A DNA stretch of 56,021 bases, the filler included, from Sphacelaria rigidula (lineage: Eukaryota): the NCBI GenBank assembly GCA_964200075.2. It is 2 parts of 2 records of this genome, joined end to end, with 100 filler letters (N's around TTAATTAATTAA, not from the genome) between each part and the next. Parts side by side here need not be neighbours in the genome. Positions count along the whole stretch, not along the records: positions 28,074 to 56,021 come from CAXNAA020000108.1; 1 more part is not named here. One strand, given 5' to 3'. Made by a program: the position numbers and the translations under genes. Every line of letters starts with the position of its first letter. Within the stretch, counting starts at the first letter, position 1. Below, one piece after another: positions 1 to 56,021 of the stretch. The notes under the pieces are model-generated. The model saw only the letters and a program-made list of their open reading frames with translations. It ran no database searches and had not been told where the DNA came from.

Positions 1-72
1 GACGTAAAAGCTCCAAAAAACACATTTTTCCTGGTTTCTATTTTTGTATACTATAAGAAGCGGCCTCAAACC
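1..72. repeat. Partial arm of a dispersed fold-back repeat family (arm B), cut by the window edge
   Basis: GACGTAAAAGCTCCAA...TTTTCC...CTATAAGAAGCGGCCTCAAACCAG aligns by eye with 35907-35976. Reverse-complement arms lie at ~10510-10670 and ~35500-35640. Confidence 0.7.
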
Positions 73-261
73 AGTCACTTTCCTTGGGGCTATCGCGGCA
101 TCAGTCGGGGGCAGGCAAGCGCTCGTATACACAGACTAAAGGCTACCCCCTTCCCCGCTGAGAGATGTTTTCAGTAAAACAGAAATCTTGGCCGAAACTA
201 AAGCCTCTTTGCCCATCCACCAGGACAGACAACTGAATACTATATAATTCGACTTACGGTC

Positions 262-425
262 GACGAGGGAAAGGGACTGCTGAACCCCTCTCGCGATAAA
301 AAAATAAAGGCAAATAAAAAAGAAAAAGCTCCTGTGCAGACTTTCCTCCTATGTGACCCCGGCTGATGCGCCCACATACACCGAAAGATGTAGATTGGTG
401 CCCAGAATAAATGGGACGACAACAC
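262..425. repeat. Dispersed repeat, direct copy of 14867-15027
   Basis: Shared blocks occur in the same order in both copies: GACGAGGGAAA, CCCCTCTCGCGATAA, AAAGGCAA, AAAAAGCT, CCTATGTG, CCAGA(A/G)TAAATGGGAC(G/A)ACAACAC. Confidence 0.75.
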
Positions 426-1030
426 TGTCTTGTCTGTTTGTACGTACGAACCATGAGTGAGGGCGAAGGTGAAGTGGTACTGTTGTATTGGTCAAGGATC
501 CCTGTACCGACAATTTGAAGAATATCGCCAGAGTACAGACGAGTTCGAAAACCATTTATATATCAAATGAAAGCTGAGAGCAAGGGCTTTCGTTTGAACA
601 TCCGTTTGTCTGCTCCTATGAAGATGGGGTCGATAAATGCGGAGTTGAATATTCCTTGAAAATGCGGTGAAACTACGGAAGAGGGATTTCGACGACTAAA
701 AAATTCCATGGAGCAAAAAAACAGATCAATTTTGGAACCGCCGCGAAAAACGGGTTCTAGAAGGATTGGCCCGAAAAAGTGGTTCGTCTGTACAGAACCA
801 ATATTTTTCAAATTTTGAAATGCACTGTTTTGGCCACATCGGTAGGGGCACCGTTGCGGGACCATAGGGCTGGACGAGCTTACATCCAACATGTGCAGAG
901 CACCGTACCCGCTATGTATGCACTCAGTAAGTTGGCAGTTAACAGGTAAAGCCAATGGAAGTACCGTGTAGGTTTCCGGGCCTCATCCAGCAGCGAAAAA
1001 CAGCCGTTACTTTAGTGGAAGAGCAGGACA

Positions 1031-4000
1031 ATGTCGACTCTCACCGAGCGCGGCCGTGACGCTGCAGCAGAGCTTTTTGCTGTCGAGGGCATCTCACAGC
1101 GCAAACATGGATCGATCTTGCAGCAGCAGCAACGTCTTCGCATGACGAGACCCGGGAGGAGGCCGAGACGCCATCCAGCAGGCAGGACGGGAGATTGGTG
1201 TTCCCTGCTCCGGGCTCGCTCCTTGATCCCGGTATTGGGGGCAGTGAACGAAAGCTCAAGGGATGCGGTGGTGCGAGAGACGGTGGCGGCCGGCCGAAGG
1301 GGAGCGTGGGCAAGAAGGCCGCACGACAGCGAGCGTTGGACCTGCGAAAGCAACTTGTACGGGCCATGCCCCAAGCTTTCGAGCTCTCTTCTCGGAGTCT
1401 GGAGGAAGCCTTGGCGGTGTGGAAGGAGATCGCGCCAGAGTTAGCTCAAAAGGCGAGTAAGAGGTTCCTGAACAAGGGCTACAACAAATCCCAAGCGCGG
1501 AAGAAGCTTCGGCTTGCTCGCGACAAGGAAGCCAGTACGGTTATGTGGGACATCGCGGCGCACGACTTTCGGGCGGAGTTGCTGACGTACTTCGAGAAGG
1601 TCAGGAAAGATGCTGGCGTCAACATCAGCGCAGCGGCGTCGGAAGAAGAAGTGAGTGATCGATCTGTCCAACAATTTACTGTATTCTAGGCCTGCATATT
1701 TTGTTGCGCTTAAATTTACTGCAGCAGCAGCAGCAGCAGCAGCAGCAGCTTATCAACCGTTTTCACTACCCTGCGGAACAATAGCCGGCACTGACATAAT
1801 TGGTGCCGTTCAACTTGAACCGTTGTACAATCCACAAACGCCTCTGCAGATGAGGGTTGAAACTGTAGTTTATATTGAGCTTGTTCGCCAACAGCAAGCA
1901 TAATTTCAAAAGGCTGAAGTGTTGAGTTCCCGCTGGCACGTTCCCGTTGACATTCAGCAGGCACCTTCTCCGGAGACCAGCCTGTCGAACCGTCAGTGGG
2001 GAGAGATAGCCATACACGCCCTTACCTTAGGGGCGCTGTACCGGCAACAAAACGAAGGAGTCGACCGCAATACCGCCCTACAGGTGGCGGCAGAGGCGGC
2101 GTTTTGTACCCCAGAGACCGTGCGGGAGTGGGAGAGAAGCTTCCTTGTACGCGGCCACATCAAGGTGGCCGCGCTTGGGCGCTGGCAGCGAAACTTCATC
2201 TTGTCTCTCGACGACGGCCTCCTTACCAAATGTAAGCACTGGATTCGCGCCAACGGCGGAATACCAACGGCGGAATGCTGTCTGGGGAGGCGAATAAGAC
2301 AGCAGAGGACTTCCGCCAGTTCTTCAACAAGGATATCGTGCCCGAGCTTGAGGAGCTGAAGACGGACACCTTCGATCCGTTCAAGGGGCTATGTATCAGC
2401 AAGGTGGAAGTGGAAGGCAAGCCAAGCCAGCGGTAGATCTCGCTTTGGACTGCAACGGCATGGCTCAAGAAGTTGGGATGCGAGTACCACAGCGGCAAGG
2501 GCGGTCTCTATTTCGACGGCCACGACAAGGAGGAGGTACTTGAGTATCGCAACGACATCCATCTGCCCGCGTTGTTTGGTACTCGCGACCACATGAACGT
2601 GTGGATCAAGATGGACGCTGCTGAGGCGAAGACTTGGGGCGTAGATTCTTCGACAGTGGCGGATTCGGATAAGACCGAAGATGGCGGCATTTGGGTGTGC
2701 GTCGACGATTTGCAGCTACTGCAGTGCGAGCTACCGGATGCTTTGCAAGAAAGGGTCACGAGCAAGCTCAAGTACGTCGACGGCAAGACGGCACTTCTCT
2801 GCTATCATGACGAGAGCATTTTCAGAGGTGAAAACGAGGGGGGTAAATATCTGAGACTTTCGAAGAAAGACATGAAAGCACTTCAATATTATTGTTCGAA
2901 TACAATGCAGTTACTCACGTCCTTCAAGTTGAGGACCTCGAAAGGCTTGACTTCCGGCACAGACAATATAAAAGCTTTTACGGTGGTGTCGGGTAATGCT
3001 TTCTGAGCGAATTTGTCTTTCTCTCTGTCCCCGTTCCCTCATGCGCTTTCCTCGATGGACAACAGTCAATAATGGGCCTGGTGGACCAAAGACATGCATG
3101 TCATGAAGAAGAAGTCGCCAGGATGGGGGATCATGGTGTCCGGGATCATCGTCCACAACGTCGGCTTCGTATCGGCAACACCGGAGAAGATCAAGGAGGC
3201 TGAGAAGATCCGCAAGAATCGATGCGCCGCTTCAGCGGCTGCGGCTCGCCGAGGAGAGAACGTGAAGGAGGAGAAGTATCGCGGCATCGACAAGGTGTAC
3301 GTCGATAGTGCTGGGGATTCGTGGTCGTGCCACCTCTTCGAGTACGGCAAGAACAAGGACGGGTATTGGACCGGCCTCAAGATGCTGGACCATATGGCAG
3401 ACGTCCTTGACATGCTTGTTGTCCTGTACCCCAACTGCAAACCGGTCGGCCTCTTTGATTGGTCGTTTTGCCATGACTGCTTGGCAGAAGGCGCACCAAC
3501 TGTGGCGAGGATGAACGTTGGCGTCGGTGGTAAGAGGAAGGGGGAGGAGCTTGCCTTCATGGATGCCGTCACTCTTCGTGAAAAAAAAACTCGGCTCGAG
3601 CAGGGTACGGTGCAGCACCTGGTCTTTCAAGCGAACGACCCCCCCCCCCCCCCTTTTTCGCTCAACATCTTGAGCCGGCGGAGTATGCCGGGAAGCTGAA
3701 GGGGATGCGGCAGACCCTGTGGGAGAGGGGGCTCCTAGTGGAAGGGATGGCGAAGAATGGGGGGAAGGAGAAGGGCCTCGGCAAGAGCATGGAGCATGTT
3801 CTGGGACAGCAGCTGGATTGCAAGGAAGTAAATCCAACCTCGAGCTACTAATGCTGCGCCACGGCGGGACCTGCCTAATGCTCCCGGAGTATCACTGCGA
3901 GTGCAATCCCATGAAGCTCGTTTGGGGCCGCGCAAAGTGCTGGACACGGGAGCACTGCAGCTACTCCTTGGAGGCACTGCGGAAGGATGTGCCGTTGAGC

Positions 4001-4174
4001 TTTAGAGCGGAGGACGACAGGCACTCCGTTGCGGTCGTGTAGAGTTACTGTAGAAGGGCGTACACGCACGACCTTGTTTATGAGAAGACTAGTGCCGTAG
4101 GATCTGAGGGGGAGGAGCCCTTTAAGATTTACAAGTCGCACCGTCTCCCTGCACCGTCCGAGTACAAGCTGTGA
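1031..4174 (+). pseudogene. Disabled DDE transposase with two spliceosomal introns
   Basis: Motifs in order: ISLWTATAWLKKLG, LYFDGHDKEEV, CYHDESIF (D1), KKKSPGWGIMVSG, FEYGKNKDGYW, GLFDWSFCH (D2, 3457), MLPEYHCECNPMKLVWG (K at the expected catalytic E, 3914), C-terminal IYKSHR, stop at 4172-4174. Intron 1651-1960 (GTGAGT...CAG) joins two ORFs in phase 0; intron 2828-3065 follows HDESIFR. Lesions: TAG at 2434 and frameshifts near 1100, 2270, 3070 and the poly-C run at ~3640. Confidence 0.85.
1721..1749. repeat. (GCA)n microsatellite inside transposase intron 1
   Basis: Nine GCA units plus GC, read directly. Confidence 0.95.
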
Positions 4175-5166
4175 CGCGTGTCCAAGCCCAAACCAGTCTG
4201 TAACTCATTTATGTGCTCTTTGGGCGTTCATGTAGCCACAAGGTTGGGCATGCCTGCAGTTTCGTTACTGTTTTACGCCCTTTTTTGTGTTGCTTTCTCC
4301 TTATTTCGAGCTTTTCCCGAATTTTTTGGTGATGAATGAGTTGGTGCCCTGCGTGCAAGTGTTTACTGATGCCCGGGCGGCCCTTGGCAATGCGCCCGAC
4401 AGGAGTTCAGCGAATACATGACATGAAATTCATGATAAAAGTTCACACTTGCAGTTTTCGAAGTTTTGGAGAGAAAGGAAAGAAAGGAGATATATCGCCA
4501 CGGTCAGGGGTTCAAGATCGACCCTGGTCGTTTTTTTTTTTACTTCAGAAAGCTCGTTTCTCTTGAAGCCTCTGCGATGGGCTCTCAAAAGTTACGGAGG
4601 GTCAATTGTATCGGGGTCCTTGACCAATATACCACCGTAAGAGGTAGTATCATTGTGGTGACTCTTTTATTACTTTGATTCAAAGGGAGCTTGATATCTG
4701 TCGGATGAATAGCCGCTGCTCCTCTTCAAACGACTGACGAAGAGCGCGATTTTTGATTACTGGGGGAGCAACGACATGTTGTGGCGGGTGTCGCAACTAT
4801 CATCTCATGTGTTGTGAAATATCCACTGCCTCATGATGGAGTAATAAATTGAACTGCAGCACCCATTTCTCGCTACACCGGCGGTCATTGCACGGTTTTC
4901 ACAAAACAAGTTGGACCCATTTATCGCGAGGTCCTTTTCGCGTTACTTATTGAAACGCCGAAAATGATATTCATCAGATAGATTAATGGTATACACTGGA
5001 AACAACAGCTTTAAGAACAGCGTACTTTCAAAAATGGGGTTCAAAAGCAAAACATTGATTGTCCTGAAATCTCCAAACCAATTGTGACAACCGACTTTTC
5101 GGACTGGAAACTCCTCAATCAATAATCGTATTTGTTGATGCGTTCTTTTTGTATTGGCTTCCACCA

Positions 5167-5278
5167 ACTCTATACGCCCGCAGCGCTGAGCGAAAGCGAC
5201 TTGCGTTGCTGAATGAATCCCCTCAAAAACGAGACAAAAAAGAGGAGATTTCGCTCAGCGCTGTGGGCGTACAGAGTA
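5167..5278. repeat. Inverted repeat (hairpin), ~29-bp arms
   Basis: ACTCTATACGCCCGCAGCGCTGAGCGAAA pairs with TTTCGCTCAGCGCTGTGGGCGTACAGAGT (2 differences) around a ~50-nt loop. Confidence 0.85.
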
Positions 5279-6141
5279 CGTGGGAGGGAGTCGATAAAAG
5301 GCGAATATCCACGATCGAGGGGCACCAGGTCGGAAAACAAGGTCATGGGCCACAATCAGCTGCATACTCTCACTTCTAGTCCTATCCCTTCCTCAAGACG
5401 AGTCTGTGATGTCGGGGTATCAACCTCTCCCCCGGCGCATACCTCACATTTTGGTATCCCCGAGTGGATCGACACTCCCGCACCACGTCGGCTGTCATCT
5501 AACAAAGCTAGTCGAGCATACTCTCTTGGCTACTCAAATACTTCCTCACGCTTTCAACGATGAAAATCATATATTTTTGAAAGAAAAGTCAAGCTATTGT
5601 AGACGCATCTGGCGGGAACCCAACCAGCATTTATTCCCGCCAAAATTGTGTCAATTATACTACTAGACCACCAGAGCGGCGGCTGGGAACAGGTTTGGGA
5701 ATGCGTTGTTTCAGGGCAGAACCCCATGTTTGTGGCGAACCTCGTTTGTTCAAATGAATTCAATTAAAAAAAACTCCCGGGAAATGTCAGGTTCAGCCTC
5801 GACTACTAGACGCAGTCGCATCGACGCCACTGACAATGAGGGACTGGAAACAAGACACAAGAAAAGAAATCAGACAAATGACCAGAGCCACAACGCCACA
5901 ACACCACGGGGTGTTCTTGTGAAGGGAAAAAACAATCGCAGCGGAACCCAGGAGTACGGGCGATACACGTGCATAAGAGCACCCGCAAAACACTGAAACT
6001 ACTTCGTTTGATTTAATTTTGGGTGCAAGTATCCATCTTCAAACATATCTGCAATTGGTGGAACACCATACACACAGCGGATGCGCTAGTGCCACGCTAA
6101 ACAAAAAAAGAAACAAAAGAAGAACAATGCCAGGAACGGGA

Positions 6142-6201
6142 AACAGGAACATAAAGCAGGATCATGTATCTAACAGGAACATAAAGCAGCATCATATATC
6201 T
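6142..6201. repeat. 30-bp tandem duplication abutting the TIPIN stop codon
   Basis: AACAGGAACATAAAGCAG(G/C)ATCAT(G/A)TATCT occurs twice. Confidence 0.9.
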
Positions 6202-7636
6202 AAGGCTCGTTGGCGAATAGTCCAGCTATGGGCGACCGCAATGCTAGCGATGCTCCTTCGGCGGGAACATCGGTATTCGCCAACATTCGTCCAAGGGGCG
6301 ACATCGGCGCTCCGCCTGGTGCAGCTTTGCCGTTGTGAGAATGGCGGATGGGTGACGAATGTTCCGCGACGACCTCCCCTGACGTCATGCCAGCACCGCT
6401 GCTTTCCAGAAGTCCATTACTACCGTTTCCAGAGTGTTCTGTTGTAGTGCCGGGAGCCCTCGTCTCCTTGCACCTGTTCGGATCGTCCGTTCCCTCCCTT
6501 ACGGCCATCCTTGTCGGCGGAGCATTCGCCAAATGGGCGTCGTCTTGGTCGCTAGCAGCAGAGACACCTTCCACAGGTGACGTTGCCTGACCCACTGCGC
6601 CTTCGCTCGTTCGCGAGTTCTCCTCCTGCTCCGTCGCCGTGCCATCCGCATACACATCAGCTCTACCTTGTGCTGGCACTCCCGACTTGATGGCCATCTC
6701 ACTGGCACCGCTGTCGGGAGTGACAGTGTTAGCGGCAGACGCTTGCGGCATATCATGGGTCCCATCATCGCCATCGTGCATTGGTAACTCCTCCGTGTCA
6801 TGAGCCTCAACGAGGGTGTCGACAGGCGGAGGCGAAGCACCGGCGGAATCACTAGCGGCTACCTCGAGCGCCGCGGGGGCGACGGTTTCATCGATCAAGG
6901 TTTCAGTAGGCAACGATGAACTGCTGGATTGCATCAAGGTCGCCATTGGAGCGATGGTCTCTACGGAAGATTTTGTTTTTTTCGTAGCCGGTTCTCGTGC
7001 CTCCATCTCTGCAAGAACGGCCTCATCATCCTCAAAATCATCCCCTGTGCCCTGGTTGGGATCCACGTCCATAACGTCTTGCTCAGTCACTTCCTGGCTA
7101 CTGCTAGGTACTGAGCTCGACGCTGCAAACGGTCGCTTTTCTGGCAACACCTCCGCCCCCGTGGCAATAGCTGCCGCCTCCTCTTTCCTCTGCCGCAGCC
7201 GCTCCAGCGCGAGACGGCGGTTGGCTTCCATGCGTTCCCGAACCTCCGCTGATAACCCCCCCGCTGCGGACGCCGCGGGGCTCGATGCCGCTGCTCCATT
7301 TTCTGGCCCATCCACGTTAACATACCTGGTGAGCGTGGGCTGCACTTGCTCGTTCTCGGTGTCGCTTTGCTTCTGCGTGTTATGGGAATCGCTATCCTTG
7401 CTTTTCTTGACAGCTGCCGCTTTTTTCGCCCGGATGCTGTCCACCGCGGACCTGCCGAAGTCGGCCTCCACGACGCGATCCCTTTCCGTGTCGCGAAGCT
7501 CTTGCAAAAGGTTGCGCGTACGCTCCCTGCCCCCCAGCTTCTCCGTGCGACTGGCCAAGTCTTCAAATGCGAGGGAGGGGAAGAGCTGGTAACCCCACTC
7601 CTTGTAGGCGACCATTAAACCCCGCAAGAATTCTGC
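6200..7636 (-). CDS. TIPIN: TIMELESS-interacting protein (Swi3/Csm3 family, replication fork protection), terminal exon; 5' exons not located
   Basis: Acceptor TTCAG|GCA at 7637/7636, with a branch-like CTGAC upstream. The exon begins AEFLRGLMVAYKEWGYQLFPSLAFEDLASRTEKLGG, the C-terminal half of the Swi3 domain. It also contains LSAEVRERMEANRRLALERLRQRK, resembling the RPA32-binding helix of TIPIN/SMARCAL1/UNG2, then a long acidic disordered tail and TAG at 6202-6200. Confidence 0.85.
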   Translation of the reverse strand, partial: AEFLRGLMVAYKEWGYQLFPSLAFEDLASRTEKLGGRERTRNLLQELRDTERDRVVEADFGRSAVDSIRAKKAAAVKKSKDSDSHNTQKQSDTENEQVQPTLTRYVNVDGPENGAAASSPAASAAGGLSAEVRERMEANRRLALERLRQRKEEAAAIATGAEVLPEKRPFAASSSVPSSSQEVTEQDVMDVDPNQGTGDDFEDDEAVLAEMEAREPATKKTKSSVETIAPMATLMQSSSSSLPTETLIDETVAPAALEVAASDSAGASPPPVDTLVEAHDTEELPMHDGDDGTHDMPQASAANTVTPDSGASEMAIKSGVPAQGRADVYADGTATEQEENSRTSEGAVGQATSPVEGVSAASDQDDAHLANAPPTRMAVREGTDDPNRCKETRAPGTTTEHSGNGSNGLLESSGAGMTSGEVVAEHSSPIRHSHNGKAAPGGAPMSPLGRMLANTDVPAEGASLALRSPIAGLFANEP

Positions 7637-8319
7637 CTGAACGTGGATAACATATTGAAAAGGAGATTGATGTGTCAGTCAAACGAAAAACCGCACGGGA
7701 CAAAGAAAGCGAGCTTCGTCAGAGAGTCCGTTGGAAGAGGTGAATGCAGCGAACAGCAACGAGGATTCATCCCGCCGTTTCGATTGGACCGTGTCGAAAG
7801 TAGCATGCCACTGTATTCGTTGAGGTTGAGCAATCAAGCGTCGAGAACACGACAATGAGACGCTACCGAGCGTAGTGAGCATCGGCACTGTCACGCGAGG
7901 CGTGATCAAACGGTGAGCTGTCCTCACAGGCCCAGATCCCATTACAGTGCATGCCAGTTCCCACTTTGTATTTGTCTAGCAACAATGCAGGACGTGTGAA
8001 TTTCGACGCAACTGGACTGGACTGGTTGCAAGTGCGTAACGTAATAATTGCCAAGGAAAATCACTGAATGCACAAAGCGGCATGCATATACGGACAATCT
8101 ACACACAAACAGACGGTCAACCGGAGCGCGGGCAATATAGCGGGTACTCTATTCCTTCTCAAGACCTTTTGGTTACTTGGATGTCACGCCCATGCCATAC
8201 ATTGCGTAGCCCTACACGGTAGCTCCCCACAAAAGCGAACACTCAATGGGTCATGTGGTAAAGGTGACACGTGCACAGAGCGGTAGTAGGTGGTACTGAC
8301 ATGGTAGGGTGTTGTGAAA

Positions 8320-8645
8320 ACAACATGAGTACCTGGAGACTACCGCGCCACAACACGTCGGATACTGCGCAATTGTCAGCATTACGAAATGTACTCGGGA
8401 TTACCTGCAGTCCAATCACGGGTAACTTGAGTTGTCGATGGTTCGAGTATTCTGGGGGACTCAGTACTGTTGGCGGTCGCTACTCCAGGTACTCTGGATT
8501 ACCCAATATTGTTGGCAGGCAGTATTTTGGGGTACTCAGGAGTAGTCAATATTTTCGGCAGCAGATACTCCAGGTACTCTGCGATAACCAGTGCTATCGG
8601 CGGTCGTTACTCCACATCTGAGTATTTCGGCCGTCGATAACTAAG
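8320..8645. repeat. Degenerate ~42-bp minisatellite, cluster 1 (both orientations)
   Basis: Units resemble GCAGTCGATACTCCAGGTACTCTGGAATACCCAGTATTTT. Reverse-oriented units come first, forward units after ~8470. Confidence 0.7.
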
Positions 8646-9117
8646 GCGCCAGATGCCCTGCGCCCTACTAGAAGTTGCATGTATATCACCGACAGGGTTT
8701 ACCCGACCACCCAAGCTGTGTGCTGCTGCATTGCCGCTGCCCATATACCTGCCCGATTTGCACGCTCCGGCAGTCTACTGCACTGACTGGAAACTTGGTA
8801 TCGAGGAGTGCTTTGTGCTGTCCATTGTAGTGAGTTTGCTTACCACATCAGTGCACACGGTACTACACTTCGGTGTATTGCCCAGGATTATGGGTTTGTT
8901 GATGAAATTGATGTTGGGAGCAAGTCTGGAGTTTCGCGTGGGTTCTACCGACTATTGCAAGATGGATTTTGATGTGGCCCCGCGCTATAGACAGTACCAC
9001 AAGCGGTATCACCCCGATGTCCACCCACCTCGATAAGTATCTACATTTTCTTACGGTACATCCACTGTACTGTACTCAGTACATGTTATTATCCATCATT
9101 CACAGGGGTGCGTACTT

Positions 9118-9384
9118 GACGATACTCCGAACCAGTCAGTATTTTTGGCAGTCGATAATACACGTGCCCGGGAATACTTACTAGGAATGATGCAATACGC
9201 TACGTGCTGTGGGTTATCCAGTGTTTTTCGCAGTCGATACTCATATATACTCCGGAATAATCAGTATTTTGAAGGATTCAATACTCCTGTACCTCTGGAA
9301 TACCCGATATTTTTTACATTCGATAGTCTTACTGTTATGGAGATACTAGGATATGGCGTATTTTCTGCAGTCGATACTCCAGGT
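9118..9384 (+). repeat. Degenerate ~42-bp minisatellite, cluster 2
   Basis: About six tandem units marked by GCAGTCGATA(C/A)T...CAGT(A/G)TTTT. Confidence 0.75.
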
Positions 9385-10509
9385 TGGTGATGCTGATCGT
9401 GTGTAGAGTTTCGATGTATCCTATCGTATACCTAAGCCGAAAAGTGTTTGATATTTCGATTCGATACTTCCATACGATGTCTTGTCGACCACGTCACACG
9501 GCACATGCCACACACATGACAGGCGACACCACACGAGCACATGGGCACGAGCACATACACGTCTTGCGCCATACGGCAGGTCCTGACGAATAAGGCACGC
9601 CTTACTTTTTGCCTTAGAACTCATTTTCAGTAAACGGTTGCCTGAGGCGGCAGTAGTTGCCTGAACCACTCCTATCTTTCCAAGGCGCACAGAGGCAAGC
9701 ATAAAATAATGCCGTTAGACGAGAACTCCCCAAAACCGGGGGCTAGGGGACACAAGTACCTCATAACCGTGACCATAACTCTCGGAGGGGCTCCTACGCT
9801 TTGGTCGTAAGAAACGTTGACAGGGGGTTCTCGAAGGTTATGATTTTGAACTAATGCTAACCCTGACCCCGACCAAGGCATATGAGAGCCCTCGGGAAAG
9901 GCGGGTGCAAAGGTTGCTCTACGCAAAGTATGCGTTGGTAGGCCTCGAATCGGCGCCTGCACCGATTTGGACAAAACAGGTTGTGGGCAACATGAGAGCA
10001 CTTGGAACAATCAATCACTTTAAAATCGCACTATTGGTGTACGCTCTGAAATAGAATAATCAACAGTAGTCTTGCGATCCATACGTTGAGCTTTACTGAA
10101 TCCTTGGCATGTCATGCATGAAGTAGGGCATTCAAGGCATGAAGGGCGTGTAAGGCAAATGCATGCAGTTGCCATACCCCTAAAATATTTCGCCTGCGGC
10201 CGACCTTGCTGCGCATGCCTCACATCAAAGAGCCAGAGTGGGATGTAGTTTTGAGTCCACAGTTGTGTGTACAACTACATATGAAAATGGAGGGGTGGCA
10301 GCAGTGACGAAGAATAAAAGGGAAGCTGGGCAGTTAGTGTTCATACATCATTTAGAGTCGTAATTGACTGTACCGTGGTCGTATCATATTGGCTGGTCTC
10401 GATACTGCCGCCGGTTCGGCCATGTTGTCCACCAGCCAGAGCTTCAGACAGGCCGTACATCACGCCGGGGGGCGTGTGCCGCAGCAAGGTCCCCTCGCCT
10501 CAATAACTT

Positions 10510-10672
10510 TTTCTCGCCTAGGGCCGTTTCTCATGGCAAACAAAAAATGAAATCTGGAAAACTGACGTTTTTGGACCTTCTGTGTCTTTCTACAGCATAA
10601 GAGGGAGCTGGCCGGATTTGACACCTTTGAATGCCTTGCTCTACTCATTGAGACGGTACCAGCACACTTACA
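10510..10672. repeat. Solo copy of fold-back arm B
   Basis: AATCTGGAAAA...TTGACACCTT(T/G)GAATGCCTTGCT(C/G)TACTC(A/G)TTGAGACGG...CAGCACAC matches 35510-35637 in direct orientation. Confidence 0.8.
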
Positions 10673-10727
10673 CTCACGCCATCCTCCAGAAAACGGCACA
10701 TAAGCGAAGGGCAGGATACAAAATACA

Positions 10728-10863
10728 CGGGAGTATTCTGGTGTACCAAGTATTCCACCTGTAGATACTCCAGGTACTACGATATTCTCAGTTTTGGCAG
10801 TCGATACTCTGCTTACCCTGGAGTACCGGTTACTCCAAATACCCTGAGAACCCAGGGTACCTC
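10728..10863 (+). repeat. Degenerate ~42-bp minisatellite, cluster 3
   Basis: Contains GATACTCCAGGTACT and TTTTGGCAGTCGATACTC, as in clusters 1 and 2. Confidence 0.7.
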
Positions 10864-11502
10864 ACCGTGCGTACCCTATCCTACGTACTTTGGAACAATT
10901 AGCCTTAGGCGCCCAAATACTGAACTCCTCAACCGTGATGCCGAGCTTCTTGACAAGTTCGCCGGTTGGTGGTCCCGAGGGAATCGGGCGAGACGGTTCT
11001 TATTTCGCAGGGGTAGGCGGTGTTGGTGTAACGTGGTAGTCATACTATTGTAGACATGAAATCAAGATATATCGCTGAAATATCATTCGATTTAACTTAC
11101 AAGGAGCATGGCCAACTCGTCGCGCCATAGTGAGAACTGACGAAAAATTGTCCATGTTTACGTCATTTGCCCGGCGCCTGGTAACGGTGTGCTGGTCAAG
11201 CCGTGCTCTTCTGTGTGTCAGGATGCCACCTCATGCGTGAATTACAGTAGGGCGCTGCCAAGAGGCTGTATGGAAGTACAGTATGACGTGGGCTGACGAT
11301 CGGTGCAGTGTGGTAAACTGCAGTAGTACTGCCTATGGCTGACTGCGCTAGTTGCGGCGAAGCGACTTGTGGCTGACGAGTGCTGCTTCGCTTGACAAGG
11401 CCGGATGGTTTGAGACGCACACAATGCAGGCAATTTCTCGAGGCGGAGCATATAACAACACCATGACAAATCACACCCATCGCAAACAAAACAGCTGTAC
11501 AG

Positions 11503-14289
11503 ATGTCTCAGCATGCACAGAACAAACAGCGCAAGGGCCAGCATAGACCAACATACAAGATACTCGCAAGCTTCGTTCCATACAAAACCCACGTTTCCGT
11601 AGGTGCCTCAAACTTTCATACCCCTGTCCCTCGATGGCGCCGACTGCTGTACACCACGCAGCGCAACAATTTCCGGTCGTCAGACCCCCCACCAGGGCAG
11701 CAACAGCATACCCAGTACTACGACCGAGGAGCGAGCGGTCTAGGAAATGCAAGCCTAGCGGGAGGATACAGGCAGCAGTCGGCGGTGCGGCCTTCACCCT
11801 TCGCACGGGGCGCGTCAGACCAAAACGACAATGTGTCTGGCATGGGCGCGCCTAGTATTGTTGCTCACCAAGCAGGGCATGATCCGGGAGGAGAACCCGC
11901 AAGCCATTATCCCGCCTATCCACCCAGCAGAGGGTGGAGTAGTGTTGCAGCTAGTAGCGAGGTTGCACTGGTCCCAATTGATGCAGCGGGAAGCCGGGGG
12001 GGCGATGCGATGGACGAGGACGACGATTTGCCCACACGCTCTTTGGTGGATACGGATCCTGCTGATGTTGCGGGGCAACTAGCGGGCGGTATTCGGCAAC
12101 GGCGCGGAGGCGAGAGCCAGGAGGCGGCACGAAACGGCGGGAGATTTGGGAGCAGGATAGACCCGGATGCAAAGAGGGACACTTGGGTTGTGGTCTGGGG
12201 GGTGCCACCCGGGAAGTCCAACGACGTTCTTTCGTGTTTTTCACAGTTCGGGCACGTGGAGGAGCAACGAGGGGTGCCCGACAGCAACTGGCTGTACTTG
12301 AAGTGAGAGCATTTTGGGGTTCGTTTCCTTGTGCTGTGGTGTGCTAATAACGGTGATATTTTTCGATCTTTCTCCAAGTCGTTCGCGCTGTTGGCTCATG
12401 TGTTGGGAAATGTGGCAAATTTCGTCGTCGCTGCGGAAAGTGAACACAGTGATGTGCGCCAGCTTCCCCTCAAAACACGGGTTGGTACGGAAGCAATTGG
12501 GTGCACTGCCTGACGATGTTCTGGCGTTCAGCGTGGTGTGAACAAGAATGAGTTGAATTTGTCTCCAACTGATGGCGGAAAGGGTGTACGGAAATTTCTC
12601 GGTGTAACTGACTTGAGCTTTAAATGTACGCGTGGTCGCAGATGCCTGAATTCAGCGCGTCGCTTATGTTGACCCTGTGCACGCATCGCGGAATGTGGAT
12701 CGAGGATGACTACGTGATGGCCAAACCGGTGATCCCGTCCGTTTGATGCCGTTTCCTTATGCTGCAATGCGTCATTCCTTCTTGGCAACCCAGGATATTT
12801 TCTCACCGATTCTCCGAACTCATTTTCCCGCCACAGGTATGCATATTCACGAACCGGGATGTTGCCATGTTGGACAGTCGTCGAGGAAATGCGCCATGAT
12901 CTTCCTCGACGGAGATCCACGACAACGCATTCCCAGGGCGTGGGTTTCGGTGTAGATCGTGTGCGGCGCAGGCCAAGCCACCGTGAAAGACGCGTTTGAC
13001 TGCTCGATGTCTTCCTTGATTGTCCTGACAGCTGTACCCAACGTACGCCCTGGCACTCTCTTCTTCTCTTTTTCGATCGACGCAGGTACGCGACCAGGCT
13101 GCAGGCCGAGAAGGCGCTCGCCGCTGGCCACGGATCGCGGTTAACAAATACAGTCATGCTAGGCGTGCAAAAAGTCGTGGAAGACGAGGTGATGCCGCCG
13201 TCGTGTACATCGCGCTCGAGGATTGTACGCGACTGCCACAAATTAATCCAAAACTAGCTCTTGATTGGCTCGGCAAAAAAGCTAAATTCGTCAGACCCAG
13301 TAGCGTTACGCGCAGAATGTCTGGTGGCCTTGAGGGTGACCTTCGGCCGTTGGCGGAGATAACGTGCGTAATGATTTTAATGTGGCGGTGTTCAAGGCGG
13401 AGATTGGGAGTTGGCCCGTGCCAAGATGTGTACACTGCACACGCCGAAACCCCGCGAGGTGAACGCCTACACGATGCATGGCGAGTGTCAGTGGGTTACC
13501 ATGCCATATTCTGAGCGCTTCGCCCCTCGACTGTAAAATTACGCTCATTACATGTGACATTTAAAACTACGCATGCTTGGAGTTAATTTTGCCCCGAATC
13601 TTGAAATAAGCGGCATATTGAATCATATCCAGAACAAGGACATGGAATGCGGTATGGTGAGAGGAGATATTGTCAAACGTCGACGACGCACTGTCTAGCA
13701 CGCGCTCAACCCAAATCGATGCCTCCGCCCGTTTCGTCGAGTCTCGGTGCGATCTCTCTGCACATGTTCACGACGTTGGCTGTTTTTTTTCATAACGCCC
13801 GCTGAAAACTGCCATTTCTTTCTCGTAAACGTACGGTTCCAGGTGTGGTACTCGTTGAGAGAAGGCCGCATTCCGCCACTCGCTGCAGCACAGCCCTTGC
13901 TAGGGACTGGATCTTCAACTTCTGCCAGGCCTTCAACAGCACAGCGCTCCGGCAGGTGCGTGCCTCACGATTTGGTATCAAGTCCCACGTGTTGCTCTAG
14001 AAACGTGTGGAAACTCTCCTTGCTCTGCACTTGACCGAAAGTTGGAAGCACAGAAATTTCTGGCGGTCAACCTAGTGCTTGTCAGACTGGAGCAGCGACA
14101 TATATACGTGTGTGTAGATGTGCATTTCTGATATCATCAGCCGATGACTCTCTTTTTCGTCAACGTGTTTCGTGCAGGGACGAGCAAACTGTGGACGATG
14201 CCGACTTGCTGGGTGCCCCCCCTCAGCGACCGCGAGGGGAGGCTAGTATCTGCGGCAGGATCAAGCAATTTTTCGGCTTTTACCAGTAG
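11503..14289 (+). CDS. NUP35: Nucleoporin Nup35/Nup53 (MPPN RRM-like domain), ~375 aa; start uncertain
   Basis: Exons 11503-12302, 13086-13188, 13843-13955 and 14178-14289 join in phase via GT-AG introns. The spliced domain reads TWVVVWGVPPGKSNDVLSCFSQFGHVEEQRGVPDSNWLYLK|YATRLQAEKALAAGHGSRLTNTVMLGV. The C-terminus is amphipathic (SICGRIKQFFGFYQ*), typical of Nup53. An alternative 5' structure uses an acceptor at 11602 with an upstream exon, possibly from ATG 10938. Confidence 0.85.
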
Positions 14290-14866
14290 TCTTCCAATTG
14301 GAGGCTGGACGTTATGATCACGAATGGGGGAAGAGGCGTGGCGGCTATAGGCGTGTGTATTTTTCTTGTACTCTTCTATACTGCCTCGAAGATTGAGGGG
14401 CCTCCTTCTGAATGAAAACGGTCCCTGTCGGGCATCGGCCCCGCTCATGTTCGAGGTCAAGACCAACATTTTTTGTCGTTTAATGTGATACCAAGTAAGC
14501 GTGATGCGAGGCTACGCTGTATTTTCCTTGTGTGTGATGGTAACGGTACGAAATTTCAAGAATATCACCGATGGTAGATGTGGCATTCAACATGTAACAG
14601 TGTTCTCGTGAGATCCACAGTAGATTGTCGATTGAGACATCATTTGCTTCAACTTGGATCAAGTTTCCATTCTATGTGCTCTTCTTTGCTTGTAACACTG
14701 GCGTGTGCTTACAGCTAGACGTCGATATCCTACTCAACCGGTCGCCGCAGTGGCTCACTTGTGTCGTGGTGTCAAATCCTCGGAGCGATCAGGGATATTT
14801 TTCTCACACCATCTCCAACAATGGTGGGCAAACATGTCGTTGGTACACGACATTCGCTTATTGGTG

Positions 14867-15770
14867 GACGAGGGAAAAGGGATAGTGGTGCCCCTCTCGC
14901 GATAAGAAAACAAAAGGCAAGCAAGGCAGAAGGGAGGTGGAGTAGCAGAGACAAATTATAAAAAAAAGCTTGTGTTCACCTGCCCTATGTGCAACCTCGG
15001 CGTCCAGAGTAAATGGGACAACAACACATATACACACAACAATCTTCAGCTCACGAGAAAAGTGTCATATATTCGTGTAGATGTTTCGCTTAGGTGTTTA
15101 TATCCCCTGTCCACGGGCTATTTGATCCATGGGTTTGGGTGGTACACTTCTTACGCTCTATGAACATGATTTGAGAGATCGAGCTGAAGTATCGAAGATG
15201 ATGATCATGATTTGCTATGCTGAAAAAAAAGCTTATGGGATGTATCATCTCCGCTCTCACCACTGTAGCGTCGCGATGGGCAGAAGGCGGATTTTCATTA
15301 TTCCTCCTTTTTCTTGCGACAAATCTCATGTGTCCAGATGTAACCCCGTGTTTCCCTCACTTGGTAGTATCGCGGATGGGATCGGCACCCCCACATCGTG
15401 TCGTACCGGGTAGAATATCGTTTGCTTCCAACATCGTCTTTTCAACAAAGACCAATGCTCTTGACGTAGCAACATGGTTGGAGAGACTTCCAATTGTCAC
15501 CTTCCCTGACGTTCATTCGGTACGTCACCGGGGTATAACTGATGACTGAACGGGTTGTTCCATCGACAAGGCGCCGATACCTCGTCTTGGTCATGTTGGG
15601 AATAATTGCAGTGCCATTCGTTTGCACCCAACCGTCGTTGACCGTCATGTAGGTTTTTGCAACTGTCGAGTGTGTTGTTCGACAAGATATAATGCGGTGC
15701 AGACGTGTTGACCCGATCGGGGAGATGAAAATGCAAGATGGGCACCGAGGAATATCCCTCGAGACGATGG
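14867..15770. repeat. Composite dispersed and fold-back repeat between NUP35 and UXS
   Basis: 14867-15027 is a direct copy of 262-425. ~15350-15405 resembles ~5440-5490 and also has a diverged inverted partner at ~15695-15760. Boundaries are approximate. Confidence 0.6.
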
Positions 15771-17400
15771 ACACGTTGCGAGTACAAGTGTAGTGTTGGG
15801 GGACTACAAGCATCTGCTGTTCGAATTAATGGACATTGTTCATCTGATCTGAGAAAGATATGAAATATGTGAGCACACTTACTTGGCCCGGATGTATGAC
15901 TCCTACCGTAGCACCAATCTATGAACTAGAAGTGAAAGTAACCTTATATCGACGGACACTCCTCGTGGCGCGGTATAGAATATTCAGGCGTAGGCAAAGT
16001 TCTGACCCTTTGCGATCGCATCACAAAATTGATGAGCAGGAAGGAGGAGTTGTACCGGGGATGTCGACACAAATGGTCGGGGTGGGGGGGGGGGCACGTC
16101 CGACAATCTTCTCTCCACAAACTGTAGGCCATTCTCTCCTTCCTGTGCCTTCGGGATTTGCCACACAACCGACTTGGGCACAAAAAAAGGTTTTTTACAT
16201 GTAAGCAGTGGTGACCGGAGTACATTTTAGCTCATGATTTTTTCGACGGGTACACAATATACGTCGCGAAATCCCCCCCCCCTCCTCCTTAACTATACTT
16301 GATCATTTCCGCACATTAGCCTGTTCGCCGCCAACCGATCAATTCAAGGGAACGGTAGAGGAAAAGCCTTCCCCGGCCTGACTGGTCGAAATGTGGTGAG
16401 AACGCATCATATTTCGCAAGAGAGGAAGTAAAAGAGGGAAAAAAGGAAATACAAAAGAGCAAAAGAAATGTACCAGATGCCTGCAATGCTTCAGTAATGC
16501 TCATAACCCAACATACGATAATTTGGCTACAGGCTACGGCGCCCGCCCTGCCAACTGCCGTTCATTTACGTTTATGTTATCGCCATATGCCCAAGACTGC
16601 CGGAATTATCTATGGTCAAAATCTCGGAACGGCAGGCCGGGGACGCTGAATTGGTCAACTTGTTAGGGGCCTGGTTAAGTCCCTACTTTGGCAGATTGCC
16701 TTTGATTTACATGTTCGCACGAGTGTTTCAACATGTAAACCGTGTTGCCAATATCGAAGATGAACAAATCACCATGATCAATCGGTTTTCACACCGTCAG
16801 TTTCATACCTGAGCTGCACGTGGCGAGATCCCGCGTCATGGCTTTCCAACGGTCGGGAAATGCGTACTTCGGGAAAGGGCTAGCTGTCATTCAAATCGCC
16901 GCATCAGGTATTGGTATTGATACATTTTTATCTCATACTTCATTTCTATCTCATACTTCCTCGCTCTCAACAAAAACACGAATCACATCACACTTTCATG
17001 CTACAGCGGCACAGTACGGTCAGTCCCATGCTTGAAAAAATACACGTCACAAGGCTGGCTCGCTCCGGGTGAACAACTACTAGCGTCAACAACGTGTAAA
17101 ACAACCACTTTTATCAGAGCTCTCCATCCACAAGTCATTGCCCGCACACAAGAAATCCTCCGCCGCGAAATGCGGGGAAGGATATGAACAACGGAGGTCA
17201 ACCAACACAGGCACAATCTTCCAAGACACATGTCGACCTCGTCGGTCGAACAAACCCTCCCCGCCACTGCCGCGAGTGATCTCAAACGAAAACAACAGCA
17301 GGAGGATTTGGTGTCCACGGCTTAATAAAGCGACCGGATATTCCTTGAAAGAAGGAGCCGTTCGCAAAGGCACGGTGCGTCACATGCGCATTGGAACCTT

Positions 17401-20400
17401 TTACTTTGGCGTCGGAGATGCAGCCGCTGCCCTAGACTCGGCACGTTTCCTCTCCTCCTCCGAGTTTTTGTGCGCGTCGTGTGTAGTGGGCTTCTTGAAG
17501 TTCCTCATGTCCAGCTGCCTGAAAGACGAGGGCCATGAGTGCAAAGGTAGCATACGCAAATGAAAGGTCAATTTTCGGGCATGCCCGTCGTGAATACAGG
17601 TTCAAGTATTAGACTACGCTTGAAAATCCTCCCAGTGCCTGCGCAGTTGGACAAGGGCGGCCGGAAGCGTTGTCACTTCCGGGTACGAAAGAATCAGTCT
17701 GAGATGACCCCATATTCCGCGATGGCGTCTAGGCACCAGAGGCCAAGTCGAGACCTTTACACCCGCCCTCCCGATCCAAGATTCGCATGCTGCAATACCA
17801 ACTAGCACCATCACTGCTCGCATACGTCAACCAAGAACTCGAACTGCGTTCTGGCGGCCCGCGGAAAATGAAAGTTCACGTATGGCATGCCTTGCCTTTA
17901 TCGAAAACATCTCACGTACTCGAAGGCAAACTTTCGTCCGTCGGCCTACGGCACCGACACCGTGACATCACTAGAAGTGCGACTTGACTCTTTTCATAGA
18001 TTTTAGGACTGTAATAGTGTAGTGATGAACAATCTGCAGGACGAAGCCGATACACACGTTGTATACTCGTATGGTACACCCGTTTTTCTTCACCTGAAGT
18101 AGTCGATGGTCTTCTTCAACCCCTCCTCCAGCGGCACAGTGGGTTCCCACTCGAGCGCCTGCTTGGCAAACGAAATGTCCGGCCTGCGCTGCTTAGGGTC
18201 GTCCTGTAACCAACGCGAAAGGGGTAGAAAAGATTCTCAATCTGTGTGTGCGCATTGATGTGTGCTGTTGGGGGTAACTGCGCAACAAGCGCTACTCAAG
18301 CGAGGGGAGCAGGACCGAGAGATACGCAGTCACTCTAATGACAAGATTACGTTACTGTTGCTATGCCAAGCGATTCACAGCAACACCAAAATACCACAAC
18401 GACATTGTCATATCTGGATCGTCGTGGAGATAGTTCGCCCCATTGCCATGAATTGCATCGTGTTGGAGAAGGTGCCATGCTTGCGGCATAAACGGTTATG
18501 GTGAAAAAAACAAGTCGCCGGACATCTGTCGAATGGGATGAAATGAACCACCACACTCGGACGATCGTCACAAAAAAATAAGAGACTGTACTACTACTAC
18601 CACCATTACTGAATACTGCAGTGAATCAAAAATTGTGTTGCAGGGGGACGCCTGGACGTCAGCAAACGACGCAAAAGCCAATCGTGGACAGCATACAATA
18701 AAAAACAGTCAGTCACGATCCGACGGTCAAGGAGGTACCTGGGGCAACGGCTTGTATATGATCTTGCTGGTCGATTCCGTGAGGCGAATGGTCATCTCCG
18801 CCAGCTCCTTGATCGTGAACTCCGTTGGGTTCCCGATGTTCATGGGCCCAATCTACCACGAAGGGGACAAGGAAGGTGAAGAGGTTGAGTTCCCCATATT
18901 TTGTTGAGCGATATGCACCACCTCCAAGTTTCGAGCGCTATGACTACAGTTCACACTTCCCCCAAGTGTTTCGCGATTCCTCGCGAGTTTTGGAATATGG
19001 TCACCTCATTCTCGTTGTTCATGAGCCGTATGAGTCCCTCGATGAGGTCGTCTACGAAGCAGAAGGAACGAGTTTGCCCGCCATCTCCGTAGATGGTGAT
19101 GTCCTCGCCGCTCAATGCCTGCACGATGAAGTTGCTCACTACGCGTCCATCTGAAACGGCAGAGATACATGATTACATTGGACAGATGACATGAATAAAT
19201 GCCTCAAAGACCGCACAGACAAGGAAGAACTGCAAGCTCGGGTACATCCTCATCAAACATCGTACATAGTGTCATCAGGATTCACGCGCACCCTGTTTGG
19301 CTGGCACACGACGCCCACGCAGCACCAATCCTCGCAACTTTCGGAGAATGCCAAAACATATGGACAGCACACCACTTGTGACAGGACACCAAACGGAGTG
19401 CTGCCGGAAGTTAGGATGTAACTCGAATCACGAGTTGCGGTGAAGACTTTTCACGAAGCATCAAGGGGTGGCGGTGCAAGGAGCCTGGAATAACGATGTG
19501 GGATGAGGCGACAACACTCGCTACCTCAACACCAGAAGCAGGCAATAAGTAACTGTCAGGGGCACACATGATTTCTCGATCGTGGTACGACCACACCCCT
19601 CGCACGAGCTTCAGCCAGTAGTGTTCACCACTTGCTCGATTGGAACCTTCCCGAAACTTCATAACTTGATTTGATTGTAAACACCTATATTCGGATCTTT
19701 AGCGGGGCTGATAGCCCCAACTGCCTCACGCGTGCGCAGAACGCGTTCTTGTCAAAATTGGCGCCTGCGGCGCCGTTTTGAGGTCTCCCAACGCCACGCT
19801 TTGCGTAGGGAACGCTTCGCACCCCTTCGCCCGAGGGTTCCCGGTATTCCTCGGATTGGGGTCAGGGCTAGGGTTAGCGTTACTTGAAAAAATATGTTTC
19901 CAAGAATTTTCTTCATCGACCAAGTGGCGAACACACCTCGCTTCAGCGCGTTTTCAGTCCAATTTCTACAATGCGGCAGTATTTCTCACCGTACGGGTGC
20001 ATGCCGGGCCCGAACGTGTTAAAAATCCTAGCTACGCGCACGGCGAGATTATGCTGCCTGTGGAAGTCGAAGCACAGAGTCTCCGCGACGCGCTTCCCCT
20101 CGTCGTAGCACGCTCTCACACCTGGAAGGAGGCGACAAGAATTAGCGAGACCGTCAAGGTGGGCGCAAAAACCACTGCGCTGGGTCAAACCGACTCGCCG
20201 ACGGCGGTGATAAATCTGTTGGCACATGCACTGCACGATACATGGAGCGTGTGTTGACGCGGGAAACGTATGCCCCTGAGAACACGCGATGACGCACAAC
20301 AGTGCAGCTCTATCTGGTACAACATGTCACGGGCTTGTTTGCAGGCATTGCATAGAAGCAACACCCATCGCGGAAAGAACAACCTCGAGAGGGCAAGGAC

Positions 20401-23400
20401 GGGGCCGAGTGAGCACACATCATGCTGGCGAATCCAAAAGCATCCATCTACGCGCAAGTGGGCAAACAGGGGCAAGATGCCCCGATACTCTCCGTAACCC
20501 AGAAACTACGTGCATGAGCAAGAACTGCTTTGACGCAACTCACCCGTGCAGTTGACGTTTCCCCAGTAGGATTCATTTTGCGGAGTCATCTGCGCATCCC
20601 CGTATACCTGGAGAAACACGCCAGAGCAGCAAAGCAACGGCATGGGCACGGGGTATACGTCGTGCTCTCGAGTAGTTTTGGAATAGAATGCAAGTCCCAC
20701 ATTTCACTCGTCTATAACCTTCTTCATTCTTCTTTGCCTCTCGCTCCGCAAGGGGGAGCAATCTTTACAGCAATTTTCTCACCTCGGCACCGGATACGAG
20801 TTTCATGGCTACTCCATGTGTCACAAAATACTTTACACCTGCTCTGCTGACTGATTCAGGAGTGTACCAGCGTACACCGGATGGCGCAAAGGCAGGACCA
20901 TGTGATGAGGTGCCGGAGTGTGCGCTTAGTGCGTACCGTGGCTGCTCACCTCGCTGGTGGACGCCTGAAGCATTCGAGCATTCACACGCTTGGCTAGGCC
21001 GAGCATGTTCATCGCTCCGAAGAAGGATACCTGTCGATTTGGCCAAAGCGTTGGGTAAAAAGCAAAGAAATATTGACCGTGCCGACATCAAACATCAAGG
21101 GGATTCGAAATCGTTTGCACAAACGCACCCACTGCCGAGGGGTCAAGCGACTGTACGATGATCTGAGTGGCTTCACCTTGGTGGTCTTGATGGGGTTATA
21201 CTGGTAGTGTACGGGAGACGCCGGGCAAGCCAAGTTGTAGATCTGGTCCACTTCCGCCCGAAACGGCTCTGTGATGTCATGTCGCACGAACTCAAAGTTG
21301 GGGCGGTCGAACAGGTCCTGCGAGCACGACAGTTGAGAGATTGAGAATGACGCGCGCTGTCAGAACATTCGAATGAAATGGCCTTGTATAGTAAAGAGCG
21401 CTTACCGCGGTATCAGGGCATTCCCGCGTGTGAGGCCAGCCCGTGGCTGGTCCTACTACAACTACTCTGTGCATGAATGGCGTGGAAGAATTTGCGCGTC
21501 ACCTCTGCCGCTCACGCAAAAAAAGCCGCGAAATTTGGCGGGAACAGCGGTCATCACGGTACATGCTTATGCGTAAAAGAGCTGCTGCACGCACCTGGAT
21601 GTTGAGCTTCTGACTGGTGAAGAAATTATCCAAGCAGATCACCTGCAAATTACACGGGGGTATCCATGATGTGTAGGGGCGAGGATTGAAATCAAGATGC
21701 TTGTTTATTATGTACTCGCCACCTCAAGAAAAAAGACGTCCCTATATCCCCACTCATCACGCCAGAACGCTTCATCTTTATACATGGTTCATCCGCCCAG
21801 GCGACCGCCCCCTCTTGCCACCCGAAGGGTGAAGGACAGAGACAAAGGCGAACACACTCTAGCCTTGCATAGTAGGTACAAAACCATCAACCCTTTTCTT
21901 TTTCTTTCTTGAAGGTGAGCGATCTGAGGGTCAACTTATTTTGGGCAATGGCCTAGAAAAGGTTCACCTGCTCGTTTGTGGCGTTAGGGTTAGTAATATG
22001 TGGTCGTTGTGGCGTTCGTGGACGGCGAATGGGCGAAAAAAGAGCCGAATGTGTGGGCGCCATGGTACTGTGAGAGAAGCGATGGCCCAGGATGGGTACT
22101 TTCTGGGCCGACTGGTGGCCCAGATAAAGTACGATTGAAAAATGATTCCTAGAACACGTATACGTGGCCGAAATTTGGCCTAGAAAGGGGAAGTGATTTC
22201 TGGAGGCGAGATGTCCTTCTGTGCATGGTCATATCTCGCGAGTACTGTACCAGCATGTACTTGGCGGCATTGTTGGCGGTACGGTACTGTCAGTGCTGTC
22301 TGTAGAGTATACATCAGCATCTACCAAGCCTAATGATTGTGTTCTAAAGTAGCTGGGTCGGCTGCCTGCGAAGCGTATGTAACGTAATGTGAACGGCTGC
22401 TGCTGCTTTCGCCAATAGCTGGTGGTGGTTCGTCTGTGCATGTGTGTGTGCTATGGTGCTGTCCGTGTCGTACCGTGCGTGCATCGTACCGCGTTTTGCG
22501 AGCGAACTGTGTGTCTGCTCTTGCGCGTGCGTGGATTCAAAAATGTGTTCGTCGGACCAGCGGGTCTACTCTAACGCGTGCAATGGAACTGGTTCAACTA
22601 CGAGGGTGGGTTCTGTGAATCTGCGCGTGGGGGTAGAAATACGCCGGCCGTGTGTCTGGGAGTCTAGTCCCCAGAGGGTTAACGCCACTACTTGTAGACT
22701 AGAAAAAGTCACTGAAAATAGTCGTGTCGGTCAGTTCTAGAGACTTTTTATTCAGACCGCGACTTTACAGGGTCAATTTCCATGAAAAAAGTATCTGGGA
22801 ACAGCGAGTCGTTTCCAGACAGCGTGATTTGGAAAAATATCGCCGAGAAAAGCACAGTTTTCAGTGAGACCAAACTGTCTGAAAACTGACGTTGTGTCAA
22901 ACACTCCTCACACACCGGACCCGCAATGGTACAGTCAGTGCTCCATAACGCACTCCTCACATATAAATGTGGTACAGTCACTGCAAAAATAGCTGCAGCA
23001 CTCCGTGCACTCTCTTCATGACCATAGGACAAGGGACAGACAGTTCAATTGTACACTGCTTCTTGCTTTTTCACTGGCAGCTATACTACCGTAAAATAGC
23101 AGTGTCGAGCTTGCACGTTGTATTGACTGCTCGTTTTGTTTCATACTTGTCGTGCCCGCCACCGATTGTAAACTCTATAGTATTCTGTGTACAGGAGACG
23201 GTTGCTATCGCACTACTGACTTGTCACGTGAGTTTGTTGTGAGTGGTATGGCACAAATCGTCCTGCTGCACACTGTACTGCTTGCGACACTGCCATGACA
23301 ACCGGCGGTCGGCTGAAGTAAGGGTTGATACGCCTGTCATTTCGATCCCTATTACAGTATACCAATAGCTACTGTGTGTGCTGCCATTCCATTCATGTAC

Positions 23401-25921
23401 CAGGAGGGGATTACGACGTGCTAGTTTACCGCCTGTGGCACAAGCACAAGATGTAAATGATCACCACCACTGTCTACAAGCTGGCTAGATGATGGCCTCG
23501 GGTGTACAAATCCCCAGATTTTTTTCGTTCGACTAGAAGGTGAGGTTTTGAAAACTGTATTTTTTTTTCAAGTTACCAAGTAAAGTCGTCCGCCCGAACT
23601 TTTTTTGTTACCTTCATTTAGTCTCAAGAAGCAGCCTTAATACATTTGATTTTTGGCGGCATACGGGCCTTGGGGAATTGGGCCTCCTGTGAAAAAATCG
23701 CCACGCGGTGCGGTATACACACTTGACTGTTGGAAAAATCATGTTACTCCGACCCATCATTTGCGCGATACCGAACATAGCTGGGTCAAGACACACAACC
23801 AGCGAAGGTATACACCGCTCGACCAGCTGGGCCAGACCCCGTGCTCCGATTGAACGAACAACGCACAGCACAGTAGTGCGGATATACTGCATCGCCAGGG
23901 TGCTACTTGCATCCGTCAGCTTGACGGCTGATGGGCTGGCATCGGCGCCAGCGCTCGCGGTCAGGGGAAGACACGACCAGCCATGGTAAGATGGGGATAT
24001 ACCGATACACGAGCATCGCGATGACCCACTGTTGTGGCGGCAATGTACTACTCGCTGTCTGCTTGCACCTTCGTTTCGCTGCTGCTGTTCTATCCGTCCC
24101 GGCGTACACTACAGGTTTGAATCGAATCTGTGAGCCAATCACCAGCATTCTTCACTACGAAGGTCGCATTTCATTGACGCTAGATTCCGCCGGTTCATTA
24201 CTCAAGGGCCTCTGGTTGAATTCCACATCTCACTACAAAAATATATCCAAAGATCTATATACGGGCGTTGTGCCTTCCAAGAGGATTCTAGCGCAGGCTT
24301 AGAGTCTTTCGTGCGCCCAATTTACTTTTGGCCGGATTCCCCTTTGTTCGGTCGCCCCCCAAATCTTCGAGTTGTCGGGAAATCCTTTTTTTGATTATAG
24401 GAAGCGGCCTCGGTGGTTATCGCGGAATATTCTTCCATGATTCGAGAGCATGAGGCACCGAAATTCGGATTTTCAGGAAGGCTGGTTACAGTCTCAAGTG
24501 CTCCCTGCTAGCGCACCCATAACGCGTTCATCCCTAATTATGGCTCATTTGAGGTCTACCAACGCACACTTTGCTTGGAGTACAGTTTGCACCCCCCTTG
24601 CCCGAAGTTTCTCGGTGTCCCTTGGTGTTGGGGTAAGGCCCAGGGTTGGCGTTATTTCAAAATCATACATTTCCGGGAAACTTCTCCACCCCTGGTGCAT
24701 TCCTAACTGGGCAACCGGTGTGACCATTAGTCGCTGTACTGGTGTGGTTTCGCCTTGATAGTCGTTCTTATTTTCACGGGTGCCACGAGAGTGGACATGT
24801 ACCTTGGGCTTCTTCTAGTGACCGGGGCTGCGGACCTCAGCATGAACCTGAGCACTCCAGTACTGTAGCTGCTAGGGCCAAGACTTGCATCTCGGGGGTG
24901 AATCGGTGATCCGATGAGGATGTAAAAGTGCCACGGGCGCTCGGCCAGCGCTGAAAGGGTTAAACCTACTTTCGGGTGTGCATGTGTACCGTTCTGTATC
25001 GGGTTTAGAAACGCACGAATGGTGCAAGCGCAGGTCGGATAGGGTATACTGTACCCGATAATATAGCATTTTGGGAAAGTGAAGATCCGACCCACATCCA
25101 CAGCAGCAGCCAGCCCAGTGCTGTTGTTCTCCTTTCGAGAGCCTATGCAAGTCATCGTGAATTCGTTGGGCAGGTGATGTGAGACTTTTCAAAATACGAA
25201 AATATTGGGTATACACTACTCGACCTGCCCTCGAAATGGCCGTCTGTGTAATCAGGGGACGTTCTAAAAGTCTGCGATCACAGCTGACCTGGTGACCCTC
25301 ATCCAACAGACGGCGACACAAGTGCGATCCCAAAAATCCAGCTCCTCCGGTTACTGAGAAGAACAGGTACACGCAAACGGGAACGACGACACACGGAGAG
25401 ATGACGTGTTACTGTTGTTCTATATATTTTGTTGTGTTGTAATGCACAGGGAAAAAACTACCTGCACGACAATTTCCGTTCAGTCGGCGTAACCCATGCC
25501 ATGAGCGAGAGGCGTGCGTTCTCATCTCTACACGACGAAACTCGTTCGCGATTTCTCCTTGCAAGAGTATGTATCCACAGAATCTGTCGCGCCTGGCTCT
25601 CAAAAAGGTCGAGTTTCATGGCGCATGTGCAACTTTGTGTCGACGACCAGGCGATCGTCCGATAAAGCGCTCATGGGTTATGGGTGCACAATTTGTCTAC
25701 TCGTACGCTATTATACTGGAACCATGTTTGTAGTTTGCAGTTCTCTGTAAACTGGACGGTCGTCAAAAACGTGAACGGGGTATAACCGCTCGTGACATAA
25801 CAAAACGCAATGACCATGAAGCACATCAAAAAGAGCAAGGAGTCTCACCCAGTACTCTCAAAAAGGGGTTGGCCTCGGCCTCCTTTATCCTCGCTTTGAA
25901 CTCATTCTGTGTTGCAGCCAT
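17401..25921 (-). CDS. UXS1: UDP-glucuronate decarboxylase / UDP-xylose synthase, soluble type, 11 exons, 363 aa
   Basis: Exons 25921-25849, 25353-25289, 21642-21595, 21317-21177, 21030-20950, 20607-20544, 20121-19990, 19150-19005, 18852-18739, 18203-18094, 17518-17401 (1092 nt, all GT-AG, phases consistent). Motifs: [52 protein letters not shown] (YxxxK), [42 protein letters not shown]. No N-terminal TM segment. Confidence 0.96.
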
Positions 25922-26092
25922 GTTGTCAGTGGTTGTTCCTGCGCGTCCTTGTGTTGTATTGTCCGGCTATGTGGCGTGTGACGGACGGTGCGGAGGGTGC
26001 GATGAAGATCGTTTGGGATATCTCACATCGATACTAGTTCTGACCACCAAGGTTCAGTCATAATCCATGTATTTTTTAGATAGAACATTTTT

Positions 26093-26121
26093 CTCCGACC
26101 AAGCTCCGACCAAGCTCCGAC
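26093..26121. repeat. 11-bp tandem repeat ~170 bp upstream of the UXS start codon
   Basis: CTCCGACCAAG twice, followed by CTCCGAC. Confidence 0.8.
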
Positions 26122-27302
26122 ATTATCTCTTACTATCAACGACACAAAATTAATCAATCAAGCATATCGGTTGGAAAGGTGGCGCCTGAGCCGCAGTTTA
26201 TCACCATACCATCCTGCCTGTAGTGTATATCTTATATTACGTATTATGTTTTTTCTCGCGCTATTTGTTAGCGGGATTTGTTATCATCATCCAAGTACAA
26301 TACCGTGCGGAAATTACCGTCTGCAGCACACGGGTGTTTTCCTCTCGACGGGGATGTGCCGTTGTCCAGGAATCTTCAATCTACAATCTCCCTATCGCGG
26401 GTCTGAATGAGGACCCTGATGGGGTGACTAAAACGATACTGGGCCGCTGTACTGAACTTGGTACAAGGGTACGCTCACGACAAATCAATCTACAATCTGC
26501 ACTCACGCAGAGATGATAGCGACGCGGAGGCGACAGGCGCCACGAGGATTGAAGCAGTGAACAAAATGAAGGTATATGCGAATTGATACCTGTGCTTGTT
26601 ACGGTTTTTCTCTCTGTTGTTGTTTTGTGCTCCCTTGCTCTTACCCTCTCACAGCGTTTGAAAGTGTCTCGTATTCTCCATTACTCAAGTCGATCTCCCA
26701 CTCCGAAATCGCCCGTATCACTTAACTCTATACGGATGTTCGTACTGATATCGCATCTGTCTGTGGTTATATTGGGCACAAATCTACGACAGTGCCAAGC
26801 TACGGGGGGGGGGGTCAAGACAGGATGGATCAACAGCAACGATTTTTGGTTACGGCAGGTATGGTACTGCCGCCGAGAGAGTTGTAAAAACTCGCGAATT
26901 TTACCCCTGGCGTGCTTGTTGCCCTTCAGCTGTAACTGCAACTCTACACGTCAGCACCGCAATCACTTTCCAGCGATTCCGAGCGTCAAAGCTGGCGTCC
27001 TTGTAGTGTGATGCTCTGCCTAGACTCTCAGTCCCCAAGCGATCACTTTATGTACGCGGGACATGTTCATGTCCTAGATCGCACAACAGCTGGCATAGGC
27101 ATCAGAATACCCTTGACCTCACGAGCGGGTGCGGAAATCACCTACATTCTGAGAATCGACTTCGCTTTTATATTTGGCAGGATCACTTCCCATCCGCCAT
27201 AGCCTTAAAGTGTACCCGCGGCTGACGTCGCAACGCTCAGCCACAGCAATATCAGTCAAGGCGGTGTGTTTGCCAGCGATAATCTTCGAGGATATAAGGC
27301 CG

Positions 27303-27512
27303 TGTCCTGTCGAAACCAAAAAAAGAAGCTGGAAGAGCAATAAGTGTCCAAAAGCTGCATGTTGATTAGTCGCGGCAAGGGTGGCCGACGACTAATACAC
27401 TTGCCCGGCGACTAATCAACATGCTGCCGGCCACCCTTGCCGCGACTAATCAACATGCTGCTGTTGGATGTTTGTTACTCGTCCCTCTTCGTTTTTTGGT
27501 CTTGATGAGACA
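27303..27512. repeat. Fold-back element with a perfect 31-bp inner inverted repeat
   Basis: GCATGTTGATTAGTCGCGGCAAGGGTGGCCG (27357-27387) is the exact reverse complement of 27428-27458. Diverged outer arms (ACCAAAAAA.GAAG / CTTC.TTTTTTGGT) extend the stem. Confidence 0.85.
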
Positions 27513-27973
27513 CAGACTGAAAATGTTGACAAGTGATACGTTGCCAATAAAGGTCCGCCGACCGGGATAGAGTTTCGTCGTTGGACCTGGTAATGGAAGA
27601 TTAGTAACTCGCAATTGATGGTTCTCGAAAAAAATATAGTTGGTTATTTTACACAGCATATTCACAGCATATACTCGACATCTGATGATGCAGCCCACCA
27701 AAACAGTGCTTCACTTAAATACAATTGCTGATACACCTAAGATACACGGATGTGCCTAGTCGGAGTCTGGAACCCCTGTCTGTTTTTTTTTATACTGAAA
27801 TTCGTACGAGCTGGGCCACCCTAAAAGCGGCTAAAAGTTGCTCACACCACAGCTTTCCTAATTTCCCGAATGAACCCGATGTAAGGATATCACTGTGAAC
27901 TGCAGACCCACCTGATGACAAAAGACTGCGTCGCTGTTCGATTGGCGTCGTATTGCCGATGACGTTATTGTAC

Positions 27974-28073
27974 NNNNNNNNNNNNNNNNNNNNNNNNNNN
28001 NNNNNNNNNNNNNNNNNTTAATTAATTAANNNNNNNNNNNNNNNNNNNNNNNNNNNNNNNNNNNNNNNNNNNN
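27974..28073. other. Artificial scaffold linker: 44 N + TTAATTAATTAA + 44 N
   Basis: Exactly 100 nt and symmetric. The core gives stop codons in all six frames, as contig-joining spacers do. Confidence 0.95.
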
Positions 28074-30135
28074 AGCCTAGGGATTGATTCGTCACGAGTC
28101 GATTCATCATACTAAAACCAAGCAATTTCCACACGAATTATTATTTATCCGACCCTTGAAAATAATGAAAACTACAAATCAAGCTTTCACCATTTAACCA
28201 ACTTTGCTGTATGTAACAAAATCATCAGAGGCCAACGACAGAAAAGGGGAATATACAGGAGGACCTACTTCATGTAGCTGGTTGCAAGTGCGTAAACTTT
28301 GTTACTCATCGCGTGGTGCACATGAAAACAATGGAGTACACTCGCCACCATATATGTACAGCGAAACTGGCAAAGCTGACCATCCTATTGAACCACACAC
28401 CCCACAAACCCTCTTCACCCGCTTCATCTTGGGGTTGAACGTCATTCTTCCAACACCGCGTGGCCTCCGACGTATGAGCGTGCGAGCATGTAGAATACAG
28501 CGAACGTCTGCATCGTACGGCACTGATGAAAAAATAGCGGACGACGTACTTCGAAACAGAACAACAGTCACTCCCGAAACACCCGCTGCCCAATTTCATA
28601 CCAAGACTTCGTAGCTACTGCAGCGTAGCTTACCACAAACGACACCAGCACATCGACCACCACAAATAGCAAAACGCGATATTTCGCGGCCTTCCATAGC
28701 TTGCTATTGCTATCCCTCTACCCTCCCTTCCTTACAGAGAACCACATTCACTGATCTTCACACATCAACACACAAATCCAGACGACAGCTCAGGTCTTCG
28801 ACTCGATATGATTCATTATGCAAGTGCATGTATCCCACTTGGGTTAAAAGGGACTGCGCCACGAAAATTTGCACAACGGCCACATGTGGACCATGTCACT
28901 CTCCTACTCCGAACCGGAGGAACAACATATGTGCCCTTCCCGCGCCACCTTGATGCATTCACTTGTTAGCAGCTCAGAGAAAGAGGGGCGACGGGCGAGG
29001 AACGGCGGGGTAAAACCGCCAACATATACATACAAGAATCACATAAGAAAACCACGTGCATGCCTATGTGTGCCGGCATATTACTGTCCACGAGAAGGGG
29101 GATGTCATCCAACGTACATATTCAAGGTCTTCCTACCTGAAAAAAAATCAGACCATAACAATGGCGGCTTTACCGAAACAACTTTGCCAACGTCACGAAA
29201 ACCCGCGGCACAGTGCAGCATCCGGACAGCCTCAGCTACGTCGGATGGGAACACGCATCACAGACCCAAACCGGATAGGGGTACAGTTGGTGCCGAGTGC
29301 GTGCACCCTGCAAAATCGAAACCTTCTCCAGTACCTCTAGCAACTGCTCGCGTACCAAATGAAAACTGAGGGTCAAGAATTTGCTTGGGGGTATCACAGC
29401 AGTCTAGAATGAACGCAAGACCAACGTTGAAGAACAAAATTGATTAACTCAAACAAGCCACTTCGCCTTGAGGCAGACACGACACTCGAGACTACACTAC
29501 AGTTCTTCATGCAGCATGAGTCACCGTCACCACCGCCGTGTCAACGCGTTCGCGCATCAGTCGCAAGGTCTGGGCGCAAAAAAACAATCCAAAGCGTGGA
29601 CCGGAGTTTCTGTGTGTCTTGTCGCCGAAATCGGAGCAAGCAGATAAAAACATCTGCAAGCGGCCACGACGAGAAAAACGACAAAAAACACCAAAAACAA
29701 GACGTATTTGAAAGCATGACAACACGAATGTTGCGACATTAGCTAAAGAACCACAACAATCGCTGAGATACGACGTAAATAACAACAAACCTCGTGCACG
29801 TGCACGTCACCTGATGGAAAGCACGCGCCGTGCAGCGGCGCTCGTAGAAATCACAACTACAAAGTCATGTGACCCCTCCACCTCTCCACCCCCCCTTGCT
29901 TAAAATACACAAGAAGAAAATCGAAGAGAGAGTGCGTATGTACGTGTGTGTGTATTTGTATTTGGGGTGAGACAAGGCAAAGCAAATTCGCGCAACGATC
30001 TTTCGCGCTGAATTGCGATTGCGATGCGATACCACCAAACCCAAACATATCATCAATCCAAAATATGTAGAACACGGGCCATATTACTTTATTTGATATA
30101 TATCTAAGGTAACCACCGCACTTTTGAGTCACCGT

Positions 30136-33100
30136 CTATATTTCTCCCGGCGGTATCCACGAGCTTTGTCGAACGGCAAGCGGTCGGGATTTCGGCCGTC
30201 CTACAGGAGCAACCCGTCCGCACGCTAGACACGAGTTCTGCCCGTTACTGTTCTCAAACGTGCACTGGCAGGTCCAGCTCTTTCCGGCCTCGAGCATAGC
30301 GCTCCTTTTCCCACTTGACGACCGCCAATCCGGGAGCGAATCCTGCCGCGCGATACTCAAACGTTGACTTTGACTCTGGCCGGACATGAATCGCGGACCG
30401 CCTACGGTCGACCCCATGCCCTCCGATCCCACATTTCTAGACGACGTCCACTTTTTCTCAACAGCCCTCAGCAGCGCTTCTTCGAACGTGGTATCGTCCT
30501 TCGATCTCTCGCTCTTACCGTTTGAGCTCGGGGTCACGAGAGCTTTTGCCGCGTTGGCACCGCTACTGCCAGGGACTTGGAGCGGCGACGTCGTTGCCCC
30601 ATCCCACAGAGACCCCGCCCTCTCGAACTGACGCCCAGCTGGTGGTGCCCCTGCAGCGACGATGTTGAGCGGGCTGACAGCAGGTGGGAGGTTCGCGCCG
30701 TTTTGTACAGGTTGCGAACCTAATTCCGTCGGCTCGGACCACAAAACGTCACCTGACGTCGCTCGGCTGCGGCTGCCGTTGTTCGCGGGCGGCCGATCTG
30801 GTCGAGACAGAGTTTCTGGCAGAGCGAGTTCACCTGCCCGCCGGTGATGAAGAGTGTCATTCCCGTTGGCCGTACTGCGGCCGTACTCTCCGGTTTCGTT
30901 GCTGGTGATCGAGGTTTGACGGCTGCGGAGCAAGCCCGCGTTTCCGGGCATCATTTCCACCCCGAATTCCTCCGATGAGCTCGAGTACACTGCTGCTGCT
31001 GCTGCTGCTGACTTCGTCCTGTGGTGAGACTTGGGGCCAGCAGTACCCATGTGGCCGACATCGGGCAATATCCACTTCGGGGCGGTGGTGTCATCTTTGT
31101 TGTTCTTGCTGTCGTAGACGTGAGCGTGACCGGCGGCTGCGCCAGTAATGTCGCCATTGACAGTTTGTGCTGTCTCATCATCCCCAACCCCGCCTCCATA
31201 CACCGCTTCCTGAGCATGACCCGCGGCTGCGCCATTAGTATCGTCCTTCACAGTTTGCGGCGTCTCGTTGTCCCCGCCCCCGCCTCGATACACCCCGTCG
31301 CTTGGGTCCATGCCCTCGTCGTCCTTTCGCCTTTTTGCACCTTCCTTCCCGTAAATGATGAAGCACAAACGGGCGACGCATATAGCACCCACAAAAGAGC
31401 CCAGCTGTATCGATGGCCGTGAGGGAAATGCGTAAAAAAACATGGACGAACATACACACACACACACACACAGGTGTTGCACAAACATACGGTCGTGGAG
31501 AGAGATTGGGTTGGCCCAACGAGAGAGTAAACAGAAGGCACACGTCTCATCCCCGGGTTCCGGTGCGAACGCCTTGCTTGTCATTGTGCACGCCTACAGT
31601 AAACAAACATGTTACATATTTCCCCTGCATTTAGCTCACGAGCTGAGCCGCCATTGGCCCGAATACCATACCCGGGGAATTCCTCAAGACCGGTACTTTA
31701 GCGCAAAGCTATCCACTACGCTGAAGCTCAGGAAGGCGGTCACGTGGTCCAACGATATCAACGTGTCGATCCTACAGGAAACTATCAAACCGTCACGATG
31801 TATCAACCACAATTGGCAATCCAACTTTTCGTCAGAAGCCTTCGACTCCCATCGCGCTCTGACACAAAGTCCACTGCATATTCATCTCCTTACCGCACCG
31901 GTCCGGTCCGGAACACAACGCGCCGATCATCATGATATACAACCCTCGCCCCGAACTCACCGAGATGTATATCCACGTGAAGAAACTTTCACCATCCTCT
32001 GGCATGACAGGAGCCGCGGTGGGCACGGGCGTTGGCGCCATAGTAGGCGCCGGCGTCGGCACAGGGATGTACACCCTCAAATAATTGAAGTTAAACATCG
32101 CCGAATCCACACAAAACAAAATGCGGTGCGTACCGGCGGGAATCCATACTTCCTCAGCCCCTGTTAGCGTGAACGCCTCCCATGATCCCGTGTAACCGAA
32201 CGAGGCGGGTCCACCCAGCAGGTCGACGCCGCTTGCGCCCATCCCGTCAGTGCCATTAGCCGTGACGGTGGTGCAGTTCGTCGCGTTTGCGAGGATACGG
32301 AAAGTGTTAACGCTGTTCTCCACACCGGATGCTACTGATGCCATCACGTCCCAGTAACCTGCCTCCTCTGCGTACGACGTGTACGCCAACCACTCACCCT
32401 GTTTGTTTTGTTTATTTTCGTCAGTGATTTTTCGTGAGGCGGGGGAGAGCAAGGATACCTTGCACAGCTGTGAGAAGTAACAAAATGGGTGCTCACATGC
32501 AGCAGCGAAACATGCGTCGTGCATTAAGCGACTGTCAGGGAGTCAAGACGCCGCGCTTCCCGCTGCCTAGACATGAAGAACCTAGCACGCCGGCACCAGC
32601 TACAAGGCGAGAGCACAAGCACCTCTCTTACCACCTAGAGCTGCACTACGGACAACGGAAAGGACGACGCCACGCCATGCCATGCGAAGCATCGCAGGGC
32701 ATCGGACAAAAATATTGATCTTTTCGTTTTATTCCTCGCGACGCCGAGAGTCTTCCCCGTAACCCTGTGCTAAAAATTTGAAAACGCTGCCAAGCGACGC
32801 CTCAAGCGCAAACTGATGCAGTAGTCGAAACCAGCCATCATGTCCACCATGACATCGCCCATCGTCTTACTGTTATCATGCTCGCGCCGTGAAAACAGCA
32901 TGTCAACCCGAGATGGAGATGGGCCTACAAAAGTTCAGCAAGAGTAGAAACGCTCAAACAACCAGGGTACCTGCACCCGACCCATACCCTTCGGCATGAT
33001 CTGTCGGCACCCGACTCACCGCGCTAACATGGCCAATGTACTGTCCGTGGTCCGCCCTCGACTCGGCCTCGATGACGCCCACACCGTCTGCCGGTCTGAT

Positions 33101-36100
33101 ATCCGAATCTCCCGATCTCTCCTCCGGTTCAATCTCGTGGAAACCCACCTAACGTTGCAATATCGACAAAGTTCAAAACACAGGAAATACGCTATTTGGT
33201 CATTTTCCGCACTTTCTCTTCTCAATTTTCTCTCCACCATCGTCTATCCATTCTCCGTCGTCCCTCTTATTTTCTGAGTTGTATTTGTGTTTTGCGTCTC
33301 GCCTGCACAAAGCTGGAGGCTGAAAGTGGGTACCTGATAGCGCGGTCTCCAGAGAGCCGAGTGACAACCTGCTTCCACGACCTCGCCTGTCGTACAGCCT
33401 CTATAATTAAAGCCCTCAGAGCGGCCCACCAGGGTTGTTCTCAGGATCGGTTCTTACTGCCTAGCGGATTTTCTTCTCAATCTCTCTCAAGTTTTTCATT
33501 TCGTTTCTCATCGGTTTTGCCAGGTTTCTCCCAGCGACTGTTACCGTTCACTCACCCTTACTGACCCCTGAGTTCGTTTGTCTTGCCACCATGGCTGCAT
33601 TCGAAATGGATAGGGTAATGCCCGACAATTTACCGATAAACCGATGAATAAATCAATCAATTGAGTTAGAGCATTTTGTCTATTGCTATTTTTTGGTCGC
33701 CAACAACCAATCAACATCACTTCTTGTCACCCCCCCCCCCCCCCCCTTATAAATATCCTTTTTTTTTTTATTTATTTACTCTAAATTCATATTANNNNNN
33801 NNNNGCCAGGTGGTTTTCATCTCGCTCTCGCGGCATGTAGAAACTTCCATCCTTTCGCCCCCCCCCCCCCCCCCCTCGTATTTCGTGAACTTTTTTTTGT
33901 ACACATTGTCATGTCACCGATGCCAGCAAACAGCCACAAAAAATGTCTGCTTCGATGACTCAAGCCGCTTGAGAGCTTACTTCGATACACAGACCCGTCA
34001 CACAAGGGTGCTCCAGCGGGCACAGACTTCTACTGAATGCTCCGCAGCATCAATGCCTGATCAGTGCGGCCAGTGCGGCAAGCATTCGCCTCCACCGAGA
34101 CGTGACTCACCCGTCGACGCGTGCCTTCATATCTCACACGAGCGGCGAGCACTATCGAAATACATCTACAGACGGTACGGTACTACACATATCATGGACG
34201 AACAACTAACTGCAGGATGAGGATATTGAAGGTGATCTCACGTGCCCAACCCACGCAAGTCGAGTGAAGCGCAAGTCTCCCCTCTTGGGGCGACCCGCCC
34301 GCCGCACGAGCAGACTTTCAACCAGAGTAACTGTATCATAACGCCATTGCACGGGTGAAAAGCGTATGCGTGCCTTTCACCACAGCGCGACGAACGTAGT
34401 GTTCGCACAATCAGACTTCACACACAACACCGTCTGTATCACGGTGTCTTACAACAGAAATGGTGCCTTATCGCCGACATGCCCAGACAAACACACGGGA
34501 CACGGTGCTTCCACTCACCCCCTCGCCCCCGTAGTCATAGAATTCCGCCTCAATGTATCCGGGTAACGCCCACGGCTCTCCGAACATGTAGGGTCTCGAT
34601 GTTCCACGGGAGCATTCTAGCTCAGGTGTCGCAATGGAGCCAGCTGAATCGCTGGAGCCGTTGTTCTGGAATACCGGTGACATGACGTGAGGCGATTGGC
34701 ATAAGGATAACAAGCGACCAACATGAACATGAAGACTAAACCAGTGCTGAGTGTAAGGCTGTACAAAATCAAGTGCACACAGAAGGAACGAGCGACGGTT
34801 GGCTCGTCATTTGCCAATGTTTACACAATAGTGTCAATTTTTCGGAACATGAAACAAAGCATGGCCCCACGAAATATAACGATACGGGTATGCCGCAACT
34901 AGATTCAGACACTGCTTCAATTTGCTAGGTAAGTCGCATCCGGCGATGATGTTCAGGCTAGAAAGAGGGCGTTGTAAGCAACAGGGGGCCGGGTGGAGAG
35001 TAGCAATAACAAAGTAGTCTGCGGCGCAGTCAGTCACTGCAAGATATGATGGACCAACAAAGCACGGCAAACAGCGAAAAAGGCACAGTCGAACAAGGAA
35101 AGGGTGCAGTAGACGGACAGCACCCAACTTCCAACAAGGTGCGTTCCCTCTTCTGAGCAGCCACAAAAACGATGCCGGCAGGAGAGCACCTTTGGTAGCA
35201 TACATAGCATGCCCTCATCACCCGTCTCCGCCTCTCCTCGCTGGCTAGCTTCATGTGATAAAACACTACTGTACCTGAATCACTGACATCACCCACTTTG
35301 TGCACCATACATTTCGCACCTCCACTATACCGTGCATTCGCACAGACGAAAGTCCCTAGTGATGTCTTCATGAGATCAGATTTTCTTCACGAGGGCGACG
35401 CTGTCATGGTCACCCCCAAACCTGTACTCATGACTTTCTGTGGCGATGTCATCTTGCCGAAACAAGTTTTGTGATTAATCTAGGACTTTACGCCGCTCGT
35501 TAGGGCAGCAAGAATGAGAATCTGGAAAAGTGCTTCCTTGGAGCTTTTACGTCGTCTTACGCCCTAAAAGAGAGCTAAGCGGATGTTGACACCTTGGAAT
35601 GCCTTGCTGTACTCGTTGAGACGGATTCAGCACACCTTTTCGTTTTTTCCGGTGACAGCAATTTTTTCCTGCCCAAACTTGCATTTTTCTCGGAGATCGA
35701 TCAAGTCCAGATAAATCTCGGAAATTGTTCTGCACTCGACCATCTCCGAGAAAATGAGCGGTCTCCGAGAAAACTACAAGGTTGGCCAAAACAAAAGACA
35801 GCGACCACCCGAATAACGCACAGGTGTGCTGGAACCGTCTCAACGAGTACAGCAAAGCATTCCAAATTGTCAAAATCCACCAAGCTCTCTTGTAGGGCGT
35901 ACAACGACGTAAAAGCTCCAAGAAGGCACTTTTCCAATTTTTCATTTCGTCTGCTACGAGGACCCGCCTGAGACCAGAAAAGGTATCTCTTCACGTTTTT
36001 GCCTGTAACGGGTACTATTTCGGGCAAGATGTGCATAATTAGAAAAAGATTCAGAAACACCATTTCTATCGGAATTTATCAGGCATGCGCTGCACCTGTA

Positions 36101-39100
36101 CCCTGTACAAAAACGGGGGGGAGACGTATTCTCGCCTCGTACGACCCAGGCGCAAATCGCAGCTTCTCCTCAAATCCGCTCTCCACCCTCGCCGAAAGAA
36201 AATTCTAGAGGTTGACCAGACCTGGACTTCCTTTATTATCAATGCCTCTTCTAGACGCCCCCCCCTGCCTTTTCTAGTGGGGTGTGCACTCACCGAGGAC
36301 CTAATGTACCTCATGCAGTCGATGCGTGCTCCTAACCGGACCGCCAGCCATAGCAATCATGACACCCAAAGAATCGATTGCTTGCCGATCAATTCGCCGT
36401 TCACTAAACACAACGATCAAACTCGGCGAGATATTCGGGTATATCGCAGCACTATAATAGTGGGAGAGAGCGTGCACCAATTGCAATACATGGGACCAAC
36501 CAAAAAAAGGTGAAACACCGGAAATGTACTCCAATGAAACGAACATGCTACGTACGCTCTCCATTCCTCTCTCGACAGGGCGTTGATGGTGAGCGAGAGT
36601 GGGTGGCCAGGTGATGATGCGTTTTTGTGCGGGTTAACTAAGCTTGGTTCTCGCGACAACACGAACAGGTCAATGAACCGAGAACCAAAATCAGGAACGT
36701 ATCATACCTGTACCCGCCTCAAACGCGGAGAAGTTGTGCATCTATTTTACTGTTCGGAATCGCCGCTCGGATTACGGCGTGCGGGAAATCTCTGTTTCAA
36801 GTGTTCGGAGTGTTCGGAGTGCAGTAAAACCTACGTCGAAAGCCCGGGTGCACGCAGCTGTTTGGGGGCAGGGCCTTGGATTTTTCTTTCCAAAACAAAA
36901 CGCCCGGTTTGGTCGTCGTGTTTGGCGAACGGCATAAAATAAGCCGGTGAACAATCAATTACGTCGAGTGCCACGGTTGCTGTTACTGGTGCTTCGGTTA
37001 CGGGGGCGCGCGGTCTGCGTAAGGGACAGTAGGTCCTCGGTTGGTCCATACCCGACTAGAAAAGGTCGGGTGGACCGTCTAGAAAAGGTATTGAGAAGAA
37101 GAAACGCCACTCCGGCATACCTCTGGAATTTCCTTCTAGCGATGGTACGGGGTGGATTTGAGGAGAAGCTCTGTTTAGCGCAAAAGCCGTACGAGGCGAG
37201 AGTGCACCCCTTTCGTTTTCAAGGTACAAGTGCAGGACATATCCCCAGTTGATGCGCGTTAATGATTCGGACGGAAGCGGTGTGTGTGGCGTGTTTTCCC
37301 AACTATGCCAATTTCGTCCCAAACAATACCTCTTCAGACGAAGATCGTGAAGGAATACCTTTTTAAGTCTAAAACCCATTTTTCATTTACCAGCGGTGTG
37401 ACGTCTTCCCTGGTGGAATGAAGGTAATAATAACACTGCACCAGGACTGCACCACTGCAGCACGTACAAAACCCACAAGTGCACCACACGCGACGGCGGA
37501 ATATCCAGCGTAGACAGCTACGATTTTCATACCTTCCAGATCCCTGTAAAAGTTCAACGCTTGGACCTTCAGGGTGGATCACCCGTAATCTGGGTCTTAC
37601 ACCCATTTTTCAAGTGAAGAACATGCCCATTCAATAAACGGCGCACCCTGGCGGTCGAAGGGTTAACGTGGTTAACGATATCCTGGCACTTTTTTTCTCG
37701 CCTATGCGAGGTGCAAGGGGAAAACGCAATGTATACGGGGCATTGTACTATACCCGTTTGCCGATGCCCCCAAGTATACTGCACAATACCCTTCAATACG
37801 GGCCGGTCACTGAAAGTGAGTACCACGTGAAGACTAAGCTGCCTAGATGCACTTCATCTATTCAACCCACACAAGAATCAAACGCCGTTGTTCGTGTACG
37901 ATGGGAAAGTAGGTTGTATGGGCCACCCACCGCCAAACACGTCAAAACACATGAAGCACTTCAACCCTGTGCACGTGCACGCACAGTAAGACGCACCACC
38001 TCGTCAGGAGCACGTTACACCTACACGCACAAAAGAGCTCGAACAAACACTGCACGAACACCCACAGCACAAGTACATCATGCCTAGCGCTAGCTCTTTT
38101 TTATCCACAGACACTGTTGTTCGACGGTGATCCGTTTGGTATTGTAACGGGCGGCTGTGTGTATTCCACAAAACTTGCTCACGATGGAGTCATTGACCGG
38201 CCGTGCGTGCGTTAGACGGCCCCCGCCCGACAGAAATCACCGTTTTCTCAATAAAAAATTTACCGCTTTGCCCACGCGAAGAGCGTCATACCCCAGTTCA
38301 TCAACAGCTATGGCTCGAGCTATGCGTTGTCTATGGTGAGGCAGTTGGATCAGAACTCCATGTGCGTTTGTACTTCAGGTCTGGGCTGTGTAGAAGACCG
38401 GCCTTTTACATAAAATTCTATTGCGGTGCTCTTTCATATTTCCCTTCATGGCGAACAGCGAACAGCCCAAAAACGTCTTCGCGAATAGCTCAAAAATTAC
38501 AAAATGACTCACGGGAAAAAAGCCCCGCCGCTTTAAAACAGCACGCTGCTCTTCTTCGTACGGGAGAGTAGGGGGTAACATCGCCGCGAACAACCCACAT
38601 ACTTCTTTAGGGGTGGAAAAAAGCTCGCATTTTGTCGTCTCGAGTATACATGTAACCCTAACCCTAGAGCCTGCTGTGGGATACTTGGGTCAACTTACCA
38701 GCAATCCCAACACTCACCACGACAAAAGTAAGACGGTCCACGTGTATTCCGACCCCTCCATGCACGCAGAGCTTTAGGCTGTACTCTCCGGCTGGTATCC
38801 ACACGTCATTTACGCTAACTTCCTCCCATTGAGTGGCGTTTGTAGCGTTCAAGGTGGGCGGAATGGCCACGATCTCCGAAAGCTCTAACCCGCTTCCTGA
38901 TATAGAGCAGTTGGCGTCATCCCCTATTACGAGCTGGAGCGCAGCGGCCTCGGGAGTCCACACCTATCCATGTGTTGCACGGTTGTTTCTAGTGGTTAGT
39001 TTAATCTTTTCATCACATCTTGAGCTCTGCTTCCCTTGTCCATCTCAACGAGAGTCCTGTCGCCTTCCTCCTTGTCGTTGACATTGTTGTCGCTGCTGCT

Positions 39101-42100
39101 GTTCCAACAATTTCGACTACGAGCTGGGCTAGCCAACAGTGGGTAGTTTTCTCGCTCAGGCGACGCACGGCGTAAAATTAGGAGTTGGACGCTGAAACTT
39201 TGACAGCAGCTTATTACGATCGACATGCAGAACATCGTGACAGCAGAAAAGAAAAAGAACATATATGGTGATTTGAAATTCCAGCAAAAATAAGATAATG
39301 TCATAAGTCCAGAAAAAAAATGAGAATCTGCAAGCTGTTCCCGGGATGTATCATTTCCTTGTGTGCAGAAGGTCTTCGTGAAATTTTAGCTCACGAGCCA
39401 TCCAATTGGGCCGTGCGTGCAATGTTTTGCGTGACGCTGCTGCACCCCACATATACCCAGTGCGGGGTGATTGCTGATGTGAACCCACCGCTGTAAATAC
39501 AAAAAAGGCACTCCGACACGCTATCGCCCAACGATATCAGACGCACCCCGTACTCTACGCAGTACAATAAAGCCATCGGCACTACGACGCCAATCGAACA
39601 GCGACGCAATCCTTTGTCATCAGGTGGGTCTGCAGTTCACAGTGACATGCTTACATAGGGTCCATTCGGGAAACTGGTAAAACTGTGGTGTGGGCAACTT
39701 TTACCGGCTTTTGAGCTGGCCCAGCTCGTATGTCACCAACTCTGACTTCGTTTTCTTCAGCGCGTCGGTGCCCCAAGTCAATTTCCGACACGCGGTGGCA
39801 GTAAAGACTCTCTGAGAGACGACCCATTCGGTACAAGTCTGAAAACGTGCCTCAAAGTAGTTTGGTTTCACAAATGCTACAGTGCAGTACGAAGAATGCT
39901 GTGGTACACACGTTCAACATCGCTCGTACGCCCTGTCATCCTCAATCCTCGGAGCAACCGAACGCCCGCGTACCAACAGCATTGCAAATTACGGGGGCGC
40001 ATTCATTTGTTGCTTGCCTTAGTCGTTTGACCATCGGCCAGGCATCGCCTTCGAGACGGAGCAAATTACGGGGTGTAGGGGGGGGGGGCGTACTCATTTG
40101 TTGCTTGCCTTAGTCGGGTGTGGGGGGGGGGATATGGGGAAGACGAATAGTGTAGAATGGTAATACCATGTACCTCCAAGATGATGTCGTAGAGGGTTTC
40201 ATCTGACGCAATAGTGTATGCTGTCCAGTCAGTTTCAGTCATGTTCGCAATGAACGTTCTCCCCGCGAGGCTCTGTACCCTCCCCGAGGAATCAGCTCGA
40301 TACGCAGCTTCGTTTTCCCTATCGAGACACAAGACACAAGACACAAGACACAAGGCACACGCACACCGTACGGAAAACGCGAGCAAGAGCTTAGCACGAT
40401 TCTGGATTGTGAGTTTTAACTTCGAGCGGAAAGTACAGTCATCATCCAGTGCCAACCTCGCACTGCCGAGCATTTCGGGATTTCTACCGCGACAGCTACC
40501 CTTCAAGCTCTTGACTACAAACAACTACGCTGACATCCACACACAGAAATATATGCAAATAGTACACGACATTTAGGGTCATACGGTGTGACCACGTGTT
40601 GCGGCCGAAGGTTATCTCCGGTTCTTCTTGAGAAAGGTCGCTGTCGTAGCCCTGCTGCCCAAGTATTTTCACGGCAAGGCGTTGTCTCTCTCTCTTCATT
40701 TCCAGAGCGAGGATTGGCTATGAGCCTAGGTGGTGAGCAGTGGACGGGGCTTGCACAGACTACCGTACGGGTTCCTACGGTGGCTCTTTTCTCTCGAGCT
40801 CCTGCGGCCGTACAAGTACCCTTTACCGAGGGTACTTGAGGTTAGCGTTAGGCTTAGCATTCCGGGACCTCTCTCCCATTTAGCTGGCGGACCAATTCCC
40901 TATGACGCACTCCTCTCCACTTTACATGCTTCACGTGCTCCACGTACTCTTGATGTGTACACGGTTGTTGACTACGCCCGTGCATGCAAGTGTTTATTAT
41001 GCCCACATATCGCGTGGCCTTTACAAATGCCGAAACATACAGCAAAAAGCCAACGCACACAAATACAGATATACGGACTTCGAGAAACACACGATCAGGC
41101 GATACATGAGTAGGCAGATACGGTCCCAGTAGGGGTATGGCTGAGGTGCTGACGAGCACAGTGCTTACTTTGGATCGGAGTCTCCAAAGCCAAGTCCCAA
41201 CCCCCCCACGTCGAAGGTCTCTGCTTCGATGGTCCCAGGAAGGCATTGAGGCACCCCGAAAAAAGGCTCCGCTATTGGGTTGTCCAAGTCTATTTCGTAA
41301 ACCCTGAGGAACCGAACAGTACAGAAGAGGGGATGGAATACGGGCAGTGACCAGATGAGTCAATTGGTTCAATTGGTTGGGCACAATGGACAATATTATT
41401 CACCACACGATCAACAGTCTTGGCCCAATTTTCGAACAACGAACATATCCATCCCTCGAAAGGCTACAAATACCTCATAGCCCACTTGTAATGCGGCCAA
41501 AAATGCACTTTGGACCTTCCGCACTAGAAACGATCAGAAGCCGCAAGCTTGGTGATTGCAGCGTAGGAAACGTTTGGGCTTCATGTATCCCATTCCGACA
41601 TATATGGGACGGCGACACGGTTAGAGATGAGCTACGGGAAAGTTGCGTCCGCGTTGCACCTTAACGCGCACGGAGAGATGACTTCAACACTTGCCCATAC
41701 CAACTATCCCAGCACGTGCATCCAAACCAGCAACAGCTAGTATCAGCACATACACAGACACACACGCCTATCCGCCCATAAGGAGAGCAACCAAGCAGCC
41801 GCCACTTACTTGAACAGCACCCTGGGTGCACCACTAGACAAGAACTTCACCGGCAACATTTCTGGGAACCCAAAGTAGTTGGTGCAAAATCGCATGATTT
41901 GCACCCCGATTGAAAATTAATTTCGTTGCCAGGCAGTCAGCACACAGCTTCCCCAGTGTCGTTAGAATGCCAGAGGTTAACAACAGAACAGATTGTCACC
42001 GTTTTCCACCCCAATCTTACTGCTAGGAAACGCCTGGAAAATGTCTTGGAAATGTGTTGAACAATCGAAATGTGTTGTACGATCGACTAAAGACGAGGTC

Positions 42101-45100
42101 ATCGTACACGACCATGTGATTCACCTCACATAATCCACGAGCATGTGCGCCGGCATAGCCGTATCGTCCACGGTCGAACCAGGCAAGCTCCCCCCGACAG
42201 CCAGGTTGATGATGATCTCAAACTCGGTATCGAACGGCGCTCGGTAGGGCTCGAAGCTTGCTACTGTGCTCGACCACTTTGTGCGGGTGCAGTATATTTG
42301 GCCGTCCACATACCTGTTCCCGACATGGGAAGGCATCACGTGTTACCGCTTGAGGACGTTAGAGGGCAGCGCATGATCTGCGAAATGCAGCAACGCACGA
42401 TCTAAGGTCTACAAAGCTTCTGCATCCCTACTGACGGGTTGCAACAATACAGCAGCCACGGTATGTGAATACAAAATAAACCGAATGTACGGCTATGCAG
42501 AAAAAAAAGGCAAGCGCCAGGCGGACACAGTGATTTTTATGACAGCGAAAGGAATCCGCACCACTTCAGTATCACCAGTTGCTGAAAGGATCGACCACTG
42601 GTCCGACATGTGTCGCCTACAGTACGTCACCGTCCATTTCGTGCGGCGGCTAGGCTAGGTATGTACTGTAGTAAACACGCGAAGTGTTGTCGTTCGCAGT
42701 TAGTCTTTCAGCAGCACACACGCGATATTTGAATACTTGCTGCAAGCGACATGCTGGAAAAGGATATTTTGACGGCTACACATTGAATCACGACAGGTTG
42801 TACGGGTACACCCCCTCATCAACACGCTATTGTCAGCGTGTTCATCTTGTCACCTGCGCTTCACCGTGTCAGCACCATCAGTCGCAAATCTAAGAGTCAA
42901 AAACGGGAAGGAAGTAACGCGGACGCATGAATTTGAACATTTGACACTGAACAATCACCACCGATTTACGTCGAAGCGCGATACAAAATACATCTCACCA
43001 TCGGAGCTCTTCCGCTTCCCACTCGAGAGCGTACACATGGTAATCATTCGAGAAATTGATCCCGGATGATTGCCGGCAGCCAGCTTCCACATTGGCAGGA
43101 TATTCGCCACCGTAGTGTATAGTGCCGAAGATTTCGTCCATGTCGTTCACCGCCTGCACAACAACAGAGTCATCATCACCACATATCCACATTAGAACTG
43201 CCAGTTCAGCTGAACCTTTTTGGAACTCCTATTTCAAGCACCACAAATGCATGGCTTAACCCTACCCCTACGTGCGGGGGAGAAACAGCAGCGATGCTCC
43301 CACTGATTCTATTCCATGATACGTCTTGCTTTACTTTTTCTGTCATCGGGGCGACCCCGTAGCCTCTCTAGTCTAAGGGCATCAACTTATCTCTCCCTCG
43401 ACACGTGCCTTGCAATCTACTTTGGAGCGATGGATCATGACCATTTCTGCAATATATCATGTTTCATCGACTTTCATTAGGTTACTATCCCGCACGCAAA
43501 CAAAAAGAACGCAAACAGCACACATGATGGGGGGGAGGGGGGGGGCATGAACCCCACGACGACACTGGTTTCAAAACACTTGGATATTTTTGACGCGGGA
43601 ATAACGGCGTGCCCCTCTTTCGCACTCTCGCTACTTTCAGTGCAATAGAAAAATACGTTCCGCTCGCTTGTGAAACCAAACCATGAGTTGGCCAAGAAAC
43701 CCCAAATAATCCGGGGTATACATGACATCACGGTACAGCGCGCTCGCCTCCACAATGTCGATTTCCCCGGTGGCAGCCCAGACCGCCCTTGACGTGTTCG
43801 CCGGGAGCATCCAGAAGGCCGGCCACAGCCCCTGTCCTTGGGGTAATCGTATCCTGGCTTCGATGCGTCCCGTCAGAAACGCAATCGGACTCTTGGTCCT
43901 GATTCGCGATGACGTGTACCATCTCTCGCCCAATAATTCCTCCTCGAGCTCCGCCTGTCCAAGCAAATGCATTACCGATAAAAGATACAGCACTGGGGAT
44001 GAACACAGATGACTTCACATGAACTAGAGAATGACTCAAAAAGCCTCCTTCCTATCATCAGCTATAATAGTGCAACACAACGGACCATGATCTTTGTATG
44101 CTGTTGTTGGAACCTGAAACAATATACGGGTCTATACACAACATCCATTACGTGAAGCATATGCCAGATTTGGAAAAGTTTGGATCGCGCCTATGCACAC
44201 CAGATTGCTATTTATCCTCGACGGCACTCTCATGCCATCGTTACACACACAATCAACAATTACAGTAGCAATGACAAAACAGACAATCGTAAAAGTGGCG
44301 CTGTACTGTACTGATGGTAGATGCCGTAGCTGTGAGCTGCAGCCATCCACCATTTGACACGCACATCCCCGTTTCAGATTTACTCCTTTGCTTATTTTCG
44401 CCACGCCCTCGACGGCTCTCCCACCTCTACAGAGTCGATGTAATGGGCGACATAACCAACAGCGTGTGAATGCCTGCGGAATATATATGGCCTAGAAATA
44501 TTGTGCTCGCCGTCAAAACCGAGGTTCACCTTCACCAAGCTGGGGTTGACGTGCGGAACTCCGCGTGACTCGTAGCACGGGCAACAATTTTCCCTTGATA
44601 AATAAAATAACATGCCCGGTCTATAATAGACCGCAAGTGGCTGCTGGGTGCTGCGTGTAAGAGATACTCAAACCAGTGCCTGATAGATGTTGTGACGAAT
44701 AAATCTACGGAGATGCAACAGCCTGATGAGGAGAACACGTTTGATATTTCCGTGATTTTGATTGGCCCATTTTCCCCCGCAATATTCGATTATGTCTACA
44801 CATCACACTGACGGTTTTTAATGTTGATGTCAAATACTAAAGAGTTCTTGTGTTCATGTACCAAGGAGTTCTTGTGGTTGTGTGTTGAGGAGTCCATGTG
44901 TGTTGCCATGCTGGGAGGAGGCGCGTCCCGTTTCTCAATTCCCAATCTCACCACTTCGATCATCAAATCGCCTTTAGCTTCTGCTTGTCGTAATGAAGCT
45001 GCCACCGTCTTCCCACTCCCCATACACAAGTAATAGTACAAACCTTACACACGAGCTTTCGTCTTCCGCTAGCGGGTGTTTGATCACACAGGAGCGGGAA

Positions 45101-47620
45101 AACTACTGAAAGGATACCGCCCAGGGTGTCGTATAAACAGTCACAGTCGTCACCACGGAGCAACACGGAGCCGAACATCCAGCACCCACGAGGTTCGCTG
45201 GGAATGGGGAACTAATTCATTGCAGCTCTGACGAAAGAACTTCCAAGATTGTGAACCCACACCCGACATTTCGCCGCCGTCAGCCGAACAGACACCACTG
45301 ATGAAGATAGGGAGCCACCTCTGCAATCCAGGGTCGGGGGAATAATGCCCGTCTAAAACAGCGAAGAAATCGTTCAAAGCTGATCCCCGCGCACTGAGGT
45401 TATGAGCACCGATCAGAAGCGGGGCAAGTAGCCCCATCAGGCTTGTTGAGAGTCCAACAGAGCAGCAATTAGCCTCAAGCGTTCAGCGATTTTTCGAAGC
45501 CTGGAGAAGATATACATGTAAAATTTATGATTTCTCAGGCTTGAATGCAGGCATATTTCGAGCAAGAGAGAGTAGCTGAGTCAGTGTCCACTATTGTACC
45601 AGTGAGTGACGCAGCACCAGCACCAAGAGCAGACCAAGAAGAGCCAATGGGAAAATGTAGAAAAAAATATATAGCCAATGCTTGGAGGGCATGGAATATC
45701 ATCATCTTGCAGATAACGCTCATGACTACTCGTAAATTTAAACAAATTGTAGACTCGAGTTCACCCCTGGAAGGGTGCTCAGTATTCAAGACTTTGTTTT
45801 TGGTCAGGACACAGCAGAAAAGGCACTGTTGATGCACGAATGATTCAAGTTTCGGATGAAGGCTGGAGAACCTCCCGTAGAGTACTTTCTTTGCACGGGG
45901 ATCCTCACGGGGATCCTTCATGAAGAATAGTTTTGCCGCCCTCGGGTTTGCACAATTTTGGCATAGAAGTGAACTGCCACCTCCTCCGTGGCCTGTTGGA
46001 TTGCTACAGAACCCAAACGAGAATCTTGCTCAGCACTACAGATTTGCAGTACGAAGAATCAGAGCGCGGTGTACTCTGCCTGGGCAGAGATGGAGATGAA
46101 TCAGGATACGGACAGAGGGACAGCGGGACAGACGAGGCCATCCACTCGCCGGAGTCGAAGCAGCATCACTATCAACAGCGCCCACAGCAGCAACTGCCGT
46201 CGCCGCACCAGTTCTATGAGCAATACAACCAGTATGGGCATCAGCATCAGCAGTATAACCCCGGTGGGGAAGGAGGAGGCGGGAGCAGAGGCTGAAATGG
46301 AAACATGTCTTGAACTTTTCCCCTCCAACCGACCATCATCCTCCCGGGCACTACCCTGACTCTCCTGCCCAGCCTGGACACGTACTACCGTAGCGTGGAG
46401 AAGGGGCTCACCGCAACAACACCCCCCAGCGGGTGGTGAGGCACCCATGAGGCAGTGTAAGCTGTGGCTGTCTCTGGAAGTGGGTATACCAGAAAATGAA
46501 GCAGCTCATTGTAGGCTGTCATCCATATGCAAGACGCTTCGTACGCTCCGGGCCGAACAATCTTAGCACGATACAGCTCACCCTTCATGCGATTCACCGA
46601 ACACACCGGAGCACTTCGCGCGCTTGGTGATTGATTACGAGCCTGATCCGGCGAAAACCCGGCGTGCTCCGTGCCGATTTTGTAGGGATGCGAGATCAAT
46701 GGTCTCATGACTACGGCATGCAAGATCATGACTACACCCCCCAGCCTCGCGGCACCAACCAGCGGCAATCCAACGGTGCCGGTCGGCATGGGCGACCGCC
46801 GCGCTCGTGCCGCCATGCGAACCTTCCACGGCCCACTTGCACAGCCCACTGACGATTTCAACGGCGGTATGCCACGAGACAAGGGCACCACGCCACAGTA
46901 CAACGATCACCAACAGTCACCTCCTATTGAGTATTGCTGCCATGCTCACCAGCAACAGCAACAGCAACATCAACCACTATCCGAGCACTCCCAAAATGAC
47001 CCCTAGCATGCCCCACCGTTTTCCTTTCGGCCATCTCTCGACGCATCTGGCTCTCCCCATGGTGGTCTGCACCTCCCCATGGTCCAAACATGGGCCGCAG
47101 GAGAGTCAAGGCGTGCGTATTTTCAGAGTTAAATTTTTCAAGTCTGATGGCGACGCAGTATAGAAACGGTTTGAGGGGTGCCGAAGGTTGGGTTGCCGAC
47201 CGGGGTTCTTCGAATCGTTTCACCTGGTGCAGCGATGTAGTATACGACCCCAAGTCGGTTCCTATAGGGGAAGATGCGGTAGTCATCGATAATAGTCATG
47301 GTCAGATCTTAGACATACTCATGATCGGTAGTCTAAACCTCAGGCTGCACGATACAGCCGGTGGCGATTTTGACGTAAATTAAAAAGGTGTGCACGTCTT
47401 CGACGGCGTAGACTTTACATAATTTGTTCTCTCTGCATGATGTGCAGAAGCGTCACACAATCACCCTCGATAGCGAGGGTATCCACCTATTTGATGAGCG
47501 AGTGACGTTTCCTCGCTATGAGACCAGCTCTTTCCCGTATGCCACGAGGCTGCCGGCCGACATCGGGTCGATAGCTCCACGTGTCATTTCTGGTGAATCC
47601 CACAATGTGATACCCCCCCC

Positions 47621-47651
<31 letters not shown>

Positions 47652-50600
47652 TGTCTGCTCTCCTCCCTCCACTCCCNNNNNNNNNNTGGCGCCCGACCTT
47701 GGGTCGATCCCCCCCCGTGTTTTTTTTGTGGAACCCCACAATATGATCCCCCCCCCCCCCCCCCCCCGGTCTTGTTTGAATTAGTTCCACGTTAGTCCCC
47801 AGCTTCTGGCATCGTAGGCTGTGGTATGCACGCCTAGCGGTGGTATGGATTTGCCCGGCAATGCTCTTACTGCCGAACTCGCTTTACAAACGCCCGATCC
47901 GAGTGGCATAATAGTGGCATGCGTATGTGGAGTTGATGGATGGTCATCACCTCACCCCGTGCACGGATTTTTCTCCGGTCCCTGCCTATCGAGGAACAGC
48001 GAGTGCTGCACCGTATGGATCGGCATAATCTGAATCTGGGAGTTGCGGTAGATACTTCTCCTATGAACGCTGCTGTCCTTGCGCCTGGGCGCCGCCCGTA
48101 TTTGGTTGGGAAACCAAAGGCAACTTTCGACATGCACCATTCTCATTTTTCCGATTGGTCACTTGCACGAATCCCTCTTGAGAGCCACCGCAAAACAGCA
48201 TGGTCTGCTTTTGACGGGAGAGAATGTCAGCCGTGTGATGGTTGTCAGGAATGACATGGTAGGCGTGCGGCGATGCTAGCTTCTATGACCTAACGAGCGC
48301 GTGCTCCCAGAGTTGCGAGTGTTCCCATCCTACCGCATTGTGTTGCCGGCTGGGTGGGGGGGATTCGCGTGAAGCTTCGGATGAAGTTTCCGCCGCCATA
48401 ACGTCGTCGTCATGCATCGTCCACTACACCGCTCGGACTCCAGTTGTCACCACCTGGCCGACCGCTGTCTCGCCACGGGCCATGCCGGCAAATGATCCAC
48501 CGTCTTCGCCGCGAACAGAAGCTACCCTTCCACTCATGATACTTGTTGCCGCCGAAGTAATGCGGGAGTTCGGCCACGAAGAGGATGTGCGGGTGGAGGG
48601 GCGTGCGAGTTCAAGGAAGCAGTCAGCGAACGAGCAGCGCGAACAGCTGGGGGGACCGACGGTGGAACCTTCGCTGCCGGGACTCATGTCCTCGATATAC
48701 AAAAATCCTCTCCTTCCGGTACTGAGCACCTGGGAGGCCATAGACAAGACTCGCTCCGATGAGCCACCATCTCTTGAAGGCGACGGAGGCGTGCGACGTT
48801 CCTTCGCCATGATGCTCGCTCCGATGGAGGACAGCGATAACGCGACCCGGGAGCAGCGGCCTCGGGATGAGCCCCCCAACCTACCGCACTGTCAAGCAAG
48901 TGACCGGCAGATTCAAAGGTGCTACGCAGAGGCATTAAGATCGGACACCGCACATCTATGAAGCGACTCCATGAACAGAGAGTGCGACGCGCTGCTGGAG
49001 ACAATGACTTTCGACGAGAATTAGTCACGACCGCAAAACTGCATATCCGCGGTGGGAAAGGAAACTAGACCAGACCAATTCGGTAGGGATCTCAACGAAA
49101 TGGTTTCCGTTCAATATCTGGGGCAATTGGATGGTATTGGGGGCGTCTTCAAGAGAGAAACATGGAAGAAGGCACTCTAAACATTTCGCACAAGACTTAC
49201 GCTGAGCACTTGGCCGAGCAGTGTGGAGTAGAAACTTATTCTGTAAGAGTGGTCCACTTCCGGCAGGTATGAAACTCCAAGACTTTGATGCCGAGGAACC
49301 ACCCGGAAAATGGCCGTTCCCTGAACTAGTAGGGTCGCTGATGTAGCTTTCGTCGCAGACGAGACCGGATATCTCAAACGAGTAGGAGCAGTGGCTAGAT
49401 CCCATACTGTGCCGCACTAAAGAAGGCACAGTGGAAACCAGCTTTCGGCATCTTCAGTCATGTGCAGGAGCCGAGTTGGTTGGGGATCAATTATCAACGA
49501 GGTAATGTAGTTGGATTGAGCTTGCAAGTACTTGTAGATGGAGACTATGCAAGCAAGGCAGCGGATCGGAGGTCAATTTCGGGGGGAGCAATTACGTGTG
49601 GAGGCGGGCGCATATTTCATGATTTTTCAAAATGTAGACGCAGAAACGCGTCACGCTTCCTACAACGGAAGCAAGGTAAAATATATATGCATATTACACT
49701 ACAGGAATTGTCAAGGGTATTATTCTCGGAATAGTTTTTCATATCGCCAGAGGTTGGTATGCCGTGTATTCGAGTATTTGAGGACAACAAAGGTGCTCTG
49801 CAATCGGCGTCAAAACCCTGTGACGAACTCTAATTGCAAGCACATATATTTACGGCATCATTGCATCACGGAGTTGGTGGATACAGTAGAGAGAGGGTTT
49901 TGGCCATTTTTCACATGTCCGAATGCCAGCATGCGGATTCTTTGACAAAAGCGTTGGCTCACATAAACTTCGCGGTGAATTGATGTTTAGTACTGCAATG
50001 CTTTGTATTGTGTGTCGGGGTTGATTTCATTTGGTATAAGTCAAGGAAGTACAATTTTCGGTGTTATCGGATGCGTTTTTAGGTCAACATTTTTCACATC
50101 GTTGCAACAAAACGACACGGACGATAATCATACATTTGGGTGTATACGTTAATATGGTGTGAATGTGTATACTATCAGCTAATGTCACGAGCAGGGGGGC
50201 GGTAAGAGAACTCGAACCAGTGCCCAAAAGACGTGGTGACGAATAGATCTACGGAGATGAGGCAGACTGATGCGGAGAAAAAGGTTGATATTTCCATGAT
50301 TTTGATTGGTTCATTTTCCCCCGCTGTATTCGATGATTGCTGCATAACACGCTGAGAAGTTGTTGTTGTGTTCATCACAATAACGGAGTGCTTGTGCTCA
50401 TGTGTTGAGGAGTTCATGTGTTTTATCATGTTGGGAGGAGGCGCACCACTCTTCTCTCTTCCCAAGTTCACCGCTTCTTCTTCGGTTCCTTATGCTGCCA
50501 CCGTCTCCCCACTCCCCATACACGAGCAATGGTGCATGCCTTACACACGAGCTCTTGGTGTACGACTACTACAGTACAAGACTACACCACTACACCACAG

Positions 50601-53600
50601 GCATATCCCTCACGAGAACTGTTTACAGCACGAGCCGAGAAAGAGCATGATACAATGATACAGCCCTTTTCGACTAGTTTACAACAGGGTGTCCTTCGGG
50701 CGCGCTCAAAGCTAGGAGAGCAGGGCACTTGCTTACATGGACACTGTTAGCATTCACTGTGCACAGTACGCTTAGCACGAAACAGTCAAAACAAAGCATG
50801 GGGTTTTGCAATTCTGCATACCCCTACATCTTCCTGTCACGTAGTATGTACAGGAACGTGACATACTGTGATAAATAAGAATCTCAAAGACTAGAGACTG
50901 ACGATTTTCAGTGCAGGCCTTTTGTACTGCGGCTGATGAAACTAAATGAACACAATTGGGCACACTTCACTCGCAGCGTGCTAATATTGAACCAGGATGA
51001 CTCGGACACGCTGTGGTGGCACTGTTTCTTATCGCCAGACTTGTGCTTGTAATTTTTTCTTTAGCCTTCCGCATGAATGGCACGAACGGTCTTCTTCGTG
51101 TCCAGCTCATTTTTTTTGAAGTCTTGAAATAAAATACTTGAAGTAATGTACTTGAAATAATGATGCGTCTGATCCGGGGAAGAAGAGAGGAGAGGGTTCC
51201 GAAAGGCTCACGAATATAACTTTTCTCGTCTAGGGTCCGACGGCCAACCGCTTCATTACTATATTTTCGTGTACAGCCTAGTTCTAGGTGAAGGCCCGAA
51301 ATTTGTTCTCCACTAGACAGAGAACGCAATGCTGACCCCGTATAAACATATCCGGTATCAGAGTGACCCCCACGAGCAAGCAAACAGTGTGACACGACCA
51401 GATTTTTTCTTGCGTCCGTTACCGTGGCACTGGTAGTGAAAATGTTTCTCGGCCAATCAGGGGCCTTCAAATTATTCTAAAAAATTTAAATGTGAATTCC
51501 CGACTTAATTTGTACTCAATATCATTACGAATCAAACCTCAGCAACTGCCATCAGGGGGGGAATCTATGGGATCGAGTGATGACCCAAAACGTGATGCTT
51601 CAGTAATTTGGGGTTTTGGCGTCCCCGGATTCCGCTGATACTATGCATCAAATGACCCAGAAAGCCTCTTGATGTTTCCCCTTATAACTGTCGTGAAAAA
51701 CGCCGACCATCCTCAACTTGGCAGTTTGGAAATTATGGGTACTAGAAATGGGAACAAATCGTGGAAGAATGTTTCAGAGCTCACCCGCTTTCTACCGGCT
51801 ACCGGGGGTCTCAGCGTGAAGACCCCCAGAGGGCCGAGACAGATTGCCTCGACGTCAAAATTCAATTTTCACTCGCGTCGAGGTAGTCCAAGGAACGTTT
51901 GTAGCAAGGCTCGTCGCGGAACTTGAAAAGCTGATCCCGAACGGTCGATGCAAGCTCAAGCGCACAAGGAAAACGTTTTTGGCATACTACAGTCAAGTCA
52001 TTGGGGGGATTCCGCGTGCGCTTGAATGCTGAAACGCACATACGGACAATTTCTCACGCCGGTTTTTTTAGGAAGACCCTGAAATTTTGCATGCGGGTGC
52101 TCTAGGATATTTGGAACTCAGCATGAATGTTTATTGCTATTTTTTCTGCCATATATCCGGGGTACCAGGAGGCGGTACAGTAAATTATGTTTGATTGTTT
52201 GTTGTTTTTTTCGCCATACATCCGGGGCTCATGTGCCGCAGCTCCTGGGACCCGGATACCTGGTAAAAATAACAAACATATATTTTTTAAAGCATTCATA
52301 CAGATTTCATCTACCGCCTCCTGGGACCCCAGATATCTGGCGAAAAAAAAGAGAAATAAAACGCTGCATTCATGCAGAGTTTCCAAATATCCAAACCCAT
52401 GAGCAGAGCATGTTAGGGTCTAACTCGAAAAACCGACGTGAGAAATCGCTGGGGATTAAACTTTGGTCTTTCACCCTCAACCACTCTGTAGCCAGGGGTT
52501 CGGAATGACCACATCGTTTTTGAGAAGAGAAGAGACCTACATCGAAAAAATCGTTGCCGCGTACATACATGCCGCGTACATACATGCCGCGTATCACGTT
52601 ACAAAACAGTTCAGTGAATGAGCTGGAGCCAGCAACATCGCCGTCCGCAGGAGACGCGTGCGCGTGTGCTTGGGCGATGTTTTGATTTTCGGGCGGTGCA
52701 GGTGTGCGTACATTTCCCCCCCACTCGTCAGCAGCCAATCATCTAGCAGGGCGAACATACGGTGTACATACACATTAGGAACGCGCAAGGAACCGCAGCG
52801 GTGAGCTTGCCCTTTCCACAAACCCCTGCTTCCATCAGCGGCTCATTGTTGCTGAGCCTGCGGCAGACGACCTATACAGTAACCCGAGTCGCCTTCTCAA
52901 CCATGTTACGGTGCAATCCTACAAAATACTATTTTAAATACTGTAGTAGTATCTGTTAAGGGCGAGGGCGGCCAACTAGTGGCCATCTACGCGTACAATC
53001 GCCCCTCTCCGCGAGTCGGCGGGATTGTCAGATTCTGACAGTCGGCCGCGGGGTTAACCCCTTTGACCGTCTGACCGTCTGACAGTCTGGCCACCAGATG
53101 CCACAGATCGGCCCTGCTGTAGATCGGCTATCGGCTCGGCGTGCAACAGACAGTACGGTGATAGATCGGCCGCTGGAAATTATACACATGAACACCTACT
53201 TCGGTTGAAACAGCTATAGTGTAGTACATAGTGTAGAATACCCAGTACCAGGTATTCAGCATGTACTATACTGTACCCAGTGTGATATGAAGCACACAAA
53301 GAACACGGAACATCTAGAGCACACTACATCGTAATTTGTTATTGTCATTCGGTGTGGTGATCGCAAGCAGAAGCGAGGTGATAAGCTAAAGATCGGGGAT
53401 ACCCGCGTCTGAGACCAGTCGGTGATGCTGTTCCGGAAGGAAGTCTGATGCTCGAGGGGCTGCTGTGATCGAGATGTGTCGGTTTGCTTTCCGGCAGCAA
53501 GGACAATTTATTGAGTAGTGTTTGTTCCCCACAAGAGTTTGGGTACGTGTACGAGTATCTTGTGACCCCGGCCAGACTCGTGGTGGATCGCTTGCCGCTG

Positions 53601-55251
53601 CTGTTCATGTGTGACAATCAATCACCCAAAAAATCAAGAGTTCACCTTCGGGAAATTTTGCAGTCTTGTGTACGAGGTGTAGTATACAGTCTATCTATTG
53701 TCGTGTAATGTAGTGTGCTTGCTGTACACTGACGACCGTGTCTCCGCGACGACGACACTTGTATAACAGTAGTAACTGTTCTATTTTGTCCTAAAATCGA
53801 TTCAAGTGGGCTAGATAATAATAAAAAGATTGGTCACCAATCGTGACGTACAACCACTCTGCACTGCCCACAGGCTTCTCTCCCGCAGTGCTTGTCACAC
53901 ACACCGCAGTAGCGGACAAAGCCTGCCTGTACCCCTCATGGCACTCACTGGAGCTCCGCTGCCTGCAGTGCTGTGTTCTCTCACAAGTTGGTGAATAGAA
54001 CAATGAACGGACATGCGGCGAAACCTCCGTACGGTACAGCGTACCAGTGCAGGACAGCAATACAGCACCGGAGTATGGTATGGCGCGGACAGTGCACCAC
54101 AGCACTGCTTTGTCTTTATTCTACGCAGGCAGCCTGCTTCTGGCGGACCGGCCCTTGCTTCGACATTACTTGCCGTCCTCACACGACAAATAATACAACA
54201 TCTATGGTCGCTCAGCACAACAGGATATTCGATATTTTCAAATGAGACAACCCAGTCGAAGAGCTGTGCTGTGACTGTACATTCAAATTGTGAGAGATGT
54301 GTTGAATATAGTTGTGATGATGTCAACATGTTAAAATACCGGGGAAATGCCTGCAGTACTCATATATAATCTGGTTCATGGATGCCCTTCCGTAATCTTC
54401 ACAAGTAGGAGCTCAATCACACGAGCTCCGTACGAGTATAACATGGGCGTGCTGTCTGTGCTATGCTGTACGGTACACAACAGTATGAACGAATGTCGCG
54501 ATTACCGTTCGGCGGGACGCACATCAAATAATTCAATTTTCCTGACATGTTTGTGCACCTTCGAGTACGGCGTAGCAAAAACAAAACAATATGCCACACA
54601 AGGATCAGAAGCTCACCGAAATGAGAAGCACTCCATCCTCCACTTGATGGTTGTCAGTTGTGTACGTCTGCTGCTCATTATTGCCCCAGCCGCATAGGTT
54701 GTCCCTGAATCGTCGGGACACAGCAAGGTTGCCTAAGGTGCGGCATGTCTTCGGGTGGCGGCCTCAGCGGAAATCCAAATTTCTAAGCGCAATTCCAAAT
54801 TTCTCAATGGAAGACACAAATACACCCCAGTACAACAACAACAGCGTCTCCTGTGAAATATCCGTATCCGTACTGTCTGTATGGTACTCTGATCCATACA
54901 ATATTTGACATTTCGAACTATTAATAGGGTGTTTGTCTTACCATTTGCGACCACATCACTCATGTGAGAGGTGTTATGCTAGAAGGTACTCTCTGTAGCC
55001 TGTGGTGTAGTGTAGTGTACTCACCCCTGATCACAGCCGTTGCCAGTATCGACTTCCCACACCGTATCATTCAGGCCGGTGCCATCGAAATTCTCTTCCC
55101 AAACCAACACAGTCGACGTGTAGGTCTGCCCGTCGACGAACGGTAAGGCGTAGAAGGCAACAACGATCGCCAGCCAGCGTACTATTGACAACGGCGGACT
55201 GCATATACCGCCATCACGTTCACCACAATGACCACCCTCCAGACCGATCAT
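30136..55251 (-). CDS. Single-pass membrane GH16 endo-beta-1,3-glucanase-like protein with two CBM6 modules and a cytoplasmic NZF/RanBP2 zinc finger; 12 exons, ~1124 aa
   Basis: Exons 55251-55025, 54704-54617, 43954-43748, 43153-42999, 42313-42125, 41303-41169, 40318-40174, 38963-38718, 34665-34519, 33148-33020, 32398-31961, 31404-30136 (3375 nt, phases consistent, one GC-AG intron). Signal-like WLAIVVAFYALPFVDG. GH16 motifs: LVWEENFDG, CGWGNNEQQTY, GRIEARIRLPQGQGLWPAFWML, GEIDIVE, YHVYALEW, IIINLAVGG, VDYVRVY. CBM6-like starts LPGTIEAETFDVGG and LPGYIEAEFYDYGGEGV, followed by DWTAYT and GEWLAYT. Stalk PTPAPTMAPTPVPT, TM FFTWIYISLGSFVGAICVARLCFIIY, C-terminal WTCQCTFENSNGQNSCLAC. The start codon is the least certain part. 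Confidence 0.88.
35500..35976. repeat. Intronic palindrome (fold-back, arms B/B')
   Basis: TGGAAAAGTGCTTCCTTGGAGCTTTTACGTCGT...TTGCTGTACTCGTTGAGACGG..CAGCACACCT (35523-35638) is mirrored at 35822-35936. Inner arms TTTTCTCGGAGA / TCTCCGAGAAAA; centre ~35730. Confidence 0.9.
35970..37370. repeat. Second intronic fold-back with ~460-bp diverged inverted arms (MITE/foldback-like)
   Basis: Left arm ~35970-36430 matches the reverse complement of ~36900-37370. Shared blocks: AAAAGGTAT..CTTCACG, CTCGCCTCGTACG, AGCTTCTCCTCAAATCC, CTTTTCTAGT, ACCGAGGACCTA, GCCGTTC.C.AAACAC.ACGA.CAAAC. Confidence 0.88.
39984..40116. repeat. Short local duplication in a GH16 intron
   Basis: GCAAATTACGGGG...TCATTTGTTGCTTGCCTTAGTCG occurs at 39984-40025 and again at 40062-40116, with an expanded G run in the second copy. 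Confidence 0.85.
44656..45397 (+). repeat. 5' LTR (3' boundary inferred from the PBS)
   Basis: Begins TGTAAG. The first ~400 bp align to 50201-50553; the rest has no partner, so the 3' LTR looks truncated. Confidence 0.65.
50201..50553 (+). repeat. 3' LTR (probably truncated)
   Basis: Follows the polypurine tract. Shares GTGACGAATA.ATCTACGGAGATG, TTGATATTTCC.TGATTTTGATTGG, TGTGTTGAGGAGT.CATGTGT and GCTGCCACCGTCT.CCCACTCCCCATACAC with the 5' LTR. Confidence 0.8.
52105..52392. repeat. ~290-bp intronic palindrome
   Basis: GGATATTTGGAACTCAGCATGAATG pairs with CATTCATGCAGAGTTTCCAAATATCC. CCAGGAGGCGGTA pairs with TACCGCCTCCTGG. The inner ATCCGGG pairs with CCCGGAT. Confidence 0.85.
52556..52593. 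repeat. 15-bp tandem repeat
   Basis: GCCGCGTACATACAT twice, followed by GCCGCGTA. Confidence 0.85.
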
Positions 55252-55965
55252 TGCTGTGGCCGCCGCCACGAGCGGCTCTGTTGTTAGTCGCACTTCACAC
55301 GCCACCTCTTGAGTTTGCTGGAAACGCAGCGGTTATCCTCTTTTCTTCCCCCACTTTTTTTTTTCCTCCCGACCCAGTCGAAACGGTCCGTTTGGTAAAT
55401 GGCAAACTTATACTCGAACAGAATTAGAGTATGATGAGTTATTGTGCAGGACTTCCGCGAGAGCTGGAACGACACTCAGCCCTATACTGTCTGTAGTGTT
55501 GTGATGTCCGGCGTGGTTTCGTGATGCAGCAGCATTTTCGTGTGCCTTGCATCAAGGAGATCATCGAGGTGCGATTACTCTCTAGTTCCCCCCCCCTGAT
55601 ACTCGTATGCTCATGCTCGTATGGAATCATTTGCCGCTTGTGTCTTTCAAGACTCGGCTATTTGCAGCACACTTTCAAAATCAAGTTTGAATTTCAAACC
55701 CTGCGCCTGCACTGCTCTGTTCAACAGTAGTAGCGCACAACATCATGAGCACTGCAGTGTACTGTGGAGTGTAATGTGCTGCCTTGCATTATGGCAGTGT
55801 TATCATGGCAGTGGCACGCGCCGCCAGCAGATCGACCTGCGATCCCACTGAACGATACCTTACCAGATCTAGCTACATAAGGTATTAGCTGTCCGTAGAT
55901 CTTTACACTCGTACTTTATTACTGCCCCTTTGTGCTCACGAACACACCTGTATACACTACATACA

Positions 55966-55966
55966 G

Positions 55967-56009
<43 letters not shown>
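55966..56009. repeat. (GTT)14 microsatellite upstream of the GH16 gene
   Basis: Fourteen perfect GTT units plus GT. Confidence 0.97.
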
Positions 56010-56021
56010 CTTCACATTAAA

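Follow-up and report, generated by a model that had tools for sequence, protein, structure and literature searches.

A brown-algal gene for a putative membrane-anchored GH16 glucanase with CBM6-like modules and a conserved cytosolic tail

Introduction

The closest described systems are the bacterial laminarinases in which a GH16 domain (subfamily 3-type) is joined to a CBM6 module, for example LamC of Zobellia (PDB 4crq) and the MAG protein P0132 (Phycisphaerales). These are soluble proteins or lipoproteins of 270–590 aa, with one CBM6 or none and without a eukaryotic signal, TM helix or tail, and the CBM6 modules of bacterial enzymes also act on soluble laminarin. The fungal proteins Kre6, Skn1 and Ghs2 are of the Kre6 type (PF03935-dominant), with an N-terminal cytosolic tail and a type II orientation; their GH16-fold domain lies outside the membrane, which they cross by one TM helix, and they contribute to beta-glucan architecture. 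Plants hold glucanases at the membrane by other means: KORRIGAN is a type II GH9 enzyme whose cytosolic tail controls its cycling, and the plasmodesmal beta-1,3-glucanases consist of GH17, CBM43 and a GPI anchor. The invertebrate pattern-recognition receptors of the GNBP/betaGRP group are soluble proteins with a GH16-like domain that has lost its catalytic residues, and they bind glucan via an N-terminal CBM39-type domain. In yeast, Cps1 and Phm5 are type II membrane precursors of hydrolases whose cytosolic tails engage ubiquitin-dependent MVB sorting; these tails are short ubiquitin acceptors and have no finger of the ubiquitin-binding type. The NZF-like fold is itself used in ubiquitin/ESCRT sorting, and a T-F pair provides the ubiquitin-binding contact in NZF fingers.

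Brown-algal GH16s are generally assumed to target storage laminarin, according to the accessible portion of PMC11468063. The available text of PMC13612389 describes Ghs2 of S. pombe as a membrane GH16 that works at the wall, and as the obligate partner of the synthase Bgs3.

Gene structure and transcript evidence

The window analysed is a stretch of 56,021 nucleotides of Sphacelaria rigidula, and the gene at positions 30136–55251 of its minus strand is confirmed as a real, expressed and single gene. Twelve exons join in frame into 3375 nt coding for 1124 aa and a stop, in exact agreement with the preliminary description, and the 11 introns are of the GT-AG type except for intron 3, which is GC-AG. 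The features are as follows:

55025..55251, minus strand: exon 1, with the ATG at 55251 (the first in frame downstream of a stop), a long n-region, a hydrophobic signal-like segment (aa 26–39, 55135–55176), the start of GH16 and the donor GTGAGT; found by tblastn with orthologues P0003 and P0004, residues identical to the public model P0041
54617..54704, minus strand: exon 2, GH16 'CGWGNNEQQTYT' strand; tblastn and junction search, identical in P0041
43748..43954, minus strand: exon 3, GH16 core with the catalytic EIDIVE at 43748–43765, followed by the GC-AG intron
42999..43153, minus strand: exon 4, GH16 'FGTIHYGGEYP...'; tblastn, RNA joints on both sides in 4/4 runs
42125..42313, minus strand: exon 5, C-terminal strands of GH16 '...MLVDYVR'; tblastn, RNA joints in 4/4 runs
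41169..41303, minus strand: exon 6, linker and start of CBM6-like module 1 ('PGTIEAETFDVGG'); tblastn, RNA joints in 4/4 runs
40174..40318, minus strand: exon 7, middle of CBM6-like module 1; tblastn, RNA joints
38718..38963, minus strand: exon 8, end of CBM6-like module 1; donor 38718 fixed by RNA
34519..34665, minus strand: exon 9, inter-module linker and start of CBM6-like module 2 ('PGYIEAEFYDYGG'); tblastn, RNA joints
33020..33148, minus strand: exon 10, CBM6-like module 2; tblastn, RNA joints
31961..32398, minus strand: exon 11, remainder of CBM6-like module 2, Pro/Thr stalk (32006–32065) and first five residues of the predicted TM helix (31961–31975)
30136..31404, minus strand: exon 12, remainder of the predicted TM helix (31351–31404), KRRK, 404-aa tail and stop (30136–30138); single ORF, RNA contig
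30601..30615, minus strand: conserved tail motif GSLWD (aa 966–970)
30448..30486, minus strand: tail helix FEEALLRAVEKKW (aa 1009–1021), with invariant D/E/L/R/A columns
30220..30276, minus strand: zinc-finger-like motif W-x-C-x-C-x-F-E-N-x2-G-Q-x2-C-x2-C (aa 1079–1097)
28093..30135, minus strand: probable 3' UTR of about 2 kb, lower end approximate

The transcript evidence consists of spliced contigs from four public RNA runs of two studies, compared over positions 30001–50000, in which nine of the 11 introns are seen spliced at the predicted junctions; the single transcript that had been proposed is thus borne out. Introns 3 to 10 are skipped at exactly the predicted lengths (594, 685, 821, 850, 1210, 4052, 1370 and 621 nt) in all four runs, and at intron 3 the joint can slide by 5 nt, which permits only a GC..AG reading and no GT. 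Exons 1 and 2 lie outside the range compared and are supported by the identical public protein model and by 412 extra letters on the same contig, which fit exons of 88 and 227 nt preceded by a 5' UTR of about 97 nt. Exon 11 is joined directly to exon 12 in one contig (556-nt skip), and the contig with these two exons extends 1908 letters below 30001, the basis of the probable 3' UTR. A donor of exon 8 at 38699, placed by homology only, was rejected on the RNA joint 34665|38718 (4052-nt skip, 4/4 runs).

The ectodomain

The GH16 domain keeps an intact E-x-D-x-x-E motif (EIDIVE, aa 169–174). Pfam PF00722 matches the exon 3 ORF alone at 29.5 bits and the near-identical P0041 at 66.3 bits (cut-off 22), and in P0041 the SKN1/KRE6 family (PF03935) is also over its cut-off (38.3 vs 30 bits). 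The orthologue P0004 matches four solved laminarinases (4dfs, 3azx, 2vy0, 4crq) with E values between 1e-48 and 1e-45, and identity between the algal catalytic domain and its best 120 database matches is mostly 46–53%, with four matches at 41–45%. Against GH16(-CBM6) laminarinases of marine bacteria the ectodomain shows about 50% identity. What is shared with the bacterial enzymes includes E-I-D-I-x-E, the insertion 'GNGC...CGWGNNE' and the transition 'DYVRVY-linker-PF.G.P..LPG.IEAE.FD.GG' into CBM6. These comparisons support a laminarinase-type domain, in line with the first description, and one of bacterial type. E-I-D-I-x-E is kept in nine of nine aligned sequences (five brown-algal, four bacterial), which argues for a catalytically competent enzyme rather than a dead lectin.

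Two CBM6/35-like modules follow. The Pfam families CBM_6 and CBM_35_2 stay below threshold in this protein and pass it in orthologues: module 1 is matched above the cut-off by PF03422 in P0003, P0004 and P0045, and module 2 by PF03422 in P0006 and by CBM_35_2 in P0045. Both modules align in register with bacterial GH16-CBM6 proteins, to whose CBM6 exon 6 corresponds. Unlike these bacterial proteins, the algal one has the additional CBM6-like module, the Pro/Thr stalk, a predicted TM helix, a tail of some 400 aa and a finger, and its gene has 11 introns.

Membrane topology, tail and finger

The order of elements is that originally reported: signal-like segment, GH16, two CBM6-like modules, Pro/Thr stalk, TM helix, KRRK, tail and finger. 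The signal segment and the TM helix are assigned by hydropathy only; the Kyte-Doolittle profile (19-residue windows) has its two highest values, 2.17 and 2.06, at aa 701 and aa 21 respectively, and elsewhere does not exceed 1.12. The signal segment has an n-region of 24 aa, unusually long in Sphacelaria rigidula. The predicted TM helix carries a conserved Arg and is followed by the basic GKEGAKRRK (aa 721–729), and of 15 N-x-S/T sequons 11 precede it. From this layout we infer a type I membrane topology.

The tail of 404 aa is disordered except for one helix. An exhaustive HMMER scan of 1.84 billion representatives found 20 homologous tails. An alignment of the family contains 28 invariant columns concentrated in the final ~180 residues. 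Around GSLWD, W, S and P are invariant and G/S/L/D are kept in at least 90% (24 aligned sequences), and conserved Ser/Pro and R-S-x-S motifs are also present. In a model of 200 aa of the tail the only confident element is helix 83–101 (pLDDT 76–81); the conserved helix is amphipathic. Pfam scans of the tail found no signalling domain (kinase, death, TIR or other), and reading through it revealed neither a canonical Y-x-x-hydrophobic nor an acidic dileucine sorting motif.

The finger pattern occurs in 23 of 25 homologues examined, with W, the four Cys, F, E, N, G and Q invariant. Of the NZF finger named in the preliminary description, the four Cys and the predicted fold stand, whereas the family assignment is not supported: Pfam zf-RanBP (PF00641) gives no match even at E<=10, and where RanBP2/NZF fingers have C-x2-4-C as their first knuckle, the algal one has C-x-C. 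A PDB profile search with the finger likewise gave no match. From the second Cys onwards, the spacing W-x-C...C-x3-N-x6-C-x2-C is that of the fingers of Npl4, TAB2, Trabid, HOIL-1L, Nup153 and RYBP. RanBP2/NZF-like is the best match for the fold as modelled: the AlphaFold model (pLDDT ~70) superposes best on these fingers, at 0.6–0.7 Å across 24–28 columns in Foldseek and at 1.8–2.4 Å over 29–31 residues on those of TAB2, Npl4, RYBP and RBM5 (E 0.2–1, Z 2–3.6). The algal finger differs from them in ending the tail of a membrane protein, beside invariant 'AML.A' and 'GR..P' flanks, and the Thr of the T-F pair position is not conserved across the family.

Distribution in brown algae

The protein shares 1110 of 1118 residues with a Sphacelaria rigidula entry at NCBI labelled "unnamed protein product" (P0041), and public annotation of several brown algae already includes it without a name. 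Independent gene models from Scytosiphon (1149 aa), a EukProt proteome (1167 aa), Ascophyllum (1056 aa) and Sphacelaria (1118 aa) carry the fusion as well. No paper describing the GH16-CBM6-TM-tail-finger architecture was found in the literature searched, in keeping with the initial impression that it had not been characterised; the combination is conserved but unstudied.

Possible roles of the protein

The best explanation, to which we give about even confidence, is a membrane-tethered endo-beta-1,3-glucanase whose tail controls its trafficking or turnover. One gene would encode an endo-beta-1,3(-1,4)-glucanase that is anchored in the membrane in type I orientation and is catalytically competent, and the signal segment would bring its N-terminal part into the secretory pathway. 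GH16 and the two CBM6-like modules would lie on the luminal or extracellular face, spaced off the membrane by the short Pro/Thr stalk, and the single TM helix with KRRK would leave in the cytosol about 400 disordered residues bearing the Ser/Pro motifs, the amphipathic helix and, near the C-terminus, the RanBP2/NZF-like zinc ribbon. The ectodomain would cut or trim beta-1,3-glucan. A callose-like or mixed-linkage glucan associated with the wall at the cell surface is favoured as substrate over soluble vacuolar laminarin because the enzyme would be tethered to the membrane and has a stalk and two binding modules, although the CBM6 modules do not prove a wall substrate, since those of bacteria also serve the soluble glucan. 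The tail would not signal from outside inward; it may be a handle by which the enzyme is sorted, recycled, degraded or phospho-regulated, through a finger that would bind ubiquitin or some other partner in the cytosol. The plant membrane-held glucanases offer a possible working mode, an endoglucanase tethered to act on wall glucan at defined sites, but belong to unrelated enzyme families with unrelated anchors and have no finger. The preliminary description held that a plain wall or vacuolar glucanase has no need of a long tail with a protein-interaction finger; for a long cytosolic tail on a membrane GH16, Kre6 and Skn1 are precedents. Ghs2 is another, as far as the accessible text of PMC13612389 describes it.

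That over-reading has fused two separate adjacent genes, one for a secreted GH16-CBM6 and the other an unrelated tail ORF, is very improbable. The short side of the exon 10/11 joint, found in 4/4 runs, measures only 28 letters, the transcript is split over two contigs, minor contigs retain intron 10, and public models exist in Ectocarpus fasciculatus without GH16 (810 aa) and in Discosporangium without the tail (702 aa). Yet both transcript contigs converge with the intron-retaining one within the same ~30 nt (32370–32399), as expected from a branch in a k=31 assembly graph; the predicted TM helix is itself encoded partly in exon 11 and partly in exon 12, and one contig joins the two exons; the four full-length models span three orders; and the 810-aa model starts with 'MDRVYD', the end of GH16, which suggests that it is truncated. 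With a single gene, the protein might instead be a membrane precursor sorted through the MVB to the laminarin-storing vacuole, its tail ubiquitinated or its finger binding ubiquitin, where cleavage of the stalk would release a soluble GH16-CBM6 that mobilises storage glucan. Cps1 and Phm5 are the analogue of this route, which differs in that the algal tail is long, has a finger and belongs to a protein of predicted type I topology. The laminarinase-type GH16, the annotation of bacterial relatives with the same cassette as laminarin scavengers, a membrane-adjacent stalk that is a plausible cleavage site and the NZF-like fold all agree with it, as does the use of laminarin ascribed to brown-algal GH16s in the available part of PMC11468063. 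Such a precursor nevertheless appears unlikely: the conserved tail far exceeds the needs of a ubiquitin acceptor, two binding modules are hard to explain in a compartment full of substrate, and the ubiquitin-contact pair is not conserved.

Less probable still is a receptor-enzyme, as envisaged in the preliminary description, in which beta-1,3-glucan originating from pathogens, from wounds or from the wall of the alga itself is bound or cleaved, and this alters the tail (clustering, phosphorylation, binding of a finger partner) and leads to signalling or ligand-induced endocytosis. The type I layout, the glycan-binding ectodomain and the long conserved tail, which bears Ser/Pro and R-S-x-S motifs as well as a finger of the protein-interaction type, would suit it. 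Against it speak the lack of a signalling domain in the Pfam scans of the tail and a single TM helix with a disordered tail, which gives no obvious route for relaying ligand binding. The parallel drawn with GNBP/betaGRP receptors also fails: the beta-1,3-glucan context is similar, but those receptors are inactive, whereas the algal catalytic motif is strictly conserved, and no CBM39-type domain appears in Pfam scans. In a kelp pathosystem, according to the accessible part of PMC8307928, the sites where the pathogen enters receive deposits of callose-like beta-1,3-glucan, which would suit such a receptor. Lower again we place a role in transglycosylation or branching next to a GT48 beta-1,3-glucan synthase, with the tail docking the protein to the synthase or to polarity machinery, on the model of Ghs2 with Bgs3 or of the Kre6/TGS proteins in beta-1,6 branching. 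The pairing of a membrane-anchored GH16 with a synthase is documented in the consulted portion of PMC13612389, and the available text of PMC7965971 presents GH16_2 TGS proteins as suspected branching enzymes of stramenopiles, which already have these separate candidates. The SKN1/KRE6 match is in line with this role, but PF00722 scores far above it in P0041. The protein further departs from the Kre6 type in its laminarinase-type domain, added CBM6 modules, C-terminal finger and predicted type I rather than type II topology, and among the best 120 database matches, as among solved structures, its nearest relatives are hydrolytic laminarinases.

Gene model and transcripts

The stop-free minus-strand segments between 30.1 and 55.3 kb hold recognisable pieces of the protein, namely a hydrophobic N-terminus, GH16 strands including EIDIVE, two CBM6-type starts of the form IEAE.(F/Y)D.GG, a Pro/Thr run and a terminal ORF of 485 codons. 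Exons were located with orthologous proteins as tblastn guides and a splice-site search, and one junction was then fixed by spliced contigs. The final model (30136-55251, minus strand) has twelve exons, whose 3375 nt encode 1124 residues, with ten GT-AG introns and one GC-AG intron (intron 3); it reproduces the coordinates and the length of ~1124 aa put forward in the preliminary description. An exon 8/9 junction placed by homology only (38699|34616) was dropped, and the RNA joint 38718|34665 takes its place. The GT donors considered for intron 3 (43754, or downstream) were likewise dropped, since the contigs fit only a 594-nt GC-AG intron; this intron can be shifted over 5 nt without meeting a GT anywhere, and in frame it reads GAG|GCGAGC...CAG|GCG.

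A public Sphacelaria rigidula protein of 1118 aa, named only as an unnamed protein product (P0041), matches the model at 1110 of 1118 aligned residues and differs from it at two junctions only. One is the exon 8/9 junction, where RNA backs our model. At the other, P0041 takes a GT donor 6 nt upstream (43748-43754, exon 3) and so lacks V173-E174, a pair that includes the catalytic acid/base Glu and is kept by the RNA-backed 594-nt intron. Because the mis-called donor drops this Glu from the public model, automated CAZyme surveys may score the protein as inactive.

The last exon is present in eight public runs from two studies. None of the eight is recorded as RNA, and the sole ground for treating four of them as such is that their contigs skip introns; these contigs were placed on 30001-50000 of the window, and exons 1-2 lie outside that stretch. 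A single contig of 1653-1795 nt links exons 10-9-8-7-6-5-4-3 in all four runs, with skips of 1370, 4052, 1210, 850, 821, 685 and 594 nt, and it extends 298 to 412 nt past exon 3, depending on the run; the 412-nt extension of the two longer contigs is the expected size of exons 2 and 1 plus a leader of ~97 nt. A second contig (~3.75 kb, again in 4/4 runs) links exon 11 to exon 12 across a 556-nt skip and continues 1908 nt below 30001, which implies a 3' UTR of ~2 kb, the end of which is uncertain because an N run follows closely below the point where the contig seems to end. The single transcript assumed in the preliminary description is thus borne out for exons 3-10 on one contig and for exons 11-12 on another, while the exon 10/11 joint has the 28 letters of exon 11 with which the first contig starts (621-nt skip), below the 31-letter bridging rule. 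Both main contigs and a minor intron-10 contig converge within 32370-32399, a convergence that we attribute to branching in the assembly graph and not to the end of a transcript. That separate genes were joined by over-reading is an artefact to which this short joint might be taken to point; we consider it extremely improbable.

Minor contigs (32370-33048) continue from exon 11 into intron 10, at a depth of 5-10 versus 36-47, and are probably pre-mRNA; if translated, the retained intron would bring a stop 21 codons past exon 10 and leave a secreted protein of GH16 plus one and a half modules. N runs stand at 27974-28073, 33795-33804 and 47677-47686, and those in introns 9 and 2 adjoin G/C homopolymer-rich sequence.

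Layout of the protein and its predicted topology

The features of the encoded protein are as follows.

Features of the 1124-residue protein (residue numbers; gene on the minus strand)
aa 26-39: signal-like hydrophobic segment, preceded by a 24-residue n-region
aa about 45-291: GH16, with EIDIVE at 169-174
aa about 300-464: CBM6-like module 1
aa about 490-666: CBM6-like module 2
aa 668-687: Pro/Thr stalk
aa 698-720: TM helix, split by intron 11, with a conserved Arg inside
aa 721-729: GKEGAKRRK
aa 721-1124: Gly/Ser/Ala-rich tail, 404 residues
aa 966-970: GSLWD, in the tail
aa 1009-1021: tail helix FEEALLRAVEKKW
aa 1079-1097: finger WTCQCTFENSNGQNSCLAC
aa 1114-1121: RQSSWIPP, in the tail

The only two hydropathy peaks cover aa 21-39 and 698-720, the latter being followed by KRRK, and 11 of the 15 sequons lie N-terminal to the TM helix. 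A type I single-pass topology is predicted, from hydropathy and the basic cluster only. Orthologues start with short canonical-looking signals. The Arg within the TM helix (31351-31404 / 31961-31975) is kept in most homologues covering that segment, in the context ARLCF in the window protein and SRLG, GRL or SRM in most orthologues.

The catalytic domain and its bacterial affinity

The GH16 assignment and the intact E-x-D-x-x-E motif proposed from the sequence were both confirmed. PF00722 is matched above its cut-off of 22 bits by the exon 3 ORF alone (29.5), by P0041 (66.3) and by the orthologues (60-71); the motif, EIDIVE at aa 169-174, keeps its last Glu through the RNA-backed GC-AG junction, and E-I-D-I-x-E is found in 9/9 aligned sequences. 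When the orthologue P0004, ~50% identical to the window protein, was compared with PDB sequences, the top 15 rows were all laminarinases or beta-1,3(4)-glucanases (E 8.7e-48 to 1e-33), and the nearest solved entries (E 1e-40 to 1e-48) are laminarinases from Thermotoga, Pyrococcus, Zobellia and Rhodothermus. The domain is of the laminarinase type, and hydrolysis of beta-1,3-glucan is predicted.

A search that took in proteins of 30-613 aa only placed the GH16 part at 46-53% identity to most of the best 120 of these shorter matches, with four rows at 41-45%. Among the 20 organism-named rows in that set, 19 are bacteria (Gammaproteobacteria, Bacteroidota, Phycisphaerales, Ferrimonas and others) and one is a Discosporangium paralogue, with no other eukaryotic GH16 in the hit list to serve as root or contrast. 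The GH16-CBM6 order is common to several bacterial matches. This identity of ~50%, the bacterial names and the shared domain order together suggest that the whole GH16-CBM6 cassette was horizontally acquired from bacteria. The ectodomain (exons 1-8, 38718-55176) likewise shows ~50% identity to GH16 and GH16-CBM6 proteins of marine bacteria, interdomain linker included.

The parallel with the invertebrate GNBP/betaGRP receptors, raised in the preliminary description, does not hold. Those receptors have lost the GH16 catalytic residues and carry a separate N-terminal glucan-binding domain; here, in contrast, the catalytic motif is kept in all nine aligned sequences, and no such N-terminal domain appears in the Pfam scans of P0041 and the orthologues.

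The CBM6-like modules

The two proposed CBM6 modules find Pfam support in orthologues and fall short of the cut-off in the window species itself. Against PF03422, P0041 gives a match in module 2 only (21.6 bits, under the cut-off of 28.9), and its module 1 gives none. Among the orthologues, the whole-protein CBM_6 scores with their best stretch in module 1 are 34.0 bits in P0003 and 52.0 in P0045, and P0004 reaches 32.9 over two stretches, module 1 being the better; module 2 is above threshold in P0006 (CBM_6, 38.8) and in P0045 (CBM_35_2, 43.4 versus 23). Each module therefore passes a Pfam threshold in some orthologue, and neither does so in the window species. Module 2 of P0004 also matches the PDB CBM6 entries 5la2/2y8k (E 7.7e-6), and module 1 can be aligned, in register, to the CBM6 domain found in bacterial GH16-CBM6 proteins. 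The cleft-A binding site of CBM6 has a conserved Asn near the C-terminal strand. At the position read from the sequence alignment as the putative cleft-A site, the Asn is kept in four bacterial CBM6s and in algal module 2 (FN.N[YF]L), and algal module 1 has H/S/G/D.

The tail and its finger

The tail exon matches a named Ectocarpus fasciculatus protein, which leads to full-length proteins of Scytosiphon promiscuus (1149 aa) and of a EukProt proteome (1167 aa). The window protein is 45-51% identical to its orthologues overall and 28-42% in the tail. Three orders of brown algae have named orthologues, and the early-branching Discosporangium shares the ectodomain, in a 702-aa model that has GH16 and both modules and ends after the stalk. 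When 1.84 billion representatives were scanned exhaustively by HMMER for the tail, 20 matches came back, 17 of them at E<=1e-10, all of 210-513 aa; most start within the TM helix, which marks them as ORF calls of the last exon and not as stand-alone proteins. Two tie by cluster to NCBI models, those of Sphacelaria rigidula (1118 aa) and Ascophyllum nodosum (1056 aa). The gene is already annotated, unnamed, in several genomes, but uncharacterised and architecturally unusual. Invariant columns number 28 in the tail and fall, with few exceptions, in the final ~180 residues, and an AF2 model of the last 200 aa (mean pLDDT 54) is unusable but for one helix.

The pattern W-x-C-x-C-x-F-E-N-x2-G-Q-x2-C-x2-C is found in 23 of 25 homologues, the two without it being the tail-less Discosporangium model and a marginal match. 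The RanBP2/NZF consensus spacing is W-x-C-x(2-4)-C-x3-N-x6-C-x2-C, and the family, with W-x-C-x(1)-C-x3-N-x6-C-x2-C, departs from it in a first knuckle that is one residue short, all else agreeing. Neither the last 54 nor the last 114 aa matched PF00641 at E<=10, and complete orthologue sequences had no match to it at E<=0.1; the sole Pfam row for the finger at E<=10 was a meaningless Spore_GerQ, and the tail profile against PDB sequences at E<=10 gave two low-complexity rows only and no finger match. ESM Atlas scores (<=0.82) are a lead only. An AlphaFold model of 64 residues, built with 21 aligned sequences, has a pLDDT of ~70 over the finger. Of the first 20 Foldseek rows listed, 19 are RanBP2/NZF-type fingers (Nup153/RanBP2, Trabid, HOIL-1L, YAF2) at E 0.2-0.75, with an rmsd of 0.6-0.7 A over 24-28 columns in tight alignments and up to 9 A in other rows; VIA-align listed 26 rows, all RanBP2/NZF-class fingers (Z 2.0-3.6), and 27 chains reached Z>=2. 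The NZF finger of the preliminary description agrees with the best matches of the modelled fold and not with the profile or first-knuckle spacing. The motif is probably a variant RanBP2/NZF-like zinc ribbon, a view based on a model and not proof. In NZF fingers, ubiquitin is contacted by a T-F...hydrophobic triad. Here the F never varies; before it stands T in the window species and any of T/N/S/Q/D/K/A/E/G across the family, and the third position is A/G/E/D/S/R. As the contact Thr is not conserved, the finger may bind ubiquitin or some other partner.

Possible functions

Laminarin is a major marine carbon pool, and to our knowledge no endogenous brown-algal beta-1,3-glucanase has been characterised. 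The available text of PMC11468063 calls brown-algal GH16 (about 6 genes per genome) and GH81 only "likely" laminarin enzymes, and that of PMC7965971 sets GH16_2 branching candidates apart from GH16_3/4 laminarinases and finds TM predictions to be of no help in the families examined there; its targeting and TM predictions deal with GH16_2 and four other families and not with the laminarinase-type GH16_3/4. Our full-text literature searches, diatom vacuolar glucanases included, gave no paper describing a GH16-CBM6-TM-finger protein, in agreement with the earlier impression that the architecture is uncharacterised. The gene, both conserved and expressed, is a candidate that lends itself well to experiment. 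In it, a bacterial-type laminarinase cassette is joined to a cytosolic tail that is specific to the lineage and bears a variant RanBP2/NZF finger, and it raises the question of how a multicellular alga positions and regulates a glucanase that could attack its own storage or wall glucan.

The reading we favour, and hold with about even confidence, is a membrane-tethered glucanase, with the cell surface as the favoured site and the tail as a sorting, turnover or regulatory handle. The enzyme, held at the membrane, would have polymeric beta-1,3-glucan or mixed-linkage glucan as its substrate, a role that the tether, the stalk and the two binding modules fit; the tail would serve sorting, turnover or regulation, as it is conserved yet domain-poor. 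A vacuolar proenzyme delivered by ubiquitin-dependent sorting is unlikely: the modelled finger class would suit it, and the poor conservation of the ubiquitin-contact Thr speaks against it. A synthase-coupled transglycosylase of the Ghs2/Kre6 kind, as presented in the available part of PMC13612389, is improbable. PF03935 does match P0041, at 38.3 bits versus 66.3 for PF00722, and is not the best profile; Kre6/Skn1 proteins have type II topology, whereas the TM helix here is C-terminal to the domain.

The receptor suggested at the outset would be an active ectodomain of bacterial ancestry that binds or clips beta-1,3-glucan and so switches the tail to a ubiquitin-dependent signalling or endocytic state, which we think quite doubtful. 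Equally doubtful are the glucan sources it would sense (oomycete or fungal walls, wound callose, leaked laminarin) and a switch that would work by clustering, with Ser/Pro phospho-sites, the helix and the variant NZF finger as its tail parts. Given the conserved catalytic motif, a receptor of the dead-lectin type is unlikely. In kelp, the available text of PMC8307928 places a callose-like glucan at sites of pathogen entry. If true, the receptor reading could make this protein the first surface receptor shown to sense glycans in brown algae, and would define a receptor class made of a horizontally acquired enzyme and a lineage-specific tail.

Introns and surroundings

Exons recognised by profile match elsewhere in the window are listed below; their genes are housekeeping genes unrelated to the glucanase gene, with no cluster logic.

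6200-7678, minus strand: Swi3-like (replication fork protection) exon
11467-12306, plus strand: Nup35-type RRM exon
24872-25408, minus strand: NAD-dependent epimerase/dehydratase N-terminus exon

Rfam found 0 families in the window, and Pfam gave no match on five intronic ORFs; a nested gene is therefore not indicated. The introns contain dispersed repeats: the repeat search found one direct pair of 81 nt and two inverted pairs, in introns. The copies of the direct pair (44977-45057 and 50473-50553, 80% identical) both lie in the 10.7-kb intron 2 and are flanked by similar ORF fragments (44535-44789 and 50178-50489). Summed contig depth reaches 17,000-22,000 at 40006-40672 (intron 7) and 46009-46675 (intron 2) and ~1,600-2,200 at 46676-47342 (intron 2), the gene itself standing at ~40. 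The high-depth zones show many divergent loose ends (40077-40081) and joints from 40034-40116 to 46464-46541, and look like a dispersed repeat transcribed from many places.
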